NCBI GenBank assembly: GCA_963705105.1
Contig: CAVPIW010000010.1
Location: forward strand, 160,001-224,000
Reading direction: 5' to 3'
Source of the DNA: an uncultured Nitrospiraceae bacterium
GTDB taxonomy: Bacteria; Nitrospirota; Thermodesulfovibrionia; Thermodesulfovibrionales; Dissulfurispiraceae
Length of the DNA stretch: 64,000 nucleotides
Shown: positions 1 through 64,000 of the stretch, piece by piece
How the letters are laid out: each line of letters opens with the position of its first letter
How positions within the stretch are numbered: the stretch's first letter is position 1
Notes under the pieces: generated by a model
Database searches by the model: none
Seen by the model: only the letters and a program-made list of their open reading frames with translations
What the model was told of the DNA's origin: nothing
Position numbers and translations under genes: made by a program

Positions 1-1
1 C

Positions 2-568
2 ATCTACCGGGCGAAATACGTCCCAGTCGGTGTCGACCAGATCCCCCACCTCGAGATTTCCCGGGAGATCGCGCGGAGGTTCAATCACTTCTACGGTGAA
101 GTCTTTCCCGAACCGGAGGGGCTCCTTACGGAGTTCCCGAAAGTGCCGGGGCTCGACGGCAGGAAGATGTCGAAGAGCTACGACAACGCAGTCTACCTGA
201 GCGACCCGCCGGAGGTGGCGGAGCAGAAAATCAGGACCATGATGACCGACCCCGCCCGGAAGAGGAGGACCGATCCCGGAGATCCGGAACTCTCTCCCGT
301 TTTCCAGCTCCACAAGATCTTCTCGTCTCCGGAGGAGATCGAAGAAGTCGCCCACGGGTGCCGGACCGCCGGCATCGGGTGCATTGACTGTAAGAAGATC
401 CTGATCCGGAACGTCTTTACCGCCCTCGAGCCGATCTGGCAGAAGCGGAGGGAGCTCCTCGACAGACCGGATATCCTCGTCTCGATCATCGAGGAAGGCA
501 CGAGAAAGGCCTCCGCTGTCGCGGAGCAGACGATGCTGCTCGTCCGAAAGGCGATGGGATTGATATAG
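2..568 (+). CDS. trpS: Tryptophan--tRNA ligase, C-terminal part (runs off window start)
   Basis: Frame from base 2 reads IYRAKYVPVGVDQIPHLE...; class I KMSKS motif in MPGLDGRKMSKS; GCIDCK anticodon-domain motif. Confidence 0.95.
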   Translation: MYRAKYVPVGVDQIPHLEISREIARRFNHFYGEVFPEPEGLLTEFPKVPGLDGRKMSKSYDNAVYLSDPPEVAEQKIRTMMTDPARKRRTDPGDPELSPVFQLHKIFSSPEEIEEVAHGCRTAGIGCIDCKKILIRNVFTALEPIWQKRRELLDRPDILVSIIEEGTRKASAVAEQTMLLVRKAMGLI

Positions 569-1038
569 AAGTAGTCGGCCAACTTCTGTGATCTCCGGCT
601 TCACCTGTGCTCGCAATCCCACGCAGGAATGAATGTCTGACCCATATCCTGCTTCTGTGAAGTCATTCCCCGAAGGTCGCAGCAGGATTCTTGCCCTGAT
701 GGGTTGCGGAGTTCTCCTGCAGGCTGTTCAAGGCCGCTTCTAATCGCTCACCTCGATTCCTTCCGAGAGTCCGCAGCGAATGATGTTCGTAGGATGATGC
801 GTGGGTTTGACAGGAAGACGCACAAACGAAGGCCCGACAATCCGGCGAAGTTCAAACGGAAATCGTCTCAAGCGAAGCCCAGTTCCTCTGCACCCTGCGG
901 CAATGAAGAACCAATCTCACCGCTATCAAGCTATAACATCAATCTCATGCTTGACGGCATGTGATCATATCTCATCGATGCTGCCATACAATTGAATCAT
1001 GCAGACCCCCGGCAAGTTCACCGCAAGGAGGTGTCATC

Positions 1039-1878
1039 ATGACCGTTCGAGACGCCGTCGAACTCTTCAGAAAGCATCAGACAATAGCCGTCAAAAAGAG
1101 CACCCGGAAAAACTACAGGGGATTCTTGGATCAGCTTCAGACTTCATTGTCGGACAGGGAGGTCGACTCCCTGTCGCCCGATGAGATCAGCCGGTTCCTG
1201 GAAGCATGCACCGAGGGACTGAACAGATCCACCCGGCATCTGCGTTATGCCCAGCTCAAGGCCTTCTTCAACTACGTCATCGACGTGACAGGGACAAACA
1301 TCAAGAACCCCTGTTCGGCCCCACTGGTCCTGAAGGCCTTCAGGAACGTCCCCCATAAGCCCCGTAAGATCCTGGACAAGGAGACGGTGGACGAGATCAT
1401 CTTCAACTCCACAAACACGAGAGACCGTCTCATCCTGGAGCTTCAGGCACGGTGCGGCCTGCGGGTCGGCGAAGTGCTGAACCTCAGGGTCTCGGACCTT
1501 TCGGGCAGAAAGATCCTCATCCAGGACCCGAAGTCGGGCAGGGACACGGAGGTCGCCTTCATGCCGGAGCATATCGCGGCGAGGTTGGCGGACTATGCTG
1601 CAAGCCAGAAACGCTCTTCTGACGACCGTGTCTTCCGTGTCGGTTACACGACGGTCAGAAACCTGGTGACGAGACTCGGCATGAAGCTGAATGTGAAGAT
1701 ATCGCCCCACGACCTGCGCCGGCATTCAGCCACCTATGCCAGCAGGAACGGGGTCCCTCTGGAGATCATCTCCAAGGTCATCCTCCGTCATCAGGACCTG
1801 AAGACCACGCAGGTCTACCTGGGGAAGATCAGCGATTCCGAGGCGATTAGATGGATGGACATCCTGCATGGCAGGTAG
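1039..1878 (+). CDS. Tyrosine recombinase/integrase (XerD-like)
   Basis: Catalytic set intact: CGLRVGE (R), HDLRR (HxxR), LRHQ (H), TQVY (Y); AGGAGG RBS before ATG 1039. Confidence 0.9.
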   Translation: MTVRDAVELFRKHQTIAVKKSTRKNYRGFLDQLQTSLSDREVDSLSPDEISRFLEACTEGLNRSTRHLRYAQLKAFFNYVIDVTGTNIKNPCSAPLVLKAFRNVPHKPRKILDKETVDEIIFNSTNTRDRLILELQARCGLRVGEVLNLRVSDLSGRKILIQDPKSGRDTEVAFMPEHIAARLADYAASQKRSSDDRVFRVGYTTVRNLVTRLGMKLNVKISPHDLRRHSATYASRNGVPLEIISKVILRHQDLKTTQVYLGKISDSEAIRWMDILHGR

Positions 1879-1929
1879 GATTGTGAACTGACCAATAATG
1901 ACAATGACCTTCGGGGGTCTGTAATCTCT

Positions 1930-2315
1930 TGAAGGAAGCCGTACTGCCAAAGCGAGGCGGACATACGAACCAGGCAGCATCTGATGGAGCGTTCTTTTGC
2001 GAGGGGACGCGATACGGGTTTGATCAAACGAGGTGGCGGGGGCTGTGGCGAATGCAGATACAGGAGTATCTGACCTGTGCGATTCAGAACATCCAGCTAC
2101 TGATCGGCAAAGCCGCTAAACCGAAGAGAACGGCGGCAGCAAAAGCATTGGCAGTGGACACTGCCCGTACGAAGGCGATCCGGTCTCTGATTGTGGCTGT
2201 CCTTGCTGCATATTATGGACAGCGTGCCTGCCTCCGAGCATTATCACGGAAGAAGTGAAGTCGGGGGCTATTGTTGAAATCGATCCGAAAAACTCGTTTT
2301 GGGCAACAGCCCGTC
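1930..2315 (+). mobile_element. Frameshifted C-terminal remnant and right end of an IS1182/IS5-like DDE transposase
   Basis: Across frameshifts reads RQHLMERSFA...RYGFDQTRWRGLWRMQIQEYLTCAIQNIQLL, typical of this transposase C-terminus; followed by TTTTGGGCAACAGCCC end-like sequence near 2297-2312. Confidence 0.6.
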
Positions 2316-2385
2316 AATGGGTGACCCCCTTTTCCCTGCTCCTGTCGTACTGCTTTGCACGTGGTGTCGCTCGTGAAAAGGTCAA

Positions 2386-2408
2386 TCAATAAATACGGGG
2401 GTTGTCCC
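2386..2408. repeat. Left copy of an inverted repeat bracketing the RHS/amidase cassette
   Basis: TCAATAAATACGGGGGTTGTCCC; equals the reverse complement of 4217-4238 apart from one inserted C. Confidence 0.75.
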
Positions 2409-2433
2409 GGATTGCCCGCCCTATCTAGTGGAC

Positions 2434-3153
2434 TCAATTTCCCTGATCGAAGTCGTCAAGAAAACATTTAATACCTTCAAAGATACCCTTAGCCATCTTC
2501 TCTTGATTGGCAAGATTAGTCATAAATTCCCTATCGTCTCTATTTGTCATGAAACCAATCATAACAACAACTGATGGCATATCTGTCTCAAGCAGAGTCT
2601 TAAACAGACCATTCTTGATCCCCCTATCATGTAGACCTACTACCTTGTTGATGCTTCTTTGAAGTGACTCAGCAAGTTTCCTACTGCCACTGTCCCTCTT
2701 GTTGCTTGCCAAGTCCTTAAGGAATTGTCTTAGTTCGGGTCGAGACTGCAGCGAATGCGGCTTAGAATCAATAATAACGTGGGGCTCCGCTTCAATTCTT
2801 GGGGGCGTGTATATTTCAAATCCCCTCGCCACAGCCATCTTTGCACTATTAATCCCTATACTTACAAATACTGCACCCTTATTGATGCTAGCAATCTCTA
2901 TTTTTCTTTCCGGCTCCACCAATGTATCATCGTTGCGGGTGTAGATAACCTTTTGTCCGGATTTCAACAATAATTCCCCCACCTCTTTGGCTATTCTTAA
3001 GGTTATCTGTTTCGAGAAGAAGGTTTGATATTTTGGTCCATAATCCTTTCCCCCATATAGGGGGTCAATTATAATTGTTTGCTCGGAAGATGCCGTCGAG
3101 GAAATGAGAATAGCAACAAATACAATTATAATACTAACAATTGTCCTAATCAT
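2434..3153 (-). CDS. Exported N-acetylmuramoyl-L-alanine amidase (Amidase_3) fold protein lacking catalytic residues
   Basis: Signal peptide; motifs IIIDPLYGGKD, YTRNDD, FVSIGIN, GFEIY, VVMIGFMTN align with Amidase_3 but Zn ligands and catalytic Glu are substituted; AT-rich relative to flanks. Confidence 0.75.
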   Translation of the reverse strand: MIRTIVSIIIVFVAILISSTASSEQTIIIDPLYGGKDYGPKYQTFFSKQITLRIAKEVGELLLKSGQKVIYTRNDDTLVEPERKIEIASINKGAVFVSIGINSAKMAVARGFEIYTPPRIEAEPHVIIDSKPHSLQSRPELRQFLKDLASNKRDSGSRKLAESLQRSINKVVGLHDRGIKNGLFKTLLETDMPSVVVMIGFMTNRDDREFMTNLANQEKMAKGIFEGIKCFLDDFDQGN

Positions 3154-3167
3154 GTTATCTCATCGAC

Positions 3168-4208
3168 CTAATGGTTATAAAGCCATTCACCCATTTCGCA
3201 CGTAATTATAATTGAAGAATCGTATTCTGATAGTCTTACGTTCTTCTTGCCCCTCTTCACTTTTACTGTACAATGGTAGTAACATTTCAGTCTACATGGA
3301 CACTCCAACTTCTCTGTCTTTGTTAGAACGCATTTTCCCTCTCCTTTATACACAGCTCCTCGACTGTCATCCCGAGCTTTAACAGGCCAAGATGTCCATC
3401 GCGGACATGTAGGGGTTAAACCCATCGGGTCCACAAGGTTCACAGGATCATTGTCAGCATATGAATAGAGGTTAATCGAACCTCTGTCTAACCCAATTGG
3501 GTCTTCGCTGATATACCTCCCGATCTCCGCCTTGTAATCCCTGTGCCAATTCTGGTGGAGCCCTGTTTCTTGGTCAAAGTATTGACCCGGGAACCGGATG
3601 TTGTTCGTTTCGGTGCCGGTGATCGACATCGGCTCTCCGAAGGGCATGAAATCTCCCTCCCACACCTTGGCGCCGGTAGTGTCCGTCATGATCATCGGCG
3701 TACCGAGGTGGTCGGTGTGATAGAAAGACAGATTGTCTCCTTCGATCTTTCCGATAGGCTGTCCGTTCATATACACATACTCCGCCGTGATCGTCCCGTC
3801 TGCCGCGGATTCCGCTATGAGACTGCCCTGCAGGTCGTAGTGGTACAGGGTCGTCTGCTGCCCGACTGTCTTCTTCACCCTCTGACCTTTTGCGTTATAG
3901 ACGTATTCACCGAGTATGCTTGTTCCTTCCATCGCCCTGATCAGTCTCTGATTCTGATTATAGACGAACTGCCTCTGGTTTTCCATGACGGTGTTTCCAT
4001 TGGTATCGTATGAGAAGGAGAAGGTCTTCGCTCCCGTGGATGATGTGAGCTTGTTGGCGGTATAGGTATAGCTCGTTGTGGAAGCATTCATCGACTCCGT
4101 CGTCCTGTTGCCGACGGGATCGTAGCCGTACTGGAGGCTTCCCCAGGGTCCGGTCGCCTGGGTCAGGCGATACAGGGGATCATAGACGAAGGATTTCGCC
4201 TTTGCGAT
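3168..4208 (-). CDS. Orphan (5'-truncated) RHS repeat core with Cys-rich C-terminal toxin domain
   Basis: YD repeats, FYHTDHLGTP, RFPGQYFDQETGL, DPIG...NLYSYADNDPVNLVDPMGL; frame stays open upstream of Met 4091 to a TAA at 4209-4211 with no full N-terminus. Confidence 0.9.
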   Translation of the reverse strand: MAKAKSFVYDPLYRLTQATGPWGSLQYGYDPVGNRTTESMNASTTSYTYTANKLTSSTGAKTFSFSYDTNGNTVMENQRQFVYNQNQRLIRAMEGTSILGEYVYNAKGQRVKKTVGQQTTLYHYDLQGSLIAESAADGTITAEYVYMNGQPIGKIEGDNLSFYHTDHLGTPMIMTDTTGAKVWEGDFMPFGEPMSITGTETNNIRFPGQYFDQETGLHQNWHRDYKAEIGRYISEDPIGLDRGSINLYSYADNDPVNLVDPMGLTPTCPRWTSWPVKARDDSRGAVYKGEGKCVLTKTEKLECPCRLKCYYHCTVKVKRGKKNVRLSEYDSSIIITCEMGEWLYNH

Positions 4209-4216
4209 TTAAAAGA

Positions 4217-4238
4217 GGGACAACCCCCTATTTATTGA
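4217..4238. repeat. Right copy of the inverted repeat bracketing the RHS/amidase cassette
   Basis: GGGACAACCCCCTATTTATTGA, 8 bp beyond the RHS truncation point. Confidence 0.75.
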
Positions 4239-4359
4239 CAATGCTCGTCGCATGTTCGTTCTGCTGACGACATATTGCACTGAGACAGGATCGAGGGGAC
4301 GTTCTTCCCTGACGCGCAGATATCCCCGGATAAGGCCTGTCCCGGCATAGACCGGGAAC

Positions 4360-4601
4360 GCGTGAACTGTCCGTTCACAACCGCCGCATTTGCCCTATTC
4401 CCTGAACCTGCGGGCTTTGTTGTGTTGTGCCCAACTCGCCTGGGGACTGAGCCTTGTATGCGGTTTCTGTTCCCCGGATCAAGTCCGGGGCAGGCTCTTG
4501 CCTTCGGCTCGTACTTGTGATAGCATCCATTAGTATGAACACTCTCAGGTTCTCGTACAGGGGACTTTTACCCCATGAGCTCACGCCCATGGCGGGCGTA
4601 T
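4360..4601 (-). mobile_element. Group IIC intron 5' fragment (domain I only, no reverse transcriptase ORF)
   Basis: Minus strand starts (A)TACGCCCGCCATGGGCGTGAGCTCATGGGGTAAAAGTCCC and contains AGCCGAAGGCAAG, GAACAGAAACCGCATACAAGGC and GCAAATGCGGCGGTTGTG, resembling conserved IIC domain I segments. Confidence 0.65.
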
Positions 4602-4671
4602 ATAAATTGATGGAGCCGACTCCTTACACTCGAACAGATGCCCTTCGGGCACTGCTCAGCATCGCATTAAC
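4602..4671 (+). other. Degenerate attC-like site at the intron insertion point
   Basis: ATAAATTGATGGAGCCGAC...internal hairpin TGCCC-TTC-GGGCA...GCTCAGCATCGCATTAAC; L-box-like ATGGAGCC/GCTCA pair, core sites imperfect. Confidence 0.4.
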
Positions 4672-4686
4672 ATGACGAGGCTTTGT

Positions 4687-4965
4687 ATGAAAATGACCTT
4701 TGAATGGGATGAAACCAAAGCACGAGAGAACTTCAGAAAACACAAAGTGTCTTTTGAAGAGGGTAAGACGGTCTTCAATGACCCCTTCCTGTTTACCTAC
4801 CCGGACATCGATAGTTCCGACACTGAGGAGCGATATATCAATATCGGATTATCCGCCAAGAACCGCATTCTCGTTTTGATTCATGCGGAGAGACAGAGTA
4901 AAATACGTATCATCAGCTGCCGCAAAGCAACGGCGCGTGAGAGGAGACACTATGAAGAAGGCTAA
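4687..4965 (+). CDS. BrnT family toxin (type II TA)
   Basis: FEWDETKARENFRKHKVSFEE...EERY..IG...RIISCRKATARERRHY. Confidence 0.9.
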   Translation: MKMTFEWDETKARENFRKHKVSFEEGKTVFNDPFLFTYPDIDSSDTEERYINIGLSAKNRILVLIHAERQSKIRIISCRKATARERRHYEEG

Positions 4966-5257
4966 GACTGAAGGGCCGACAACAATAGAAGAGATGAGAG
5001 GAGAATATGACTTTTCTTCCATGAAGGGCGACGTGCGGGGCAAGTACTATGAAGCATATCGAGCGGGCCATAAGGTCGTCATTCATAAAGAAGACGGCAC
5101 GGACTCCGTTCAATACTTCAAACTCGAAGATGGGGCAGTCATGCTTGAGCCGGACGTAAGGAAGTACTTCCCCACTTCTGACGCGGTTAATAAGGCACTC
5201 AGATTATTGATCGAGATTGTTCCGGCAAGGAAGCGTGCATCCGGCCATCGGAAATGA
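4952..5257 (+). CDS. BrnA-like antitoxin
   Basis: Overlaps brnT; EMRGEYDFS...RGKYY...LEPDVRKYFPTSDAVNKALRLL. Confidence 0.8.
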   Translation: MKKAKTEGPTTIEEMRGEYDFSSMKGDVRGKYYEAYRAGHKVVIHKEDGTDSVQYFKLEDGAVMLEPDVRKYFPTSDAVNKALRLLIEIVPARKRASGHRK

Positions 5258-5627
5258 CACGACCGCATAATCATCCATGCACCGTTTCTGCATGAAATGA
5301 CCCCTGTCTCCCTGTGATAGCCATGTTCTGACGTCTGAAGGAGTGATGCTGTTATCCGCGACAGCCCCCCCCGCAAAAGTCCCAACCGAAAATCTTAATC
5401 CCAGTCAGACAGCGCACAGGGCGTGCTTGTGGCTGAAGTCGGCACAGCCTCGATCACCGACTGTTTCTCGATGATAGTATCAGGAGGCGGGATGGTTTTC
5501 AGGATTCCGTTGAAGCTTCGTGGGAACATCAAGATAGGGGTGGTAATGTCCAGAGGAGAGCATCGGAGAGGTCAAACTCGCCAGCCGGCACTCAAACCTG
5601 AGCCACGCTCTTCCTGACGGACACCCT

Positions 5628-6848
5628 TTACTGGCGCGATCCGTCATCCCCCTCGGACGGGTGGTGCGGGAGCGCGCTTTTTATCCCCGCCCCTTCCAGA
5701 GCGGCACGTATCTCTTCCCCGTGCTGCACGCCCCTTGTCTCGACAGTCACGTCCACAAGGGTCTTCCCAATGGGGATGCCCCGGACGAGGGGATCGTGGA
5801 TGATATTCAGGATGTTGCCGTTTCGGGAGGCGATGATGCCCGTCAGCCGGTGAAGGCTGCCGGGCGCGTCGTCGACGATGACACTGAATTCCGTGATCCT
5901 GCCGCTCGATACGAGCCCCCGGTGGATGATGCGGTCGATGAGGGTGAAATCGATATTCCCGCCGCTCAACAGGAGGACGACCCGCTTCCCCTGAAATCGC
6001 CCGCCCTGTTCCAGCAGGAGAGCGAGGGGCGTCGCTCCCGCACCCTCGACGACGAGCTTCTTCCTCTCCAGCAGGAGCAGAACGGCGACGGCGATGGATT
6101 CCTCGCTCACAGTGAGGATGTCATCGACGACACGGCGCATGACATCGAGGGTCAGCGCTCCCACCCTGCCGACGGCGATACCGTCCGCAATGGTCGTCTG
6201 GGGGTGCACGTCCCGCACTGTGCCCTCGTGAAAAGAATCCCGGGCGGAGGTGGCCGAGACGGTCTGGACCCCGATGACTTCCGTTGCCGGCGACAGGGCC
6301 TTGACTGCTGTGGCGACTCCCGCAATAAGCCCTCCCCCTCCGACGGGCACGATGACAACATCGGGCCTTTCCAGGTCGGCGAGAATCTCAATGCCGGCCG
6401 TTCCCTGGCCGGCAATGATCGCCCTGTCATCGAAGGCATGAATGAAGGTGAACCCCTCCTGTGACTGCGCATGGTCAAGGGCATCCTGAAAGCTCTCTCC
6501 GTGAAGGATCACATCGGCCCCGTATCCCCGTGTCGCTTCCTGTTTGACGATCGAAGACGTAACGGGCATGACGATCCTGGCCCCGATGCCCAGAGACTGT
6601 GCCGCATAGGCGACTCCCTGGGCATGATTGCCCATTGATGCGGCGATGACCCTTCCGGGGCGCTCCGTCACCAGCTTGTGGAACGCGCCCCTGACCTTGA
6701 AGGAACCCGTCTTCTGCAGGTTCTCGGCCTTGAGATACACCTGGGCCCCTGTGATCCTGCTCAGGGAGTTCGCATAGATCAGCGGCGTCCTGTTTATGTA
6801 TCCCCCGATATTGTCACGGGCCCGGTAGATCTCCTCCAGCGCAATCAC
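5628..6848 (-). CDS. ilvA: Threonine ammonia-lyase with C-terminal ACT domain
   Basis: KAENLQKTGSFKVRGA PLP-lysine motif, SMGNHAQG, VGGGGL, LSGGNID. Confidence 0.92.
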   Translation of the reverse strand: MIALEEIYRARDNIGGYINRTPLIYANSLSRITGAQVYLKAENLQKTGSFKVRGAFHKLVTERPGRVIAASMGNHAQGVAYAAQSLGIGARIVMPVTSSIVKQEATRGYGADVILHGESFQDALDHAQSQEGFTFIHAFDDRAIIAGQGTAGIEILADLERPDVVIVPVGGGGLIAGVATAVKALSPATEVIGVQTVSATSARDSFHEGTVRDVHPQTTIADGIAVGRVGALTLDVMRRVVDDILTVSEESIAVAVLLLLERKKLVVEGAGATPLALLLEQGGRFQGKRVVLLLSGGNIDFTLIDRIIHRGLVSSGRITEFSVIVDDAPGSLHRLTGIIASRNGNILNIIHDPLVRGIPIGKTLVDVTVETRGVQHGEEIRAALEGAGIKSALPHHPSEGDDGSRQ

Positions 6849-7699
6849 GATCGCCTCTTTGCCGCAGGTTTCACCTGTTTTTCGGTGGGCATGTCCAGAT
6901 TATGGACGATCTCCGCCCCGATAAGAAAGATGCAGGAGGAATAGAAAAGCCACAGGAGGAACATGACGAAAGCTGAAAGGGGGCCGTAAATCGTGCCGAG
7001 CCGCATGACCCGGACGACGTAGATCGTAAAGAGGTACTTCGCCGCCTCGAGAAAGATGGCGGTGAACAGGGATCCTGCGAAGGCGTGGACCAGGCGGACC
7101 CTCTTTTTCGGCAGGAGGAGATAGATCGTCGTCAAAGTGAGCAGGCTGAGGGCGAGGGGACCCACGAAGGCAATGAGAAAGGCCGTCACCGCCCCGATCT
7201 GGAACCCCGGGAAATATTCGGGGAGGTCCATGAGCATGTTGACGACCGATGTGGCGGCGAAGGAAAGGATGATGAAGACGATGATGAGCGTCATGAAAAG
7301 GACGGACAGAATGATGGACACGATGAAGTGTCTCTTCGTCTTGGTCTTGAAAATCACGTTGATCGCCGATTCCATGGACGAAAAGAGCTGGTACGACAGC
7401 AGGGCATAGAGACCAAAGGAATAGGGGCCGATGACCCTGTAGGTGATGAGTTTTTTCAGTTCCTGGGTGATCTTGGACGTGATGTCGGGGAAATAACTCA
7501 TGAGCTTTGCAGCGAAGAACCGGAAGATTTCGTCATGCTCACCGAGGAAATAACCGAAGACGGTCACGAAGAAGATGCAGAAGGGAACGATGGCCATCAT
7601 GTAAAAGAACGACATCGAGCCGGCGAGCATGAGCCCGCCGTCCCGGAAAAAGTCGATGAAACTCCGGCCTATGATCCGCGGGTAGCGATCAAGACCCAT
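6845..7699 (-). CDS. YihY/virulence factor BrkB family membrane protein
   Basis: About six TM segments; C-terminal IYGPLSAFVMFLLWLFYSSCIFLIGAEI signature. Confidence 0.85.
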   Translation of the reverse strand: MGLDRYPRIIGRSFIDFFRDGGLMLAGSMSFFYMMAIVPFCIFFVTVFGYFLGEHDEIFRFFAAKLMSYFPDITSKITQELKKLITYRVIGPYSFGLYALLSYQLFSSMESAINVIFKTKTKRHFIVSIILSVLFMTLIIVFIILSFAATSVVNMLMDLPEYFPGFQIGAVTAFLIAFVGPLALSLLTLTTIYLLLPKKRVRLVHAFAGSLFTAIFLEAAKYLFTIYVVRVMRLGTIYGPLSAFVMFLLWLFYSSCIFLIGAEIVHNLDMPTEKQVKPAAKRRS

Positions 7700-7757
7700 G
7701 GGTCATTCCGGAATGAAGATCAGGAGGCGCCGATCTCATGTTCCCAAACGCAGGAAA

Positions 7758-8128
7758 TGAACCTTGCAGGTGCACGAAAGGGCGGGACAAAGCGCTCTGA
7801 AAACAGTGACAGTGTGAGTGTCAGTGTCACTGCCGCTGCCGCTGCCTCCGGGAAGGCAGATATGGTTCAAAGCCTTTCCAATGCGATGATGAGACATCTC
7901 CAGGTGTTCAGCGTCTGTTGCCTGACGGGCTTTTTGTATCAATAGACACGGCAAAGTGTGGTCCGGTGATGAATAAGGTATCTTAGCGGAAAGGCTTTTC
8001 ACCACATCAGCCTTCCCTTCGCGCGTGTTTGTCATCAGGATCCTGTTTGTTGTCTACTGTCTACTGTCTAAATTTTCGTGGCATCTTCGCCCCGCCTTTC
8101 CGGAGGGAGCACGCAACGATCAGGTAAA
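7758..8128. repeat. Modular intergenic repeat; its core (7845-8018) is an inverted copy of 60727-60900
   Basis: Shared GGGAAGGCAGATATGGTTCAAAGCCTTTCCAATGCGATGATGAGAC...GGCTTTTCACCACATCAGCCTTCCC; also CAGTGT hexamer and TGTCTAC heptamer runs. Confidence 0.8.
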
Positions 8129-8962
8129 TCACGACATGTCAAGTTTGAGGAATAATTCGAGGAGCCGGTCGAGCTCGTCGAGAGAATAGTACTCGATCTC
8201 GATCCTTCCGCGCTTCTTCCCGTGATGCAGCCGCACCTTCGTTCCCAGGGAGCGGGTCAGCCTCTGTTCGAGGTCCTCCACTTCAGGGGTCTTCCCGGGC
8301 CTCGTTTTCGTCTTTCCGCCCGTGAATTTCCTGCAGAATGTCTCTGCAGCCCTCACGCTGAGGGCGCGTTTGACGATCTCCCTGGCGGCGTCGATCTGCC
8401 TCTTCTGCCCTTCCAGGCTGAGGATGACCTTTGCGTGACCGATGGAGAGGCGGTCTTCGTTGATCAGCGTCCTCACCTCTTCAGGCAGCCTGAGAATGCG
8501 TATGTAATTGGCAACGGTCGCCCTGTCCTTTCCGACACGGGCCGACAGGTTCTCCTGGGTCATGCCGTAGTCGCTGACAAGTCTCTGGAAGGCCTCGGCG
8601 GTCTCGATCGGGTTGAGATCTTCCCTCTGGATGTTTTCGATCAGGGCGATCTCGATGGCGTCCTGCGACGAGACGTCCTTAATAAAGGCCGGGATTGTCT
8701 TCAACCCCGCCCGCGTCGCGGCCCGCCAACGCCGCTCCCCTGCTATGAGCTGAAAGGCGCCGTCTCCGAGGCTCGAGACGATGACAGGCTGGAGGATCCC
8801 CTTTTCACGGATGGACTGGGTGAGGTCCTCGATGGACCCGTCGTCAAAGCGCTTCCGGGGCTGGTCACCGCTGGGGCGGATCTTCCCGATGTCGATCTGT
8901 ACAACCTCTTCTCCCCTTTCGGGGAGGAGCGCCTCAAGCCCGCGGCCTAACGCTGTTTTCAT
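8129..8962 (-). CDS. parB: Chromosome partitioning protein ParB
   Basis: ALGRGLEAL N-terminus, QPRKRF, IAGERRWRA, ALIENIQREDLNPIE. Confidence 0.95.
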   Translation of the reverse strand: MKTALGRGLEALLPERGEEVVQIDIGKIRPSGDQPRKRFDDGSIEDLTQSIREKGILQPVIVSSLGDGAFQLIAGERRWRAATRAGLKTIPAFIKDVSSQDAIEIALIENIQREDLNPIETAEAFQRLVSDYGMTQENLSARVGKDRATVANYIRILRLPEEVRTLINEDRLSIGHAKVILSLEGQKRQIDAAREIVKRALSVRAAETFCRKFTGGKTKTRPGKTPEVEDLEQRLTRSLGTKVRLHHGKKRGRIEIEYYSLDELDRLLELFLKLDMS

Positions 8963-9713
8963 GCAGGATCTCCTTTGCGAGGGAAAGGTAGCTCTGCGCT
9001 CCCTTTGATCGCGCGTCATACAGAATGGCCGGTTTTCCGTGGCTCGGAGCCTCGCCAAGGGTCACATTCCTGGGGATGAGGGTGGTGTAAACCTTTTCTT
9101 TGAAGAATCTCCTCACCTCACCCTCCACCTGGTGAGAGAGGGTGTTCCTCGGATCGAACATGGTCAGGAGAATGCCCTCGATCGTGAGGGCGGGATTGAA
9201 TGATCCCCTCACGCGCGTGAGCGTCCGCGTCAGGAGACTCAGGCCCTCGAGGGAATAATACTCGCACTGCACCGGGACGAGGATGGAATCGGCCGCGACG
9301 AGGCCGTTCAGAGTGAGTATCCCGAGGGATGGCGGGCAATCGATCATGATGTAGCGGAAACGGTCTTTGACAGGGGCTATGGCCTGAGACAGAATCTTTT
9401 CCCTGTCCTGCCGCTGCGTCAGCTCGACTTCAACGCCGAGCAGGTCGATCGTTGACGGGACGATGAAGAGACGCGGCATCGACGTCTCGATGATGGCCTC
9501 CTCAAGGGGAATCCTGCCCAGATAGACGTCATAGAGGCTCTTCGTCACTCCGCGGCGGTTAATGCCGAGACCGCTCGTGAGGTTGCCCTGGGGATCGGAA
9601 TCGATGACAAGGATGTCGACATCCGCCAGGGCCAGGGAAGCGGCGAGGTTGATCGTCGTCGTCGTTTTCCCGACCCCTCCCTTCTGATTGGCGATGACGA
9701 TTGTCTTTCCCAC
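8934..9713 (-). CDS. parA: Chromosome partitioning ATPase ParA/Soj
   Basis: NQKGGVGKTTT, DSDPQGN, IDCPPSLG, EAPSHG. Confidence 0.95.
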   Translation of the reverse strand: MGKTIVIANQKGGVGKTTTTINLAASLALADVDILVIDSDPQGNLTSGLGINRRGVTKSLYDVYLGRIPLEEAIIETSMPRLFIVPSTIDLLGVEVELTQRQDREKILSQAIAPVKDRFRYIMIDCPPSLGILTLNGLVAADSILVPVQCEYYSLEGLSLLTRTLTRVRGSFNPALTIEGILLTMFDPRNTLSHQVEGEVRRFFKEKVYTTLIPRNVTLGEAPSHGKPAILYDARSKGAQSYLSLAKEILHENSVRPRA

Positions 9714-9801
9714 GGCATCCCTATTCTATCACGTTCAAAAAAGAGAATACTAATGGGAGGTTTCACTATGAATGCGATATACTTAAGAAAAGGAGGCAGC
9801 C

Positions 9802-10344
9802 ATGGAAGAGGCGAGGAAATTTCAGGCAAAGAACGGTGAAACGATCACCATCAGACCTGCTGAGCCGGTAGACTCCTGCGAGATCATCGACACGATCCGG
9901 TCCAACGCGCAGGAGCGGAGCTACGTCCTTATGGAACAATACGGCAAGACCGTCAAGTCCGAGCAGGCATATATCTCCGGCATCGACCGGAACAAGAACC
10001 TCCTCATCGTCGCCGCTGTCGGCGTCGAAGTCATCGGGTGCCTTGCCGCCCTTCAGGCAGACGGCGGGAAACGGGAAGAAACGGCACATATCCTCCACGT
10101 CGGTCTTCACCTGAAGGAGGCGTACCGCGGCCTCGGCATAGGAGGACAGATGCTCTCCTACGCGGTCGAATGGGCCCGGGAGGCGGGGTTCGGGAAGATC
10201 GAGGCGAGCATATTCACCATGAACAAGGTCTCCCTCAAGCTCTTCAGCCACGCCGGGTTCACCGAGGAAGGGGTCAGGCACAAAAGGATACGGCTCGGAT
10301 CGGAGTTCATTGACGAGGTCCTCATGGGGAAGGTCCTTGAATGA
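9802..10344 (+). CDS. GNAT family N-acetyltransferase
   Basis: YRGLGIG acetyl-CoA binding motif; N...LF...GFTEEG. Confidence 0.85.
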   Translation: MEEARKFQAKNGETITIRPAEPVDSCEIIDTIRSNAQERSYVLMEQYGKTVKSEQAYISGIDRNKNLLIVAAVGVEVIGCLAALQADGGKREETAHILHVGLHLKEAYRGLGIGGQMLSYAVEWAREAGFGKIEASIFTMNKVSLKLFSHAGFTEEGVRHKRIRLGSEFIDEVLMGKVLE

Positions 10345-11265
10345 CCGTCGTGACGGGCCTGGGGCAGTGCTGCCTCGACTCCCTCGTTCTCGTCGACGGC
10401 TATCCCCCTGCGGATTCGAAAAAAGAGGTGCTCGCGTGGCATGAGCAGGGCGGCGGCCCCGTCGCCACGGCACTCGTTGCGCTTTCTCGCCTCGGCGTGT
10501 CCTGTCGATTCTACGGCATCACAGGCGATGACGAGGCCGGCGAGAAGATACGGCAGTCCCTTTCTGAGGAAGGGATCGATGTCAGGGGTCTTGTCCGGCG
10601 CCGGGGGGCTCTTTCTCAGAGGGCCTTCATCGTCGTCGACCGCTCAAGCGCAAAGAGGACGATCTTCTGGAAGCGGCCGACGGGCGATCCTCTGAGACCG
10701 GAAGAGCTCGGATGAGACATTTTGAATGACAGCTCCTTCCTCCTCCTCGACGGCCTCATGGCCGATGCATCCATAGCGGCTGCGCAGTCTGCGAGAGCCC
10801 TCGGTGTGCCTGTCATGCTCGATGCAGGGAGGATGAGGGCGGGGATGACCGATGTGGCCATGCACTCCGATTATCTCGTGGCTTCGGAGGAGTTTGCCCG
10901 TGACCTGGTCTGGGACGTCACGCCGGAGCATCTGGAGAGGGAACGGGAACGACTCGGTGTCCGGGCGGTTACGGTGACGCTCGGGGACAGGGGCAGTGTC
11001 ACGGCAAGCTCGGACAGTGCCTTTCTGACGCCTGCCTTCCCGGTCGAGGCCGTCGACACGACCGGCGCCGGGGACGTGTTTCACGGCGGTATATATCTAC
11101 GGGTTGCTTCAGGGCTGGCAGCTTGCCGATACGGTGACGTTCGCCTCGGCACTGGCGGCGATGAAGTGCACAAAGATAGGGGGGAGGGCCGGCATCCCCA
11201 ACCTTGAAGAGGTCACCCGCTTCATGCAAAAGCACGGCCATCCCTCAACATCATGCCGTACGTAG
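10341..11265 (+). pseudogene. PfkB family carbohydrate kinase, interrupted (in-frame TGA 10713-10715 and +1 shift near 11091); possibly intact gene with sequencing errors
   Basis: GGGPVATA N-terminal motif; VDTTGAGDVFHGG followed in a shifted frame by YIYGLLQGW...AAMKCTKIGGR. Confidence 0.75.
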
Positions 11266-11326
11266 GGTCTGCTCCCCGAGCAGACCGCGTCATTAATGTC
11301 GGGCCGTTCGGGGAACGGCCCCTACA
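11261..11326. repeat. Pair of GTAG-type REP palindromes (BIME-like)
   Basis: GTAGGGTCTGCTCCCCGAGCAGACC and inverted GGGCCGTTCGGGGAACGGCCCCTAC; the same units recur at 32582-32607 and 41268-41332. Confidence 0.75.
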
Positions 11327-11518
11327 GGATTCCACTTTTCACCACATCAGCCTCCCCGTCGTGCGTCTGTCATCCAATTCCTGTCTATTGTCTACTGTCT
11401 ACTGTTTCCTGTCTAATGTTGCGTGGCAGCTTCGCCCCGCCTTTCCGGAAAGCGTATACAGCGATAAGGACTATCCTGTTGTTTCTTAACGTTCTTTGCT
11501 GCTTTGCGTGAGACGGAC

Positions 11519-12634
11519 TTAGGTGCTCCTTTCACGGGTGACAGCCCCTGCCGAGTTTTTCTTCAGGAAGCGCTTGAGCCGGAGGCGGTTGAAATACGTA
11601 ACGGGGCTCTCCGATGCCTTCACCTTCCCTTTCAGCACAGCTTCAGGTTCCAAGATCAGGTCAAGGACATGGGCTGTAGAAGTTATCTTGTTGAGAAAGT
11701 TGACGCAGCCTGCGCAGTAGGTGATCACCTTCTTGTCCTTCACCTCTCCCTTCCGTATTTGACCCCATGTCCCGGCCAGTTCCGGTGACAGGAAACCCAC
11801 GGCCCCGCCTTCTCCGCAACAAAGGGTCTTCGTCCTGGAATGCACCATCTCCTCGACCGTGAGCCCGACAGCAGTGACGAGACTCCTCACGGCATCATGG
11901 ATGCCTTCTTCAAACCGCACGGCGCAGGGATCATGAATCATTACGTTACCGCTGACACGGGGCATCTTCGGCAGCTCAAGCTCGGCCATGACTTCATACA
12001 CGGTCCTGACGGAGAGGGGAGCGCCGAAGCGGCTGAATATCTTATGGCAGTTGGGACAGGCGACGAGAACATGCTGCACACCCTGATCCAGGAGGTATCC
12101 TTTCATTTCATCAAACATGATTGTCATGTGTGACTCGCGGCCGAGATCGTGGGAGGGATTGGTGCAGCAGTCGAGGACTATGCCGATGTCTGGAATGTTG
12201 TGTTTTAATTGTTCAAACGCTTTAAGCACCGTGCCGGGCCTCGCTCCGGGCAGGGCGCAGCCGGGGAAAAAGACGGTCCTGCATCCCTGCGGAAGCATGT
12301 AATGCGTGTACCTCCGGGACGTTCCCCTGCGCTCGTATCCGAGAAACGACTCGTGCTCCCGATATGTCCCGAAGCCTCTCGACACTGCCTCCCTGCGCAT
12401 TTCGAGAAACATATCGGAAGGATTGACTTTTACGGGACAGACGGCTGCGCACAACCGGCACAGGCTGCACTCGAAGGGCATCCTGTGGTGTTTTCCCTTA
12501 CCAGGGTCATATGACCCTGCGATGTCTTTCGGCTTGCCGTATTTTCTGAGAAAGGCGCATTCCTTCTGGCAAAGGTCGCACATGATGCAGCCGCTGAAAA
12601 TGCCCTCCAGTTGCTGCCGAAGCGCGAACCTCAT
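11519..12634 (-). CDS. 4Fe-4S dicluster plus cysteine-rich (CCG) domain protein, HdrD/GlpC-like
   Basis: CIMCDLCQKEC, CSLCRLCAAVCP, FFPGC, HDPC, LCCGEGG, YCAGC. Confidence 0.85.
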   Translation of the reverse strand: MRFALRQQLEGIFSGCIMCDLCQKECAFLRKYGKPKDIAGSYDPGKGKHHRMPFECSLCRLCAAVCPVKVNPSDMFLEMRREAVSRGFGTYREHESFLGYERRGTSRRYTHYMLPQGCRTVFFPGCALPGARPGTVLKAFEQLKHNIPDIGIVLDCCTNPSHDLGRESHMTIMFDEMKGYLLDQGVQHVLVACPNCHKIFSRFGAPLSVRTVYEVMAELELPKMPRVSGNVMIHDPCAVRFEEGIHDAVRSLVTAVGLTVEEMVHSRTKTLCCGEGGAVGFLSPELAGTWGQIRKGEVKDKKVITYCAGCVNFLNKITSTAHVLDLILEPEAVLKGKVKASESPVTYFNRLRLKRFLKKNSAGAVTRERST

Positions 12635-12647
12635 GGTCCAGGCACCC

Positions 12648-13148
12648 TCACTCCCTGCAGAGACCTGAAAATATGCTGCGGAGTGTCGCCTCGTCAATCC
12701 TCTTCATGAGGTCCTCCTCGAATGCTTCCGACCATCGTCGCTCCTCCTCGAGAATCAGAAACTCCGAAGGCATATCGTCGGCGTCGTCTTCGGCGCACAT
12801 TTCCTCACTGCCATATCTGTCGATGACGGACTGAAAACCCTTGTTCCTCTCGATCCAGCGCAGGCATTCCTCATGGTTGCCCAGGAAGAGAAGCACAAGC
12901 ACGTTCTCCTGCCTCTGGCAGATCATCCGATAACCGTCAGCAAGGTCATATTTAAGACACTTTTTGATCCGGTGTTCGCCCCATCTCGTCATTCTGCGCG
13001 CATCGGCAATCTCACATATTTCCAGAGACTTGATCCGCTCGATAACCTTTTCCGCCTTTCTTGCCACGACTGCCGATTTGCCCCCCTTCCGCTTGAGGAC
13101 CGCCAGGCTTTTCTCGAACTTCTCATCGCGAATGATCGTCATGTTCAT
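12648..13148 (-). CDS. Hypothetical protein with RelE/ParE-like N-terminal domain and acidic tail
   Basis: Basic N-terminus, KYDLADGYRMI...LLFLGNHEE pattern resembles the RelE fold; family not confirmed. Confidence 0.5.
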   Translation of the reverse strand: MNMTIIRDEKFEKSLAVLKRKGGKSAVVARKAEKVIERIKSLEICEIADARRMTRWGEHRIKKCLKYDLADGYRMICQRQENVLVLLFLGNHEECLRWIERNKGFQSVIDRYGSEEMCAEDDADDMPSEFLILEEERRWSEAFEEDLMKRIDEATLRSIFSGLCRE

Positions 13149-13151
13149 CTC

Positions 13152-13371
13152 GTTACCCTTATCGTCGCAAAATACTCCCCGGAAAGACGGGGCGTATGCG
13201 CCGAAAACCTTGCTGCGGCGACACCGTAACCCTCACAGAAGACAACCTTTCAGGCCAATGGTCGATCACACAAAGAGTGGAATCATGAAAGACAAACCTT
13301 ACGAGGAGTATCGTCGCCTTCAGCAAGGCTTTGAGGCGCTTCGCCCCGTCCTTCTGTGCAAGGTTACCTTA
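13152..13371. repeat. MITE-like repeat copy
   Basis: Near reverse complement of 55056-55275 and 27628-27843 (GCGCCGAAAACCTTGCTGCGGCGACACC...TATCGTCGCCTTCAGCAAGGCTTTGAGGCGCTTCGCCCCG). Confidence 0.85.
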
Positions 13372-13412
13372 TTTTTGCATCCGCCCTCCCATGCAACAGG
13401 AGGAATCATTTC

Positions 13413-13922
13413 CTATTTCTTGCCGACCGGGTAGTCCGCGTCCATCCAGGCCTTGATGCCACCGGGATAGCGGTAGACATTCCTGTATCCAAGCTTCACC
13501 GCCCACATGGCGCCGTTGTGGCTGCGGGTGCACTTGGTGAAGCCGCAGTAAAAGACGATGAGTCTGTCCTTGTTCGGACCGAGGAGCTTCTCGAGTTCCG
13601 CCTTCTTCTTGTCATCGAGACTCGTCATCTCCGGGATGGGGAATTCCATCTGCACCGCGCCGGGGACATGATTCTTTTTATAACTGTCCTCGTAAGGCAT
13701 CGTGTCGACGATGAGCATGTCCTTCTTCTGGTCGATCCAGCCCTTCAATTCCTCCGTTGTGACGATCTTGTAGCCGCCCCTCGCAACCTCGCGAGCGAAG
13801 GTCACGGCGATCTTCTCCGTCTCCAGTTCCTTGGCGCCCCACGCGGCGATCCCGACACCGGACAGGCCGAACACAACGGCGACAACGACGGCAACGGCGA
13901 TACACAGACCTCTCGTGAACAT
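13413..13922 (-). CDS. Exported rhodanese-like sulfurtransferase (single domain)
   Basis: Signal peptide; VDTMP...HVPGA, FYCGFTKCTRS active-site loop, YPGGIKAW. Confidence 0.9.
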   Translation of the reverse strand: MFTRGLCIAVAVVVAVVFGLSGVGIAAWGAKELETEKIAVTFAREVARGGYKIVTTEELKGWIDQKKDMLIVDTMPYEDSYKKNHVPGAVQMEFPIPEMTSLDDKKKAELEKLLGPNKDRLIVFYCGFTKCTRSHNGAMWAVKLGYRNVYRYPGGIKAWMDADYPVGKK

Positions 13923-13932
13923 ACAAACCTCC

Positions 13933-14469
13933 TCATATCATCGATTTTATGTGGTTCCACACACCGTGGACGTGCTGCCTCGCCGGTGAAATCCACCGGA
14001 CTATGTACAGATACAGGGCGCCTCCGAGCATGGCGATATCGCGGTAGAAAGCGTTCCACAGACCCGCCTGTCCGCTGATTTCCTCCTCGGAAAAGCAGCC
14101 GCAGTCGATGTCGAGCCCGCTCAGGATGCCGTACCAAAGGACAACGATGAAGAGAACAAGGAGCAGCGTGACAAGGGTAAGACCGCCTGTGACGTTGAAT
14201 ACGAGACCCGCTCCCCCGACCACCTCGAGCACGGGAAGACCGACGGCTATGAAGGGAAGCCAGCTCTCCGGCGCAAGGTCGTAGGAAGCGATCGTCCGGG
14301 CAAAGGCCTTGGGATCCGTGAGTTTGATCACACCCGCATAGATGAAGACGGCGCCTATGACACAGCGCACTGCGAGTGAAAGCCTGCGGTCCGTCAGAAA
14401 TGCGCCGATCCTACGGATGGCCGACCCTGTCGCTGCAGGACTGGTATGAGAGGGATCCCGAATGCTCAT
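13933..14469 (-). CDS. MauE/DoxX family redox membrane protein
   Basis: VFIYAGVIKL, four TM helices, GLDIDCGCF motif. Confidence 0.85.
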   Translation of the reverse strand: MSIRDPSHTSPAATGSAIRRIGAFLTDRRLSLAVRCVIGAVFIYAGVIKLTDPKAFARTIASYDLAPESWLPFIAVGLPVLEVVGGAGLVFNVTGGLTLVTLLLVLFIVVLWYGILSGLDIDCGCFSEEEISGQAGLWNAFYRDIAMLGGALYLYIVRWISPARQHVHGVWNHIKSMI

Positions 14470-14481
14470 TGCACAGCCCCT

Positions 14482-15231
14482 TTACGCGCCGTTCATGGCG
14501 ATACGGGCCGCCCCGAGGGCGGCGAGCATGTCGGGATGACCGGGAACATGCACCCTTGTCCGGAGACGCTCCTCGAACACATGGCGCAGGCAGAGATTCC
14601 GGGCGCAGCCGCCTGCAAAGACCACGTCATCCTTCACACCGACCCTCTGGAGAAGACCGACGACCCTGATCGCGACGGAGCGATGGAGCGCTGCGGCGAT
14701 CGACCCCCTTTCCATCCCCTTTGTGATCAGTCCGATCACCTCCGACTCGGCGAAAACGGTGCACATGCTGTTGATCTTGATGCCGTCATCGCCGGAACCG
14801 CACTGGCTCCCGAATTCGTCCATATCGAAACTTAGGGCCTTCGCCATGATCTCGAGGAACCTGCCGGTGCCGGCCGCGCACCGGTCGTTCATCTCAAAGT
14901 CCGTCACCTGGCCCTCTTCGTTCAGGACGACGACTTTCGTATCCTGTCCGCCGATATCGATGATGGTGCGGCATGTGGGCAGCACCTCGCGTACACCCCT
15001 TGCCACCGCCTTGATCTCCGTGACGGTCCTGACCTCGCCGTGCACCTCAAGGAGGTACCTGCCGTACCCTGTGGCGACAAGCCTGTCCGGCTTTTTCGAT
15101 TCCATGAGCTCCCTGCAGACGGCAAGGGGGTTGTGGCCCGTCTCCCTTCGCTCATAGAGAATGGGACTCCCGCCGTCCAAAAGGGTATATTTGATGTAGC
15201 GGGAGCCGATGTCGATGCCCCCGCAAATCAC
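14482..15231 (-). CDS. CoA-dehydratase activase-type ATPase (BadF/BadG/BcrA/BcrD; DCCP reductase-like)
   Basis: GIDIGSR, ATGYGR, IDIGGQDTK, MNDRCAAGTGRFLE, SMCTVFAESE. Confidence 0.92.
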   Translation of the reverse strand: MICGGIDIGSRYIKYTLLDGGSPILYERRETGHNPLAVCRELMESKKPDRLVATGYGRYLLEVHGEVRTVTEIKAVARGVREVLPTCRTIIDIGGQDTKVVVLNEEGQVTDFEMNDRCAAGTGRFLEIMAKALSFDMDEFGSQCGSGDDGIKINSMCTVFAESEVIGLITKGMERGSIAAALHRSVAIRVVGLLQRVGVKDDVVFAGGCARNLCLRHVFEERLRTRVHVPGHPDMLAALGAARIAMNGA

Positions 15232-16520
15232 GCGTGGACGCCCTTGCCGATCATCTCCAGAAATGCCTCGATCCTCGTCTTGAGCTGGCCGAAATCCTCC
15301 ATGCTGTAGTCCGTCTCGATCCTCAGGAAGGGCAGGTTGATCGCCTCGACGGCGTTTTTCGCGCGGAACGCCTCCACCATGTAAGGCGTGCAGAACTGAA
15401 GAGCGTAGTGGATGACGCCGTCAGCGCCTAGCCGCTTCGCCATTTCGACGATGTTTTCCATACGTTCCGTATTCGGCGTGAAACAGGCGCAGTCGATGGA
15501 GACATACCGGGAGGCGATGTTGTCCAGTCCCTCATCAACGGTCCGGAAGGCCTCGTCGAGGAGGCTTCTGAAATTCCGCTCGCCGACGCAGGACTCCTCG
15601 CCGACGACGACGGCGCCGCTGCCTTCGATGATGGCGTGGACCTTCCAGTTGGGGATCGCCATGGGAGAGCCCGACAGAAGCACCCGCGTCGTTCCCTTCG
15701 GCGCGACGCCCCTTCCTGCGGTGATTCTCAGGTCCAGTTCGTCGCAGAGCTCATTCACCTTGGCCGTAAACCGCAAAGGATCGTCGTAAAAGGAGACCTG
15801 GTTGATGAGCAGTGCGTCGAGCCCGGAAATCGGGGCGGGATCGGCCTTCCTCAATGCGGCAAGCCTCTGGAGGGCCTTTCTCTTTGCGTTGACGATGGCG
15901 GCGGCCTTCGCCAGGTTGTCGAGGGTGATCCGCCTGCCCGTCACCTCCTCGAGTTTTTTCGCGAAACGCTTCACCTCTTTTGCCCAGAGGCGCCTGCTCT
16001 CCTCACCCTTCATGTTCGGCAATTCCATCACGTAGACCTTCTTCGTGATCTCGTCGAAGATCTCATAGGCCTTTTTCTTTCCGTCGCACGTCGTCTCGCC
16101 GACGATGAGGTCCGTCAGCTCGACGTAGGGGCAGAGACCGGCGAGCTTGAAGCCCATGAAGGCCTTGATGAGGGCGCAGGTGTTGCGGGGGATGTACTGC
16201 TCCGCCTCGGACGTGCCGACGTCGGCGCCGGCGCAAAGGCCGATGCAGACGCCGTCGACGGCGAGGACAAGCTCCTCCGGCACGTAGACGCAAAAGGTGC
16301 CGATCACCTTCTTCCCCTGGTCCTTGGCGTTGACGATCTCCTCGATCCTGAGGCCATGGACCTCCGATATGACGAAATCGAAGTACCCCATGCCTTCGGG
16401 CCTGTTTTTCTGGGAGAGATAGATGTTTTTGTACGCGTCGGACAGGACGGCCAGCAGGCCGTTATGGGCCTCGAGATTGAGGCCGATGGAGCTCCACATG
16501 TTTGTATAATCCTTTGACAT
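15228..16520 (-). CDS. 2-hydroxyacyl-CoA dehydratase family protein, double-cubane-cluster (DCCP) type
   Basis: TFCVYVPEE, LCAG, NTCALIK, ETTCDGKKK, EESCVGER, IDCACFTPN, LQFCTPY, ETDYSMEDFGQLKTRIEAFLE. Confidence 0.85.
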   Translation of the reverse strand: MSKDYTNMWSSIGLNLEAHNGLLAVLSDAYKNIYLSQKNRPEGMGYFDFVISEVHGLRIEEIVNAKDQGKKVIGTFCVYVPEELVLAVDGVCIGLCAGADVGTSEAEQYIPRNTCALIKAFMGFKLAGLCPYVELTDLIVGETTCDGKKKAYEIFDEITKKVYVMELPNMKGEESRRLWAKEVKRFAKKLEEVTGRRITLDNLAKAAAIVNAKRKALQRLAALRKADPAPISGLDALLINQVSFYDDPLRFTAKVNELCDELDLRITAGRGVAPKGTTRVLLSGSPMAIPNWKVHAIIEGSGAVVVGEESCVGERNFRSLLDEAFRTVDEGLDNIASRYVSIDCACFTPNTERMENIVEMAKRLGADGVIHYALQFCTPYMVEAFRAKNAVEAINLPFLRIETDYSMEDFGQLKTRIEAFLEMIGKGVHA

Positions 16521-16595
16521 GATGCGCCTCCTTTATGATGCTTTTTGTATTGCCAGGGCTGCTCCGCAGCCTTTTTGCACGTCCTTCTGCGTATC

Positions 16596-16691
16596 TGGAG
16601 GGGGGTAGTGGGAATCGAACCCACCACAGCGTCTTTGACTACCGTGTTACTGGTTTTGCAGACCAGGCGGGGCGCCAGCCCCTTACCCCCC
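16596..16691 (-). tRNA. Atypical tRNA-Cys(GCA) with tRNA-Sec-like architecture (selC*-like)
   Basis: GGGGGGTA-A-GGGGC TGGC GCCCC-GC-CTGGT CTGCAAA ACCAG-TAA-CACGGTAGTC AAA GACGCTGTG-GTGGG TTCGATT CCCAC-TACCCCCC-T-CCA: 8-bp acceptor, 4-nt D loop, GCA anticodon, long variable arm, 5-bp T stem, U73, encoded CCA. Confidence 0.88.
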
Positions 16692-16887
16692 GTGCGCAGC
16701 CTCCCGGCCGCGATTCAGCAGCCCTTCAGAGCGCCATCTTCGGCGCCCTTTTCATGGGCCGACTGCACGGGGAGTGGATATCTGTGTCCAAACCTGCCTG
16801 CATGAGAATTCCATTGTTCACATCAATACCGTTTTTTGTCATGCCTGACCTATTCGTTCGGGGAAAACACAAAGAAGACCCGCGTGA

Positions 16888-17646
16888 TCAGCGCTCCACC
16901 GGCATCCCCGCATCCTTCCAATCCGCGAAGAGTGACTGGTATATGTTCTTGTAATCCATCTTTATGAGCTTCCTGTATGCAAGATAGCTCCTGCTCCCTG
17001 TGTTGCAATAGACAATAATCTTTTTTTCCTTCGGCAGGATGTCCTGGCTGGTCGCAAAGGTCTCGGCGGGGATGTTTAAAGCCGTCGGGATGTGGCCCTC
17101 CTTATACTCTGCCGCGTCTCTCACGTCGACGAGGACGTACCCGTCCTTATTCCCCTCCATGAGAGCTTTGAGTGCGGTGGGGGAGAGCTTTGTCGTTTCA
17201 ATCTTTTTGTCATAGTCCGGACCGGCAACAATCGGGAGGTTCATCTCCTCCCAAACGGGGAAGCCCTCACTGTAGATGCGAATATTTTTGTACCCGAGAG
17301 CTGCGGCCTTCACGGCGGTACGTTTGCTCTTCCCGCACTTGACACCGTTGCAGTAAAAAACGAGCGGATTCTCCTTGTTCTCAGGAAGCAGGGAACGCTG
17401 CTCGTCAAACTTCTTCTCCGGGATGTTGATCGACCCGACGATGTGGGCCTCGCTAAATTCCTCTTCAGTGCGGGCGTCGACAAGCGCGAAAGGTGTCTTC
17501 TGTTCCATCATTGCCTTGAGTTCAGATGTGGTGATGAGGGGATAGTCCGCCGCCGCCGGACGCCGGTCCGATGTGACCACAACAGCGAAGACGATAAGGA
17601 AAATAATGAATGCACGTCCCAATTGAGCAACACTACGTTGTATCAC
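16888..17646 (-). CDS. Exported tandem rhodanese-domain protein
   Basis: Signal peptide; two domains with VDAR...HIVGS/FYCNGVKCGKS and VDVR...HIPTA/VYCNTGSRS. Confidence 0.9.
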   Translation of the reverse strand: MIQRSVAQLGRAFIIFLIVFAVVVTSDRRPAAADYPLITTSELKAMMEQKTPFALVDARTEEEFSEAHIVGSINIPEKKFDEQRSLLPENKENPLVFYCNGVKCGKSKRTAVKAAALGYKNIRIYSEGFPVWEEMNLPIVAGPDYDKKIETTKLSPTALKALMEGNKDGYVLVDVRDAAEYKEGHIPTALNIPAETFATSQDILPKEKKIIVYCNTGSRSYLAYRKLIKMDYKNIYQSLFADWKDAGMPVER

Positions 17647-17779
17647 ACGACCTCCAAATAGATGTTTTTGCAGAAATTGGGAAATTTTATAATAGTCTTT
17701 TTCTATAACTCCAATACATTATTCCGATGTGTTATGCATTATGCATAGAAAATCACGATTGAAGACAAATATGTGTCCA

Positions 17780-18105
17780 CACCCCTGTCAAAAATATTGT
17801 GCAGCCGGACTTTGAAAAACGAGGATAGGGTGCGGTTTCTGAGGCATAATTCACGGTTGCCTTGCTCGAAAAGACGGTGCAAAACGCCTGAAAAACAGCC
17901 TCGGTGACAGCGTCAGTAAAAGGTTCATCGTTTATTCTCACGTCTGACTGCGATGGTCTGTACGGGAAGGCAGAGGTTTCGCAGCACCGATGCTTTTCAG
18001 CGCATTCGCCCCGTCTTTCCTGAGATCTCATTGCGGTGATAAGGGTTTATTTTGCAAAGAAAGCATGCCCTATCCTCGTATCGCATTATTTTAGGCATCA
18101 TGAAG
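17780..18105. repeat. Intergenic repeat related to 32760-32985 and 46590-46890
   Basis: Shared blocks GAGGATAGGGTG.GGTTTCTGA, GGGAAGGCAGAGGTTTCGCAGCACCGATGCTTTTC, CCTGAGATCTCATTG, GCATGCCCTATCCTCGT. Confidence 0.8.
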
Positions 18106-18193
18106 TGTCCAAAAAACTTTCTTCGTTGCAGACGCACCCAAGAAAGTCTTTTCCCGCTTTTTATACAACGACGGGTCAACCTGAATGATATTG

Positions 18194-18209
18194 TGGCATC
18201 CCTGTTGCT
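18194..18209 (+). promoter_or_regulatory. Putative sigma-54 (-24/-12) promoter
   Basis: TGGCAT-CCCTG-TTGCT fits TGGCAC-N5-TTGC spacing, about 135 bp before the DUF4126 gene. Confidence 0.45.
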
Positions 18210-18342
18210 ATAATGATTATTGTGTAAGGCATGAAACGGCGTGTTTTCAGGTGAATGACGGGACGGATCTCCTGAAATGCGGAAACGTCTCCCCGTGAGA
18301 GGACCGTACTGACGACCTGATTGTCACAGCGAGGAGGGGAAA

Positions 18343-18930
18343 ATGGACACGTTGCTCGGTTTGTTCATCGGCATCGGGCTGAGCGCAGCCTGCGGATTCA
18401 GGGTCTTTGTGCCGTTGCTCATTACAAGCGTCGCGGCCCAGAGCGGTCACCTGACCCTGTCGTCGGGATTTGACTGGATCGGCACCGGGCCCGCCGTCAT
18501 TGCCTTCGCAACGGCGACGGTCCTCGAGATCGCCGCCTACTACACCCCCTGGCTCGACAACCTCCTGGACAGCATCATGACACCGGCTGCAGCCATTGCG
18601 GGGACGATCCTCACGGCCTCTCTTGTCGGGGACCTTTCCCCCTTCCTGAAATGGTCACTGGCGATCATCGCCGGCGGCGGGACGGCCGCAGCCGTTCAGG
18701 CCGGGACTGTGATGACGAGAAGCGCCTCCCTCATGACGACGGGCGGCCTCGGAAACGGGCTTGTCGCGACGGCTGAGCTGTTCGGGTCCGCTGTTATCTC
18801 TTTCCTCGCCCTCTTTCTCCCCGTCGTCGTCATCATCATGGTCGTCCTGGCGCTCTCCTTCCTCGTGAGAAGGGCGGCAGGAAGGGAAAAAGCTCCCGCA
18901 CAGCTCGGGCAGACCCGCATGCTGCCCTGA
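18343..18930 (+). CDS. DUF4126 family membrane protein
   Basis: GIGLSAACGFRVFVPLL, LEIAAYYTPWLDNLLD, TTGGLGN. Confidence 0.85.
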   Translation: MDTLLGLFIGIGLSAACGFRVFVPLLITSVAAQSGHLTLSSGFDWIGTGPAVIAFATATVLEIAAYYTPWLDNLLDSIMTPAAAIAGTILTASLVGDLSPFLKWSLAIIAGGGTAAAVQAGTVMTRSASLMTTGGLGNGLVATAELFGSAVISFLALFLPVVVIIMVVLALSFLVRRAAGREKAPAQLGQTRMLP

Positions 18931-18948
18931 GACTTCAAAAATGTCATA

Positions 18949-19959
18949 ATGACAGCGGACGAAAAAACTGATTTCATGAAAGACAAACTGCGCGACATCG
19001 GCGCCACGAGGCTGAAGCATGTCGAGGGCGGAAATTTCGTCTGGATCAACATCGATAGTCCGGCTCCGGAGGTCGTCCGCAAACTGCCGGACATCTATCC
19101 TTTCCACCAGCTCGACATCGAAGACTGCCTGTCGAGGACTCAGCTTCCGAAAATCGATGAGTACCCGGACTATCTCTTCATCATCGTGCACTTCCCCCGC
19201 TATCTGAAAGAGAGGCGCTACTCGGTGGCGTCGCAGGTCTCGATCTTTCTCGGCAGGGACTTTCTCGTCACCATTCATACGGGCGAACTCAAGCCCATCA
19301 ACAGGCTCTTCGAGAGATGCAGGCAGGACGGGCCATCCGCCTCGGAGCTCCTGTCCCGGTCGTCGACCTTCCTGCTCTACAAGCTGCTCCAGGCCCTTGC
19401 AGGGAATCTCTTCCAGATGTCGGGCAAGATACTCTCCAACATCGAGACCATTGAGTCGAAGGTCTTTGACGAGAAGGTCGAGGCGACAAGAGAGGTCACG
19501 GAGCTCCGCCATGACATCGCGAACCTGAGGAAGACGGTCTTTCCCCTTAAGCGGGTGATTCACGATCTGGAGAAAAAGACGGAACGCTTTGCCGCCGAGG
19601 CCGGTCATCCGGGCATCGAGGTTGTGGATTACTTCGAAGCCCTCGCCGACTCCATTGACGCCGTCTGGTCCACCATCCAGGAGTGCAAGGAAATCATCGA
19701 GATCTACAAGGACACGGACTACATCATCAGCTCCGACAGGACCAACAAGATCCTGGCCCTGCTGACGATCGTCTTCACCTTCTCCATCCCCGCCACCGTC
19801 ATCGGCACCCTCTACGGGATGAACGTGAAACTTCCCGGCGGCTCCGAAAATGCCCTGACGTTCTTCGGCCCTTATACGACCTTCATCCTGATCGTCTCCG
19901 TCTCAGTCACCTCCGTTGTCACCATGTACCTTATTTTCAAAAAAATCAGGTGGCTCTGA
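18949..19959 (+). CDS. corA: CorA family Mg2+ transporter
   Basis: HQLDIED, QLPKIDEY, YGMN signature, two C-terminal TM helices. Confidence 0.92.
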   Translation: MTADEKTDFMKDKLRDIGATRLKHVEGGNFVWINIDSPAPEVVRKLPDIYPFHQLDIEDCLSRTQLPKIDEYPDYLFIIVHFPRYLKERRYSVASQVSIFLGRDFLVTIHTGELKPINRLFERCRQDGPSASELLSRSSTFLLYKLLQALAGNLFQMSGKILSNIETIESKVFDEKVEATREVTELRHDIANLRKTVFPLKRVIHDLEKKTERFAAEAGHPGIEVVDYFEALADSIDAVWSTIQECKEIIEIYKDTDYIISSDRTNKILALLTIVFTFSIPATVIGTLYGMNVKLPGGSENALTFFGPYTTFILIVSVSVTSVVTMYLIFKKIRWL

Positions 19960-20044
19960 TAATCCGAAGGAAGAGGGCGGCTGCACGGCCAGGTGGCGCA
20001 CATCGCAATCGCGCAGAGAGGGTCCCCGTCATTCGGGCTTCGGG

Positions 20045-21168
20045 CTACCGAATTGACCTGTAACCGCCGGGCACACCCCGCTTCGACATGACGATCTGCC
20101 AGACCTGCACGCTCCGGCAGCGAAAGGCCCCGGCGTCGCTGAGCAGATAGTACTTCCACATGCGGTAGAACCGGTCGTCGTAACGGTCCCTGATCTCCTG
20201 CCATCTCGAATCGAAATTCCCGAACCAGGCGAGGAGCGTGTGATCGTAATCCGAACCGATGTTCTGCCAGTCTTCGACGACAAAGGACTTCTCGGCGGCC
20301 GCTGCAATCTGCTTCATCGACGGGACGAGGGTGTTCGGGAAGATATACGCCTCCATCCAGGGATCAAAAGTGTTCTCCGTGTAATGCTTGCCGATTGTGT
20401 GCAGGAGGAACAGCCCTCCGTCCTTCAGGCATCTGTGAACAACCCTCATGTATGTTCGATAATTCCTGTGTCCCACGTGCTCGAACATGCCGACGGAGGC
20501 GACGTGATCGAAGGGCTCGTCGATGTCCCTGTAATCCTGAAGCCGAATCTCGACGGGGAGGCCCGCACAGAGTTCCCTGCCGAGCGATGCCTGTTCCTCG
20601 GAAACGGTTATCCCCACCGCTTTGACGCCGTAGCGCTCCGCGGCGTACTTGACGAGACTGCCCCACCCGCAGCCGATGTCGAGAAACCGGTCGCCCGGTT
20701 TCAGTCCGAGTTTCCTGCAGATGAGGTCGAGTTTCGCCTCCTGGGCATCATCGAGGTTGTCGGCCTGATCCCAATAGGCACAACTGTAGCACATCCTCCG
20801 GTCAAGCGTGATCTTGAATAGATCGTTCCCGGTGTCATAATGCTTCCGTCCCCACCTGATAGGCCCGCGATTTCCTGCCGAGATTGAAGATGCGCGATCT
20901 GAGGCCAAGGTAGAGCAGCTTCACCGATCCCTTGATTTTTGCGCTCGGGATTCGTGGGGATGATCCTCGAGAAGAACTCGTCGAGGCGGTCGCATTCCCA
21001 CCAGCCGTCCATGTACGATTCACCGAGGCCGAGACTCCCGTCAAAGAGGACGCGCCTGTAGAAGCGATCATCCCTGACGGTTATGTCCCAAGGATTCCGG
21101 CCGTTGACCCTAATCCCCGCCTGTGCCAGAATCGTCTCTATAAGCCTCTTCGCTGACTCGTGAGCCAT
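20045..21168 (-). CDS. cfa: Cyclopropane fatty acyl phospholipid synthase with two +1 homopolymer frameshifts (about 20938 and 20851), probably sequencing errors
   Basis: GSLGLGESYMDGWW, then after correction ...PERKIKGSVKLL...RAYQVGRKHYDTGNDLF, LDIGCGWG, SVGMFEHVG, FYRMWKYYL. Confidence 0.85.
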
Positions 21169-21425
21169 GATCCCTGACCACGCAAATTTTCCCGCCGAAC
21201 GTGAGTGTCCGCAATTTCCGCACATCAGGGGGACTAACGTTTTGCCTCAGTTCGGCATGTTTACATAATGGATTTTTGTACACCCTTCGGTCTCTCCCTG
21301 CTGCATCGCTTTCCATCGTATACTTACTGGCAGAACGGCTTTGTTGCCAATAGCATCCTAATCAACAAATAGCAGATTATCGAGGGCTTTTCCAATTATA
21401 ATTGCTAATAGATTAATTAATTCTG

Positions 21426-21482
21426 CTGATATATCAGAATCAGTCAGCCCCGGTTGACAACGTGCATTTCTGCGCCTATACT
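21426..21482 (+). promoter_or_regulatory. Sigma-70 promoter with upstream palindromic operator
   Basis: TTGACA (21454) - 17 bp - TATACT (21477); perfect palindrome CTGATATATCAG at 21426-21437. Confidence 0.65.
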
Positions 21483-21498
21483 GATAAAAACAGTCAAT

Positions 21499-21713
21499 CA
21501 ACCTTATTGTTGCAATACACTGAAAGGCGGGGCGAAGCGCTCTGAAAAACAGTGTCAGTGTGAGCGTCAGTATCAGTCAAAAAGGCTCACTTTTCGGCCA
21601 ATGGTCTTGAACGAGTGATCTAAACTAATCTGATGAGGGTATGTGTCGCCGCAGCAAGGTTTTCGGCGCATACGCCCCGCCTTTCCCGGGAGGTATTGCA
21701 ACGATAAGGTCAA
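21499..21713. repeat. MITE-like repeat copy with clear inverted termini
   Basis: Ends AACCTTATTGTTGCAATAC and GTATTGCAACGATAAGGT; inner arms AAAGGCGGGGCG / CGCCCCGCCTTT; CAGTGT hexamers inside. Confidence 0.8.
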
Positions 21714-21740
21714 CATTAGGCTTGAGTCAAGGAGCAGGTA

Positions 21741-22211
21741 ATGGCTTCGACGTTTTCCCTGACAGTAAACGGCAAAAAGCACGTTGTGGATGCTGATCCC
21801 GACACGCCGTTGCTGTACGTGCTTCGCAACGACCTTGGGCTGAACGGTCCGAAATTCGGCTGCGGCCTCGGCCAGTGCGGGTCCTGCACGGTCATCATGG
21901 ACGGCCTGGCCGTTCATTCCTGCACGATGCCCGTCTCCAGGGCCGCGGGGCGAAACATCCTGACGCTGGAAGGGCTCGGCTCAGCCGAAAAGCCCCATCC
22001 TTTGCAGAAGGCCTTCATCGGGGAGCAGGCAGCACAGTGCGGTTATTGCGTCAACGGCATGATCATGAAGAGCAAGGCCCTGCTTGACGCAACTCCCGAA
22101 CCGAGTGATGAGGAGATCCGCATGGCCTTGACGTCGAATCTCTGCCGGTGCGGCGTTCATAACAACATCATCCGCGCGGTCCGGCGAGCAGCCGGGGAGA
22201 TGAAGAGATGA
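21741..22211 (+). CDS. (2Fe-2S)-binding small subunit of a xanthine dehydrogenase family Mo-hydroxylase (CoxS/IorA-like)
   Basis: KFGCGLGQCGSC, QCGYC, NLCRCG. Confidence 0.93.
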   Translation: MASTFSLTVNGKKHVVDADPDTPLLYVLRNDLGLNGPKFGCGLGQCGSCTVIMDGLAVHSCTMPVSRAAGRNILTLEGLGSAEKPHPLQKAFIGEQAAQCGYCVNGMIMKSKALLDATPEPSDEEIRMALTSNLCRCGVHNNIIRAVRRAAGEMKR

Positions 22212-24421
22212 CGGACTATCTGCTTACACGCCGGGAGTTCGGCAAAACAGCGGCGGGTATTTTTGTCACCTTCACATTGGCGCCGGAGCTTGCGTGGCCC
22301 GCCGAGGAAGGACTGCCCGGCAACCTCGGCAAGGCGCCCGTGCTGGACGCATGGCTTCTCATCGATCAGGACGGGAGGGTCACGATATTTACGGGGAAAG
22401 TGGAGCTGGGACAGGGCATTCTGACCGCACTCAGCCAGATGGCAGCCGAAGAACTGGATGTGTCTCTGTCGCGCATCAGGATGGTCTCCGGTGACACCCG
22501 CCTGACCCCTGATGAAGGATACACAGCCGGCAGCCAGTCTGTCGAGTACAGCGGGACGGCGATCCGTTATGCCTGCGCGGAGGCCCGTTCGGTCCTTCTC
22601 GAAAAGGCATCTGCCCGTCTCGGCGTTCCTGCTGACCGGCTCAAAACGGCTGACGGCGCAGTCATTGCGCCTGACGGCGGGAAACTGACCTATGGCGAGA
22701 TCGCGAAAGCGACCCTGCACCACAAAGCGACGGCAAAGGTACCCCCGAAACCTGCCAAGGAGCACGGCATCGTCGGAAAGCCGGTAAGCCGCATCGACAT
22801 CCCCCCGAAGGTGACAGGCGGTCCCGCATTCGTTCAGGACATGCGTATGCCCGGCATGGTTTTCGGCCGCATCGTCCGTCTGCCGGGCCCCCGTGACAGG
22901 CTCGAAGAAGTCGATACGTCTGCAGTACAACGCATGCCCGGCGTCCTGGCCGTCGTGCGTGACGGCAGCTTCCTGGGCGTTGTCGCAGCCCGGGAGGAGC
23001 AGGCGATCGCAGCCCGCGAGGCCCTGAGAAAGTCCGCGAAATGGCGGATTGCAGGGGACCTGCCGGACCCGGCCAAAATCCACCTCTGGCTGAAACAGCA
23101 GGCGGCCGAGGACACGATCATCAGCGAGAAGAAGGCACTGGATACCCCTCCGATTATCCGCCGCATCGATGGCACCTATACGAAACGACACGTGGCGCAC
23201 GCATCTCTTGGTCCGTCCTGTGCCGTCGCCGAGATGAAAGACGGCACACTCCGCATCTGGTCGCACACGCAGGGCGTCTATCCCCTCCGTCGCGACATCT
23301 CCGTCGCCATGAAGATGGACCCCACGGCCGTAATCATCTCACATGTCGAGGGGGCGGGCTGTTACGGCCATAACGGCGCAGACGACGTGGCCCTGGATGC
23401 CGCCCTTTTAGCGCGCGCCGTGCCGGGCCGCCCGGTGAAGGTCCAGTGGATGAGGGACGATGAATTCGCCTGGGAGCCCTTCGGGTCAGCAATGGTGATG
23501 CAGGTCTCGGCGGGCCTCGCCGCTGACGGGACGATCGCCGACTGGCAGTACGAACTCTGGAGCAACGCTCACAGTACCCGTCCGGGCCGGCAGGGAGGCG
23601 TGAACCTGCTGGCGGCATGGCACCTCGGCGATCCCATGAGCCCGGCACCGCTCCAGTCCATTCCCCTGCCCGCGGGGGGACCGGACCGCAATGCCGTGCC
23701 GATCTATGACTTTCCGAATCAGAAGATCGTAAGACATCTTGTCAGGGAGATGCCCCTTCGCACATCGGCGCTCCGTGCGCTTGGAGCTTATGCAAATGTC
23801 TTCGCGATGGAGTGTTTCATGGACGAACTGGCCGGGGCTGCCGGCATGGATCCCGTCGACTTCCGGCTCCGGCACCTGAAGGACCCCCGTGCCAGGGCCG
23901 TCATCGAAACAGCGGCTGTCAAAGCGTCATGGAAAAGCGGCTTCAAGAGCGACGGCAGGCGCGGTCGGGGCCTCGGTTTTGCCAAGTACAAAAATCTTTC
24001 CTGTTATGTCGCCTGCGTCGCCGACGTCGACGTGGACCGAAAAACAGGACTGGTCAGCGTCCGCCGCGTCGTCGCAGCGGCTGATGCCGGGCAGATCATC
24101 AACCCGAAAGGTCTCGAGATGCAGATTGAGGGAGGTATCATCCAGTCCGTGAGCTGGACCCTGAAAGAATCGGTCACCTTCGATCGAAGGGCGGTCACTT
24201 CCCGTGACTGGTCCGACTACCCCATCCTCACCTTTCCGGAAGTGCCAAAGGTCGACGTTCACCTGCTGGACAGGCCGGACGAAAAGCCCCTCGGCAGCGG
24301 CGAGGCGTCGCAGGGTCCCACTGCTGCCGCTGTCGCCAACGCCGTCAGCTCCGCCCTTGGCCGCCGCGTCCGCGACCTGCCTCTTTCCCCCGAGCGCATC
24401 AAACAGGCAATGGGGTCTTAA
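22208..24421 (+). CDS. Molybdopterin-binding large subunit (IorB/nicotinate dehydrogenase-like), Tat-type N-terminus
   Basis: TRREF twin-arginine motif, GKVELGQG, GAGCYGHNG, QIEGG, GSGEASQGP. Confidence 0.9.
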   Translation: MTDYLLTRREFGKTAAGIFVTFTLAPELAWPAEEGLPGNLGKAPVLDAWLLIDQDGRVTIFTGKVELGQGILTALSQMAAEELDVSLSRIRMVSGDTRLTPDEGYTAGSQSVEYSGTAIRYACAEARSVLLEKASARLGVPADRLKTADGAVIAPDGGKLTYGEIAKATLHHKATAKVPPKPAKEHGIVGKPVSRIDIPPKVTGGPAFVQDMRMPGMVFGRIVRLPGPRDRLEEVDTSAVQRMPGVLAVVRDGSFLGVVAAREEQAIAAREALRKSAKWRIAGDLPDPAKIHLWLKQQAAEDTIISEKKALDTPPIIRRIDGTYTKRHVAHASLGPSCAVAEMKDGTLRIWSHTQGVYPLRRDISVAMKMDPTAVIISHVEGAGCYGHNGADDVALDAALLARAVPGRPVKVQWMRDDEFAWEPFGSAMVMQVSAGLAADGTIADWQYELWSNAHSTRPGRQGGVNLLAAWHLGDPMSPAPLQSIPLPAGGPDRNAVPIYDFPNQKIVRHLVREMPLRTSALRALGAYANVFAMECFMDELAGAAGMDPVDFRLRHLKDPRARAVIETAAVKASWKSGFKSDGRRGRGLGFAKYKNLSCYVACVADVDVDRKTGLVSVRRVVAAADAGQIINPKGLEMQIEGGIIQSVSWTLKESVTFDRRAVTSRDWSDYPILTFPEVPKVDVHLLDRPDEKPLGSGEASQGPTAAAVANAVSSALGRRVRDLPLSPERIKQAMGS

Positions 24422-24702
24422 CAAGGAGGCCTCGCCTCCCTTTCATGATCACCGAAAGATGGACGTGCCTTTCATTGCCGCTTAATTCCTTATACGACCG
24501 AAGAAGGAGAGACGAAACCGGACGTGAATCTCGTCAATGAGACCCTGTGGCTAATACAAAGACAGATGAATGGGCTGTTTTCAAAAGGATGTGCGGATAA
24601 TCAGCGTGCAATCCGGAATGTCTTTGTCGCGAGAGAACTGGCTGCAGCATCAGCTATCCGGAATTTCCGGATAGTTCAAACATGAAAGCAAACTGCCCTC
24701 GC

Positions 24703-24993
24703 TCAACGCGCCCGAGCAAGCTCTTCCTTCAGAATGCGCCGAAGGGTCTTTTCCAGTTCCTCGCGGTGAATAGACTCCTTAAGGGCCTCATTGATCAGTG
24801 TCTGATAGCCCCGCTCGCCGGCCTTGGCCTTGAAGAAGGAGATTATACCGGTATCCAGCATGATGTTCACCCTCTGTTTGCGCGGCACCTCCTGAAGATT
24901 GACGCGGAATCTCGCGCGTTTCATATCCGCCTGCGTGATTTCCGGATATTCATCGAAGTCTTCAGAGATTTTCGAAGACGTTTTCTTGCTCAT
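24703..24993 (-). CDS. BrnA family antitoxin
   Basis: KQRVNIMLD...FFKAKAGERGYQTLINEALK ribbon-helix-helix pattern. Confidence 0.8.
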   Translation of the reverse strand: MSKKTSSKISEDFDEYPEITQADMKRARFRVNLQEVPRKQRVNIMLDTGIISFFKAKAGERGYQTLINEALKESIHREELEKTLRRILKEELARAR

Positions 24994-25025
24994 TTTCTGC
25001 GCCTTTTCTCATGGAATTTATTCAG
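24962..25025 (-). pseudogene. C-terminal remnant of a BrnT toxin
   Basis: Overlapping frame reads INSMRKGAENEQENVFENL*, like the BrnT tail RIISxRKAxxxE; rest of gene absent. Confidence 0.45.
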
Positions 25026-25216
25026 GTTCGTCTTTCGCTTCGCCTCATCCCACAGGAAACGCATAATTTTATTATGCATATATTCATACACATCGCAACA
25101 TTTCGGAAGGAGGGAGGAATACCTGCGGAAACGGATTGCTCCCTTCTTCTAAAAAGCGTTGAAATAAAATTGAATCTGTACGCTGAGCAGGTGAGAATTG
25201 CGCGGAGAGAAAAAAT

Positions 25217-25261
25217 TGTAACATTCCTGTAACATTCCTGTAACATTGGAAATGGTATGCT
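25217..25261 (+). promoter_or_regulatory. Pho-box-like promoter 1
   Basis: TGTAACATT at 25217, 25228, 25239 (11-bp period); TGG-TATGCT -10 at 25256. Confidence 0.8.
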
Positions 25262-25290
25262 TATCTAATTTCAAAGTGAGGTGTCATTCA

Positions 25291-25500
25291 ATGGAGAAGA
25301 GCTACCTCTTGTGCCCCTACCTGAAAGGATCCGTCGACGGCGCCCTCTGCAATGTTGTCAGGGATTTCATCAAGAAAATGGATGATGTGGACATCCGCAT
25401 GTGCATGGGCAGGCATTTCGAGTCCTGCTATTTCTACCATATGAAGATCAGGAGCGCCATTGCCGCCCATTCCTGCGGGCCCGCGCTCGAACTCAACTGA
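25291..25500 (+). CDS. Small four-Cys protein, paralog 1
   Basis: GAGGTG RBS; CPYLKGSVDGALC-x17-C-x7-CYFY. Confidence 0.7.
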   Translation: MEKSYLLCPYLKGSVDGALCNVVRDFIKKMDDVDIRMCMGRHFESCYFYHMKIRSAIAAHSCGPALELN

Positions 25501-25556
25501 AGGGTCTTTCGAAAACTGAATAATCTCCTTTTTTCCCGGGGAATCGCCGCGTCATC

Positions 25557-26792
25557 ATGAACTCCCGATTCCTCTGGGGGGTTGCAACCTCCGCTTTTCA
25601 GCTCGAAGGCTCCCCTTATGCCGACTGGTCGTCCTGGGACCTCTCCGTCGGTGACAACCCCGACATCACGGACCATTACAACCTCTACCGGCAGGACCTT
25701 CGCCTGCTCAGGGCCCTCGGGGTCAACGCCTATCGCTTCTCTCTCGAATGGAGCAGAATCCAACCCGGTCAGGACGCCTGGGACCGGAAGGCCATCGACC
25801 ATTACCAGGAGATGATCGACATCCTCAACGACCACGGCATCGAGCCCATGGTCACGATCCACCACTTCACCCATCCCCTCTGGTTCATACAGCGGTACCC
25901 CTGGCACGACGACAAATCCGTCGACTGGTTCCTCCGGTACGTCGACAGGCTTATGGCGTCGGTCCGGGACGTCAAATACTGGATCACCTTCAACGAGCCC
26001 TACGTGCTCCTCCTCGGCGGCTATCTCGAAGGGTGCATGCCGCCCGGCCTGAGAGATGCGGACCTCGCCCTTGCGGCCCTGAAAAACATTCTGACATGCC
26101 ATGGACGTGCCTATGAGATCATTCACAGCCGCCGTCCCGACGCGCTGGTGAGCGTCGCCCACAACATGGCCGCCCTCGCTCCCTGGCGCCGGTGGAACCC
26201 CCTCGACAGGGCACTTGCAACGATTGCCGGCTCCTTCTACAACCACTCCCTGCTCGACGCGTTCAAGTCCGGCAGCGTCCACGTGAAATTCCCCTTCCGC
26301 AAGGCCACCGACATGATGGTGCCGATTCAGGGGAAGCTCGATTTTTTCGGCATCAACTATTACACCAGGGTGCACCTGCGGTTCAATCCCCTGAAAAAGA
26401 TGGGCGTCGAACTCCGGCACAGGGATATCGACGGATACGGCCTGACGGACCTCGGATGGGAAATCCATCCCCATGGCCTCGATCATGTCATCAGGCAGGC
26501 ATCGGGTCTCGGCGTTCCCATGATGATCACCGAGAACGGCATTGCCACCCATGACAGTCGGAAGAAGATACGGTTCATGAAGCGCCACGTGGACGTCATT
26601 GAAAAATGCATAAAGAAGGGATTCGACATCAGGGGATATTTTTACTGGTCCCTCATCGACAACTACGAGTGGCTCCAGGGTCTCGATGCCCGGTTCGGCT
26701 TGTACACCGTCGATTACTCGACCCTCCGGCGCCGTCCCACCACGGCAGCCACATACTATTCCTATCTCATCAGAAGCAGGTCTTTCACGTAG
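25557..26792 (+). CDS. Glycoside hydrolase family 1
   Basis: FLWGVATSAFQLEG, YRFSLEWSRI, TFNEP acid/base, ITENG nucleophile, WSLIDNYEW. Confidence 0.93.
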   Translation: MNSRFLWGVATSAFQLEGSPYADWSSWDLSVGDNPDITDHYNLYRQDLRLLRALGVNAYRFSLEWSRIQPGQDAWDRKAIDHYQEMIDILNDHGIEPMVTIHHFTHPLWFIQRYPWHDDKSVDWFLRYVDRLMASVRDVKYWITFNEPYVLLLGGYLEGCMPPGLRDADLALAALKNILTCHGRAYEIIHSRRPDALVSVAHNMAALAPWRRWNPLDRALATIAGSFYNHSLLDAFKSGSVHVKFPFRKATDMMVPIQGKLDFFGINYYTRVHLRFNPLKKMGVELRHRDIDGYGLTDLGWEIHPHGLDHVIRQASGLGVPMMITENGIATHDSRKKIRFMKRHVDVIEKCIKKGFDIRGYFYWSLIDNYEWLQGLDARFGLYTVDYSTLRRRPTTAATYYSYLIRSRSFT

Positions 26793-26848
26793 TCCCGTTC
26801 CTTCAGGCGTCTTATCAATATCGATCGCCAGACCACCTATCCACGTCC

Positions 26849-26926
26849 CGCAACACACCTGTAATCAAGTCTTCTTCATTTCGTAACCGCCTCTTAATCC
26901 TGCCGTAACCAAGACTTTTGTATCAT
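26849..26926 (+). promoter_or_regulatory. Pho-box-like promoter 2
   Basis: CGCAAC 26849, TGTAAT 26860, CGTAAC 26882, CTTAAT 26893, CGTAAC 26904; TATCAT at 26921. Confidence 0.7.
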
Positions 26927-26934
26927 GCAGACAG

Positions 26935-27627
26935 ATGCTGCTTTGCGACTTTCACATTCACACCACTTATTCCGACGGCCTCGTCGACCTGAGGAGGACC
27001 GTCGATCTTTTCGGCCAGGCAGGTTTCGACGTCATCGCCATTACGGACCATGTGGTGAGCAGCAACGGGTCCTTCGGCAAGCTCGCCCGGACGTTCAAAT
27101 TCAGCGTCGATGAGCATAATTTCGGACGGTACGTGGAGCACATCCGCAAAGAGGCAGAGCGGGCCTGGACCAAATACGGCCTCCTGATCATCCCCGGCAT
27201 CGAGATCACAAAAAACTCTATCTCGGCGGAAAACTCGGCGCACATCCTGATCATCGACATCAAGGATTTCATTCCCGCCTCCTGGGGATACGATGAGATC
27301 TTTCAGGAGGCGAAGAGGCAGGACGCCCTCAGCATCGCCTGCCACCCCCACTACATGTCGGAATTCGCAGTCCGCGACACCCTCTATCTCTGGAAAAACC
27401 GTGACAAGTACGCTCCTCACATCGATGCCTGGGAGATCGCCAACAGGGATGACGTGTTCAACGTCATCAGCCTCAAGAAATACCCCTATATCGCCGGCAG
27501 CGATTTTCACCGTCCGCGCCATCTCTATTCATGGAAGACGCTGCTGAACTGCGACAAGGATGTGGAGTCCGTGAAACAGTGCATCCGCCACAACAGGGGC
27601 GTTGCCATCACTCTCTTCAGAAAATGA
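26935..27627 (+). CDS. PHP domain phosphoesterase
   Basis: DFHIHTTYSDG, AITDH, IPGIEIT, CHP, GSDFH. Confidence 0.9.
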   Translation: MLLCDFHIHTTYSDGLVDLRRTVDLFGQAGFDVIAITDHVVSSNGSFGKLARTFKFSVDEHNFGRYVEHIRKEAERAWTKYGLLIIPGIEITKNSISAENSAHILIIDIKDFIPASWGYDEIFQEAKRQDALSIACHPHYMSEFAVRDTLYLWKNRDKYAPHIDAWEIANRDDVFNVISLKKYPYIAGSDFHRPRHLYSWKTLLNCDKDVESVKQCIRHNRGVAITLFRK

Positions 27628-27843
27628 ACGCTGTAGTTGCATACAAAGGCGGGGCGAAGCGCCTCAAAGCCTTGCTGAAGGCGACGATACGCATTGTCAG
27701 CTTCGTGTTTCAGGATTCCACTCTTTGTGTTATCGACCATTGGTGTAAAGTTCGTCTGCCCTTTCGATACAGGTGTCGCCGCAGCAAGGTTTTCGGCGCA
27801 TGCACCCCGCCTTTCCGGGAAGCGCATGCAACGATAAGGTGAA
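27628..27843. repeat. MITE-like repeat copy
   Basis: GTAGTTGCATACAAAGGCGGGGCGAAGCGCCTCAAAGCCTTGCTG...CCCCGCCTTTCCGGGAAGCGCATGCAACGATAAGGT. Confidence 0.85.
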
Positions 27844-27860
27844 TAAATGAAGGAGGTCCC

Positions 27861-29075
27861 ATGGAGATATTCCTGATCTTTGCCGTCTTGTCCCTGTTCG
27901 CCCTGGTCGCCTATGGCCTGCAGATACGCGCCGCACGCGCAGTCCTGGTTGAGGAGAAGGCATCTGAAGCCGTGGCGGTCAGCCGTGACCGGACCTGTCC
28001 ACCCGTTTCGATCCTCAAGCCCCTCAAAGGGCTGGACGACAACCTCTTCGACAACCTCGAGAGTTTCTGTGTGCAGGACTACCCGGAATACGAGGTCATC
28101 TTCTCCCTTCAGGACAGGAACGACCAAGCCTGCAAGGTGGCCGAAAAGGTCAGGGAAAGGCATCCTGACAAAAACATCACCATCATCACGGAGAAAACCA
28201 ATGCGGGCCTCAACCCCAAGATAAACAACCTTATCCCGGCCTACCGCGTTTCCCGTTACGACCACGTTCTGATAAGCGACAGCAACGTCCTGGTCGGCAG
28301 GGACTATCTGCGGGAAATCATGGGCCGCATGGCCGATCAGCGTGTCGGCCTCGTCTCGAACCTCATCAAAGGCACGGGAGGACGCACCATCGGGTCCGTC
28401 CTGGAAAACCTCCATCTCAACTCCTTCATCATGGGGAGCGTCTGTTTTCTCGACCGGTCCCTGGGCATGCCCTGCGTCGTCGGCAAGTCCATGCTTTTCC
28501 GCAAGGACGACCTTGAAAAGATGGGCGGCCTGTGGTCCTTCAAGGATGTCCTCGCCGAGGATTACATGATGGGCAAAAGGATGCATGAAGCGGGCAAGAA
28601 GGTCGTGCTGTCCGGCTACATGGTGCAGAATGTGAATGATTACTGGGGGTTCCGCAGGTTCCTGAACAGGCACACGCGCTGGGGCAAGCTGCGCTGGAGG
28701 ATCGGCGGTATCAAATATGTGTCGGAGATCCTCACGAATGCGGTCTTCCTCTCCTCCATGCCCCTCATCTTCTGGGAGACGTCCCTCATGACATGTTCCC
28801 TCGCGGCGGCCGTGAGTTCGGTGAAGATCATGGGAGACCTCTACATCGGCAGAAAAATTCAGGCAGGCATGAACAGCGCGCTCTATCTCCTCTCGCCGGT
28901 CAAGGATCTCATCATCGGCATCCTTTGGTTCATCCCCCTCTTCAGCAGGACCGTCGTCTGGCGGGGCAACAGGTACTCCGTCGGGAAGGATTCCGTTCTC
29001 TCGCCCTGCGGTGCCGCCGCTACCCGGGATAGAAGAAGCCGTCTGATCGTCGCCATCAGGACACGTTTCGCCTGA
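27861..29075 (+). CDS. GT2/GT21 membrane glycosyltransferase (ceramide glucosyltransferase/HpnI-like)
   Basis: VSILKPLKGLD, QDYPEYEV, NPKINNL, ISDSNV, LAEDY, RHTRW; N- and C-terminal TM helices. Confidence 0.88.
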   Translation: MEIFLIFAVLSLFALVAYGLQIRAARAVLVEEKASEAVAVSRDRTCPPVSILKPLKGLDDNLFDNLESFCVQDYPEYEVIFSLQDRNDQACKVAEKVRERHPDKNITIITEKTNAGLNPKINNLIPAYRVSRYDHVLISDSNVLVGRDYLREIMGRMADQRVGLVSNLIKGTGGRTIGSVLENLHLNSFIMGSVCFLDRSLGMPCVVGKSMLFRKDDLEKMGGLWSFKDVLAEDYMMGKRMHEAGKKVVLSGYMVQNVNDYWGFRRFLNRHTRWGKLRWRIGGIKYVSEILTNAVFLSSMPLIFWETSLMTCSLAAAVSSVKIMGDLYIGRKIQAGMNSALYLLSPVKDLIIGILWFIPLFSRTVVWRGNRYSVGKDSVLSPCGAAATRDRRSRLIVAIRTRFA

Positions 29076-29145
29076 TCGGACCTGTTTTTCAATACTTTTC
29101 CACATTCCGTCTGCATAACAAAGACATCTGCAGCAATCGGGTCCC

Positions 29146-29200
29146 TGTAACGCAATTGTAAAGTCCGCTTCATCTTCCTGTAACCGGGCTTCCCTAAAAT
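29146..29200 (+). promoter_or_regulatory. Pho-box-like promoter 3
   Basis: TGTAAC 29146, TGTAAA 29157, CTTCAT 29168, TGTAAC 29179; TAAAAT at 29195. Confidence 0.7.
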
Positions 29201-29317
29201 AACGGCAAGACGAAAGGAGGTGGTGCGGCGATTTCGTCAAGGGAGAAACGAGGCGGCAGCACCCGCGGTGTCTTTTGGACTCCGCAGAACATCACATGAA
29301 TCACACAAGGAGGAACG

Positions 29318-31075
29318 ATGAAAGACTTCGCAAAACGCACACTGAGCACGGCCCTCGGCGCCCTGCTCACCCTGTCCCTGGCCGCTGCCCCGGCCCTGAG
29401 CGCAGACGACAAGCCTTTCCAGAAGAAGAACACCAAGTGGACGTCCGGCGACTTCCACCAGCACACCCTCTACACCGACGGATCGACGACCTTCGACTTC
29501 GTCATGGGCAAGAGCAACGAGTTCGACCTCGACTGGTGGGCCAACTCAGAGCATGGAGGGGGCAGAAACAGGGACGGCAACGGTCTTTTCTGGGATGCAC
29601 GAAATCCCAACCCCATCGTTGGTTGTCCGGCCGCGTCCGGAGGGCACCAGATCATGTGGCGCTGGCAGAGCCTGCGTGACTTCGTGTACCCTGACATCCT
29701 CCGGAACCGCTCCCTCTATCCTGAGAAAAAGATCTTTTCCGGCTTCGAGTGGAACGTGCCCGGTCACGAGCACTGCAGCACCGGCATCGTGGCCGACGAT
29801 GCAAGCGCCATCAGCGCCTTCGAGTACATGTTCGACGCGTCCGACAACGACATAAGCCGGAATGGAGAGGTAACACCTTACGGGATTCTCCAGAAGATGA
29901 ACGGCAGGACGTATGTCGGCTGCACTGGAGCAAGCAAGTCCTTCCCCGATAGACATGCCGATGCCGTCAGGGGCTGCGCCTGGATGCAGGATCAGTATAA
30001 ACCGGCAGTTCCCGGAAAGGCGACGATAGACAACGGCTGGATCGTCTTTGCCCACATCGAGCGCGACGGTTCCTGGAACCTCGTCAGCGGCGGCGGGTAC
30101 AACGTCGAACACTTCCGTGATTTCAACAACGCCGGTCCCGACGTGTGCTTCGGCTTCGAGGGGGCGCCCGGGCACCAGGTCAACAATGACCGCGGTTTCG
30201 GCAATGCAGTCACCTGTGATGCTTCGGGCGTCTGCACCTCCGACGACTTCGGCGGCACCTACGGAGGAGCAGGATTCTACACGGCAAAGGTCGGCGGCCT
30301 CTGGGACGCGCTTCTCGGTGAGGGCCGCAGGTGGTTCAACTTTGCCAGCTCCGACTACCACCGCCACTATACGGCAGGAGGCGACGACTTCTTCCCCGGG
30401 GAGTACCAGAAGAACTGGGTAAAGGTTGTCGACACGAACGCCGACGGCGACTATGACCTGAACGAGATCGCAAACGGCCTCCGCTCGGGCAACGTGTTCC
30501 ACGTCATGGGAGACCTCATCAGCGTCCTGGAGTTCAATGCAAAGTCCCGCGATCAGGAAGTCGAGATGGGCGGTGAGCTGAAGGCCGGCAAACCGATCAA
30601 CAATCTTCAGATCAAGATCAGGTTCAAGAGCCCCGTGATGAACAACTGCGCCGTTGACGGCGCCTTCATCACTTCCTGCGTTTCGCCCGTCGTCGATCAT
30701 ATAGATCTGATCGCCGGTGAAGTCACGGGCAAGGTCGATCCGTCAAGCCCTGAATACATGAATGCAATGAACCCGACGGCAAAAGTCATCGCCAGCTTCA
30801 CCGGCAAGGACTGGGAGAAGGACGACGAGGGCTACAACGTGATCGTTCACCACATCAAGGATGTGAACAGGAGCATGTATTTCAGGCTCCGCGGCACGAA
30901 CGTGCCCTGCGGTACGGAGTTCGAGACGAATCCTGCCACCCCGCTGCCCTCGGCCGACTACTGCAGCCCGCTGGCCGACGCGCTCGTGACGCAGAACATC
31001 GGCATCGACGGCGCGCAGGAGGCGTGGAACGACCTCTGGTTCTACTCGAACCCCATTTTCGTCTACGTAAAATAG
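29318..31075 (+). CDS. Secreted PHP-fold metallohydrolase, putative phosphoesterase
   Basis: Signal peptide; GDFHQHTLYTDG, NSEHGG, GFEWNVPGHEH, FAH, SSDYH, C-terminal WFYSNPIFV. Confidence 0.75.
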   Translation: MKDFAKRTLSTALGALLTLSLAAAPALSADDKPFQKKNTKWTSGDFHQHTLYTDGSTTFDFVMGKSNEFDLDWWANSEHGGGRNRDGNGLFWDARNPNPIVGCPAASGGHQIMWRWQSLRDFVYPDILRNRSLYPEKKIFSGFEWNVPGHEHCSTGIVADDASAISAFEYMFDASDNDISRNGEVTPYGILQKMNGRTYVGCTGASKSFPDRHADAVRGCAWMQDQYKPAVPGKATIDNGWIVFAHIERDGSWNLVSGGGYNVEHFRDFNNAGPDVCFGFEGAPGHQVNNDRGFGNAVTCDASGVCTSDDFGGTYGGAGFYTAKVGGLWDALLGEGRRWFNFASSDYHRHYTAGGDDFFPGEYQKNWVKVVDTNADGDYDLNEIANGLRSGNVFHVMGDLISVLEFNAKSRDQEVEMGGELKAGKPINNLQIKIRFKSPVMNNCAVDGAFITSCVSPVVDHIDLIAGEVTGKVDPSSPEYMNAMNPTAKVIASFTGKDWEKDDEGYNVIVHHIKDVNRSMYFRLRGTNVPCGTEFETNPATPLPSADYCSPLADALVTQNIGIDGAQEAWNDLWFYSNPIFVYVK

Positions 31076-31098
31076 ACTGACGTCCCTTCCTCGATAAT

Positions 31099-31135
31099 GC
31101 CGGGGTGGAAATCTCCACCCCGGCGCTGAAAAAAG
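31099..31135 (+). terminator. Probable terminator hairpin
   Basis: GCCGGGGTGGA-AATC-TCCACCCCGGC right after the stop codon; no clear U tract on this strand. Confidence 0.5.
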
Positions 31136-31147
31136 ACCAATCCGTGA

Positions 31148-31202
31148 TGTCACGCAATCTTCACCTTCCTGAAATACTCCTGTAACATCCCTCTGGTAAT
31201 CT
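31148..31202 (+). promoter_or_regulatory. Pho-box-like promoter 4
   Basis: TGTCAC 31148, CTTCAC 31159, TGAAAT 31170, TGTAAC 31181; TGG-TAATCT at 31197. Confidence 0.7.
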
Positions 31203-31236
31203 TGGAATAGACAAAGATCAAGCAAGGAGGTATCTC

Positions 31237-31443
31237 ATGATGAACGCCGAGGCGTTAAAACCCGCCGGATTCAGAGTCGAAAGGGAATACGAGTTCACAT
31301 GCCCGTATTGCGACGACTTGACGAACATCTGCGGGGCCTCTCTCTCATCCATGGCGATCACCTGGAAGAAGAGGGTCCTGCTGTGCAACAGCGAGAATCA
31401 CGACAACTGCCCCGTCTATCTCGCAAAGTGCCTGAGGGGATAG
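31237..31443 (+). CDS. Small four-Cys protein, paralog 2
   Basis: AAGGAGG RBS; CPYCDDLTNIC-x17-C-x7-CPVY. Confidence 0.75.
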   Translation: MMNAEALKPAGFRVEREYEFTCPYCDDLTNICGASLSSMAITWKKRVLLCNSENHDNCPVYLAKCLRG

Positions 31444-31446
31444 GCC

Positions 31447-31644
31447 ATGTGCCCCAACTTCAATCTTATCGAGGGGATCTGCGAACTGGCCGGGATCGAG
31501 CCGTCGCGGATCGGCTGCGTCGGCGAGTGCACGTGCTTCTGCAACGACTGGGACGAGTGCAGGGTCTATGAGTCCCAGTTCGTGCTGCATTGCGAGGAAT
31601 ACAGTCATTTCCTCGCGGTGACGGAATTTGTAACGGAATTGTAA
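31447..31644 (+). CDS. Small four-Cys protein, paralog 3
   Basis: Starts 3 bp after paralog 2; CPNFNLIEGIC-x17-C-x7-CRVY with extra Cys residues. Confidence 0.7.
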   Translation: MCPNFNLIEGICELAGIEPSRIGCVGECTCFCNDWDECRVYESQFVLHCEEYSHFLAVTEFVTEL

Positions 31645-31688
31645 CAATCCCGTAATCAGCCTGTAAAAGTAATGTGTTTCAATATAAG
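31629..31688 (+). promoter_or_regulatory. Pho-box-like promoter 5
   Basis: TGTAAC 31629, TGTAAC 31640, CGTAAT 31651, TGTAAA 31662; -10 less clear. Confidence 0.7.
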
Positions 31689-31719
31689 CATGGCAACGGT
31701 GTTCTCCATGACAGAGGCG

Positions 31720-31994
31720 ATGGCAGGCGACGAAATACAGTGCCCCCGGTGCTGTTCCTACGTGCTGTACCGTTACGGCAAGAACCCTTGGGAAAGCAGC
31801 GCTTTCTCTGTCTCATGTGCGGACGGCAATTCGCACCGGAACGGACCAGGATTGCGATGAAGGAAAAGCCGGCCTGCCCGAAGTGCGGAAGGCCGATGCA
31901 TCTCTATAAAAAAGAGGAGAACATTGTTCGGTTCCGTTGTGCCCATTATCCCGAATGCAAGACATTTTTAAAAAAGAATAAAGAGGAGGAGTGA
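31720..31994 (+). CDS. Double zinc-ribbon protein (InsA-like plus topoisomerase C4-like finger), one-base frameshift near 31789
   Basis: CPRCCSYVLYRYGKNP | GKQRFLCLMCGRQF...CPKCGRPM...RCAHYPECK across two frames. Confidence 0.65.
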
Positions 31995-31995
31995 A

Positions 31996-32367
31996 GTGAG
32001 CTACTACATGCACCACGTTCCCGGAAGGCTGAGAGTCAAATCGCCGCTCATTAAGGGCCACGAGCGCAGGGCCGATGAAGTCCGCTCCCAGATCGAATCC
32101 CTCGGCGGTGTCACATCGGCATCGGTCAACACCCTGACGGGCAGCGTCGTCATCAATTACGACTCGTCGGCCATAGAGGCGCGGCAGATCCAGGACACAC
32201 TGAACCGGACGGGATACTTCGACACCTCCAGGGCGGTGTCCAACGATGAATATATTCACAGCATGGCATCAAAGGCAGGCCAGGTCATCGGCAAAGCCGT
32301 TTTCGGAGCCTTTGTGGAAAAGGCATTCGAAGGCTCCGCCCTGTCTCTGCTGGCTGTATTGATATAA
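31996..32367 (+). CDS. HMA2 domain protein
   Basis: HHVPGRLRVK...GVTSASVNTLTGSVVINYD. Confidence 0.85.
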   Translation: MSYYMHHVPGRLRVKSPLIKGHERRADEVRSQIESLGGVTSASVNTLTGSVVINYDSSAIEARQIQDTLNRTGYFDTSRAVSNDEYIHSMASKAGQVIGKAVFGAFVEKAFEGSALSLLAVLI

Positions 32368-32404
32368 ACTACCCCCCTCCTATCGGAGTCACTCACTCCG
32401 AACA

Positions 32405-32438
32405 AGAAAGCCCGTCCCCCGACGGGCTTTCGCGTTTC
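32405..32438 (+). terminator. Rho-independent terminator
   Basis: GAAAGCCCGTC-CCCC-GACGGGCTTTC hairpin followed by GCGTTT. Confidence 0.6.
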
Positions 32439-32441
32439 AAA

Positions 32442-32990
32442 GTTAACCTTATCGTTGCAATACACTTCCGGGAAAGGCGGGGCTGGGGTGAATGCGCCGA
32501 AAACCTTGATGCGGCGACACCTGTATCAAAACGAAAGATGAACTATTCGCCAATGGTCGATGACACAAAGAGTGGAATCCTGTAGGGGCCGTTCCCCGAA
32601 CGGCCCGACATTAATGACGCTTCCCATACGGATCATTTCAGGCAAAGGGCTGAACAAAATTAACCTTTTACGGACACTCACACTGACACTGTTTTTCAGA
32701 GCGCTTCGCCACGCCTTTCCATGCAACTGAAAGGTTAATCAATGGTCATGGTATCCAGAATAACGTCGCACGAGGATAGGGCATGCCTTCTTCGCAAAAT
32801 AAACTACCTTTCCTCTTGTGCAAATCTTGTTCTGGAGATAGACGCTGTCGCAAGCACACTGTGCGGCTCCCGCTGCGGCTTGCGCCTTCGACTCCCGCCG
32901 CCGTTCACATTACCCGTGAATTTTGCTTCAGAAACCACACCCTATCCTCGTCTTCAAAGTTGCACCGTACGATATTTTGGACAGGGGTGA
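32442..32990. repeat. Composite of MITE-like, REP and second-family repeat modules
   Basis: TTAACCTTATCGTTGCAATAC...TGCAACTGAAAGGTTAA (32442-32738) enclosing a GTAG REP and ACACTG hexamers, then a copy of the 17780-18105 family. Confidence 0.8.
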
Positions 32991-33040
32991 TCACGGGTAT
33001 ACAAAAAAATGAGGCACGAGGATAGGCGATGATCTTGGAA

Positions 33041-34243
33041 TCAGGACGGGAAGACGCTCTTGAGAAGGGCCACCTTGTCCGTCACCTCCCAGGGCAGGCC
33101 GATATCCATGCGGCCCACGTGGCCATAGGCTGCGAGCTTCCTGAAAAAGCCGCCCTTGACCGTGGCAGGGAGGTAGCGCAGGTTGAATTGCCTGAGAATG
33201 CCCGCCAGGCGGAAGTCGAAGTGCTCCTCTACGGCCGCTGCGATCTCCCGGTCTGAGACCCGTCCGGTCCCGAAGGTCTCCACCTGAACGCTAACGGGAC
33301 GGGACAGACCGATGGAGTAGCTCAACTGGACCTCGCACTCGCTTGCAAGACCGGCGGCGACGACGTTCTTCGCCGCATACCGCGCCGCATAGGCCCCGAT
33401 CCGGTCGATCCTTTTCGGGTCCTTGCCGCTCAGTGCCGCCCCGCTGTGGCGGGAGTACTCTCCGTATGTATCGATTGCGTTCTTCCGCCCCGTGAGCCCC
33501 GAGTGGACGGAGGGGCCCCCGACGATGAAGGGGCCGTCGGGATTGATGAAAATCCTCGTCTTGTCGTCGGGCCTGACCTGTTCGTCATGAAAAACGGGGT
33601 CGATGACTGCATCCCTGATGTCTTTCCTCAATTGGGCGAGGGAGGGAGTCTCGGGTGTGTTCTGGCTCGCTATGACGGCGAGGCTGTGAATCCTGAAGGG
33701 TTTCCGGTTCCGGTACTCCACTCCCACCTGGGTCTTTCCGTCCGGCGCGAGATAGGGCAGGAATTTCTGCAGCCTGGCAGACGTCAGTCTTCTCGCAAGC
33801 TTGTTGGCTATCCAGATGGGCAGAGGCATAAATGCCGACGTCTGGTCACAGGCGAAACCGAACACGGTCACCTGGTTCCTGACGGGGATGAGATCGATCT
33901 CGTCGTCCGTCAGCTCCTTTTCGTTGAAACAGCAGTACTCGTCCTGCTGCATCTCTTTCAGGCTCGTAAGTATGCTGCAGCTCTTGCCGTTGAATGAGGG
34001 ATGATCGTAGCCGACCTGGCTGATGACCTTACGCGCGATATAGGGGAAATCGACGACGGCGCTCGAACTGAAGCGGGCGGCGATGAAAACGATGGACGTC
34101 GAGACGGCGCACTCGGCGATGACGCTCGCAAAGGGGTCCTGCTGCAAAAAATGGTCAACGATGGCGTCGCTGATCTGGTCGCAGAGTTTATCGGGATGTC
34201 CTTCCGTCACGGATTCGGACGTGAACATGAAATCCTCTTTCAT
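33041..34243 (-). CDS. metK: Methionine adenosyltransferase (divergent, probably a secondary copy)
   Basis: FTSESVTEGHPDKLCDQISD, PDGKTQV, SGLTGRK, GAALSGKDPKRIDR, AAYGHVGR; canonical GAGDQG appears as PVRNQV. Confidence 0.9.
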   Translation of the reverse strand: MKEDFMFTSESVTEGHPDKLCDQISDAIVDHFLQQDPFASVIAECAVSTSIVFIAARFSSSAVVDFPYIARKVISQVGYDHPSFNGKSCSILTSLKEMQQDEYCCFNEKELTDDEIDLIPVRNQVTVFGFACDQTSAFMPLPIWIANKLARRLTSARLQKFLPYLAPDGKTQVGVEYRNRKPFRIHSLAVIASQNTPETPSLAQLRKDIRDAVIDPVFHDEQVRPDDKTRIFINPDGPFIVGGPSVHSGLTGRKNAIDTYGEYSRHSGAALSGKDPKRIDRIGAYAARYAAKNVVAAGLASECEVQLSYSIGLSRPVSVQVETFGTGRVSDREIAAAVEEHFDFRLAGILRQFNLRYLPATVKGGFFRKLAAYGHVGRMDIGLPWEVTDKVALLKSVFPS

Positions 34244-34283
34244 AGATTGCCTCCTCTGGGTGGATTCAATGATGCCACGTCTC

Positions 34284-37200
34284 TCATGCAGCTTTCTCCC
34301 CTGCCTTCTTGGTCGCTTCATTGATGAGAAGCGGCATCACCGCCGCCCCGCCGATGACAGCGCCGTCGATGACCGAAATGGGGGCGATCCCGAGAAGACC
34401 ACGCAGCCCCGGAACGATGAGGGCAAGGGCCTGCAGGACCAGAGATCCGGCAACGGACGCGGTGAGGAAACGGTTCGGCGGGAGCGGCTGCATCCCGCCC
34501 GGCCCGGTGCTGTCAAAAATGCTGTGCCTCTCGGACCTGCAACTCAGGGCGTGCAGGATCTGCCCGATCGTGAGGCTCATGAACGCCATCGATCCGGCCC
34601 GTGGTCCCCGACCGTACCTGGCGACACCATACCCGTAGGCCGCCATGGTACCCGCAGAGAGGACAGCCGACTCGAAGGTGATCCGCCTGAAGTCCGAGGG
34701 CTTGACGATGGGCTCCCGGGGGTCCCTCGGGGGCATGCTGAGCACGTCGGGCTCGGGCGGCTCCAGGGCGAGGGCGAGACCCGGTGCGATGTCCGAGACG
34801 AGGTTGATCCAGAGGAGCTGCATCGGGCTGAGAGGATGACCGAGGCCTCCCGCAATGGACAGGAACATGACCATGATCTCGCTGAGGTTCGTGGACAGGA
34901 GAAAATGAAGAGACTTCCTGATGTTGTTATAGATCGTCCTGCCCTGACTGACGGCGATCACCAGTGTTTCGAGATTGTCGTTTTCGAGGACCACGTCAGC
35001 CACTTCCCTGGCGACGTCGGTCCCTGTGTGGCCCATGGCGACGCCGATGTCGGCTGCCTTGAGCGCAGGTCCGTCGTTGATGCCGTCGCCCGTCATGGCG
35101 ACGGTCCGGCCTGCCTTCTGGAGGGACTGCACGATCTCGAGCTTGTGGGCGGGACTGACCCGCGAGAAGACATGGACACGTTCGCAGAGCGCCGTCAGGA
35201 CCTCGGGAGGCAGCTGCGACAGGTTGCGCGAATCGAGGATCTCGAGCTGCTCCCCTTTGCTTAGGTCCAGCTCCTTTCCGATGGCCTGGGCCGTCGGCGT
35301 CTGGTCGCCCGTAATCATGACCGTGGCGATCCCCGCGCTGTGGAATTGACCGATCAGGTCCTTGACGCCGTCCCTGATGGGATCGGTCATGCCGACCATA
35401 CCGAGCCATGTGAGACCGTCGGATATGTCCTCATCGTCCGTTACGGGGAATGCCTCATCGGTATACGCGTAAGCCGCTCCGAGCACCCGCAGGGTCTCCG
35501 CGGCCATGTGCTCATTGGCGAGCTCGATGGTGAGACGGTTCTCGTCCGTCAGAGGGATTTTTTCGCCGTTCCTGAGCTGCCAGGAACAGAGGGCGAGGAC
35601 TTCCTGGGGGCTCCCTTTGACCGCCACCACCCGCCCCCTGCCGATGGCCGTATCATGATAGCTCACCATGAAGTTCCTCGTCTCGGAGCGGTGGACGATC
35701 CTGATAAGGGGAAACTTCTGCTTCACGTTCAGGACACTGACGCCCGAGTCGATGGCGAGGTGTATGAGGGCGTTTTCCGTGGGGGAGCCTGTAACGACAT
35801 ACTTCCCCTCCTGACCGGCGACGTCGCTCTCGTTGCAGAGCACGCCCACATGGATGAGCCGGAGAAGTTCATCGCACCGGTAGGGGTTGAGAAACTCCGC
35901 GCCGTCGTGATACTTCCCGCCGGCCACGCTGATGCGCCGCGATCCGGAATGAACCTCGCGGACGGTCATCCTGTTGTACGTAAGCGTCCCTGTCTTGTCC
36001 ATGCAGATGGTCTGGACCGACCCGAGGGTCTCGACGGCTTCGAGGTGCCGGATGAGCACATGATGTCTTCGCATGTTCCTGATGCCGAGGGCGAGAGTGG
36101 TCGTGGCAACCGCGGGAAGGCCCTCGGGCACGGCGGCGACGGCGAGGGAGATCGAAGATTTGAGCATCTCGAGGAAACCGTATCCCCTCAGAAGGCCTAT
36201 GAGCATCACGAGCAGGCAGACCCCGCCGGAGATGATCACAAGCTGGTTGCTCATCCGGTCAAGCTGCCTCTCCATGGGAGTCTCCGGAGGTCTTGCCTCG
36301 CCCACGAGCGCCTGGATCATGCCGATTTCGGTGTACTTGCCCGTTGCGACAACGACAGCGATGCCCTGCCCGCCCGTTGCCAAAGTTCCCATGTAGACCA
36401 TGTTCGTCCTGTCGGCGAGGGCAATGTCGTTTCTCGGAAGAGACCCCGTCTCTTTCGTCACGGGCATGCTTTCACCTGTCAGTGCCGACTCGTCGACGCT
36501 CAGGTGCCTCGCCTCGATGAGCCGGGCATCGGCGGCGATATAGCTGCCGGGCTTCAACACGAGCAGGTCGCCGGGCACGATGTCCTCGGCCCTCACCTCC
36601 TGCACTGTCCGGTCCCTGACAACGGACGCCGACGGCCTGACAAGAGTCTTCAGGGAATGGATCGTCTTTTCTGACTGGCTTTCCGTGACGTAACCGATGA
36701 CAGCATTCGTCGCGACGACGCCTGCGATGACAAGGGCATCGGCGATGCCGCCCGTCAGGATGGACACGGCCGCCGCAACGCCGAGAAGAGCGACGGGAAG
36801 GGACTTGAACTGGCCGAGGAAGATGGAGAGGCCCGAGCGGGGTACCGATTCCGGGAGCAGATTGGGGCCGTATCGTTTCAGGTTGGCATTGGCCTGTTCG
36901 TCCGTCAGTCCCCGCGCGGAATCGACGTCGAAGGCGCGGACGACGGAAGAGGCTTCCAGAACATGCCAGGACTGGACGGACTGGTCTTCAGCGTCAATGA
37001 TAAGTTTGCGGAGTTTCCTCCTGCTCCGGAGATGGCGACCCGGCTCGGGTTTCTGCGAAACCTCCGTTTCCGTCGTCGTCTGTCGGACGGCTCTCGACGG
37101 TCCCCCGCCGTTGCCCCCCTTCCTGTATTCGGAAACAATGACCTCCAGAACCGCCGCGATCGACTGCGGCGTATTCCCGGAGTTATAAATGACGAGGGCG

Positions 37201-37352
37201 TTCCCCGTCAGGTCGCTCACGGAGTAGTTGATTATGTCACGATGTTGCGCGAGCCTGCTTTCGAGAAACCGCCTGAGCTGACCGGACCGGAAGAGTCCGT
37301 CGATTTTATAACGGGCCCTTCCCCTGACGGCGGTGTGAATCGCCTTGACCAC
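34284..37352 (-). CDS. P-type cation ATPase (P2A, Ca2+-like) with N-terminal HMA2-like domain
   Basis: IHTAVRGRARYK N-terminus, LTGES, AVPEGL, DKTGTLT, KGSP, MITGD, MTGDGINDGPALK, LWINLVSD. Confidence 0.92.
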   Translation of the reverse strand: MVKAIHTAVRGRARYKIDGLFRSGQLRRFLESRLAQHRDIINYSVSDLTGNALVIYNSGNTPQSIAAVLEVIVSEYRKGGNGGGPSRAVRQTTTETEVSQKPEPGRHLRSRRKLRKLIIDAEDQSVQSWHVLEASSVVRAFDVDSARGLTDEQANANLKRYGPNLLPESVPRSGLSIFLGQFKSLPVALLGVAAAVSILTGGIADALVIAGVVATNAVIGYVTESQSEKTIHSLKTLVRPSASVVRDRTVQEVRAEDIVPGDLLVLKPGSYIAADARLIEARHLSVDESALTGESMPVTKETGSLPRNDIALADRTNMVYMGTLATGGQGIAVVVATGKYTEIGMIQALVGEARPPETPMERQLDRMSNQLVIISGGVCLLVMLIGLLRGYGFLEMLKSSISLAVAAVPEGLPAVATTTLALGIRNMRRHHVLIRHLEAVETLGSVQTICMDKTGTLTYNRMTVREVHSGSRRISVAGGKYHDGAEFLNPYRCDELLRLIHVGVLCNESDVAGQEGKYVVTGSPTENALIHLAIDSGVSVLNVKQKFPLIRIVHRSETRNFMVSYHDTAIGRGRVVAVKGSPQEVLALCSWQLRNGEKIPLTDENRLTIELANEHMAAETLRVLGAAYAYTDEAFPVTDDEDISDGLTWLGMVGMTDPIRDGVKDLIGQFHSAGIATVMITGDQTPTAQAIGKELDLSKGEQLEILDSRNLSQLPPEVLTALCERVHVFSRVSPAHKLEIVQSLQKAGRTVAMTGDGINDGPALKAADIGVAMGHTGTDVAREVADVVLENDNLETLVIAVSQGRTIYNNIRKSLHFLLSTNLSEIMVMFLSIAGGLGHPLSPMQLLWINLVSDIAPGLALALEPPEPDVLSMPPRDPREPIVKPSDFRRITFESAVLSAGTMAAYGYGVARYGRGPRAGSMAFMSLTIGQILHALSCRSERHSIFDSTGPGGMQPLPPNRFLTASVAGSLVLQALALIVPGLRGLLGIAPISVIDGAVIGGAAVMPLLINEATKKAGEKAA

Positions 37353-37361
37353 GTACTCTGC

Positions 37362-38054
37362 TTACTCGGCCGAACGCCTGCCCCTCTTGACCGTCACCTC
37401 GGGAGCTTCAACGGCTTCAGCGGCCGGGGGAGTAGGGGGAGCTGCCTGTCCTGCGGTCTGCTTCGGGAGGGCCGCAGCCGCAATCTCCTTGACCCCTTCG
37501 ACGACGCCGACGAGCATGTCTTTGACGGCCCTGACAGCGGTGTTCCCGACGGAGCCGGCAGCCTCGATGGCGCCGCCGACGGCGATCTTGGCAACTTCTT
37601 CGACGTTGCCGCCCACTTCCTTCGTCGCCTCGATGACGCCGTCGACGGCCCTGCGGGCGACGAGGCCGACATCAGCGCCGATCTCGGCGGCGCCTTTCAC
37701 AGCGCCTTTCACGGTCTGACTCGCAACGCTCACGACATCGCCGCCGATGTCGCTCACGCCCATGATCAGACCCTTGGCAACGCTCTTCGTGCTCAGAATG
37801 AGGCCTGTACCCACTTCTTCGGTCGCCTGGATGGCGCCTTTGACGACATCCTTGGTGACGTTAATGCCCTCGCCGGCGACTGAGCCCGTCGCCTTAAGGG
37901 TATTCGATACGGTGCTCCGGACGAGGCTCACGATTTCGGCCTCGATCTCGTTGATCCCCTTCAGGCTGCTGACGATGCCCTCCTTGACAGTCGTTCCCGC
38001 CTTTCCGATACCCTCGCTGATTTCCGGCTTTCCCGCTGCCGTTTCCCCCTTCAT
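37362..38054 (-). CDS. Hypothetical Gly/Ala/Val-rich protein with 22-residue amphipathic repeats
   Basis: GGAGG RBS; tandem units KGAIQATEEVGTGLILSTKSVA, KGLIMGVSDIGGDVVSVASQTV, KGAVKGAAEIGADVGLVARRAV, DGVIEATKEVGGNVEEVAKIAV, GGAIEAAGSVGNTAVRAVKDML. Confidence 0.8.
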   Translation of the reverse strand: MKGETAAGKPEISEGIGKAGTTVKEGIVSSLKGINEIEAEIVSLVRSTVSNTLKATGSVAGEGINVTKDVVKGAIQATEEVGTGLILSTKSVAKGLIMGVSDIGGDVVSVASQTVKGAVKGAAEIGADVGLVARRAVDGVIEATKEVGGNVEEVAKIAVGGAIEAAGSVGNTAVRAVKDMLVGVVEGVKEIAAAALPKQTAGQAAPPTPPAAEAVEAPEVTVKRGRRSAE

Positions 38055-38140
38055 GTCAAACCTCCTCTTTTGCCGGGCACCGAGTAAATCCACCCGGCTG
38101 CTTATTATTCGGCATTGCTGGATTGGTACGCGTAACGAAC

Positions 38141-38195
38141 ATGTTACCCGACCCCTGTTACAGAAATGTTACGGGAGCGTTACATGTGCGTTACA
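38141..38195 (-). promoter_or_regulatory. Pho-box-like promoter 6 (minus strand)
   Basis: GTTAC at 38157, 38168, 38179, 38190 on the plus strand; minus-strand TAACAT -10 at 38146-38141. Confidence 0.75.
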
Positions 38196-38288
38196 TTGAA
38201 TGACTGCCTATGCAAAGATCAGATATATGCAATATCGCAAAAAATATTGCGGGGCACACGGCTGGAAACCGGCATATGCCGTTCGCCC

Positions 38289-38761
38289 TTATTCCGGCTT
38301 CGACTTGAGAAAAACGTTGAAGGCATACCAGAATGCGGTATACCACGCCGGAGCGGCGAAGTTGCCCTTCGCGATCTGGTAGACGCCGATCCCGAGGAGG
38401 GAAAGAAAGGACAGAGTCCAGAGGTCGATCGCGCCGCCCGTCAATCCCTTTATCTTGCTGTTCAGTTCCGTCATTTCCCCCGACACCTGCAAACGCAGAC
38501 TGCCGGGTCTGTCTTCCATGACCTTAAATATGCGTTTCGTTTGCGCCTTTCTGATGATGGTATCGGCCTCGGCGGGATGGGTGAACAAAAACAGAATACT
38601 TCCGGTAATCGGATTCGTCATAACACTTTCGATGCCGGGCACATTGGAAAACCGGTCCGGCAGTGAGAAGAAAAAAGAAGAATCCCCCCTTTTCCCGGGA
38701 CCCTGATCCTCAGTCTCCCGGGCATCCGGTGAACGATAAAGGCGGTTGGAAGATCAGCCAC
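38289..38761 (-). CDS. HMA2 domain membrane protein, one-base frameshift in a homopolymer near 38688
   Basis: IVHRMPGRLRIRVP | FSNVPGIESVMTNPITGSIL...APAWYTAFWYA across two frames. Confidence 0.7.
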
Positions 38762-39044
38762 CCTGGGGGCCTCCCTCGACTGTATCGGGACTGATCTGCG
38801 TCTGCTCCTCCGCCATTTCCGCCTTTGCCTCGGCGACGATGTCCTCAACCATCTCCCCGACTTCCGCAAAGGTCTCCTTGCCTCTTTCGTACAGCATCAA
38901 CCCGCCCTTTATGGCAGCCTTGGCGAGCGGTTTCGCGATGCTCGCAACGACGGGTACGACGACCGGTGCCAGTACGGACGTGCCGATGCCTATGGCGAGG
39001 CCGGTCAGTATGTTGCCCTTCAAACCATTATCAAAGAGTCCCAT
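38754..39044 (-). CDS. DUF5132 family protein
   Basis: GLAIGIG..VLAPVVVP...KPLAKAAIKGG..LYE....FAEVGE..EDIVAEAKAE; GGAGG RBS. Confidence 0.8.
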   Translation of the reverse strand: MGLFDNGLKGNILTGLAIGIGTSVLAPVVVPVVASIAKPLAKAAIKGGLMLYERGKETFAEVGEMVEDIVAEAKAEMAEEQTQISPDTVEGGPQGG

Positions 39045-39199
39045 GAATACCTCCTCCGGATTGCCGTCCATTGCAACATGGTTCAAATTCCTTTTTATGA
39101 CTGATTATATACCCGGCGATTCCCTTCAGCAATATCTTTCGTCATGCGTTACCTACATCTCAAGGGCATGCAGAATTTCACTTCTTACCCTCCGTCCCT

Positions 39200-39255
39200 C
39201 TTCATGAAACTGTAACGCAGATGTCATCATCCTGTAACGGACCATATGTTTTAAT
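39200..39255 (+). promoter_or_regulatory. Pho-box-like promoter 7
   Basis: CTTCAT 39200, TGTAAC 39211, TGTCAT 39222, TGTAAC 39233; TTTAAT at 39250. Confidence 0.75.
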
Positions 39256-39279
39256 ATCCGAGGAGGCTGTCGGAACGAA

Positions 39280-39534
39280 ATGGTTTCCTACATCGTGAAA
39301 CATCACATACCGGGCCGCATACGGATCGAGATTCCTCTTTTAAGAAAAGTCCCGTCGAAGGAACTCAGGAAGCTTTCCGATATCGCCGTTCCTGAGGGCG
39401 TCACGAACCTGCGCGTCAATCCCCTGAACGGCAATATCATCATCACCTATGATCAGAAGATGATTGACATACTGAAATGGCTCAACACCATGGCAACGGA
39501 CTCCAGGATTCTGGAAATAGCAAACGCCACATAA
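39280..39534 (+). CDS. HMA2 domain protein
   Basis: HHIPGRIRIE...GVTNLRVNPLNGNIIITYD. Confidence 0.8.
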   Translation: MVSYIVKHHIPGRIRIEIPLLRKVPSKELRKLSDIAVPEGVTNLRVNPLNGNIIITYDQKMIDILKWLNTMATDSRILEIANAT

Positions 39535-39553
39535 GAATGAAAGGGACGAAAAA

Positions 39554-39787
39554 ATGAAAAACCAGGCGGTTGAAGAAAAAAGAGTGATAACAAAGCCGTC
39601 CTGCCCCCATCTCATGAAATCGGTCATCCCGTCCTGCCGGGCTGCGGACGAACCCTACGCGCCCAGCCCCTTTCAGATGACGGAATACTGCAGGACGCGG
39701 AACCACCGGAAATGCCCGTTCTTCATGAACCTGTCAAAGCCGGCCTTTGACCGGTCCGTTGAAGGATGGCTCGTCAGCATCCTGTAA
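39554..39787 (+). CDS. Small four-Cys protein, paralog 4
   Basis: CPHLMKSVIPSC-x17-C-x7-CPFF. Confidence 0.7.
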   Translation: MKNQAVEEKRVITKPSCPHLMKSVIPSCRAADEPYAPSPFQMTEYCRTRNHRKCPFFMNLSKPAFDRSVEGWLVSIL

Positions 39788-39838
39788 CGGAATCATCATC
39801 ATCCTGTAACATTACTGTAATATGTGCAATGGTATACT
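39783..39838 (+). promoter_or_regulatory. Pho-box-like promoter 8 (pstS)
   Basis: TGTAAC 39783, CATCAT 39794, TGTAAC 39805, TGTAAT 39816; TGG-TATACT at 39833. Confidence 0.85.
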
Positions 39839-39896
39839 AAATGAACATGCGAACTTTTCCGCATGAGAGATTTCAATCGATGAAGGAGGTAGTACA

Positions 39897-40901
39897 ATGG
39901 TGAAAAAGTCAGTTGCTGCTCTCGTGGCGCTCTTGGCATTCGTCCTCGCCTTCTCCCTTCCGGCGAAGGCGGCCGACAAGATCGTCAAGATCGACGGGTC
40001 GAGCACCGTTTACCCGATCACGGAGGCCGTGGCGGAGGAATTCCAGAAAGCCAAGAAGGGCGCCGTCAAGGTGACCGTCGGCATCTCCGGCACCGGCGGC
40101 GGATTCAAGAAATTCTGCCGGGGGGAGACGGACATCTCCGACGCGTCCCGTCCCATCCTCAAGAAAGAGATCGATGTCTGCAATGAGCAGAAGATCGAGT
40201 ACATAGAGCTTCCCGTGGCCTATGACGGGCTCGCCGTCATGGTGAACTTGAAAAACACCTGGGTGACGTCCCTCACCGTCGCCGACCTCAAGAATATGTG
40301 GGAACCGGCGGCACAGGGTAAGGTCAAGACCTGGAAGCAGGTGAGACCCGAGTGGCCCGATAGTCCCCTCAAACTCTTCGGCCCCGGCGCCGACTCCGGC
40401 ACGATGGACTACTTCACAGAGGCGATCAACGGGAAGGCAAAGGCATCCCGCGGTGATTATACGGCCAGTGAGGACGATAACGTCCTCGTCCAGGGCATCT
40501 CCGGAGACAAGGGCGCTCTCGGATATTTCGGGCTCGCCTATTACGAGGAGAACAAGGGGAAGCTGAAGCTCATCCCCATCGACGGCGGAAAAGGCCCCGT
40601 CTCCCCGTCCATGAAGACCGTCATGGACGGCACCTACAGCCCCCTTTCGCGGCCACTGTTCATCTATGTCAACAAGAAGGCCGCCGCCGAGAAGCCGGAA
40701 GTAAAGGAGTTCGTCGACTACTACCTGAAAAACGCGGCGAAACTGACGAAGGACGCGAAATACATTCCCCTCCCCGACAGCGCCTACAAGCTCGCCCAGG
40801 ACCGGTTCAAGAAGATGAAGACCGGCTCCATGTTCGGCGGCGAGGAGAAGGTGGGCCTGAAAATCGAAGACCTCCTCAAGCTGGAGGAAAAGAAGAAATA
40901 A
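39897..40901 (+). CDS. pstS: Phosphate ABC transporter substrate-binding protein
   Basis: Signal peptide; [34 protein letters not shown]. Confidence 0.95.
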
Positions 40902-40914
40902 CCATCCACCGAGA

Positions 40915-40949
40915 GGGAGGCGGGTGACCCGCCTCCCCGCCTTTCTTTT
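40915..40949 (+). terminator. Hairpin after pstS
   Basis: GGGAGGCGGG-TGA-CCCGCCTCCC followed by CGCCTTTCTTTT. Confidence 0.6.
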
Positions 40950-41001
40950 AACATTCCTGTAACATTCTTGTAACATTCCTGTAATATTAAACAGTCAAAA
41001 T
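40947..41001 (+). promoter_or_regulatory. Pho-box-like promoter 9 (pstCAB-phoU)
   Basis: TTTAAC 40947, TGTAAC 40958, TGTAAC 40969, TGTAAT 40980; CAAAAT at 40996. Confidence 0.75.
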
Positions 41002-41053
41002 ATTATTTGACCAGGAAGTCCACTGATAAGGTGAAATGATTCAGTCCGCATTT

Positions 41054-41405
41054 GTCATCCCGGCTCGTCCGGGATCCTTCTTGAAGAAAGATTCCCGGCA
41101 AGCGGGAATGACGTGGATACTTACGTACCCCTTGGTAACATTGAAAGGCGACCGGAAAGGCGGGGCGATGGCGCCACGAAAAGCATCGGTGCTGCGAAAC
41201 CTCTATAGTCGTGAGACCACCATTTGACGGCAATTGAGGACGACACAAAAGATGAAATCAAGTGGCTGTAGGGGCCGTTCCCCGAACGGCCCGACATGTG
41301 ATGAGACGGTCTGCTCGGGGAGCAGACCCTACGCAATCAATGTCGCTCTATCAGCGAGGCTTTGAGGCGTTTTGCCCCGCCTTTTTATGCAACTACAGGG
41401 TAAAC
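41054..41405. repeat. Composite repeat (GTCATCCCG...GGGAATGAC palindrome, MITE-like arms, two GTAG REPs)
   Basis: Palindrome 41054-41112 is an inverted relative of 44930-44986; REPs at 41268-41332; ends TGCAACTACAGGGT. Confidence 0.75.
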
Positions 41406-41447
41406 TTGTTGGGCCGTCGGTGACTTTGAATCAGTGAAGGAAAGAGA

Positions 41448-42407
41448 ATGAACCAGACATTTGAAAACGTGAAGGGTACGATCGAAGATGTCCGCTCCGC
41501 GGAATATGCGCGGAAAAAGTACCGGAAAACGAGAAAGCTCAAAGAGGGCCTGATCGAGCTCAGTCTTCTGCTCTGCGCCCTCTCGTCCGTCTTCATCACC
41601 GTCAGCATCGTCGTCGTCCTCGCCTACGAGTCCTTCGGGTTCTTCCAGGCGGTCCCTCTCAGTGAATTCCTTTTCGAGACGACCTGGACACCGCTCTTCG
41701 CGGACCCCAAGTTCGGCATCATGCCCCTCGTCGCCGGCACGATGCTGACGACGTCGATCGCGCTGATCGTTTCCCTTCCTTTGGGCCTCATCGTCGCCAT
41801 CTATCTGAGCGAATACGCGCCCCATCGTTTCCGGGAGACGATCAAGCCAGTCCTTGAACTTCTGGCAGCCGTCCCGACCGTCGTCTACGGCTACTTCGCG
41901 CTCCTCTTCCTGACCCCCATCCTCCAGGAAACGATCCTGCCCGACCTCTCGGGCTTCAACGCCCTGAGTCCCGGCATCATCATGGGCATCATGATCATCC
42001 CCTATGTGAGCTCCGTCAGCGAGGACTCCATGAAGGCCGTGCCGATGCACATCCGCGAGGGCTCCTACGCGATGGGGGCCACGAAGTTCCAGACAGCCTT
42101 CAAGGTCGTCATCCCCGCCGCCTTCTCGGGCATTGCCGCCGCCTTCATCATCGGCATCTCCCGGGCCATCGGCGAGACCATGGTCGTCGCCATCGCCGCG
42201 GGGATGATGCCGAATCTCACTGCCAATCCCCTGGAGCCGGTCCAGACGCTGACGGCCTATATCGTCCAGGTGAGCCTCGGCGACGTGCCGCACGGAACGG
42301 TCGAATACAAGACCATCTTCGCCGCGGGGATCACGCTATTCATCATGACCCTGGGCTTCAACATCCTCGGCTTCTGGCTCAGGAAGAGGATCCGGGAAGT
42401 TTATTAG
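41448..42407 (+). CDS. pstC: Phosphate ABC transporter permease
   Basis: AIYLSEYA, ELLAAVPTVVYG, SRAIGETMVV. Confidence 0.95.
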   Translation: MNQTFENVKGTIEDVRSAEYARKKYRKTRKLKEGLIELSLLLCALSSVFITVSIVVVLAYESFGFFQAVPLSEFLFETTWTPLFADPKFGIMPLVAGTMLTTSIALIVSLPLGLIVAIYLSEYAPHRFRETIKPVLELLAAVPTVVYGYFALLFLTPILQETILPDLSGFNALSPGIIMGIMIIPYVSSVSEDSMKAVPMHIREGSYAMGATKFQTAFKVVIPAAFSGIAAAFIIGISRAIGETMVVAIAAGMMPNLTANPLEPVQTLTAYIVQVSLGDVPHGTVEYKTIFAAGITLFIMTLGFNILGFWLRKRIREVY

Positions 42408-42418
42408 GGAACGGCATA

Positions 42419-43327
42419 ATGGAAGATATAAGGAAACGCATATCGTACAACAAATTCTGGGACCACGTCTTCTGGATCGTCGGTCTCATGTCGACCTTCG
42501 TCGGCCTCGTCCTGCTCTTCGTCCTCATGGTCGATCTCTTCGTCCAGGGCGCTCCGCGAATTACCTATAAGTTCTTCACGTCCTTTCCCTCGCGCTTCCC
42601 CGAGCAGGCAGGCATCCTCTCCGCCTGGGTCGGCAGCTTTCTGCTGCTCCTCGTGACGGCCCTCTCGGCTATTCCCCTCGGTATCGCTGCCGGGATCTAT
42701 CTCGAAGAATACGCACGGAAAAACTGGCTCACCGATATCATCGAGATCAACATCGCCAACCTGGCCGGCGTTCCGTCCATCGTCTACGGTCTCCTCGCCC
42801 TGGGGCTCTTCGTCTACTTCCTCGACTTCGGCGAGAGCGTCCTGACGGGAGGGCTCACCCTCGGGCTGCTCATCCTTCCCATGATCATCATGGCGACGAG
42901 GGAGGCGATCCGGGCGATCCCCAATTCCATCAGGGAGGCGTCCTATGCCGTGGGAGCGACGAAGTGGCAGACCGTGCAGTGGCACATCATACCGTATTCC
43001 ACGGGAGGCATCCTGACGGGCATCATCATCGGCCTTTCCCGGGCTATCGGGGAGACGGCCCCGATCATCACCATCGGCGCCCTCACCTTCATCGCCTTTC
43101 TGCCGGCTTCTCCCATTACGTCGGAGTTCCCCTTCCTCTCCCTGAAGTGGCTTTTCGACCCCTTCACGGTCATGCCCATTCAGATGTTTTCGTGGGTATC
43201 GCGGCCCCAGCAGGCATTTCAGGTCAACGCGGCGGCGGCCGGTATCGTGCTCATGATCATGACGCTGCTGATGAACGGGCTCGCAATATACATCCGGTAC
43301 AGGTTCAGGAAAAAAATCAAATGGTAA
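42419..43327 (+). CDS. pstA: Phosphate ABC transporter permease
   Basis: [29 protein letters not shown]. Confidence 0.95.
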
Positions 43328-44091
43328 CAGACGGTATAAAAGCGGAATCAAAGAACCTCAATTTCTACTACGGCACAAAACAGGCCCTGAAGAACATCGA
43401 CCTTATTGTCAGGCAGAACAAGGTCACTGCACTCATCGGTCCGTCGGGATGCGGGAAGACGACTTTCCTGCGGTGCTTCAACCGCATGCATGACCTCTAT
43501 CCGCACAACCGGTACGAAGGGGAGATCATCCTGCTTCCCGAAAACATCAACATCGTCTCACCGGATATTGATCCCATCGAGGTGCGCATGCGCATCAGCA
43601 TGGTCTTCCAGAAGCCGAACCCCTTCCCGAAATCGATTTTCGAGAATGTCTGTTACGGCCTCAGGGTACGGGGCGTCAATAACAAGAACGTCCTCAGGGA
43701 AACCGTGGAAAAATCCCTGCGCGGCGCCGCTCTCTGGGACGAGGTGAAGGACAGGCTCGAGGGCCTCGCCTTCGACCTGTCGGGAGGGCAGCAGCAGCGC
43801 CTCTGCATCGCCCGCGCCCTTGCGACGACTCCCGAGATTCTCCTCTTCGACGAACCGACATCGGCACTCGATCCGATCGCGACATCGAAGATCGAGGAAC
43901 TCATCGTCGAGCTCAAGAAGGACCTGACGATCATCATCGTGACGCATAACATGCAGCAGGCGGCCCGTGTCTCCGATTTCACGGCCTTCATGTACATCGG
44001 CGAGATCATCGAGTACGACAAGACGGATAAAATCTTTACGGCGCCCTCTGAAAAACTGACGGAAGAATATATTACGGGGAGGTTCGGATAA
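43321..44091 (+). CDS. pstB: Phosphate ABC transporter ATP-binding protein
   Basis: [46 protein letters not shown]. Confidence 0.96.
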
Positions 44092-44744
44092 TGGCAATCT
44101 TTGACGAAGAGCTGATGAGACTGAAGGAGAAGGTCCTCAAGATGGGCGCCCTCGTCGAGAACGCCATCAAAGACTCCGTCCGGTCTCTTGTGGAGCGCGA
44201 TGACGATATCGCCGTGCAGGTCATCGAGAACGATCACGTCGTCAATGCTCTCGACATAGAGATCGATGAAGAGTCGATCCGCCTGATCGCCCTCAGGCAG
44301 CCGAAGGCGAGCGACCTGAGGTTCATCACGACGGCCATGAAGATCACCACAGATCTCGAGCGGATCGGAGACCTCGCCGTCAGCATCGCACAGAAGGCCC
44401 TCGATCTGAACAAGGAACCGATCCTGAAGCCTTACATCGACGTTCCGAAGATGCGCGAAATCGCCCAGGGCATGACCCGCGACGCCCTCGACGCCTTCGT
44501 CAACAAGAACAAACGTCTTGCCGTGGACGTCATCATGCGGGACGATGAGATCGATGATCTCAAGAGTGAAGTCCTCCGGGAACTCGTCGTCTACATGGTC
44601 CAGGACCCCTCAACAGTATCGCGGGCGATGAAGATCAGTTTCGTCGCCCAGGGCCTCGAGCGCATCGCCGACCACGCCACGAACATCGCCGAGATGGTGA
44701 TCTACCTTGTCGAAGGAAAGATAATACGGCACGGAATAACGTAA
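44091..44744 (+). CDS. phoU: Phosphate signalling protein PhoU
   Basis: QPKASDLR, DLERIGD, LERIADHATNIAE. Confidence 0.95.
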   Translation: MAIFDEELMRLKEKVLKMGALVENAIKDSVRSLVERDDDIAVQVIENDHVVNALDIEIDEESIRLIALRQPKASDLRFITTAMKITTDLERIGDLAVSIAQKALDLNKEPILKPYIDVPKMREIAQGMTRDALDAFVNKNKRLAVDVIMRDDEIDDLKSEVLRELVVYMVQDPSTVSRAMKISFVAQGLERIADHATNIAEMVIYLVEGKIIRHGIT

Positions 44745-44748
44745 AGGA

Positions 44749-44831
44749 TAGTGTCAGTGTCAGTGTGAGTGTCAGTGTCAGCAAAAGGCACGTAAAGATA
44801 GTGTCAGTGTGAGTGTGAGTGTCAGTGTCAG
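44749..44831. repeat. Tandem (C/G)AGTGT hexamer arrays
   Basis: Two GATAGTGTCAGTGT(C/G)AGTGT... blocks; the same hexamer runs occur near 7805, 21550, 32672, 45035, 46755, 56853, 57191 and 62722. Confidence 0.8.
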
Positions 44832-45118
44832 AGAAAGGTGATTTTCCCCATCTCGGGTGTCGAGCCTATGAGAGGGAGAAACTTCGTCAAGTTCCTAAGG
44901 AGGAGCACGTAAGAAAAACTACATCCATGTCATTCCCGCTTGTCGGGCATCTTTCTTAAGAAGGATCCCGGACAAGCCGGGATGACAAATACAGAACCGG
45001 ATCATGTCACCTTACTATCGATCCCCTTAATAAGTGACACTGACACTATTTTTCAGGGCACTTTGTCCCGCCTTTGCGTGCAACTGAAATGTTTTCTCTG
45101 TGCTCTCTGTGATTCAGA

Positions 45119-46429
45119 TTACTGCTGGGCCTTGGGTTGATCCCCGCCGCCCTCTGAACTTCTCCTCCTGCCGCCGCCTCGTTTCACAGAGGGACCGGAC
45201 CCGGGCTTCCGGGGCCTCTCCGGCCTTCGTCCCGCCGGCGCCTTTTCATCCCTCCGCCTGCGCCTGTCTGAAAACCTCTTGTAGTCCGTCATCACGATGC
45301 TGTCCGTGACGGGCGCGACGGGGATCTTGTACTTGATGTAGTTCTCTATGTCCGGCAGCGACTGGACGTATTTCTCGCAGGCCAGGGCGATCGCTTTTCC
45401 TTCGGCCCCCGCCCGGGCGGTCCTCCCGATGCGGTGGACATAGTCCTCCGGGTCCTGGGGCAGATCAAAGTTGATGACATGGCTCACGTCGTCGATGTGG
45501 AGTCCCCGGGCGGCGACGTCCGTCGCCACGAGAACGGAGATTTCCCCCGATTTGAAGGATGCGAGGATCCGCAGGCGGCTCTTCTGCGGCAGATCGCCGG
45601 TGATCGACTTCGCCTTGTATCCGTTTGCGTTGAGCAGACCCTCGATGCGGGCGGCTGCAGCCTTGGTGTTCACGAATATGAGCGTGCGCTCGCCCTGTTC
45701 CCTTTTGAGGATACCAAGGAGCAGGCCCGATTTCTCGTCAAGGCCGACATGGTAGAGCTCCTGGGCGACGGTGTCGACGGTCATCTGTCCCGGTGTCACG
45801 CTGATCCTCTCGGGCAGGTTCATGTGCTCGTAGCACAACTCCATGACACGGTATGAGAGGGTGGCTGAAAAGAGCATGCTTTGACGCTTGTCATAGGGGG
45901 ACATCCTGCGGAGGAGGAAGCGAAGGTCCGCGATGAAACCCATGTCGAACATCCTGTCCGCCTCGTCGATCACGAGGAATTCCGTTCTCCTCAGGCTGTA
46001 CACCTTCTGTTTCAGGTAGTCGATGAGGCGACCCGGAGTGCCGACGATGATTTCAGGTCTGTGGCCGATTTCACGCCGCTGGAACTGATAATCCATGCCG
46101 CCGTAAACGGGGAGCGTCTTGATGTCCGTAAAGCGGCCGAGCCTCTCAGCCTCTGCGCAGATCTGGACGACCAGCTCCCTCGTCGGCGCAAGCACGAGGG
46201 CACGGGGCGAGGGATTCTCGCCGGGACTCGGGACGGCGATCATGCGGGAAAATAGCGTAATCAGGAATACGGCCGTTTTTCCCGTGCCTGTCTGGGCCTG
46301 GACGGCGATGTCCTTACCGGACAGGGCAAGGGGCAGAGCGGCCTCCTGGACAGCGGTGCACTCGCTGAAGCCCGTCTCCCTGATGCCGTCGAGGACAGCC
46401 GGGGCGATTGGAAGATCCTCAAAACGCAT
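45119..46429 (-). CDS. rhlB: DEAD-box RNA helicase, RhlB-like
   Basis: AQTGTGKT, APTREL, DEAD, SAT, ARGLHI, HRIGRTAR; LACEKY tail typical of RhlB. Confidence 0.85.
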   Translation of the reverse strand: MRFEDLPIAPAVLDGIRETGFSECTAVQEAALPLALSGKDIAVQAQTGTGKTAVFLITLFSRMIAVPSPGENPSPRALVLAPTRELVVQICAEAERLGRFTDIKTLPVYGGMDYQFQRREIGHRPEIIVGTPGRLIDYLKQKVYSLRRTEFLVIDEADRMFDMGFIADLRFLLRRMSPYDKRQSMLFSATLSYRVMELCYEHMNLPERISVTPGQMTVDTVAQELYHVGLDEKSGLLLGILKREQGERTLIFVNTKAAAARIEGLLNANGYKAKSITGDLPQKSRLRILASFKSGEISVLVATDVAARGLHIDDVSHVINFDLPQDPEDYVHRIGRTARAGAEGKAIALACEKYVQSLPDIENYIKYKIPVAPVTDSIVMTDYKRFSDRRRRRDEKAPAGRRPERPRKPGSGPSVKRGGGRRRSSEGGGDQPKAQQ

Positions 46430-46509
46430 AACTCTTATTATAGCCTATATCATGACGGGAAAACCCCGGATTGCCATTGTCCCCGCGTGTCACCCCGGAA
46501 AATTGTCCC

Positions 46510-46892
46510 GGCAGTTGTATGAAAAGGCACGGCAAAGCGCCTCAAAGACTCGCTGGCAGCGACATTGATCATTTCAGGTCGTGTATCAGGATTCCCTCCT
46601 TGATAAGGTCCTTTCTTCGCATAATAAACCCTTATCACCACAATGAGATCTCAGGAAAGACGGGGCGAATGCGCCGAAAAGCATCGGTGCTGCGAAACCT
46701 CTGCCTTCCCGTGCAGACCATTGCAGACCAACGATCGAACAAAATTAACCTTTTACTGACACTCACACTGACACTGACACTGTTTTTCGGAGCGTTTTGC
46801 CCCGTCTTTTCGCGCAAGGCAACCGTGAATTTTTCTTCAGAAACCACACCCTATCCTTGTTTCCAAGGTTTTGCTGCAAGATATTCTGGACA
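46510..46892. repeat. Composite intergenic repeat
   Basis: Inverted relative of 17780-18060, with ACACTG hexamers at 46755-46782. Confidence 0.8.
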
Positions 46893-46901
46893 GGAGTGTC
46901 C

Positions 46902-46957
46902 TGTAACACACTTTTCATATTGCCGTAATCAGGCGGTAAAGAATCGCGGCGTATTAT
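46902..46957 (+). promoter_or_regulatory. Pho-box-like promoter 10 (DksA/TraR gene)
   Basis: TGTAAC 46902, TTTCAT 46913, CGTAAT 46924, GGTAAA 46935; TATTAT at 46952. Confidence 0.65.
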
Positions 46958-47019
46958 AGACGACAGCCCCGGATTTTCCCGGGCAGACAGGAGTTTGAAC
47001 ATCGTACAAGGAGGCAACT

Positions 47020-47397
47020 ATGGACGGTGAAAACGAAGATCGAATGAGAGATGTGCTCAAGAAGAAACGGGAGGAGATGCTGAGAAACACCCTCCGTGAG
47101 TTCAGACTTGCCATTTCAGGGGAAGAAAAGGGGAGCGTCGGCGCCGGCATGGAAGAGGGAGACATGTCTCTGCTTTACCAGACTCAGAACATGCGGTCCC
47201 GCCATCTCGACGCGCAGAGAGAGACGGTGAAAAAGATCGACGCAGCCCTCAGGAGAATCAAAGAGGGCACATACGGCATCTGCGCGGAGTGCGGCGACGA
47301 AATCGGTGATCAGCGGCTGCACGTCATTCCCTTTGCCACCCTCTGCAGGGAGTGCCAGGAAGACATCGAGAGACGGAGGAGATGCAACAGGTCGTGA
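47020..47397 (+). CDS. TraR/DksA family C4 zinc-finger transcription factor
   Basis: IDAALRRIKEGTYGICAECGDEI...RL..IPFATLCRECQ. Confidence 0.9.
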   Translation: MDGENEDRMRDVLKKKREEMLRNTLREFRLAISGEEKGSVGAGMEEGDMSLLYQTQNMRSRHLDAQRETVKKIDAALRRIKEGTYGICAECGDEIGDQRLHVIPFATLCRECQEDIERRRRCNRS

Positions 47398-47399
47398 CG

Positions 47400-47717
47400 T
47401 CATTCTGATGTCGTTTTGAGGCCGATGACACCGGTGACGATCAGGATGATACAGATGATCTGAGACAGCTTGTACGGCTCCTTCAGAAAAATCATGCCGA
47501 AGAGATTGCATCCGGAGATGGCGATTCCGACCCAGACGGCGTAGGCAATGCCCGTCGGCAGCGATTTGAGCGCCTGGGATAGGAAGAAGGCCGCTCCCAG
47601 GCCGCAGATCGCGTAAAAAACAAGGGGGAAGAGACGGGTGAATCCCTCCGTCATTTTCAGACTGTAGATCCACCCGATCTCGAAAACACCTGCTATGATG
47701 ATGTAGATCCAGGGCAT
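47400..47717 (-). CDS. SMR family small transporter (SugE/Gdx-like)
   Basis: MPWIYIIIAGVFEIGW, LPTGIAYAVWVGI; four TM helices. Confidence 0.85.
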   Translation of the reverse strand: MPWIYIIIAGVFEIGWIYSLKMTEGFTRLFPLVFYAICGLGAAFFLSQALKSLPTGIAYAVWVGIAISGCNLFGMIFLKEPYKLSQIICIILIVTGVIGLKTTSE

Positions 47718-48637
47718 ACCCAGTGTCCGGCATCGGAGTCGGAAACCTCGGAGCAACGGACGCGGCGCAGCTTCGCGAGCGCTCCTTTTTCGCTGTCGTA
47801 CACCCTCTTCACTCCGTCTCCGAGAGAGCGCTCGATGTCCCTTATGTTCTTGACAAGCCGCTGCATGCCGATGATTTCGACCGACGCAGCCTGGTCGGTC
47901 CCCCACATGGCCCTGTCGAGCGTCACATGGCGTTCTATGAAGGACGCCCCGAGGACAATGGACGCCCAGGTGGGTGACAGTCCCGTCTCGTGGCCGGAGT
48001 ACCCGATGGGCACACCGGGGAACATGCCCTTCAGAGTCGGTATCATCCTGAGGTTCAGCTCCTCGACCCTGCAGGGATAGGATGATGTTGAATGGGCCAG
48101 CAGGAGTTTCTCGGTGCCGACGACCTGCACCGCCTTCCGTATCTCGATTATCGTCGACATCCCCGTGGACAGGAACACGGGTTTTCCTGTCGATGCCATC
48201 TTTCTCAGGAGATCCAGGTCGGTCAGGCTTGCCGACGGCGCCTTGTGAAGGGGCGGGTCAAACTGTTCGATGAAGTCGACGGACTCTTCATCCCATGACG
48301 AGACGAACCAGGTGATCCCCTTGCTCTGACAATGCTTCGCTATTTCAACATAGTCGTCGAAGTCGAACTCCACACGCCGCCGGTATGCGATATAGGTCAT
48401 TCTTCCCCATGGAGTATCCCGCTCGATGTCCCACTGGTCCCGGGGGACGCAGAGCTCGGGGGTCCTCTTCTGGAACTTTACGGCGTCACATCCGGCGAAT
48501 ACGGCGCCGTCGATCATCTTTTTCGCCGTGTCAAGGCAGCCGTTGTGATTGATGCCGATTTCCGCGATGACGTACACGGGCTCATCATCTCCGATGAACC
48601 GGCCATTGACGCTTACTTTCCTTTGATGTGACAACAT
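47693..48637 (-). CDS. NeuB family nonulosonate(-9-phosphate) synthase, short form without SAF domain
   Basis: IAEIGINHNG, DAVKFQKR, RDTPWG, LSTGMS, HSTSSYP, GYSGHE, IERHVTLDR. Confidence 0.9.
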   Translation of the reverse strand: MLSHQRKVSVNGRFIGDDEPVYVIAEIGINHNGCLDTAKKMIDGAVFAGCDAVKFQKRTPELCVPRDQWDIERDTPWGRMTYIAYRRRVEFDFDDYVEIAKHCQSKGITWFVSSWDEESVDFIEQFDPPLHKAPSASLTDLDLLRKMASTGKPVFLSTGMSTIIEIRKAVQVVGTEKLLLAHSTSSYPCRVEELNLRMIPTLKGMFPGVPIGYSGHETGLSPTWASIVLGASFIERHVTLDRAMWGTDQAASVEIIGMQRLVKNIRDIERSLGDGVKRVYDSEKGALAKLRRVRCSEVSDSDAGHWVCPGSTSS

Positions 48638-48692
48638 GTTACCTCCTTTGTGCTGTGCCTGTGTGCTTGATATGAAGTGACGAAATCAGGCT

Positions 48693-49265
48693 TCATCCCC
48701 GGTTCACGCCTTTGTGGATATCCACATCCCCTATCCTCTCCTGTGCGAGGCCGGCCCTGGCGGCGATAATAAATTCCGCGAATTCCCTGAAGGCCCCGTG
48801 ACCGCCGGGCAGGGAGCAGACGAAATGAACCGCAAAAAGGGTTTCCCTGAAGGCGTCACGGGGACAGGCGGACAGTCCGACGCGTTTGATGACGGACAGA
48901 TCGTTCGTGTCGTCGCCGATGAACGCCACCTCGTGCGCCTCAAGACTCCGCTTTCTGAGGATCCGCTCCAGCACTTCCAGCTTGTCCCTGACGCCCAGAT
49001 GCAATTCACTGATTCCCAGTTTCTCCGCCCTCTTCCTGACAGAGCCCGACAATTCGCCGGTGATGATCCCCGTCTCAACGCCGGCGATATCGCGCAGCCT
49101 TTCCACACCCATGCCGTCGCGGATCGAAAACCGTTTCAGCATTTCTCCTCCGTCCCCATAGTAGACACCCGTATCGGTCAGGACGCCGTCGACGTCGGTC
49201 AGGAGCAGTCGGATCCACCGTGCCCTGTCAGCCACTGCCTTTCTGCGATGAAACTCACGGTTCAC
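48693..49265 (-). CDS. KdsC/YrbI family HAD phosphatase
   Basis: TDVDGVLTD, RFSIRDGMG, AFIGDDTND, GGHGAFREF. Confidence 0.9.
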   Translation of the reverse strand: MNREFHRRKAVADRARWIRLLLTDVDGVLTDTGVYYGDGGEMLKRFSIRDGMGVERLRDIAGVETGIITGELSGSVRKRAEKLGISELHLGVRDKLEVLERILRKRSLEAHEVAFIGDDTNDLSVIKRVGLSACPRDAFRETLFAVHFVCSLPGGHGAFREFAEFIIAARAGLAQERIGDVDIHKGVNRG

Positions 49266-50065
49266 AGGGCCGTCCACCCCCCATCGACGATGAGGTTCGC
49301 CCCTGTCATATAGCATGATGCTTCGCTTGCAAGGAAGACGACGGCCCCCCGGTAGTCGCAGGGGCTCGCCATGCGCCGGAGAGGCGTCTTGGCGCAGTAA
49401 TTCCTGACGAAGTACGCGTCCTGGCCGTTCTCCACACCGCCCGGCGAGAGCGTATTGACGCGGACGCCGCATTCGCCCCAGTAGGAGGCGAGGAATTTCG
49501 TGAAGGCGATGACTGCGCCTTTGCTCGTCGGATAGGCCGGTGACTTGTGAAAAGGCTGTTCTCCCGAAGGTTTGCGGTAAATGGACTGGTCGGGAGCGAC
49601 GACGCCGTACGTGGACGCGATATTGATGATGCTCCCCTTTCCTCTTTCAGCCATATGAGAGCCAATCGCCTGGGAACAGAGGAACAGCCCCGTAACGTTG
49701 ACATCCATGACGGCCTTCCACATGGCGAGGGGATAATTCTCGAAACGGGACAGTTCGGCGGCGAGATGGGGGTCTTCGAATTTTTCATTGATCGCCGCAT
49801 TGTTGATGAGGATGTCGACACCGCCGAAACGCCCGATCGCCTCTTGGAGGAGATGCCGCACCGCCGTTGCGTCCGTCACGTCGACGGCGACCCCCAGCCC
49901 TTCCGGCTCGAATTCTGCGGCGAACTCCCGGCACTTTTTCCCGTCGGTGTCGCAGGCCACCACATGGGCGCCCGCTTCCGAGAGGGCCAGGCAATGCTCT
50001 CTGCCCAGCAGGCCCAGCGCCCCGGTGACGACGGCGACCTTACCGTCCAGTGAGAACTGCTTCAT
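49262..50065 (-). CDS. SDR family oxidoreductase
   Basis: VTGALGLLG, LINNAA, YPTSK catalytic motif, NLIVDGG. Confidence 0.9.
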   Translation of the reverse strand: MKQFSLDGKVAVVTGALGLLGREHCLALSEAGAHVVACDTDGKKCREFAAEFEPEGLGVAVDVTDATAVRHLLQEAIGRFGGVDILINNAAINEKFEDPHLAAELSRFENYPLAMWKAVMDVNVTGLFLCSQAIGSHMAERGKGSIINIASTYGVVAPDQSIYRKPSGEQPFHKSPAYPTSKGAVIAFTKFLASYWGECGVRVNTLSPGGVENGQDAYFVRNYCAKTPLRRMASPCDYRGAVVFLASEASCYMTGANLIVDGGWTAL

Positions 50066-51404
50066 GGTCCTCTTTTTTCCTCGGCTTGATGTTGAAATTC
50101 CCGGTCCGCCGGAAGACGGGCTCCACAGGCTCTCCCCGGAGGCATTCTCTGACGTTGTTCTCCTCCAGGGCGGTCCCGAGCATGGGAAGCACTTTACTGT
50201 AAATTTCGAGGAGATACTCTATGTCCTCGTTGCCGTGGGAGAAGCTGACGGCGTGAAACCCCGACCAGAGGACGCCGTGCCTGAAGAGTTCCTGCTGGAC
50301 ATATGACTTCATAACAAGGGGGTCCCCGGCAGCGCCGTCGAAGGTGACGAGGGTGCGCGCATCGGGTCCGATACAGCGTGTGTATTCCATGTCGAGGTTC
50401 CGGGCAATCCTGTTGTAGCCGTCTTTGAGCTTCCTGCCCTGTCGCGCAAGGTGGCCTGGCACGTCTTTTTCCCTCATCTCCTGTATGGTCGCCCGGGCTG
50501 CCGCAAGGGACAATGCCTCACCTCCGAAGGTGGTGTAGAAGAAGACGTCCCTTTCGAGGAGCGCCATGATCTCCCTCTTTCCCGCAAGCACCGAGAGGGG
50601 CATCCCGTTTGCGATCGCTTTCGAGTAGCAGACGAGATCGGCCCTGACGCCGTAATATTCCTGCGCGCCGCCGAGGGCGATGCGAAATCCCGTCCACATC
50701 TCGTCGAAGATGAGGACGATGCCCGTCCTGTCGCAGATCTCCCGCAGCACGCCGAGGAAGTCGTCCTTCGGCTCTTCGAACGCGACGGGTTCGAGGATGA
50801 TACAGGCCGTATCGTCGTCGATCGAATCGATGACGGACGCGGGATCATTGTAGGCGAAGGTGAAGGTGAGGTCCTTCATGGCTTTCGGCACTCCCCTGTT
50901 CCTGTCCGTCACGGCGATGTACCAGTCATGCCACCCGTGATAGCCGCAGCAGAGCACCTTTTCCTTCCCCGTATATGCCCTCGCAAGGCGGACGGCGGCC
51001 GAAGTGACATCGGCGCCCGTCTTGCTGAAACGGACGGCCTCGGCTGAGGGGACGACGGAGCGGATCAGCTCCGCCACCTCCACTTCGAGGGGGTGCATCA
51101 TGGAAAAGGTGATGCCGTGAGCAAGCTGCTGTCTGATCGCTTCGTCCACGGCCGGGTAGCAGTATCCGAGGGAGAGGGGCCCCACGGCCATGGTGAAGTC
51201 GAGGTATTCGTTTCCGTCGGCGTCCCATACCCGGGCTCCCTGGCCCCTGGTCAGATACTTCGGCGCCACTCTCCTGATATACTGAGTCGGCCCTTTCGCC
51301 AGTGTCTGCGTCACGCCGGGGATGATTTGAAGCGCCCTCTCGTAGAGCTCCTCCGACCTGTCTACGGCTGGATAGTCTTCATTGAATCCGATGCTGTTCG
51401 GCAT
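50040..51404 (-). CDS. Class III aminotransferase (GSA-aminomutase-like, sugar pathway type)
   Basis: WDADGNEYLD, GYHGWHDW, LIFDEMWTGFR, SKAIANG, TTFGG. Confidence 0.88.
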   Translation of the reverse strand: MPNSIGFNEDYPAVDRSEELYERALQIIPGVTQTLAKGPTQYIRRVAPKYLTRGQGARVWDADGNEYLDFTMAVGPLSLGYCYPAVDEAIRQQLAHGITFSMMHPLEVEVAELIRSVVPSAEAVRFSKTGADVTSAAVRLARAYTGKEKVLCCGYHGWHDWYIAVTDRNRGVPKAMKDLTFTFAYNDPASVIDSIDDDTACIILEPVAFEEPKDDFLGVLREICDRTGIVLIFDEMWTGFRIALGGAQEYYGVRADLVCYSKAIANGMPLSVLAGKREIMALLERDVFFYTTFGGEALSLAAARATIQEMREKDVPGHLARQGRKLKDGYNRIARNLDMEYTRCIGPDARTLVTFDGAAGDPLVMKSYVQQELFRHGVLWSGFHAVSFSHGNEDIEYLLEIYSKVLPMLGTALEENNVRECLRGEPVEPVFRRTGNFNIKPRKKEDHEAVLTGR

Positions 51405-52314
51405 GGGACCTCCCTCCCTTTTTGTATTCGAAAATGCGACCTGCAAGTTTCTGCCCCGTCATGCCGGCATGATCGAGGACCTCCTCCAGGAGGGCGGGCC
51501 TGAACCAACTGTTTTCGAGGGATACGGGCAGGACATCGCACATCAGGCCGTTGCTGATGAGGACCTCACAGACTATGCCGTACAGACCGCCCGTCTTGAA
51601 ATGATCCTCAACGGTGACGATGAGGTCTGTCTCCTCGGCGGCGGAAAGGATGACCTCTTCGTCGACGGGCTTGACGGTCCTGAGATTGATGAGACGGACC
51701 GACGAGCTTGTCCGCTGAAGGATCTCCGCTGCTGCAAAGGCCTCGCTGAGGAGCATCCCGTACGTGATGATCGTTATGTCCTCTCCGGCAGAGATGACCT
51801 CGGCCTTGCCGATCCCGAATGCAGGATCATGGGTGACGGCCGGCTTCCTGTGATTCAGTCTGATATAGCAGGGGTGGGGGCTCAGCAGGAGGGTCCGGAG
51901 CCCGATGACGAGGTCTTCCTCATCGGCGGGACAGAAGATCTGCATATTCGGGATCATGCGCATGAGCGCCACGTCCTCGAGGGCCTGGTGGGTCGGCCCG
52001 TTCGCCTCGGAGAGAAACCCGGGAACGCCTCCGCAAAGCTTGACCGGCAGGTCCGGCAGGCCCACGTCGGTCCGAATGAACTCAAAGGCCCTCATGGTGA
52101 GGAAAGCGCTCAGCCCGTGCACGACGGGGATGCGCCCCCTGAGGGCGAGTCCCGCCGCCGTCCCGATGAGAGCCTGCTCCGTGATCCCCGTATCGATGAA
52201 GCGGTTACCCAGGTCCGGTATGATGTCCCGTATGGAGATCCTGTTTTCGGCGGTGAGGACGACAAAGCGGTCATCGGACAACACGATGTCCCGCAGGGTT
52301 TCCTGATAGCTCAT
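51379..52314 (-). CDS. Transketolase C-terminal subunit
   Basis: GITEQ..IG.AAGLA, RAFEFIR, GPTHQALED, TVKPVD, VEDH. Confidence 0.9.
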   Translation of the reverse strand: MSYQETLRDIVLSDDRFVVLTAENRISIRDIIPDLGNRFIDTGITEQALIGTAAGLALRGRIPVVHGLSAFLTMRAFEFIRTDVGLPDLPVKLCGGVPGFLSEANGPTHQALEDVALMRMIPNMQIFCPADEEDLVIGLRTLLLSPHPCYIRLNHRKPAVTHDPAFGIGKAEVISAGEDITIITYGMLLSEAFAAAEILQRTSSSVRLINLRTVKPVDEEVILSAAEETDLIVTVEDHFKTGGLYGIVCEVLISNGLMCDVLPVSLENSWFRPALLEEVLDHAGMTGQKLAGRIFEYKKGGRSHAEQHRIQ

Positions 52315-52315
52315 A

Positions 52316-53173
52316 TCACCTCACCCCCGCCGTCTCGGGCGTGCAGCGGCCGCCGGATGCCGCTCTCAAGTCGCCGATGAGACCTTCCGCTTCTTCTTCG
52401 GTGAAGTTGCAGAACCAGCGGTCTATCCGGTACTCGAGGCTCGGCACCCCCTTGCCCCTGATCGTTTCGGCGATGACGACGCTCGGCGACCCCAATTCGA
52501 AGGGAGCGAGCTGAAAAGCCCTCTCGATGTCCCTGAAGTCATGGCCGTCCACAATCATCGTCGCGAGGCCGAAGGACCGGAACTTTTCATCGAGCGGTTC
52601 GAGCGGAAGAAGCGACTCCGTCTTCCTGTTCGCCTGGACACGGTTTCTGTCAACGACGATGATCAGGTTCTCCAGGCCCAGCGCGCGCGCCACGAGAAAA
52701 CCCTCCCAGTTGGACCCTTCATTGAGCTCCCCGTCTCCCACGATGACGACGACCCTGTTCCTCCCTTCCCTCATTTTGCAGTCGAGGGCGACTCCTGTCG
52801 CGACGGGGACGAGATGCCCGAGGGAGCCGGCGTGGAACTCGACGCCCGGAATGCCCCTGTTGGGATGCCAATATATGTCGTCTGCGGTGGTGAGGTGATT
52901 CTTCAGCCGCTCTTTTTCGAGTATGCCCGCCTCTGCAAGGGCCGCATAGAGGGCCGGGACGGCGTGACCTTTCGAGAGAAAGAGGTAATCCCGGGAGGGG
53001 TCATCGAGCAGATCGGGCCGCACGCGAAGGAAGGAGCCGTATAGATACACGAGCAGATCGGCGCAGGAGAGGGCCGATCCGGCAAAGGCGCCTCCGTTCC
53101 TCGACATGCCGATAATACTTTCCCTCACCCTGAGGGCGGTCTCCTTCAGCCTCATTAATTCCTGACGTTCCAT
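52316..53173 (-). CDS. Transketolase N-terminal (TPP-binding) subunit
   Basis: LSKGHA, GSLGH, GDGELNEGSNWE, VDGHD, TIRGKG. Confidence 0.9.
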   Translation of the reverse strand: MERQELMRLKETALRVRESIIGMSRNGGAFAGSALSCADLLVYLYGSFLRVRPDLLDDPSRDYLFLSKGHAVPALYAALAEAGILEKERLKNHLTTADDIYWHPNRGIPGVEFHAGSLGHLVPVATGVALDCKMREGRNRVVVIVGDGELNEGSNWEGFLVARALGLENLIIVVDRNRVQANRKTESLLPLEPLDEKFRSFGLATMIVDGHDFRDIERAFQLAPFELGSPSVVIAETIRGKGVPSLEYRIDRWFCNFTEEEAEGLIGDLRAASGGRCTPETAGVR

Positions 53174-53186
53174 CTTGTCTCCTTTC

Positions 53187-54020
53187 TCACCCTATCGTCT
53201 TGAGTTCTTCACGGTGATGCATGTACCAGCCTGTGCCGAGATATCCGGCGTTCCTGCTCCTGATGTGCGGGTGGTCGTCAAGAAAACGCAGGATATCGCC
53301 GATGCCGAACAGGGGATTCTCCCTTGAGAGATGCTCATAGACCGGGCTGATGACATCGTAGTCCTCCCGGTAGTCGAGGACCCAGCGGTACGTCATCGAA
53401 TAGTTCAGTCCCAGCTCCCATGCGACGTTGCCGATGCGGAAACGGCCGGGGTTGTCCCAGATGAAAGGTGTCGTGTGCTCCCGTTCAAAGCCCCTCGATG
53501 CCTCGCGCCAGGCCGTCTCAAGGACTCCCATGTGCATTGCTTCCACATCGTTCCCGTCCGGGTAGGTCTGGGGATGAAGGTTGCTGACGTAGTCGTAGTG
53601 GCGGCGATGGCGGAGAAAATAGAGGATCACCCTGTCGACGACGCCGGGGTCGATGAGCGGGCAGTCCGAGGGAATCTTGACGACCACATCGGCGCCGAAG
53701 GACCGGGCCGCCTCATAGTGCCGGTCCAGAAGGTCCGTCGGATGGCCCCTGAAGCAGGGGATGCCCTCATAATCGCAGATCCGCTCGATGATGACGTCTT
53801 CGGGCAGGACCGTCGTGGCGACGACGACCTCACCTGCCGACAGCGACTCCTTTACCCTTTCAACCATCCTCACGAAGGACGGCTTGCCTCCCAGGGGCTT
53901 CAATACCTTTCCCGGGAGTCTTGTCGACCCGGTCCTTGTCTGGATGACGGTGACGACCTTGAGAAGCGACAGGTCGCCGCCTGCCGACGAAGTCTTCTTC
54001 CCTCCCTTTCGCCCATTCAT
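53187..54020 (-). CDS. SpsF/KdsB-like cytidylyltransferase family protein
   Basis: IQTRTGSTRLPGKVL, DCPLIDP, YPDGNDVE, REHTTPF. Confidence 0.85.
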   Translation of the reverse strand: MNGRKGGKKTSSAGGDLSLLKVVTVIQTRTGSTRLPGKVLKPLGGKPSFVRMVERVKESLSAGEVVVATTVLPEDVIIERICDYEGIPCFRGHPTDLLDRHYEAARSFGADVVVKIPSDCPLIDPGVVDRVILYFLRHRRHYDYVSNLHPQTYPDGNDVEAMHMGVLETAWREASRGFEREHTTPFIWDNPGRFRIGNVAWELGLNYSMTYRWVLDYREDYDVISPVYEHLSRENPLFGIGDILRFLDDHPHIRSRNAGYLGTGWYMHHREELKTIG

Positions 54021-54967
54021 TCGAGCATCTCCCTGCAGACGCCGGCGATGTTGCCCGCCGATGTCCCCCTGTTTTGAATGGGCGACAGTTCCCGGAGCGT
54101 ATCGACGTCGAAATAGGAATGCACCTCTTTTCCGAGGGAGATGCCTGTAAAAGCGAGGGAGGAGTACTGCGTGACAAGGACGTCGCAGTTCGCCACCATG
54201 TGGTGCGCATTGCCGTCGGCATAGACGAGGGCGCCTGGTGCATGTCTCCTGATCTCCCGCGCGGACCGGGAGACATTTTCATTGGGGTGGAGCTTGAAAA
54301 TGAGCTTTCTCCCTTCGGCTATTTCGGCGGCCCGGCGGATGAATTTCTTTCTCCTGTCGATCTTGAAGGTCTCCCGCGCATCCGACGTCGCTGCAAGGAC
54401 GTGCCCTTTGTGGGGGAAATCATTGTCCATGTATTGCTCGGCATGGTCGAAGTTCGGGATGCCCGTGACGACTATGCGGTCGGCTTTCACCCCTTTCCGG
54501 ATGAAGAGGTCCCGGTATCCCTCGGATGCGACACAGAAGCGTTCGTATGCATGGGAAAGACCCGCCGTCGACGTGCTTGCCAGGTATCGCGGCAGTTTCA
54601 GGTGTTTGACGGCATGGTAGGCCAGGTTTTCCGGGTCCGTCATTCCTTCCTGGACGAGGATCACTTTTTTGTTCCTGATATTTTTCTGGACGATCAAATC
54701 CGAGCAGGTCAGCACGAGATGATAGTCGTCCCTGATGCCCCCTTCATCGATCAGGCAGCGGTGTTCCCTCAGGTACTCCACGGTCAGCCTCCGCATGTTC
54801 CCGCCGAGGACGGTGAAATCGAGATAGCCTGCTTTCGAGAATTTACCGATCAAGCCGTCTCCGTAGAAGGGTGAAAACCGGCATTCGTATTCTTCCAGAT
54901 GCTCCGCTATCTTGTGCATCTGCGTCGTCTGATTGAGGGAGCCGCAGATGAAGAGGATTTTTTTCAT
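54017..54967 (-). CDS. Hypothetical GT-B fold protein (glycosyltransferase or epimerase-like)
   Basis: VVTGIPNFD, IFKLHPNE, DVLVTQYSSLA motifs; start reassigned to MKKILF because the longer ORF runs through a repeat. Confidence 0.65.
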   Translation of the reverse strand: MKKILFICGSLNQTTQMHKIAEHLEEYECRFSPFYGDGLIGKFSKAGYLDFTVLGGNMRRLTVEYLREHRCLIDEGGIRDDYHLVLTCSDLIVQKNIRNKKVILVQEGMTDPENLAYHAVKHLKLPRYLASTSTAGLSHAYERFCVASEGYRDLFIRKGVKADRIVVTGIPNFDHAEQYMDNDFPHKGHVLAATSDARETFKIDRRKKFIRRAAEIAEGRKLIFKLHPNENVSRSAREIRRHAPGALVYADGNAHHMVANCDVLVTQYSSLAFTGISLGKEVHSYFDVDTLRELSPIQNRGTSAGNIAGVCREMLE

Positions 54968-54981
54968 CGGCACGATGATTG

Positions 54982-55059
54982 ATGATACCGGACGGGGTGT
55001 TACAGGAATATTAAGGCACGATGAAAGGTAGGTGAAAGTATTGTTACAGGAATGTGAAC
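54982..55059 (-). promoter_or_regulatory. Pho-box-like promoter 11 (sugar pathway operon)
   Basis: Plus-strand GTTACA 54999, ATTAAG 55010, ATGAAA 55021, GTGAAA 55032, GTTACA 55043, GTGAAC 55054; minus-strand TATCAT -10 at 54987-54982. Confidence 0.75.
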
Positions 55060-55275
55060 CCGTAGTTGCATAGAAAGACGGGGCGAAGCGCCTCAAAGCC
55101 TTGCTGAAGGCGACGATACGCCTCATTAGGTTTGTCTTTAAGGATTCTACTCTTTGTGGCATCGACCATTGGCTTGAAAGGTTGTCTTCTGCGAGGGTTA
55201 CGGTGTCGCCGCAGCAAGGTTTTCGGCGCATACGCCCCGCCTTTCGCGGGAGTGTGTTGCAACGATAAGGTGACC
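55056..55275. repeat. MITE-like repeat copy
   Basis: GTAGTTGCATAG...CCTCAAAGCCTTGCTGAAGGCGACGATAC...GGTGTCGCCGCAGCAAGGTTTTCGGCGC...TTGCAACGATAAGGT. Confidence 0.85.
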
Positions 55276-55289
55276 CTGTGGCTGTCATA

Positions 55290-56660
55290 TTACAGGAGCA
55301 ATGCCCCTCTCTCGGCGAGGCGTGACCTGACACTCTGCCTGAGGTTGAGGAAACAGAAATTCCTCTCGTTGATGAAACGGCTGATCAGAAAGGCAAGGCC
55401 GTTGCTCTTCTTGTCCAGGTAGGGCGTATCGATCTGGTCGAGGTCTCCCGTCAGGACGATCTTCGTGCCCTCGCCGCAGCGGGTGACGATGGTCTTGATA
55501 TCGATGGGCCTGAGGTTTTGCGCCTCGTCGATGATGAAATACCGCCTCGGCAGGCTTCTCCCGCGGATGTACGTCAGGGGCTCCACCTGGAGGAGGCCCG
55601 CATCGATCAGGTACTGGTAGCTCTTCATGTTCGACAGATCGATGCGGTCTTTCACCGCATCCCTGCAATTGCCGATGATCGCCTCCAGATTGTCAAAGAT
55701 CGGCTGCATCCAGGGCCTGAGCTTCTCCTCCACATCGCCGGGGAGATAACCGAGGTCATTTCCGAGAGGGATCACCGGCCGCGACACCATCACCTGGTCG
55801 TAGAGTGACGACTTCCTCGTCATTTTCGCCGTCTGGTGCAGTCCCGCCGCAAGGGCCAGAAAGGTCTTGCCCGTCCCCGCGCGGCCAGTGAGCGCGACGA
55901 TGTCGATATCGGGATCGATAAGCGCATCGATCGCGCATTCCTGCTCGATATTCTTCGGCGAGATGCCCATGATCTCCTTGCCGCGCTTGACCGGTTTCAG
56001 CGACATCTTGTCGTTTATCCTCTGCACCGTATCGCCGGAGTGAACATATCGGGCCGACCTGATGCCGTTGAGAGACTCGTTTTCGCAGAGCACACGCCCG
56101 TACATCTCGTAAATCGAGGTCTTGTCGTCCCGGTAGTCTTCCGCCGCAAGACCGAAGGATTCCGCCTTGATCCTGACGGCCATATCCTTCGATACGATTT
56201 TCACCGCCACCGGATCCCCCCGGTCGTCCCTGAGGTCTTTTTCTGCGATGCTCAATGCCGACCTGATGATGCGGTTGTCCTCGACGGACCCGTCGGAAAA
56301 GAGCTCGCAGGACTCACTCAGAGAGGCGCTCACCGACATCATGCCTCCCTGACCCACGGGGATGCCTGCCGAAAGGGACCCCCTTTCTCTCAGCGCGTCG
56401 ATGATTCTCAGAGAAAGCCTCGCAGACGCTGCGATCTCCCCGTGACCCTTTTTCAGCCTGTCCAGCTCCTCGATGACGGCAAAGGGGATAACGACGTGGC
56501 TGTCACTGAACTTGAAGATTGAGTGCGGGTCATGGACGAGGACGTTCGTGTCGAGGACGAAAATCCTCCTCTCCGCATCAGGTGCACGAAGGCGACGAAG
56601 ATTGACGGCTGTCGCATCATTTTTCCTGCACATCGTCTCCATACAGGCGGCATCGTTCAT
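55290..56660 (-). CDS. phoH: PIN-PhoH family ATPase (PhoH2/YlaK type)
   Basis: FVLDTNVL PIN start, GRAGTGKT, LGYLPGDVEEK, YIRGRSL, IIDEAQNL, TGDLDQID. Confidence 0.9.
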   Translation of the reverse strand: MNDAACMETMCRKNDATAVNLRRLRAPDAERRIFVLDTNVLVHDPHSIFKFSDSHVVIPFAVIEELDRLKKGHGEIAASARLSLRIIDALRERGSLSAGIPVGQGGMMSVSASLSESCELFSDGSVEDNRIIRSALSIAEKDLRDDRGDPVAVKIVSKDMAVRIKAESFGLAAEDYRDDKTSIYEMYGRVLCENESLNGIRSARYVHSGDTVQRINDKMSLKPVKRGKEIMGISPKNIEQECAIDALIDPDIDIVALTGRAGTGKTFLALAAGLHQTAKMTRKSSLYDQVMVSRPVIPLGNDLGYLPGDVEEKLRPWMQPIFDNLEAIIGNCRDAVKDRIDLSNMKSYQYLIDAGLLQVEPLTYIRGRSLPRRYFIIDEAQNLRPIDIKTIVTRCGEGTKIVLTGDLDQIDTPYLDKKSNGLAFLISRFINERNFCFLNLRQSVRSRLAERGALLL

Positions 56661-56734
56661 AAAACCCTCCAGGTACGAGTATTTTCCTGTCCTCACCGGA
56701 ACGGACGCCGGCGGATCTTGCACAGCCGATTGTG

Positions 56735-56933
56735 AACCCTCCAGTTGCATGAAAAGGCGGGACAAAGTGCATCAACGCCTTGGTGCTGCGAAAACTTTGC
56801 CTTCCCATAAAGACTATTTCAGGCAAAGGGCTGAAAAAATCAACCCTTTACGTACACTCACACTGACACTGACACTGTCTTTCAGAGCATCTTCGCCCCG
56901 CCTTTCCGGAGGTCCTATTGCAACGATAAAGTG
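56735..56933. repeat. MITE-like repeat copy between phoH and its promoter
   Basis: CAGTTGCATGAAAAGGCGG...ACACTG hexamers...CGCCCCGCCTTTCCGG...TTGCAACGATAAAGT. Confidence 0.75.
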
Positions 56934-57049
56934 AAGAGAAGTTTTCGTCGGGGATGTACAGACGTGATAGGCGGTATGCGGTGCCGAAGATACTTTGCCC
57001 GCCTTGGGGCAGTCATGTGTACCGGCGCTGTTCGCCATGAGGTTGGCTT

Positions 57050-57105
57050 ATTATCGCACGGGTGGTGTTACAGCAATATTACGTTTTGGAAACAATTCGA
57101 TGAAA
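57050..57105 (-). promoter_or_regulatory. Pho-box-like promoter 12 (phoH)
   Basis: Plus-strand GTTACA 57067, ATTACG 57078, ATGAAA 57100; minus-strand GATAAT at 57055-57050. Confidence 0.55.
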
Positions 57106-57234
57106 ATATGCGAATGCCTCACGTTGATATTTGATGACAAAAGGATTATTTTGTGGTATAAATTGGCAGCAGGAAAAACACCGATTCCTTCACTGACACT
57201 CACACTCACACTGTTTTTTAAAGGAGGCATGGTC

Positions 57235-60200
57235 ATGGTCAATCGCTTTCATCATATCCTTATGACGAGCGTATTCCTCGTATGGACTCTTTTGCCCTGC
57301 GTCGCTTCCGCGCATGGACCGGACCGGGTTGAATCCGACTTTTTCGTGAAAACCGGGCCCTATCTCGACAGCCAGGCCGGCATCCCTTTTTCGGAATCCC
57401 TTTTTGCCGTTCAAGGTCAAACGAAAATTGCCCAGTCCGGTCGGGCAATCAATGCGGCGGATGAGGCCGCGGTCTCTTTCAGGGACGTGCGCCGGGCCTA
57501 TTTCTCCGGCGACGAACTGGATGTTCATGTCTCCGTGCAGTCACAGTCTCAGGGTATGAGGGGAGATTTTTATGCGGTTATATGGACACCGGGTCTCAGG
57601 AATGTCATTTTTCTTACGGGCGATCCGCTTAGTCCCCTCTCAATGGTCCCGACCGCTCTCAGAACGTTTGTAGGTGCCGGATCGCATGATTATCAGGTCC
57701 TCCGGTTCAGGCTGCCGGACCTGGCGCAGGGGCTCGAACTTTTCTTTTACGCAGCCCTGGTCAATGCAGGCACTCCGGTAACAGAGGCGTCCTTCATATC
57801 GAACATCGCCCAGGCGAACACCAGGATCATCGGCAACAGCAGCAACGAGGCGGACCGGAAGCAGACCGCCTTCATGAGGACCCTCAGGACCATCTCAGGC
57901 CCGGACACGTACCGTGCAAAGACGGCAAAGGGGGCGTTGAAACGGCTGGACCTGGAGCTTGCCATCCCCAAAACCCTCCTGCCGCCGGCCTCAGGTGATG
58001 ACGACCTGGCATTGACCCTCCTTTCTGCAACGCAGGACCTCCTGAGGGTGGAATCACCCCGCCGGAGCTTCCGCCTCCTCAAGAGGGCGGGACAGGGAAC
58101 ACGAACGCTGACATTCCGCCAGTATTACCAGGATGTCCCTGTCTACGGGTCCTGGCTCCAGATGACGATCCAGGACAGGGAGGGCTCCTTCCTCCTGAAG
58201 AACATGTCCGGAAAGTACATACCTGACCTCAAAATGGATCAGCCTGACCCCACCCTGTCGGCCCCGGAGGCGAGGCTCAGGGTCATGAAGGCCTTCGGGA
58301 TCAAGAGCCTGGACAGGCTGAGGATGCCCGTTCCACTGAAGCTGTGGATCTACGATGAGGCACTCTTCGCCCCTGTCTGCCCGAAATGTCCCGATATCAC
58401 ACATAGTCCGCGGCCGGCCTGGAGGGTCGTCTTCGAATCGCCCGCCCATGGCGGCGTGCTGACGGACGCCTTTGTCGACGCGTCAACGGGGGAGATCCTG
58501 CGCGCCCAGCCCCGGATCGATGATAACGACATGCATATCAGGTCAGCCAACGGCAACACCCTTTCAGACTGTGCGGACACGAATGACTCCGTCGCCTGGC
58601 TCGATGAAGACGGCGTCTGCAAGACACTGGCATCCTGCTCGGGCTGGAATCCCTGCTACTGGGACACCCCTCATACCTGTGCCAACCCTGACGCGGAGGG
58701 CTTTACGGCATTCGATCTGGGCCACCTCATCGACCGGTTCTACAACGACGTCTTCGGCCGCCGCTCCTATGAAGACAGCGACAGTTCAGTCTACCGGATC
58801 ATTCTCGACGTGAGTTTTACGGGCGGAGACAATGCCATGGCCGAACAGTGCGGCGCTTACGAAATCCACAAGTTCTCCGACGGCTGGGCCACCGCAGACA
58901 TCATGGGGCATGAATTCGGCCATTCCTTCCACTGGTCCGAGGTGCGCTATGACAGGACCGGGCAGAGCGGCGCCGTCAAGGAGCACATCGCAGACATGTT
59001 CGGCTACTTCTTCGCTGCCTGGAGCGGCCTCGATCCGGACTGGCAGCATGGGGAGCATGCACCGGGCGGCGGCGGAAGGGACATGGCAAACCCGTCCAGG
59101 GACCACATAGACGACTACAATTTCGCCCCTGTCAACGCGGCGAACGACTGGGGAGACGTTCACGCGAACAGCACCATTCTGAGCAAGGCCGCCTACCTGA
59201 TGACCGCAGGGGACACCCATCCCGACACGGGCATCCGCGTCAGGGGCGTCGGCGACGTGAAATCGAGGCAGATCTACTACAGGCTCGTCACGGAGAAACT
59301 GGCGGAGAACAACGACTTTGACGATTTCTCGTCCAAGATCCAGGACGCCTGCATCGAGCTGATCGGGCGTTACGAAATCACCGAGAACGACTGCTGCCAG
59401 GTGCGAAACGCCATGGCGGCCATAGGACTTGAAACGGGAGACTCGGACTGCGACGGCAGGGCAGATGACGTTGAAACGGACGATGACAACGACGGTGTTT
59501 CCGATGGAAGCGACAACTGTCCCTTCGTCCCGAATCCCGGGCAGGAAGACGACGACGGGGACGGTTCCGGTGATGTCTGCGATGACGACGCCGACAGCGA
59601 CGGCATCAGGAACGCCGATGACAGCTGCCCCCTCGCAGTCAACACCGGCAACGATCAGGACGGGGACGGCATTGACGATGCCTGCGACGACAGCGACGGC
59701 GACGGCATCGTCGACAGCCTCGACAACTGCCCCAATGCGAGAAACCACAGCCAGGCTGACATGGACGGCGACGGACAGGGTGATGCCTGTGACGATGACA
59801 GGGACGGCGACGGTGTCGACGACAGCTCCGACAACTGCCGCGATGTTTCAAACAGCAATCAGGCCAACAGCGATACGGACAGGTGGGGCAGCGCCTGCGA
59901 CAACTGCGACAGCATTTCCAATGACCAGTCCGACATCGACGGCGACGGCCGCGGCGACGACTGTGATGACGACATCGACGGCGACGGCATTCTCAACGGT
60001 GAGGACAACTGTCCGGAAGAATACACGGCATCTCCTGAATTGTGCGTCGCCCCTCCGGGCTTCGCCTGCAGCGATTACGGCTGCCCGCCGAGACCTTTGC
60101 TGCCCGCTGCGGAAGTGATGATGCATCTCAACTGGGAACGCCTGCAGGCGGCACACCCGTCTGCGGTGAACCCGGGCTTCGGCATGTCCCTGGACCCCTG

Positions 60201-60636
60201 CAGCGTCATCGACTGCCGGCCCCAGACCCTCTTCGGGGAGAACGAAGTCCTGCAGGTTGCGATCAGCCTGGGGATGGGCCTGCCGGCGACATCGCAGACA
60301 TCCTTCCCGTTTATCGTCAGCGTGTTTGACGAAGAGGGTCACAGGGTGGCGTCCGGTGAGGTGTCCTTCTTTGCGAACGCAAGGGAGCAGCGGAGGGAAG
60401 GAGAGGTGGTTCTGTCCTTCAGGATGATGCCGTCATTCACATGGAGACAGTCCGGCGTCCTGACCGGTCAGTCCGGCACGGACAACCGGACGGCGACGGA
60501 CATCGGGGCCGGGGCGGCGCTGCCCGCCTGCCACCTCCTGATCATGCCCCGGAATATGAGCGACCAAAACAGGGCACAGCTTTCGCAGATACCACTGAAG
60601 TTCTCATATAGGATGAGCTTGCAGTCGCAGAAATAG
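57235..60636 (+). CDS. Secreted M4 (thermolysin-like) metallopeptidase with thrombospondin type-3 repeats
   Basis: Signal peptide; FTP/PepSY-like FRQYYQDVPVYG and FVDASTGEIL; HEFGH, SGAVKEHIAD, VHANS; many DxDGDG..D..DNCP repeats (about 59440-60015). Confidence 0.88.
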   Translation: MVNRFHHILMTSVFLVWTLLPCVASAHGPDRVESDFFVKTGPYLDSQAGIPFSESLFAVQGQTKIAQSGRAINAADEAAVSFRDVRRAYFSGDELDVHVSVQSQSQGMRGDFYAVIWTPGLRNVIFLTGDPLSPLSMVPTALRTFVGAGSHDYQVLRFRLPDLAQGLELFFYAALVNAGTPVTEASFISNIAQANTRIIGNSSNEADRKQTAFMRTLRTISGPDTYRAKTAKGALKRLDLELAIPKTLLPPASGDDDLALTLLSATQDLLRVESPRRSFRLLKRAGQGTRTLTFRQYYQDVPVYGSWLQMTIQDREGSFLLKNMSGKYIPDLKMDQPDPTLSAPEARLRVMKAFGIKSLDRLRMPVPLKLWIYDEALFAPVCPKCPDITHSPRPAWRVVFESPAHGGVLTDAFVDASTGEILRAQPRIDDNDMHIRSANGNTLSDCADTNDSVAWLDEDGVCKTLASCSGWNPCYWDTPHTCANPDAEGFTAFDLGHLIDRFYNDVFGRRSYEDSDSSVYRIILDVSFTGGDNAMAEQCGAYEIHKFSDGWATADIMGHEFGHSFHWSEVRYDRTGQSGAVKEHIADMFGYFFAAWSGLDPDWQHGEHAPGGGGRDMANPSRDHIDDYNFAPVNAANDWGDVHANSTILSKAAYLMTAGDTHPDTGIRVRGVGDVKSRQIYYRLVTEKLAENNDFDDFSSKIQDACIELIGRYEITENDCCQVRNAMAAIGLETGDSDCDGRADDVETDDDNDGVSDGSDNCPFVPNPGQEDDDGDGSGDVCDDDADSDGIRNADDSCPLAVNTGNDQDGDGIDDACDDSDGDGIVDSLDNCPNARNHSQADMDGDGQGDACDDDRDGDGVDDSSDNCRDVSNSNQANSDTDRWGSACDNCDSISNDQSDIDGDGRGDDCDDDIDGDGILNGEDNCPEEYTASPELCVAPPGFACSDYGCPPRPLLPAAEVMMHLNWERLQAAHPSAVNPGFGMSLDPCSVIDCRPQTLFGENEVLQVAISLGMGLPATSQTSFPFIVSVFDEEGHRVASGEVSFFANAREQRREGEVVLSFRMMPSFTWRQSGVLTGQSGTDNRTATDIGAGAALPACHLLIMPRNMSDQNRAQLSQIPLKFSYRMSLQSQK

Positions 60637-60644
60637 TGGTGAGA

Positions 60645-60912
60645 CTTTCCGGAAAAGGCGGGGCGAAGTGCCCCGCTTTTTCACGCAACGCAACGGTAGG
60701 CAGGAGCCTGACGACAAATGCACGACGGGAAGGCTGATGTGGTGAAAAGCCTTTCCTCTAAGATACCTAATTGATCACCAGACCACCCTGTGCCGTGTCG
60801 ACCGATGACGAATGCCCGTCAGGCAAGAGGCGCTGAACACCTGGAAAAGTCTCATCATCGCATTGGAAAGGCTTTGAACCATATCTGCCTTCCCGGGGGC
60901 CTATGCAACAAC
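60645..60912. repeat. Intergenic repeat, inverted copy of the 7845-8045 core
   Basis: GGGAAGGCTGATGTGGTGAAAAGCCTTTCC...CGCATTGGAAAGGCTTTGAACCATATCTGCCTTCCC. Confidence 0.8.
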
Positions 60913-60915
60913 GGT

Positions 60916-62673
60916 TCATGCAACGGGCAGGTATATCTTCACCTTCGTGCCTTTTCCGAAGGCGCTCTCGATCTTCATCTCCCAGCCATGGGCCCTGACG
61001 AGGTGCTTGACGATGGCGAGACCGAGGCCGGTGCCGCCCATGGTCCTGGAGCGGGCGGGGTCGACGCGGTAGAAGCGCTCTCCCAGTCTCGGCAGGTGCT
61101 TCTGCTGAACGCCGATACCTGTATCCCGCACGAAGAGGACGAGCCGCCCCGCGTCCTCTTCGGCTCCCAGGGTGATTTCGCCCTTCTCCGTGAATTTGAT
61201 CGCATTGTCGACGAGATTGGTCAATATCTGGATGAGCCTGTTCCTGTCCGCCTGTATCGTGCCGATGCCCTCCGGGAAGGATGTCCCGACGGCGAGCCCC
61301 TTTTCCGCCGCCTTGCTCCTGAGAAGGGCCAGCACAGTGTCGGCGACGTCGATGATGTCGATTTCCGCTTTCTCGACCTTGATGACGCCGAGCTCTATCC
61401 TGGATATCGTCATGAGGTCGTTAATGAGGCTGTTGATCCGCTCGCTGTTCGCCTTGATCATCCCGGCGAACCTGATGGCGTTCTCCCTGTCGTCAATGGC
61501 CCCTTCGAGCAGCGTCTCGGCGAACCCCCTGATGGCCGTTATGGGCGTCTTCAGTTCATGGGAGACGTTGGCCACGAAGTCCTTCCTGATCTCCTCGAGC
61601 TTTTTCATCTGCGTGATGTCGTGAAGAACGGCGACGAATCCTGCGAGGTCGCGGTCACGGTAAAACAGAGGTGACACCTTGGCGACCAGGTATCTCTCAT
61701 CGGGGAGGTCGAGCTTGAGCTGGACCGATGCCGGCGAGAGGCTGGTCCTGACATGATCCACGAGGTCCGCAAAATCGTGGCTCCTCACGAGTTCCAGGAA
61801 CTGCTTTCCCGCCGGGTCGGTATTGCCGAAATACTCCGACGACGAGGCGCTCGACAGCAGGACCGTCCCCTTCGAGTCGGTGATGAGGAGGGCATCGGGC
61901 ACGCTCTTGAGGATCAGGCCCAGGCGGTTCTTCTCCTCTTCCTTTTCGCTCATGACGGATTTCAGCTTTTCCGTCATGGTATTGAAATTACGGGCGATCT
62001 CCTCGAATTCCCGTCCCCCTTTCAGGAAAAGCTTCCCGCTGAAATCCCCCCCGGCGAGGGACTGGGAAAACCCCCTCATCTCGCCGATCAGCTTCCTGAG
62101 CCGTTCTATCTGGAGGATGGAGAGGATGCCCGTCGACAGCAGGACGATGCTGACGATGACGATGAGCATGAATCTTAGATCGTTGACGGCACGGTCGATC
62201 TCTTCGAGAGGGACCGCCATCCTGATGAAGCCCTGAACGTCTCCGTCTCTCGTTATTCTCCTGGCGATATAGAGATAGTCATGCCTCGTCGTCTCGCTGA
62301 GTCTGACCGAAATCCCTGTGGCCGAGAGAAGAGCTTCGACGATCTCGCTCCTGCCGGCATGATTCTCCATCTGCGACGAATCGGTGTCCGAATCGCCGAT
62401 GACCACCCCGTCACCCCTGATAACGGTGATCCGGGCGCCTGTCGTCTCCTTCAGCCTCTTGCAGAGGTCGTCGATCTTTCCCTGCCCGAAGGGGACGATA
62501 TCTTCGAGAAGTCCGAGCTGGACGACGAGGCTTTTCTTCAGGTCCTCTTCCCGCCTCTCCCTGACCGCCTCGGTGATGAATATCTCGATCAGGGCGATTG
62601 ACAGGACGGTGAGGATCACGTAGATCAGGATGATCCGTGTCAGCATGTCTCTTTTCATCTTGAATAAAATCAT
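60916..62673 (-). CDS. phoR: Phosphate regulon sensor histidine kinase (HAMP-PAS-HisKA-HATPase)
   Basis: MENHAGRSEI, RKDFVANVSHELKTP, NLVDNAIKF, ERFYRVDPARSR..GGTGLGLAIVKH. Confidence 0.9.
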   Translation of the reverse strand: MILFKMKRDMLTRIILIYVILTVLSIALIEIFITEAVRERREEDLKKSLVVQLGLLEDIVPFGQGKIDDLCKRLKETTGARITVIRGDGVVIGDSDTDSSQMENHAGRSEIVEALLSATGISVRLSETTRHDYLYIARRITRDGDVQGFIRMAVPLEEIDRAVNDLRFMLIVIVSIVLLSTGILSILQIERLRKLIGEMRGFSQSLAGGDFSGKLFLKGGREFEEIARNFNTMTEKLKSVMSEKEEEKNRLGLILKSVPDALLITDSKGTVLLSSASSSEYFGNTDPAGKQFLELVRSHDFADLVDHVRTSLSPASVQLKLDLPDERYLVAKVSPLFYRDRDLAGFVAVLHDITQMKKLEEIRKDFVANVSHELKTPITAIRGFAETLLEGAIDDRENAIRFAGMIKANSERINSLINDLMTISRIELGVIKVEKAEIDIIDVADTVLALLRSKAAEKGLAVGTSFPEGIGTIQADRNRLIQILTNLVDNAIKFTEKGEITLGAEEDAGRLVLFVRDTGIGVQQKHLPRLGERFYRVDPARSRTMGGTGLGLAIVKHLVRAHGWEMKIESAFGKGTKVKIYLPVA

Positions 62674-62791
62674 ACCACGTATCCTGCCGCCATTCAAGGA
62701 CGGCACCTTCTTTCAACCTTTCACTGACACGCACACTGACACTGTCACTTTTTCCCCTTTATTCATTATATGGATCAGGGGTATCATAGAA

Positions 62792-62888
62792 GAACCTCAT
62801 CGTTGCATAAGCCTTCCGGAGGCAGCTTCGCCATGAGAAGGCTTTGAGGCGCTTCGCCCGCCTTTTCATGCAACTAATAAGGTTAACC
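62792..62888. repeat. Short internally deleted MITE-like copy
   Basis: AACCTCATCGTTGCAT...GGCTTTGAGGCGCTTCGCCCGCC...ATGCAACTAATAAGGTT. Confidence 0.7.
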
Positions 62889-62905
62889 CGTCAGACGAGA
62901 AGGAG

Positions 62906-64000
62906 ATGCCCATGGAAAACCGCAAAGAAACGATCGTCAGGATACTCAATGCCCTGAATAACGAAGACGATTACGGCGGCATCTGGCTTCCCGCCATACA
63001 GCGGCCCTTCGTCTGGAAAAAGGAGCAGATCGAGCTGCTTTTCGATTCGATCATGCGGGAGTATCCCATCGGCACCCTCCTGGTGTGGAAGACGAAGGAA
63101 CCCCTCCGGCTGAGGCGGTTCGTGGGCGCTTTCCGGTCCGGGATGGATCCTGCTCAATTTTCCGTGCCCCCACAGGGCCGCAGGAAATCCATACTCCTTG
63201 ACGGCCAGCAGAGGGTCCAGGGTCTGTTCATCGCCCTGCGGGGAAGTTACGACGGCGACGACCTCTACTTCAATGTCCTGTCCGGAAAGGGTGACGATGA
63301 CGGCAGGAGATACGTCTTCCGCTTCCTCCCAGCAGAGGAGGCCAGGGCATCAGAGGGTTGGGTGGGGGTGAAGGACCTCCTTTCCGATTCGAAGGGTTTT
63401 TACCGGAAATCCGACGAGATCATCAGCGGCCTCGGTCCGGAAAATCCGCCCGAGAGCGTCAGGGACCTCGTGCGCTCCAACATCGACCGCCTGCTGCGGC
63501 AGCTCCGTGACCGGGACACGATCATTTTTCAGCAACTCGACAGTGTCTATCAGCCCGACAGCTACTCACTCGACGACATCGTCGAAATCTTCATCAGGGC
63601 GAATGCCGGCGGCACGATGCTCGGAAAATCGGACCTCCTCTTCGCCATCCTGAGGGGGAACTGGGATTCGCTCGACGAGGACCTTGCAGGAGTCGTCGGG
63701 CAGTTGTCGGACGGGGGGTTCACCTTCAGCGCCGATTTCATCATCAAAACGGGGCTTGTCCTCACCGGCAGGGGGGCCGAAATCTCCGTCGATGCCATGC
63801 GGGACACAGCGGCGCTCCGTGCCGTCCAGGACGGCCTCGGAGACATGACGGCGGCCCTCAGGGATGTGACTCACATGATCAGGGAGTCGACCTTCATCAA
63901 GAGCGCCGTCGCCCTCGCCGACACAAGCGCCCTCATCCCCCTTGTCTGTTTCAGACGTCATTTCCCGGAGGCATGGAATAATACTGACAAGGGTTACCTC
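62906..64000 (+). CDS. DUF262 (GmrS-like) domain protein, runs off window end
   Basis: Read manually: LPAIQRPFVW, LLFDSIMREYPIGTLLVW, LLDGQQR, EIFIRANAGGT.L; AGGAG RBS; absent from the ORF track because no stop codon is in the window. Confidence 0.85.
   Translation, partial: MPMENRKETIVRILNALNNEDDYGGIWLPAIQRPFVWKKEQIELLFDSIMREYPIGTLLVWKTKEPLRLRRFVGAFRSGMDPAQFSVPPQGRRKSILLDGQQRVQGLFIALRGSYDGDDLYFNVLSGKGDDDGRRYVFRFLPAEEARASEGWVGVKDLLSDSKGFYRKSDEIISGLGPENPPESVRDLVRSNIDRLLRQLRDRDTIIFQQLDSVYQPDSYSLDDIVEIFIRANAGGTMLGKSDLLFAILRGNWDSLDEDLAGVVGQLSDGGFTFSADFIIKTGLVLTGRGAEISVDAMRDTAALRAVQDGLGDMTAALRDVTHMIRESTFIKSAVALADTSALIPLVCFRRHFPEAWNNTDKGYL

What the first reader, a model, noticed from the sequence alone, without database searches (positions are those of the whole stretch)
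16596..16691. tRNA-Sec-shaped tRNA with cysteine identity embedded in a sulfur-transfer operon
Seen: a 96-nt cloverleaf with 8-bp acceptor plus 5-bp T stem, 4-nt D loop and a roughly 9-bp variable arm, all tRNA-Sec-like, but with anticodon GCA and discriminator U73, the CysRS identity elements. It lies co-oriented between the rhodanese and DCCP genes, 75 bp before the DCCP start, with no selA/selB/selD in the window. Known: canonical tRNA-Cys has a short variable loop and 7/5 fold; rare selC*-type tRNA-Cys species have been reported in anaerobes. Inference: a dedicated tRNA that could act as a non-ribosomal Cys/sulfur carrier, support tRNA-dependent Cys synthesis from Ser using operon-supplied sulfur, or sense Cys to regulate the operon.
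Basis: partly seen in the sequence, partly recalled or inferred. Interest (0 to 1): 0.9.

Follow-up and report, generated by a model that had tools for sequence, protein, structure and literature searches.

The report
Selenocysteine-shaped cysteine tRNA among selenium genes
This is a real cysteine tRNA built like a selenocysteine tRNA, a rare class first described in 2017, and in this bacterial group it sits among selenium-handling genes rather than in a plain sulfur operon.

Summary
Window 16691..16596 (minus strand) encodes a 96-nt tRNA with an 8-bp acceptor stem, 5-bp T stem, 4-nt D loop, long variable arm, GCA anticodon, U73 and encoded CCA. Compensatory changes occur at 26 of 30 pairs across 78 distinct homologues. 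It belongs to the published selC* tRNA-Cys / tRNAReC class (PMC5389517), so it is a new member of a known kind.

The genome also has a normal 74-nt tRNA-Cys, a tRNA-Sec, one SelA, one SelB, one CysRS and a Sec-containing SelD.

The surroundings are the added value. In 79 distinct related loci the tRNA lies beside:
- a selenium-associated LysR regulator (27 loci)
- YedF (27)
- the double-cubane reductase (13)
- a SelB-like gene (11)
- Sec-type SelD (7)

Thirty matched canonical tRNA-Cys loci show none of these. A T-N11-A box precedes the tRNA in 32 of 77 loci and precedes the rhodanese gene here.

The best reading is a cysteine-for-selenocysteine recoding tRNA inside a selenium regulon. Function is inferred, not shown.

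The parts
16596..16691 (-). tRNAReC / selC*-type tRNA-Cys(GCA). It has an 8/5 acceptor/T fold, U73 and an encoded CCA.
   Evidence: ARAGORN; Rfam tRNA-Sec 55.9 bits; sequence; MFE fold; covariation in 26 of 30 pairs
17692..17706 (.). ATAG-N7-CTAT (T-N11-A type) operator-like box, 46 nt upstream of the rhodanese GTG. On the operon strand it reads TATAG-N7-CTATT, as upstream of the tRNA in relatives.
   Evidence: One of 26 such boxes in the 4.23-Mb genome. The same box lies within 200 nt upstream of the tRNA in 32 of 77 related loci.
16888..17646 (-). Tandem-rhodanese protein (252 aa) with a hydrophobic N-terminus. It is the first gene of the putative operon.
   Evidence: Pfam Rhodanese x2, 1.4e-40. 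Best NCBIfam hits are seleno_TsoB and rhodanese-related (seleno)protein, both below cut-off.
15228..16520 (-). Double-cubane-cluster (8Fe-9S type) anaerobic reductase, DCCP, 430 aa. It is single-copy in this genome.
   Evidence: Pfam HGD-D 1.8e-120; NCBIfam NF040772 482.8 bits against a cut-off of 350; PDB 6ENO/7YYL E 1e-154; single tblastn hit
14482..15231 (-). BcrAD/BadFG-type ATPase, the activase/reductase partner of DCCP
   Evidence: Pfam PF01869 2.3e-43; TIGR00241 203.9 bits
13933..14469 (-). MauE/DoxX-family membrane protein
   Evidence: Pfam PF07291 2.6e-27
13413..13922 (-). Single-domain rhodanese with a hydrophobic N-terminus
   Evidence: Pfam Rhodanese 3.3e-18. Best NCBIfam hit is seleno_TsoB, below cut-off.
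12648..13148 (-). 166-aa hypothetical protein with weak ParE-like similarity, below Pfam's cut-off. It recurs near the tRNA in four other loci.
   Evidence: Pfam 21.9 bits against a cut-off of 24.4; tblastn hits in L033, L038, L043, L093; nearest Atlas clusters are unnamed
11519..12697 (-). HdrD-like CCG/4Fe-4S dicluster protein
   Evidence: Pfam CCG and Fer4_8. Best NCBIfam hit is diclust_near_Sec, 216 bits, below the cut-off of 530.

Best explanation
The gene encodes a tRNAReC (selC*-type tRNA-Cys) of the Nitrospirota type.

Shown here:
- It has the body of a selenocysteine tRNA (13-bp acceptor/T helix in 8/5 form, 4-nt D loop, long variable arm).
- It carries the cysteine identity marks GCA and U73.
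- It is conserved with compensatory changes.
- It coexists with a normal tRNA-Cys, a tRNA-Sec, SelA, SelB, one CysRS and a Sec-containing SelD.
- In this bacterial order it lies in a neighbourhood of selenium-associated genes, behind a conserved T-N11-A operator-like box.

Inferred, from the published work on the class:
- CysRS charges it with cysteine.
- The long acceptor helix hands it to SelB rather than EF-Tu.
- SelB delivers Cys to UGA codons followed by a SECIS hairpin. Selenoproteins, including Sec-type SelD itself, can then be made as Cys forms when selenium is short.

Inferred from context:
- In this genome it is transcribed as the second gene of a rhodanese, tRNA, double-cubane reductase, activase, MauE, rhodanese operon.
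- That operon is controlled in trans by one of the genome's two selenium-associated LysR regulators.
For: Class membership:
- ARAGORN tRNA-Cys(GCA); Rfam tRNA-Sec 55.9 bits; 8/5 fold in the MFE structure.
- 89.5% of cells paired, 26 of 30 pairs with compensatory change, 0 of 500 shuffles as high.
- The class is defined in passages of PMC5389517: U73, GCA or UCA anticodon, tRNA-Sec-like body, found in Nitrospirae among other phyla, and a complete Sec apparatus in all selC*-containing genomes.

Companions in this genome:
- A 74-nt tRNA-Cys and a tRNA-Sec(UCA).
- One SelB, one SelA, one CysRS at 456 bits, and SelD with one in-frame TGA at G-U-AAK.
- The tRNA is extra, not a replacement. Canonical tRNA-Cys is found in 278 of 301 genomes of the order, against 143 of 301 with a match to this tRNA.

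Context in 79 distinct loci:
- LysR_Sec_metab (NF040786) 27
- YedF (TIGR03527) 27
- DCCP 13
- SelB-like 11
- activase 8
- Sec-SelD 7, all 7 with the active-site TGA
- tandem rhodanese 6
- at least one of these in 54 of 79

Matched control: 26 of the 30 best tRNAReC loci have such a neighbour, against 0 of the 30 best canonical tRNA-Cys loci, with the same 1.5-kb flanks.

Operator box:
- ATAG-N7-CTAT lies within 200 nt upstream in 32 of 77 loci, 16 of them at -50 to -53.
- Control loci hold 3 boxes in 83.8 kb.
- In this genome one of 26 boxes lies 46 nt before the rhodanese start.
- Two NF040786 regulators are present, at 282 and 288 bits.

Literature:
- UGA recoding with Cys by tRNAReC, as cited in PMC13582414 (passages).
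- The 8-bp acceptor stem weakens EF-Tu binding and is the SelB determinant (PMC7609411, passages).
- LysR_Se/HrsM governs Cys isoenzymes by selenium status in Methanococcus (PMC5322559, passages).
Against: - No expression data. No RNA run holds the stretch.
- Charging, SelB binding and recoding were not and cannot be tested here.
- The anticodon is GCA, not UCA, so reading UGA needs a G34-A mismatch. That this works is taken from a secondary citation. The primary paper (Vargas-Rodriguez 2018) is not held.
- This genome has no second SelB, although 5 of 5 checked relatives with a SelB-like gene next to the tRNA have two.
- Here no LysR gene adjoins the tRNA, and no motif is shared with the selD, selA, selB or yedF upstream regions.
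- The single box is a post hoc match. Five other AT-rich boxes in the genome lie by unrelated genes.
- 25 of 79 loci show none of the seven selenium-linked neighbours counted (LysR, YedF, DCCP, activase, SelB-like, SelD, tandem rhodanese); many of these have short flanks.
- Co-occurrence of DCCP and the tRNA across genomes is weak: both 45, DCCP only 32, tRNA only 98, neither 126, odds ratio 1.8, p 0.03, uncorrected for kinship.
Confidence: 0.6

Rival explanations
1. It is simply a second cysteine isoacceptor. CysRS charges it, EF-Tu carries it, and it reads ordinary UGC/UGU codons. The selenocysteine-like body would be an evolutionary leftover.
For: The GCA anticodon pairs perfectly with Cys codons, and U73 plus GCA are the CysRS marks. 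The genome has only one SelB and no dedicated SelB*.
Against: A canonical tRNA-Cys already exists, and is found in 278 of 301 genomes of the order. The 8-bp acceptor stem is kept by compensatory changes in all 8 pairs, and that feature lowers EF-Tu affinity about 100-fold in tRNA-Sec (PMC7609411). The gene is tied to selenium genes and not to translation genes, 26 of 30 loci against 0 of 30 controls.
Confidence: 0.15
2. One reading: the tRNA is a scaffold or carrier for chemistry done by the operon. This could be tRNA-bound Ser or Cys converted with rhodanese-supplied sulfur or selenium, or Cys handed on non-ribosomally. Alternatively it senses cysteine to regulate the operon.
For: The tRNA is physically embedded between sulfur/selenium-transfer genes. 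A small HAD-family gene with weak SerB-like similarity (21.7 bits against a cut-off of 144) follows the SelB-like gene in 7 related loci. The function of the class is called unclear in print (PMC13582414).
Against: No SepRS is present. No operon protein falls in a family known to act on aminoacyl-tRNA. The neighbours vary between genomes (YedF, DCCP, SelB-like or GCAxxG directly downstream), which fits shared regulation better than one fixed enzyme partner. CysRS is present for direct charging. No T-box or other leader was reported by Rfam in the window.
Confidence: 0.1
3. It is a selenocysteine tRNA with a sense anticodon. SerRS serylates it, SelA converts it, and it inserts Sec at UGC codons, as reported for tRNA-Sec(GCA) species.
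For: It has a Sec-like D arm and long variable arm, and scores above Rfam's tRNA-Sec threshold. SelA and SelB are present.
Against: U73 rather than G73, and G73 is the SerRS mark (PMC7609411). The 3' ends that ARAGORN printed for related copies read U73, and the full-length rows of the alignment end in TCCA. The published class was shown to be cysteinylated (PMC5389517). A regular tRNA-Sec(UCA, G73) exists in the same genome.
Confidence: 0.05
4. It is a decaying or silent duplicate of selC with no present function.
For: No expression data. A 5'-truncated copy exists in a relative, L205 2093-2176.
Against: All stems are kept by compensatory changes. In a near strain there is one change in 96 nt against 10 substitutions and 1 deletion in the 196-bp spacer. 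The encoded CCA and U73 are kept.
Confidence: 0.03

Closest known systems
selC* tRNA-Cys / tRNAReC (Mukai et al. 2017, PMC5389517, passages and supplement legends seen; Vargas-Rodriguez et al. 2018, RNA Biol, not held, known here through citations and recall)
   Same: tRNA-Sec-like body, U73, GCA anticodon, presence beside a complete Sec apparatus, occurrence in Nitrospirae. The supplement has a 'Nitrospirae type' alignment (legend of Fig. S11).
   Different: It has the 8/5 form, not the 8/4-with-bulge form of the delta-proteobacterial species studied in 2017. This genome has no selB* or cysS* downstream. Here it lies inside a rhodanese/double-cubane operon. I found no mention of that linkage in the text or supplement held.
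Bacterial tRNA-Sec (selC, Rfam RF01852)
   Same: 8-bp acceptor, 5-bp T stem, 4-nt D loop, long variable arm. The T arm is identical to that of this genome's own tRNA-Sec.
   Different: Anticodon GCA, not UCA. U73, not G73. D stem of 5 bp plus an A.G pair, not 6 bp. It scores lower than the true selC, 55.9 against 69.2 bits.
Canonical bacterial tRNA-Cys
   Same: GCA anticodon and U73.
   Different: The canonical form is 74 nt with a 7/5 fold, short variable loop and normal D loop. It is present separately in this genome.
allo-tRNA (PMC5389517)
   Same: Sec-like D arm and long variable arm.
   Different: allo-tRNAs have a 12-bp acceptor/T helix (8/4 or 9/3) and serine identity. This one has 13 bp (8/5) and cysteine identity.
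LysR_Se / HrsM control of Cys isoenzymes in Methanococcus (as summarised in PMC5322559)
   Same: Works alike, if the model is right: a selenium-sensing LysR regulator switches the cell to cysteine versions of selenoproteins.
   Different: There the Cys versions are separate genes. Here the same genes would be read with Cys through a special tRNA. The regulator-operator link is inferred from position only.
SepRS/SepCysS tRNA-dependent cysteine synthesis (PMC8762117)
   Same: Cysteine made or carried on a tRNA with GCA and U73.
   Different: No SepRS in this genome, and CysRS is present.

Membership tests
tRNAReC / selC* tRNA-Cys | 13-bp acceptor/T helix of tRNA-Sec type (8/5, or 8/4 with bulge) | tested here: met
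   8 + 5 bp in the sequence and the MFE fold. All 8 acceptor pairs and 4 of 5 T pairs show compensatory change.
tRNAReC / selC* tRNA-Cys | Long variable arm and Sec-like D arm (long stem, 4-nt loop) | tested here: met
   Variable arm 6+3 bp. D stem 5 bp plus A.G, with a UGGC loop. The sixth D pair is A-U, U-A or U-G in 36 of 78 distinct rows of the alignment.
tRNAReC / selC* tRNA-Cys | Discriminator U73 | tested here: met
   T before the encoded CCA, as in nearly all aligned full-length rows.
tRNAReC / selC* tRNA-Cys | Anticodon GCA or UCA | tested here: met
   GCA at positions 33-35. Invariant in 91 homologues, though these were selected by a pattern that contains it. Unchanged in an independent contig.
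tRNAReC / selC* tRNA-Cys | Coexists with canonical tRNA-Sec and SelA, SelB, SelD | tested here: met
tRNAReC / selC* tRNA-Cys | Cysteinylated by CysRS | not testable with these tools
   One CysRS gene is present. Charging needs an assay.
tRNAReC / selC* tRNA-Cys | Bound by SelB and able to recode UGA/SECIS with Cys | not testable with these tools
   One SelB is present. Binding and recoding need experiments.
tRNA-Sec (selC) | UCA anticodon and G73 (serine identity) | tested here: not met
   GCA and U73.
Canonical tRNA-Cys | 7/5 fold, short variable loop | tested here: not met
   8/5 fold and a 22-nt variable arm.
allo-tRNA | 12-bp acceptor/T helix (8/4 or 9/3) | tested here: not met
   13 bp.
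Double-cubane cluster protein (neighbour gene) | Match to NF040772 above cut-off, and to the solved DCCP | tested here: met
   482.8 bits against a cut-off of 350. E 1e-154 to 6ENO/7YYL. The 7-Cys motif was not checked residue by residue.
LysR_Se regulon (operon as a whole) | Regulator binds the ATAG-N7-CTAT box and responds to selenium | not testable with these tools
   Only position and conservation of the box and presence of two NF040786 genes.

The most novel reading that the evidence does not exclude
The tRNA and the rhodanese/double-cubane module are two arms of one LysR_Se-controlled response to selenium scarcity.

In the first arm, the tRNA keeps selenoproteins, including Sec-type SelD, being made with cysteine.

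In the second arm, the exported rhodaneses, the MauE/DoxX membrane protein and the ATP-driven double-cubane reductase scavenge and reduce a selenium species to selenide for SelD. The substrate might be elemental or protein-bound Se(0), whose very low reduction potential I recall but did not check.

This would give the double-cubane enzymes, whose natural substrate is unknown, a physiological role. It would also give tRNAReC a regulatory logic.
Probability: 0.25. Interest if true: 0.8.

Novelty: new member of a known kind. Interest (0 to 1): 0.45.

Why it matters
The tRNA class is already described, so this copy alone adds little. The useful part is the context.

In one bacterial order the tRNA is regularly placed behind a selenium-associated LysR gene and a conserved operator-like box. 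It sits next to YedF, SelB-like, Sec-SelD or the double-cubane reductase. That turns two open questions into testable ones:
- When is tRNAReC used?
- What do double-cubane reductases reduce in vivo?

Both can be approached with selenium-shift experiments, regulator binding assays and enzyme assays with selenium substrates.

It also supports the published statistical link between double-cubane proteins and SelD (bioRxiv 10.1101/2022.07.06.499078) with direct gene adjacency. I could not read the 2018 tRNAReC paper, so this context may already be in print.

Tried and rejected
- Expression: no RNA holder is listed for the stretch, so nothing can be said about transcription or processing.
- Shared operator with selD: this lead came from an earlier finding. 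No 12-mer with at most 1 mismatch is shared between the tRNA's upstream region and those of selD, selA, selB or yedF in this genome. Single near-matches to the tRNA-Sec and rhodanese upstream regions are at chance level.
- Other ATAG-N7-CTAT boxes in this genome: most of the 26 lie within long open frames of ordinary base composition. The genes around four of the AT-rich ones are unrelated: radical SAM, transposase, alkyl sulfatase, LptF/ALAD.
- A promoter-like site between the rhodanese and the tRNA (16842..16813) is weak, 9 of 12, and the scan found no more sites than shuffles give.
- Literature: the Vargas-Rodriguez 2018 paper is not held. The supplement of PMC5389517 has no occurrence of rhodanese, hydroxyglutaryl, benzoyl-CoA, sulfurtransferase, neighbor or operon, but its figures are pictures.
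- Earlier findings by sequence gave nothing.
- In-frame TGA, meaning possible Sec, was sought in YedF, rhodanese, DCCP, GCAxxG, TGase and LysR neighbours. Only SelD shows a convincing one.
- Phyletic co-occurrence of DCCP with the tRNA is weak, so I do not claim that either needs the other.
- Loci dropped before the neighbour counts: ARAGORN called no long tRNA-Cys(GCA) in 4 of 30 loci and in 16 of 80 loci. Of the 118 pattern matches, only 80 were fetched.

Full report
**What is there.** ARAGORN finds a single tRNA in the 64-kb window, tRNA-Cys(GCA), at 16596..16691 on the minus strand. Rfam's selenocysteine-tRNA model matches the same place at 55.9 bits, against a gathering score of 47, with E 1.3e-8. 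The sequence and its minimum-energy fold (-48.5 kcal/mol) agree on the structure:
- an 8-bp acceptor stem (GGGGGGUA/UACCCCCC)
- a 5-bp T stem
- a 5-bp D stem plus an A.G pair, closing a UGGC tetraloop
- a 5-bp anticodon stem with loop CUGCAAA
- a 6+3-bp variable arm with one bulge
- U73 and an encoded CCA

The strand is minus, and the gene is co-oriented with its neighbours as stated: 196 bp after a tandem-rhodanese gene and 75 bp before the double-cubane gene.

**Is it real?** I collected homologues in two ways.
- A BLAST of the tRNA over 301 genomes of the same order gave a match in 143. 30 loci were fetched.
- A pattern scan of the species-representative genome collection gave 118 stretches. 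80 loci were fetched. Most carry titles of Nitrospirota or Thermodesulfovibrionales MAGs, and a few are from Cloacimonadota, Chloroflexota and others.

ARAGORN called a long tRNA-Cys(GCA) in 26 of the 30 and in 64 of the 80 loci. The 20 loci without a call were left out. The resulting 91 tRNAs (78 distinct rows) were aligned.
- On my 8/5 structure 89.5% of cells pair, against 46-61% with slid partners.
- 26 of 30 pairs show compensatory changes.
- No shuffle of 500 reaches the observed values.

Contigs from four DNA runs of three studies cover the gene. In the one contig whose differences are all listed, only D-loop C18U falls in the tRNA, while the upstream spacer carries 10 substitutions and a deletion. 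The anticodon is GCA there too.

**What it is.** The combination of a Sec-like body with U73 and GCA is the published selC* tRNA-Cys class, later called tRNAReC.
- Passages of PMC5389517 define it, place it in Nitrospirae among other groups, and state that all genomes with it have the full Sec apparatus.
- The supplement has a 'Nitrospirae type' alignment (legend only).
- PMC13582414 (passages) cites the 2018 paper for UGA recoding as Cys with either anticodon, and says the division of labour with tRNA-Sec is unclear.
- I could not read the 2018 paper.

This genome fits the class:
- a separate 74-nt tRNA-Cys(GCA) and a 98-nt tRNA-Sec(UCA, G73)
- one SelB
- one SelA
- one CysRS
- a SelD with an in-frame TGA at G-U-AAK
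- no SepRS
- no second SelB and no second cysS

In the order, the canonical tRNA-Cys is found in 278 of 301 genomes. The special tRNA is therefore an addition, not a replacement.

**The surroundings.** Pfam, NCBIfam and PDB searches give this minus-strand operon:
- tandem rhodanese
- the tRNA
- double-cubane reductase (NF040772, 482.8 bits; E 1e-154 to 6ENO/7YYL)
- its BcrAD-type ATPase
- a MauE/DoxX membrane protein
- a second rhodanese
- a 166-aa hypothetical protein
- an HdrD-like CCG protein

Both rhodaneses begin with hydrophobic segments, visible, so they may be exported. Their best NCBIfam hits are selenoprotein-named rhodanese families, though below cut-off. The CCG protein's best hit is a family named 'near Sec', also below cut-off.

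**Is the link conserved?** I called ORFs within 4 kb of each tRNA, clustered them and annotated cluster representatives. After removing 12 duplicate loci, 79 distinct loci remain. Many have short flanks. Neighbour counts:

| Neighbour | Loci of 79 |
|---|---|
| Selenium-associated LysR regulator (NF040786, 280 bits against cut-off 250) | 27 |
| YedF selenium-metabolism protein (TIGR03527) | 27 |
| Double-cubane reductase | 13 |
| SelB-like gene (TIGR00475) | 11 |
| Activase | 8 |
| Transglutaminase-like | 8 |
| SelD | 7 |
| Tandem rhodanese | 6 |
| C_GCAxxG_C_C protein | 6 |
| At least one of the seven selenium-linked neighbours (LysR, YedF, DCCP, activase, SelB-like, SelD, tandem rhodanese) | 54 |

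- The LysR gene is nearly always upstream on the same strand.
- Of the 13 reductase loci, 8 have it directly downstream on the same strand, 4 divergent and 1 convergent.
- All 7 SelD genes carry the active-site TGA.
- The usual order is LysR, tRNA, then a variable cargo.

As a matched control, 26 of the 30 best tRNAReC loci have a selenium-linked neighbour, against 0 of the 30 best canonical tRNA-Cys loci of the same order with the same 1.5-kb flanks. In 5 of 5 genomes checked with a SelB-like gene beside the tRNA, a second SelB homologue lies elsewhere. A SelB* therefore exists in part of this order, but not in this genome.

**The DCCP link in detail.** The reductase is single-copy here. Across the 301 genomes, 77 have it at E no higher than 1e-90.

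| | tRNA match | no tRNA match |
|---|---|---|
| DCCP present | 45 | 32 |
| DCCP absent | 98 | 126 |

The odds ratio is 1.8 with p 0.03, not corrected for kinship. This is a weak co-occurrence, and one family has the reductase in 9 of 22 genomes with no tRNA match in any of the 22.

Where both are present the picture differs. They lie within 1.5 kb of each other in 19 of 45 genomes from six families, are apart in 22, and are of unknown position in 4. The link is physical and recurrent, but not obligatory.

**A shared operator-like box.** Upstream regions anchored on the tRNA 5' end show a palindromic ATAG-N7-CTAT motif, which is a T-N11-A box of the kind LysR regulators bind (the binding rule is recalled knowledge).
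- An exact box lies within 200 nt upstream in 32 of 77 loci: 16 at -50 to -53, and 16 at -81 to -150.
- The control tRNA-Cys loci hold 3 boxes in 83.8 kb.
- In relatives the box also precedes the transglutaminase-like gene when that gene comes before the tRNA. It also lies between divergent reductase and tRNA genes.
- In this genome there are 26 boxes, about 33 expected from base composition. One sits at window 17692-17706, 46 nt before the rhodanese GTG, reading TATAG-N7-CTATT on the operon strand as in relatives.
- The genome has two NF040786 regulators, one next to selD.

This suggests that here the rhodanese gene lies between operator and tRNA, and that the whole operon belongs to the same regulon. 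The match is post hoc and single. Other AT-rich boxes lie by unrelated genes.

**How this fits the literature.**
- Lin et al. 2015 (PMC5322559, passages) defined YedF and the LysR_Se subfamily as selenium-linked.
- Their STRING table for Slackia lists a 2-hydroxyglutaryl-CoA dehydratase subunit, an activase and a transglutaminase-like enzyme among the partners. That is the same set seen here.
- They also summarise that the archaeal LysR_Se (HrsM) controls Cys isoenzymes according to selenium.
- Haft 2022 (bioRxiv 10.1101/2022.07.06.499078, passages) reports that 955 of 970 strong NF040772 proteins are in SelD-containing assemblies, and proposes a role in processing selenium compounds.
- In the texts I could see, none of these mentions the tRNA (searches; finds).
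- Earlier notes of this scan record the same tRNA class in other genomes, one beside selenium genes and one sharing a motif with selD.

**Mechanism.** Shown here:
- structure, identity marks and conservation
- the companions in the genome
- the selenium-gene context and the upstream box

Inferred from the published class:
- charging by CysRS
- preference for SelB because of the 8-bp acceptor stem (PMC7609411)
- delivery of Cys to UGA/SECIS sites

Inferred from context:
- co-transcription with the rhodanese/double-cubane operon
- control by LysR_Se
- use when selenium is scarce, which would also let the Sec-type SelD be made at all

Against this reading: the GCA anticodon mismatches UGA, there are no expression data, and the function of the class is still called unclear in print.

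The rivals are an ordinary isoacceptor, a carrier or scaffold for operon chemistry, Sec at UGC codons, and a relic. They are weighed in their own sections, and none is excluded by computation alone.

**Verdict.** The object is a new member of a known kind.

The context is the interesting part:
- the LysR_Se gene upstream
- the operator-like box
- the neighbours YedF, SelB-like, Sec-SelD and DCCP
- adjacency to the double-cubane reductase in 19 of 45 genomes that have both

This may be new, subject to the 2018 paper that I could not read.

Noticed in passing
L205 4303-4425 (-), L206 7863-7988 (+), L207 8189-8318 (-): Same-family genomes carry tRNAReC-like genes of about 123-130 nt. The acceptor, D, anticodon and T arms match this tRNA, at 88-98% identity in the two matched arm segments of L205 and L207. 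The variable region is about 50 nt and folds into a branched arm. ARAGORN does not call them. In L205 and L206 one follows a LysR_Se gene and an ATAG-N7-CTAT box.
   Followed up: partly
L205 2093-2176 (-): A 5'-truncated copy of the tRNA that matches from position 10 only and lacks the 5' acceptor strand. It lies before a box, a transglutaminase-like gene and YedF.
   Followed up: partly
G291:C15:91091-92215: A second double-cubane homologue in a related genome has one in-frame TGA within a full-length match (473 bits). It may be a selenocysteine-containing form.
   Followed up: no
window 12648-13148 (-): A 166-aa hypothetical protein inside the operon. Its ParE-like similarity is below Pfam's cut-off. 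Homologues lie within a few kb of the tRNA in L033, L038, L043 and L093, and the nearest Atlas clusters are unnamed proteins of Thermodesulfobacteriota.
   Followed up: partly
window 17753-18031 (-): A 92-aa ORF just upstream of the operon's box. It has several 50-84% identical copies elsewhere in the genome (C10, C11, C6) and no family match. It may be a repeat or mobile element that rearranged this locus.
   Followed up: partly
window 4364-4524 (-): Rfam group II intron D1-D4-3 match, 56 bits against a gathering score of 32.
   Followed up: no
7 distinct related loci, e.g. L077 434-916 (-), L061 5424-5903 (-): A small HAD-family gene of about 160 aa follows the SelB-like gene next to the tRNA. 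Its only family hits are weak (SerB-like, 21.7 bits against a cut-off of 144). Its role beside a tRNA and an elongation factor is unexplained.
   Followed up: no
L125 7985-8079 and 12987-13081 (-): Two tRNAReC copies 5 kb apart on one contig. One is followed by a SelB-like gene.
   Followed up: no
window 16674: Near strains in three of four runs carry G>A on the plus strand, which is C18U in the D loop. This turns UGGC into UGGU, the tRNA-Sec consensus loop.
   Followed up: yes

Follow-up and report, generated by a model that had tools for sequence, protein, structure and literature searches.

Repeat arrays and genes of the island

The window, by which we mean the whole stretch of 64,000 nucleotides analysed, from an uncultured Nitrospiraceae bacterium, holds twelve arrays of short direct repeats that lie around the phosphate transporter genes between positions 25217 and 57105, a span of 31.9 kb (about 32 kb; Table 1). 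Each array comprises three to six units at an 11-bp period, with TGTAAC making up 21 of the 50 units counted, and each is directed at the gene downstream. These observations bear out the original prediction, whose twelve arrays we recovered with their coordinates, strands and shared orientation; the extent of 37 kb that it gave is too large, since the end at 62673 is set by phoR, which has no array. Twelve gene units (25.6 kb) are headed by an array and four (DUF5132/HMA_2, RhlB-like helicase, M4 peptidase and phoR; 7.2 kb) are not, the region upstream of phoR yielding a best score of -21 and showing no phoB in front; the assertion that nearly every operon here is PhoB-activated is an overstatement. 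The sugar-acid operon encodes a putative transferase, a cytidylyltransferase, a split transketolase-like pair, a class III aminotransferase, an SDR protein, a KdsC-like phosphatase, a NeuB-like synthase and an SMR protein. A recent foreign island was rejected on composition (GC of 0.52-0.63 in 2-kb steps, by which the island does not stand out within the window), and no Rfam match to a non-coding RNA was found in 24000-64000.

Table 1. Arrays and genes of the island (window coordinates; -10 distances are counted from the start of the last repeat).
Feature	Position	Strand	Remarks
Array 1	25217..25244	+	3 units; followed by Cys4 mini-protein 1 and GH1; -10 at +17
Cys4 mini-protein 1	25291..25500	+	69 aa; without Pfam family
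GH1 glycosidase	25557..26792	+	NEP and ENG catalytic motifs present
Array 2	26849..26909	+	6 units, -10 at +17
PHP-family phosphoesterase	26935..27627	+	array precedes 6/6 homologues
GT21 / HpnI-like glycosyltransferase	27861..29075	+	TIGR03472 270.7 bits, cut-off 310; Pfam GT21 threshold reached
Array 3	29146..29184	+	4 units, -10 at +16
CehA/McbA-like metallohydrolase	29318..31075	+	45 bits, cut-off 80; signal-peptide-like N-terminus
Array 4	31148..31186	+	4 units, -10 at +16
Cys4 mini-proteins 2 and 3	31237-31443, 31447-31644	+	
Array 5	31629..31667	+	4 units, without TAnnnT at +16/17; overlaps stop of Cys4 protein 3
Double zinc-ribbon gene, two frames	31690-31994	+	
HMA_2 protein	31996-32367	+	
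Second MetK-like copy	33041-34243	-	
P2-type cation ATPase	34284-37352	-	
Ala/Val/Gly repeat protein	37362-38054	-	
Array 6	38157..38195	-	4 units, -10 at +16
DUF5132 + frameshifted HMA_2 gene	38289..39044	-	no array of its own
Array 7	39200..39238	+	4 units; TAATAT only at +19
HMA_2 protein	39280-39534	+	
Cys4 mini-protein 4	39554-39787	+	
Array 8, pstS promoter	39783..39821	+	-10 TATACT at +17
pstS	39897..40901	+	TIGR02136 above cut-off
Array 9	40947..40985	+	without TAnnnT at +16/17; 468 bp 5' of pstC, with intervening repeat elements
pstC, pstA, pstB, phoU	41448..44744	+	all four above cut-off
Array 10	46902..46940	+	4 units, -10 at +17
Second DksA/TraR-like gene	47020..47397	+	housekeeping copy at G000:C9:83405
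Nine-gene sugar-acid operon	47400..54967	-	
Array 11	54999..55059	-	6 units, -10 at +17
PIN-PhoH (PhoH2-like) gene	55290..56633	-	
Array 12	57067..57105	-	4 units, GATAAT at +17; 439 bp 5' of phoH2, repeat element between
Long PhoR-like kinase	60916..62673	-	585 aa; Cache, HAMP, PAS, HisKA, HATPase; intact; no array

Specificity and promoter geometry

A matrix scan of the 4.23-Mb assembly (period 11, score >17) returned 13 loci, 12 of them at 25000-57300 of the window, so that the motif is not equally common elsewhere; none lay in the first 25 kb of the window, as had been noted before, or after 57300. With the same unit matrix, altered periods of 9, 10, 12 and 13 gave 2, 0, 4 and 1 loci genome-wide, none of them in the island, and the reversed genome gave none. 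In leave-one-out scans no held-out array was outscored by more than a single locus from elsewhere in the genome, always G000:C5:623689, and the top 11 loci of a matrix made from the two pst arrays alone were 10 of the 12 island arrays and this same site. The period, reversal and leave-one-out controls rule out chance or low complexity as the origin of the arrays, among which array 9 scores highest. The sole outside locus, on another contig (C5), lies upstream of a pyrophosphatase-like gene, whose 553-aa product is, by its motifs, a putative DHH-family pyrophosphatase.

A TAnnnT hexamer stands 16-17 bp past the start of the last repeat in 8 of the 12 arrays (shuffle control: mean 0.47, maximum 5 in 20,000), in agreement with the claim that most arrays have a -10 hexamer at this distance, and the best match to a -35 element in these eight is at most 3/6. 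The repeats thus occupy the -35 position, with the -10 at a fixed distance, in eight arrays; the four that lack TAnnnT at +16/17 (31629, 39200, 40947 and 57105) do not fit.

Conservation in relatives and the missing regulator

Among relatives, which in all these counts are not independent samples, an array was found upstream of 49 of 85 pstS orthologues (reversed-sequence control 0/85), of all six PHP homologues and of Cys4-1 in 5 of 7 cases. Recurrence was low for pstC (6/81), Cys4-2 (4/11) and phoH2 (4/15), and nil for phoU, an internal gene (0/60), and metK (0/4); reversed-sequence controls gave zero throughout. The sugar-acid operon, a conserved nine-gene unit, is array-headed in 10 of 13. 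A strict form of the pattern had no exact match in 11 of 43 relatives, nine of which carry phoB, and G066 (99% complete, 6 contigs) has neither phoR nor phoB and no pattern match.

Protein and DNA profiles detected neither phoB nor a remnant of it in the assembly (99.36% complete), the best match scoring 140 bits against 399-603 for the profile controls. The helix RTVDVH[IMV]RRLR, present in 11 of 11 sequences of the relatives' regulator, occurs in none of the four OmpR-type proteins encoded here, none of which joins that regulator's clade in a tree (support 97/98). A relative's regulator itself falls below the TIGR02154 cut-off (278.1 versus 296.2), as does the PhoR-like kinase, whose orthologues adjoin phoB and pst, below the NCBIfam PhoR cut-offs; because both miss their cut-offs, the names PhoB and PhoR rest on synteny and on the helix. 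In 39 of the 51 relatives that hold both genes phoB lies no more than 1.6 kb from aroB (in the other 12 it is not beside aroB), and aroB, present in 53 of 57 relatives, was not found here in either type. Since this usual neighbour is missing as well while aroC is kept, phoB probably lies beside aroB in an unassembled gap. Searches of four public runs covered three junctions and gave bridging contigs without phoB before phoR, between Cys4-4 and pstS, and between Cys4-1 and GH1; contig ends showed no overlap other than a single 505-bp match in a tRNA region and mobile elements in common, and a metagenome scan with PhoR gave no close relative among its full-length matches (best about 60-63%). No ppk1 was found in the genome.

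The same absence could mean that phoB was lost together with aroB-aroK-pit, which would make the organism an aromatic auxotroph and the island an orphaned regulon, silent or with weak constitutive expression. Hundreds of intergenic repeats could have driven such deletions, two box-region genes are frameshifted, and phoB, found in front of phoR in 23 of 27 relatives, is gone from there in this genome and in other strains; yet phoB accompanies phoR in every one of the 45 high-quality relatives that carry the latter, and G004 and G069, the two examined among those with an orphan long phoR, keep it behind aroB. The arrays, moreover, remain near consensus, phoR is intact, aroC is kept, and no phosphate transporter other than Pst was found, either of the Pit or of the Na/Pi family. 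We judged true loss the less likely case because aroB was found missing too, and regard it as very improbable. The wider lesson is that a 99%-complete assembly can be without the regulator of its own regulon.

Likewise very improbable, in our estimate, is that another regulator, such as the BaeR-like protein on contig C12 or a non-OmpR protein, reads the arrays, perhaps in response to a signal other than phosphate alone. Each of the four OmpR-type regulators has its own adjacent kinase and lacks the PhoB helix, and the same arrays precede pstS in phoB-bearing relatives and are absent from G066, although PhoB is not in the assembly and a weak 11-bp-phased CTTCAY array (3-unit score 14.7), which resembles degenerate units, adjoins the C12 two-component pair. 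Least probable of all is that function is limited to the pst arrays and those of a few other genes, the rest being decayed, repressive or passengers of rearrangement: the complete geometry is seen in eight of the twelve, and most arrays are found again upstream of orthologues, against which stand the four without a canonical -10, the position of 40947 and 57105, each separated from its next gene by more than 430 bp that include repeat elements, and the report that PhoB sites need not regulate (PMC4415409, in the part available). Our preferred reading, held with good confidence, is that the arrays are PhoB sites that would switch on twelve units at low phosphate, with phoB probably beside aroB in the gap.

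Predicted members and likeness to known systems

Following known PhoBR systems, PstSCAB-PhoU would signal to PhoR, which would phosphorylate PhoB; two or three PhoB dimers would then line up head to tail on an array and bring in sigma-70 polymerase at a promoter that has no -35 element. The expected outputs would be (i) phosphate uptake via pst; (ii) scavenging by the putative secreted metallohydrolase and the PHP esterase; (iii) replacement of envelope phosphorus by sugars, through GH1-PHP-GT21 and the sugar-acid operon; (iv) cation handling by the pump cassette; and (v) a second regulatory layer formed by the DksA-like paralogue, the Cys4 mini-proteins and PhoH2. It is tentative, and on balance doubtful, that the island unites a whole starvation programme in one place with this second layer and an aminated sialic-acid-like sugar replacing envelope phosphate. 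The layer, for which the papers searched gave no precedent, would consist of a DksA paralogue, induced by PhoB, which would retune RNA polymerase, and of the four paralogous mini-proteins, which would bind zinc and act as small regulators; in the same reading each Cys4 paralogue forms its own subfamily, whose place downstream of pho boxes is conserved in these Nitrospirota.

Predicted members of the regulon are the lipid-remodelling trio, the nine-gene sugar-acid operon, the calcium-type pump cassette, the second DksA-like gene and the four paralogous Cys4 mini-proteins. The last belong to a family of 699 clusters without a Pfam entry: of 31 members compared with Pfam, no single family was hit by more than one (best E 0.019), PDB sequences gave a best E of 0.28, and an ESM Atlas search returned only unnamed Nitrospirota clusters (0.87-0.90). 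An AlphaFold model of Cys4-4 (mean pLDDT 72.8, core 84-89) had no Foldseek match (best E 6), and a word-seeded homolog search found only Cys4-4 itself. The DksA-like protein scores 68.8 bits against an NCBIfam cut-off of 105, retains a C4 zinc finger and carries EEGD at the coiled-coil tip versus DDGD in the housekeeping copy; in a tree it groups with six box-headed copies at a support of only 81/34, and the loci L278 and L318 were not recovered for this tree. The NeuB-like synthase reaches the Pfam NeuB threshold, but at 240 bits it stays below the TIGR03569 cut-off of 399.65 for the N-acetylneuraminate synthase equivalog, just as the TIGR03472 score does not allow the GT21 protein to be called HpnI. 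The CehA/McbA-like protein, which had no PDB match, is a candidate secreted phosphoesterase. Through their arrays, several unstudied genes are likely tied to phosphate starvation, namely the sugar-acid operon, the DksA-like paralogue, the pyrophosphatase-like gene and the Cys4 family, and the analysis provides a short list of testable regulon members together with a clean model of the PhoB site, cross-validated, in a Nitrospirota family that is anaerobic and uncultured.

Judged by their sequence, all twelve arrays very likely represent pho boxes, the binding sites of PhoB; geometry, gene content, orthologue conservation, the C5 site and the match to a validated box all favour this part of the original reading, and activation by PhoB stays a prediction. 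The switch is textbook and phosphate islands are a known kind, and in the literature covered (subscription journals lay outside it), as far as the text was available, we found no mention of pho boxes in Nitrospirota, of a Thermodesulfovibrionia Pho regulon, or of a Pho-controlled DksA or NeuB operon. The comparisons that follow draw on the available parts of the cited papers. Phosphate shortage induces sugar-based envelope parts in Desulfovibrio alaskensis G20, where phosphorus-free lipids serve as substitutes (Agt, OlsF; PMC5193443), and in teichuronic-acid substitution (PMC4415409); GH1-PHP-GT21 and the sugar-acid operon likely have such a role here, although the island enzymes are GT21/HpnI-like and NeuB-like, with predicted products. 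Three island proteins match Pfam HMA_2, and the island HMA proteins resemble the CoBaHMA domain in being HMA-like, free of cysteine and basic in their N-terminal strands, but are free-standing around a P2-type pump, whereas the CoBaHMA domain is joined to a calcyanin GlyZip domain (PMC8890360).

As in the Escherichia coli Pho regulon, where PhoB sites are composed of 11-nt units (PMC4415409) and overlap the -35 at phoA (PMC3348028), direct repeats of this length lie over the -35, pstSCAB-phoU is a core target and a PhoR-like kinase is present; in contrast to it, the core is TGTAAC and not CTGTCAT, each array is built of 3-6 units, one 32-kb block holds 12 of the 13 strong sites, and phoR lacks both a box and an adjacent phoB. 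The consensus (c/t)GT(n)AC of D. vulgaris PhoB (DVU1083), validated by DAP-chip and EMSA in an anaerobe that likewise has a pstS operon as a target, fits the TGTAAC and CGTAAC units; the published wording gives a 6-bp repeat and a 4-bp spacer, which makes a 10-bp period, one base short of the 11 bp here, and its other targets (DNA polymerase, gyrase, amino-acid transport) are unlike the island genes (PMC3333781). The flexible phosphate islands of marine HIMB59 also combine pst, phosphatases and a glycosyltransferase, often with phoBR, but measure at most 18.5 kb and are defined by gene content, whereas the island described here extends over 32 kb and has twelve promoter arrays (PMC10734472).

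Arrays across the genome

All twelve arrays of the original prediction were found as described, although they are confined to 25217-57105 rather than extending over 37 kb (25217..62673). The unit reads (T/C)(G/T)T(A/C)A(C/T), TGTAAC itself accounting for 21 of 50 units, and all 26 YGTAAY pairs less than 60 bp apart within the island are spaced by 11, 22, 33 or 44 bp. When the assembly under study (G000) was scanned with a four-unit matrix, the twelve arrays and a thirteenth site on contig C5 scored 27-56, the next-best locus reaching 15.6. Held-out arrays were outranked by the C5 site only (leave-one-out tests), a period-control matrix scan returned no island locus at periods other than 11, and the matrix scan returned no locus in the reversed genome. 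The C5 site carries TATCAT at +16 and lies 313 bp upstream of a pyrophosphatase-like gene, a phosphate gene recovered although outside matrix training; its 553-aa product is, we assume from N-terminal motifs, a DHH-family manganese pyrophosphatase.

The prediction that nearly every operon here is PhoB-activated is overstated: box-headed units cover 25.6 kb, and in four units (7.2 kb) no array was found upstream, namely phoR, rhlB, the M4 peptidase and the DUF5132 unit (scores -21 to -6). A -10 element 16-17 bp after the last repeat is present in eight of the twelve arrays (TAnnnT; shuffle mean 0.47) but not in the other four, and the best -35 match in those eight is at most 3/6. The weak CTTCAY array on contig C12 is probably the own site of the adjacent BaeR-like regulator.

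Locations of features (window positions unless a G000 contig is named)
Feature	Location	Remark
Thirteenth array	C5:623689	
CTTCAY array	C12:286828 (L002:3115)	weak, 11-bp-phased; between BaeRS-like pair and Spy-like gene
Paralogue of first sugar-acid gene	C6:702439-703380	56%; no strong array
Cys4-like mini-ORFs outside island	C12:12850-13089, C12:42663-42860, C12:44298-44549, C10:64545-64799	no strong arrays
Repeat elements	27630-27860, 32400-33040, 41000-41445, 44745-45115, 46500-46900, 55065-55290, 56720-57000, 60640-60915, 62714-62900	short, intergenic
Frameshifted double zinc-ribbon gene	31690-31994	single ORF in relatives
Frameshifted HMA_2 gene	38289-38750	indel difference in run X2, none in X1
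M4-type peptidase	57235-60636	thrombospondin-3 repeats; divergent from the array upstream of phoH2
M4-type peptidase paralogue	C6:995625	59%
Amidase	2434-4091	next to RHS fragment
BrnA-type antitoxin	24703-24993	left edge of island
GmrSD-type gene	62906 onward	past phoR

The repeat elements, MITE- or REP-like and present in 200-500 genome copies each, vary by strain: in public run X5 the element preceding the GmrSD gene is missing, and another follows Cys4-1. The X1 contig across the double zinc-ribbon region has one gap somewhere along the region.

Predicted members and their conservation

The predicted regulon comprises pstS and pstCAB-phoU, with all scores above the cut-off; a GH1-PHP-GT21 trio, whose likely role, judged from the analogous case of D. 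alaskensis, is lipid remodelling (PMC5193443); a nine-gene sugar-acid operon, whose eight-gene core keeps its order after an array in 5/5 relatives fetched at full length; a repeat protein, a P2-type ATPase and a second MetK-like gene (43% when compared with the other copy), with HMA_2 proteins on the flanks; a second DksA-like gene; and the four Cys4 mini-proteins. The latter share the pattern CP-x-C-x-C-x-C, its four cysteines and one proline being invariant in 31 hand-picked sequences, and their profile matches 699 clusters at E<=0.001. Searches returned no family, PDB or fold match, and the predicted structure has a confident core; we infer that these proteins bind zinc. Among 19 DksA-like loci of relatives, six (from a single genus) have an array and 13 have none, the boxless loci forming one clade with the G000 housekeeping copy (support 98/96); second DksA-like copies in relatives G048 and G049 are likewise downstream of arrays.

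Counted at a score of at least 17, with the reversed-sequence control at zero throughout, arrays precede homologues of pstS (49/85), the first sugar-acid gene (10/13), PHP (6/6), Cys4-1 (5/7), Cys4-2 (4/11), the repeat protein (2/4) and HMA_2c (2/5), only 6/81 for pstC, and none for phoU (0/60), metK (0/4) or DUF5132 (0/4). For phoH2, 4/15 loci have an array in front. A strict pattern matched 32 of 43 relatives and no control. Allowing two mismatches gives 17 matches in G000, of which 16 lie inside the island, and none in G066, a genome devoid of phoBR. The suggested check on relatives also bore out clustering: most matches in G048 lie within 1.54-1.70 Mb, 4/6 in G008 within 10 kb, and those of G049 form several clusters. 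Clustering is therefore a family habit, tightest in G000 among these four genomes with matches, all genomes compared being kin and hence non-independent samples.

The missing phoB

G000 (4.23 Mb, 19 contigs), of which the window covers C10:160001-224000, is rated 99.36% complete; its PstS best matches (71-78%) are Nitrospirota, Thermodesulfovibrionales, Dissulfurispiraceae records, and the public runs matching it best are freshwater sediment metagenomes. Two small contigs, C1 and C3 (GC 0.455 and 0.672), look contaminant-like in GC and gene content. The genome encodes four OmpR-type regulators, each adjoining its own kinase and presumably CusR-, BaeR-, CpxR- and KdpE-like; none contains the helix RTVDVHIRRLR or falls in the relatives' PhoB clade, and protein and DNA profile searches found no phoB remnant. 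In the family, phoB is present in 45/45 high-quality family genomes with phoR (two further genomes lack both), adjoining phoR in 23/27 relatives. The family has long and short PhoR types, and second or third phoB-like copies occur inside phosphate islands of G003, G001 and G023 (loci L170, L171 and L122).

True loss of phoB is the less likely reading. The order in G005 is Cys4-4, phoB, phoR, box, pstS; in G000 the pstS box directly abuts Cys4-4, and phoR lies 21 kb off on the opposite strand. Public contigs reproduce the G000 junctions: X1 records 8 and 1 span 62401-64000 and Cys4-1 to GH1, respectively, an X5 contig connects 62796 to 62899, and X2 record 15 has 149 letters before pstS versus 147 in G000. 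The sample from which G000 derives may be X1. The family has a second, core phoB position, aroK-aroB-phoB-short phoR, often with pit next. Of 51 relatives with both genes, 39 have phoB at most 1.6 kb from aroB; among these 39 are both of the examined relatives whose long phoR, like that of G000, is an orphan, G004 and G069. G000 retains aroC, and searches found no aroB of either type (present in 53/57 relatives), no aroK orthologue (best match 31%) and no pit. Several contig ends cut through genes, and overlap between ends is limited to a single 505-bp match and to mobile elements that they share. Because one unassembled stretch would account for the absence of phoB, aroB, aroK and pit together, a phoB in a presumed assembly gap is likelier than its loss.

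Relation to known Pho systems

In the available text of two reports, PhoB sites overlap the -35 element (PMC3348028) and are composed of 11-nt units (PMC4415409), which the array geometry, with TAnnnT at +16/17 and a poor -35 in eight of the twelve, fits. The hexamer conforms to the D. vulgaris consensus (c/t)GT(n)AC, whereas the accessible account of that box gives a 4-bp spacer, a 10-bp period as printed, where the arrays here have 11 bp (PMC3333781). The arrays and genes would work like a PhoB regulon and probably belong to that class. Islands of phosphate genes are already known (PMC10734472, in part), and the literature listings consulted contained no description of one in this Nitrospirota lineage. 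Added here are a test of the arrays' exclusivity across the genome, a predicted pyrophosphatase-like member, a box-headed DksA paralogue and the aroB-based argument for the absent phoB. The island is real and its probable mechanism ordinary; its value is a useful member list.

Follow-up and report, generated by a model that had tools for sequence, protein, structure and literature searches.

What are four very small cysteine proteins, hardly similar to one another, doing among the phosphate-starvation genes of an uncultured Nitrospirota bacterium? The window discussed here, by which we mean the whole stretch of 64,000 nucleotides that was analysed, encodes them on its forward strand at positions 25291-25500, 31237-31443, 31447-31644 and 39554-39787. 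A first-pass annotation, made from the letters alone, had described them as sharing little sequence apart from the motif C-P-x(8-10)-C-x17-C-x7-C-x2-[YF]. Coordinates and motif both hold in all four. The first spacer is x10, x8, x8 and x9 in gene order, and the other three proteins are only 16-21% identical to the first. A six-frame scan of the 4.2-Mb genome yields six occurrences of the strict motif, four in the window and two on contig C12, and all six are family members by profile. Our reading, to which we give a probability of roughly 0.42, is that this unnamed Cys4 family may consist of metal-binding accessory modulators of two-component signalling, with its subfamilies A to D acting as PhoB-induced tuners of the phosphate-starvation response. 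The relevant features of the window are these.

25217-25261, forward strand: pho-box-like array of three half-sites with an 11-bp period, plus a -10-like hexamer; promoter of the subfamily B gene and the GH1 gene
25291-25500, forward strand: Cys4 micro-protein of subfamily B, 69 aa
25557-29075, forward strand: conserved island trio of GH1 glycosidase, PHP phosphoesterase and GT21 glycosyltransferase (by Pfam and by conservation in relatives)
31169-31202, forward strand: weaker pho-box-like site (13.4 bits) and -10-like hexamer ahead of the C-D pair
31237-31443, forward strand: Cys4 micro-protein of subfamily C, 68 aa; the most widespread Pho-linked member
31447-31644, forward strand: Cys4 micro-protein of subfamily D, 65 aa; starts 3 nt after C, and its last codons overlap the next pho box
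31628-31667, forward strand: pho-box-like array (26.5 bits) preceding zinc-ribbon and HMA_2 genes (31674-32367)
33041-39086, reverse strand: conserved island module of DUF5132, HMA_2, Ala-rich protein, P-type ATPase (closest models type IIA, below cut-off) and a gene that we take to be metK; own box near 38174
39210-39534, forward strand: pho-box-like array (9.9 bits) and HMA_2 gene (39280-39534), the first gene of the unit carrying subfamily A
39554-39787, forward strand: Cys4 micro-protein of subfamily A, 77 aa; stop codon inside the pstS box array
39782-44744, forward strand: pstS promoter boxes (39782-39822, 27.7 bits), pstS, second box array (40946-40988), pstC, pstA, pstB and phoU (PstS and PhoU matches exceed the model cut-off; pstC, pstA and pstB are named by sequence and position)
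60916-62673, reverse strand: PhoR-like histidine kinase with no phoB adjoining

ORFs this short could be spurious or untranslated, and their motif a product of chance. This is scarcely credible given orthologues across the phylum, purine-rich Shine-Dalgarno-like stretches ahead of all four ORFs, 965 family clusters at 50% identity, and a median dN/dS of 0.10-0.15 in unsaturated pairs. Among the 1,081 pairs retained at an amino-acid identity of at least 55%, pN is below pS in every one. The window subfamilies are under purifying selection, and the four ORFs are almost certainly translated. All 61 aligned members carry the four cysteines, and at least 90% the proline after the first; the x17/x7 spacing is kept in 245 of 299 copies and the Y or F three positions after the last cysteine in 268 of 299. 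The domain is mostly 50-90 aa long and has up to nine paralogues per genome. When two phyla were sampled, with a scan for subfamily C in addition, the family was present in 123 of 301 Nitrospirota genomes and in 39 of 351 genomes of the second phylum.

The four ORFs represent four old subfamilies (A-D, delimited by profiles made in the present analysis) of one family. The term "expanded" in the first-pass annotation, if it meant a local expansion, has to be dropped: window copies cluster with orthologues from other genomes. Recent local duplication is ruled out, as none of them groups with its window neighbours. The same genome carries five family copies besides these four. Conserved surfaces are subfamily-specific; the D protein of the window is acidic and has 8 Cys, and subfamily C ends in a conserved, basic helix of FLAKxLRR type. 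The suspicion that the family was undescribed proved sound, in that the Cys4 domain is not covered by any model in Pfam, NCBIfam, PHROG or the PDB. The four ORFs match no Pfam or NCBIfam family. Comparison of 61 members with Pfam, NCBIfam and PHROG gave a best E of 0.0054, in one member, and no family common to more than two of them. A sequence search of the PDB returned 0 matches at E 10, the ESM Atlas only unnamed Nitrospirota clusters with no usable named match, and a search of the open-access full-text literature no paper on the family.

How firmly are these genes tied to phosphate? PHO boxes of the Pho regulon are 11-nt direct repeats, as outlined in PMC4415409. The window resembles that scheme in having pstSCAB-phoU, phoR, and 11-bp repeats resembling CTGTCAT ahead of pstS, pstC and genes of the island, with at least two 11-nt direct repeats at the promoter position of window genes; it departs from it in its local consensus (TGTAAC), in the four added Cys4 genes and in the phoB orthologue that was not found in the assembly. 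A matrix that scores 11-bp repeats, trained on 38 boxes from pst promoters of relatives, gives 32.6 bits upstream of the 25291 ORF, 13.4 bits ahead of the 31237/31447 pair and 9.9 bits ahead of the HMA gene that precedes the 39554 ORF. All three exceed 7.9 bits, the 99.9th percentile for 3,000 segments of 300 nt drawn at random. Each ORF is thus separated from a pho-box-like promoter by one gene at most, as had been claimed. The claim that one copy lies directly before pstS is right as to order, but this copy sits upstream of the pstS promoter; the ORF runs into the box array of pstS, a separate one, and that promoter therefore does not drive it. The stop codon of 31447-31644 falls within the pho-box-like array of the following gene.

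No phoB orthologue was found in this assembly of 19 contigs. The best PhoB match has E 6e-63 at about 40% identity, whereas 34 of 40 relatives have a match at E 3e-97 or better, and a phoB remnant was looked for and rejected. Possibly, therefore, nothing reads the boxes here, or a different OmpR-type protein does. PhoB-type control of A-D is probable in those relatives that encode PhoB. Among the copies in relatives, a minority have a strict box within 300 nt directly upstream (A 3/67, B 8/33, C 20/101, D 0/20). Six relatives lack a PhoB-level match, and the family was matched in none of them. Nine PhoB-bearing relatives were without a family match, five of them in a second listing too, so a Pho system can do without the family.

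Gene neighbourhoods extend this link beyond the window. In loci sampled around profile matches, which include kin and are not independent, a Pho or island gene lies within 4 kb of 44/67 copies of A, 33/33 of B, 93/101 of C and 19/20 of D. The proposed tie to the phosphate response is thus conserved for A-D, but it does not define the family: subfamilies E (1/13) and F (0/9) are not Pho-linked, and the five other copies in the same genome show no pho boxes upstream by matrix scoring. Despite shuffled gene order, A-D stay with pst, phoBR and the GH1-PHP-GT21 trio; phoB lies within 700 nt of subfamily A in five loci, and 76 of 80 subfamily C loci hold Pho-island genes. The marker set overlooked one Desulfuromonadales-titled C locus, where psiE and genes for a phosphate-binding-type protein and an OprO/P porin follow downstream.

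Such neighbours could also mean that these proteins act as metal chaperones or in the maturation of the metalloproteins of the island (PHP and CehA-like phosphoesterases, HMA_2, P-type ATPase). In many genomes subfamily A does come after an HMA_2 gene; the trio and the zinc-ribbon/HMA_2 pair, for their part, have B, C and D on their flanks. However, Pho-context copies also occur where the island enzymes are missing, for example beside pstS or psiE only or as the first gene behind a box, and copies outside the Pho context adjoin regulators, not metal transporters. We regard the chaperone role as quite unlikely.

These non-Pho copies are informative in another respect. For 30 of 50, a receiver (22), sigma54-activator (15) or sigma70 (6) gene is no more than 1.4 kb away; the background, taken from the genome of the window alone, is 6.4% of random positions. 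Table rows in which group G and the unassigned copies were double-counted have been set aside. Some are located directly 3' of kinase-regulator operons, and the domain is fused to REC, PilZ, HisKA and GSU3473; two tandem copies are fused to GcvH-like proteins, not an obvious signalling context. Known models for such partners (NF045719 for GSU3473, PF01597 for GcvH-like proteins) cover the partner domain only and leave the Cys4 part unannotated. An earlier word-index search had revealed no longer fused forms among 2,313 candidates, which reflects limited sensitivity, because the later genome search did show fusions. Among the roles initially suggested (adaptor, regulator or metal buffer), that of regulator gains from these neighbours and fusions, and that of buffer does not. 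Neighbourhood by itself cannot tell modulators from plain targets of an adjacent regulator. The proteins might, then, be ordinary targets, small thiol- or metal-buffering stress proteins with no feedback on signalling, which would suit where they sit, with at most one gene between them and a pho box in the window and immediately after kinase-regulator operons in other loci, and also the Cys content of D, which reaches 8. Yet the fixed spacing, the subfamily-specific surfaces and the repeated REC, PilZ and HisKA fusions better fit a binding module, and we consider mere targets unlikely.

Adjacency to sigma70 genes (6 of the 50 non-Pho copies versus a background of 0.3%) brings to mind the Wbl proteins. 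These are actinobacterial, 81-139 aa long, with a G[V/I]WGG motif and a CxxC pair, according to the account in PMC6282962. If the Cys4 proteins worked in a WhiB-like mode, they would be [4Fe-4S] proteins on sigma70 region 4, adjusting promoter use by PhoB-dependent polymerase. The two groups share small size, multiple paralogues per genome, four invariant cysteines and, in some members, a basic C-terminus (the helix in C); conserved aromatics may be added. The Cys4 spacing is different (C-x7-14-C-x17-C-x7-C, mostly 50-90 aa), Pfam WhiB matches none of the 61 members compared, and G[VI]WGG is absent from all 299 domain cores (taken to 8 residues past the last cysteine) and from the four full window proteins. 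Moreover, not one of 186 Pho-linked copies has a sigma70 gene inside 1.4 kb. A WhiB-like mode is accordingly improbable.

What do the cysteines hold? Very probably a metal. By our estimate zinc accounts for slightly more than half of the expectation, an Fe-S centre for about a third and disulfides for about a tenth. The core spacings in the window (9-11, 17 and 7) do not form the two CxxC knuckles of a zinc ribbon or rubredoxin. Structure prediction suggests a soluble mini-fold of a hairpin plus helices. Fold searches gave no Foldseek match at E 0.001 (all rows E 3.8 or worse, one row with Z 2.0), which does not imply a new fold. The sole, non-significant rows were spliceosome/snRNP chains and TUT1 residues 6-53, presumably small zinc fingers of U1C/matrin type. 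These resemble the predicted hairpin-plus-helix layout, but the Cys4 domain has four cysteines with long spacers instead of CxxC...HxxxxxH.

There is precedent for small connectors in CacA (63 aa, four conserved Cys), PmrD and IraP, which, as presented in PMC3533512, are induced by one system and act on receiver proteins or kinases. The Cys4 family belongs to another phylum, shows no family-model match among 61 members, reaches nine paralogues per genome and is fused to signalling domains; its binding is putative. Under the modulator reading, a PhoB-type regulator would induce A-D through pho boxes, the four cysteines of each domain would bind one metal centre, and A-D would then tune phosphate-starvation signalling as accessory modulators. 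There is a nearly even chance that they work through direct binding to a partner in signalling, such as PhoU, a receiver domain or the DHp domain of a kinase; tandem paralogues might do so as heterodimers. A predicted complex of subfamily A, PhoB from the same relative and Zn scored 0.00 with an uncertain partner fold, and is evidence neither way.

Whatever the mechanism, a large domain family has been absent from curated libraries, with four subfamilies retained in the Pho island across a phylum; the seven subfamily profiles can serve annotators, and the family can serve as a Pho-island marker in uncultured Nitrospirota. If A-D modulate PhoBR or PhoU, a textbook system would gain a regulatory layer, possibly linking phosphate to metal or redox status. 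A bolder and doubtful generalization is a new class of metal-cofactored signalling adaptors, in which a portable Cys4 domain with paralogue-specific partners, paired as heterodimers, lets metal or redox state feed into the two-component, sigma and c-di-GMP circuits that anaerobic Nitrospirota and Desulfobacterota use, the four members here being an unrecognised Pho feedback layer. At 50-77 aa and soluble by hydropathy, the proteins make metal content and partners cheap to test. Heterotypic tandem pairs, such as the C-D pair of the window, are common: C-B 21, C-D 14, C-A 14, D-B 6 and F-A 5.

The first-pass annotation had claimed four open reading frames carrying the motif C-P-x(8-10)-C-x17-C-x7-C-x2-[YF] (Cys4), and these are present as follows:

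25291-25500, + strand, Cys4 micro-protein of subfamily B
31237-31443, + strand, Cys4 micro-protein of subfamily C
31447-31644, + strand, Cys4 micro-protein of subfamily D
39554-39787, + strand, Cys4 micro-protein of subfamily A

The first of them shares 16-21% identity with the other three. A purine-rich Shine-Dalgarno-like stretch precedes all four, and none has a hydrophobic segment (peak 19-residue hydropathy 0.95). The strict motif occurs six times in six frames of the whole genome (4.2 Mb, 19 contigs), four of these inside the window. Profile search gives nine copies, the five beyond the window being distributed over contigs C12 (three), C6 (one) and C10 (one, outside the window).

The family is real and undescribed. 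Its four Cys are invariant in a 61-member alignment, to which nothing in Pfam, NCBIfam, PHROGs or PDB sequences matched convincingly; the Atlas holds only unnamed Nitrospirota clusters. A profile run against genomes and domain databases, as had been proposed, found many homologues and no characterised family. The suggestion of an undescribed family is thus borne out, in that it has neither a curated model nor a paper that we could find in the open-access literature. It comprises 965 clusters at 50% identity and occurs in 123 of 301 genomes of its own phylum and in 39 of 351 of a second, that of a Desulfuromonadales-titled genome. The window's own lineage would be Nitrospirota, probably Dissulfurispiraceae, to judge by the source names of close homologues and by the 80 records of a subfamily C scan, which were of Nitrospirota (76) and Desulfuromonadales (3) lineage, with one unassigned. 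Among 299 distinct copies from the fetched loci, the x17/x7 spacing is kept in 245 and Y or F at +3 in 268.

Codon comparison of pairs kept at 55% identity or more gave pN below pS in 1,081 of 1,081. The window D copy falls outside these pairs because its spacer differs; an annotated close orthologue of it exists. The window genes are old paralogues. In a weakly resolved tree (85 rows, 47 columns) every window copy groups with its own subfamily, a grouping that is partly circular because the groups were defined by our own profiles. Recent duplication is rejected on this grouping, and a local expansion is not supported.

Cys4 subfamilies: distinct copies; copies with a Pho or island gene within 4 kb (counted among those whose context spans 1.2 kb or more); copies with a strict box no more than 300 nt upstream; median dN/dS in unsaturated pairs. 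Four further copies lie outside the groups.
A: 78; 44/67; 3/67; 0.15
B: 41; 33/33; 8/33; 0.15
C: 117; 93/101; 20/101; 0.15
D: 24; 19/20; 0/20; 0.10
E: 17; 1/13
F: 10; 0/9
G: 8; 0/7

TGTAAC-like half-sites in 11-bp repeats are clustered in the window, a layout that agrees with the PHO box of 11-nt direct repeats as defined in PMC4415409. Scored with a matrix built from 38 boxes that precede pst genes in relatives, 24 sites in the genome reach at least 12 bits, 14 of them inside the window. Scores are 32.6 bits before 25291, 13.4 before 31237, 27.7 before pstS and 9.9 before the HMA_2 gene preceding 39554, against a 99.9th percentile of 7.9 in 3,000 random 300-nt windows; the five other copies of the genome have no box (-3.5 to -20.8). 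The claim that each frame follows a pho box, one of them directly before pstS, therefore stands as regards the boxes, but 39554-39787 lies outside the transcript from the pstS promoter, because its end falls inside the pstS box array. A box of 16.9 bits also lies ~330-420 nt upstream of a PIN-PhoH (PhoH2-like) gene at 55290-57084 (-).

Across genomes, the association with Pho genes holds for A to D, which stand near Pho or island genes (pst, phoU, a GH1-PHP-GT21 trio, an HMA_2/ATPase module), but hardly for E to G, and strict upstream boxes are a minority; most copies must therefore be internal or weak-box genes. These loci were gathered around profile matches, from genomes whose kinship makes them not independent. 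The link is kept despite varying gene order. Island genes occur in 76 of 80 subfamily C loci, 31 with pst or phoU and 43 with GH1, PHP or GT21; of the four loci that lack them, one with a Desulfuromonadales title carries psiE and genes for a phosphate-binding-type protein and an OprO/P porin on its downstream side. In the second phylum a box lies just upstream of the Cys4 copy in six loci. Such neighbourhoods might also suit plain stress targets or buffers, which we consider unlikely, or chaperones serving the island's metalloproteins, which seem quite improbable to us.

The genome, 99% complete by markers, has phoR (a PhoR-like kinase, 60916-62673), phoU, pstSCAB and strong boxes. No phoB orthologue was found in the assembly, where the closest OmpR-type protein scores E 6e-63 at ~40% identity, and no remnant was seen; phoB may lie in an assembly gap, or may have been lost. 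A PhoB-level match (E 3e-97 or better) exists in 34 of 40 relatives. None of the other six, two of them less than 90% complete, has a family match in the profile search, and in that search nine relatives with PhoB gave no family match. The names metK, pstC/A/B and BrnA are our presumptive reading of the sequence alone.

Beyond Pho, a regulator gene lies within 1.4 kb of 30 of 50 non-Pho copies (A to F, with 1.4 kb of context); for 20,000 positions drawn at random from this genome alone, the share is 6.4%. The types are receiver-domain (22), sigma54-activator (15) and sigma70 (6), and Pfam confirms these types among 54 proteins, mostly drawn from 123 candidates. The domain is also fused N-terminally to REC and, in weaker matches outside the assigned subfamilies, to PilZ (two loci) and HisKA (one locus, a long frame with an MFS domain too); the C6 copy is fused to a GSU3473 domain. 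GcvH-like proteins (62 homologues) bear a tandem Cys4 pair with x20 spacers. In L170, L171, L174, L179, L181, L183 and L186 both domains are N-terminal, and the sole annotation is glycine cleavage H protein. Unlike subfamilies often form tandem pairs: C-B 21, C-D 14, C-A 14, D-B 6 and F-A 5. In regulator clusters, a small unannotated protein without Pfam match directly follows subfamily A copies (L210:2011-2250, L214:4712-5005, L074:6374-6670), after an F-A pair in two of three.

These contexts suggest, at a probability of roughly 0.4, that Cys4 binds a metal and serves two-component signalling as an accessory module, and that A to D are PhoB-induced Pho modulators. The genes, their selection, subfamilies, context and fusions rest on data; beyond these, the domain would bind metal, PhoB would induce A to D, the proteins may dimerise, and the module would act on a signalling partner of the two-component system. 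Connectors such as CacA, PmrD and IraP offer a functional precedent (PMC3533512), CacA being likewise small (63 aa) with four conserved Cys. Sigma binders working like WhiB-like proteins would fit the sigma70 neighbours, and we think this improbable. By the G[V/I]WGG motif and the Cys spacing (PMC6282962) they do not belong to that family, which still leaves room for a similar mode of action.

The AlphaFold2 model of the subfamily A core (mean pLDDT 77.5, pTM 0.53) has short strands, then three short helices. Foldseek returned nothing for it at E 0.001, and VIA-align a single row (Z 2.0) among 48,161 chains. The weak fold-search rows are, we assume, small zinc fingers, a mere hint towards Zn.

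Several neighbours deserve mention. The GH1-PHP-GT21 trio (25557-29075), kept in Pho islands throughout the phylum, is probably a phospholipid-to-glycolipid remodelling unit. A double zinc-ribbon protein (31674-31994) stands behind a strong box and adjoins subfamily B in many islands. The conserved module at 31996-39534 encodes HMA_2 proteins with R-rich starts, a DUF5132 protein containing GxxxG, an Ala-rich repeat protein and a P-type ATPase. It resembles the ferrosome (fez) clusters of bioRxiv 10.1101/2020.01.10.902569, but its ATPase is nearest to type IIA, not P1B-6, and pho-box-like sites precede the module, which may form a metal-storage compartment linked to phosphate. An abundant MITE- or REP-like intergenic repeat (27641-27860, 32441-32720 and many other sites, including one between pstS and pstC) gives ~500-600 BLAST pieces per query genome-wide. 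Finally, a methyltransferase gene at 20045-21225 (-), whose product we take to be cyclopropane-fatty-acid-synthase-like, is seemingly split over two reading frames.
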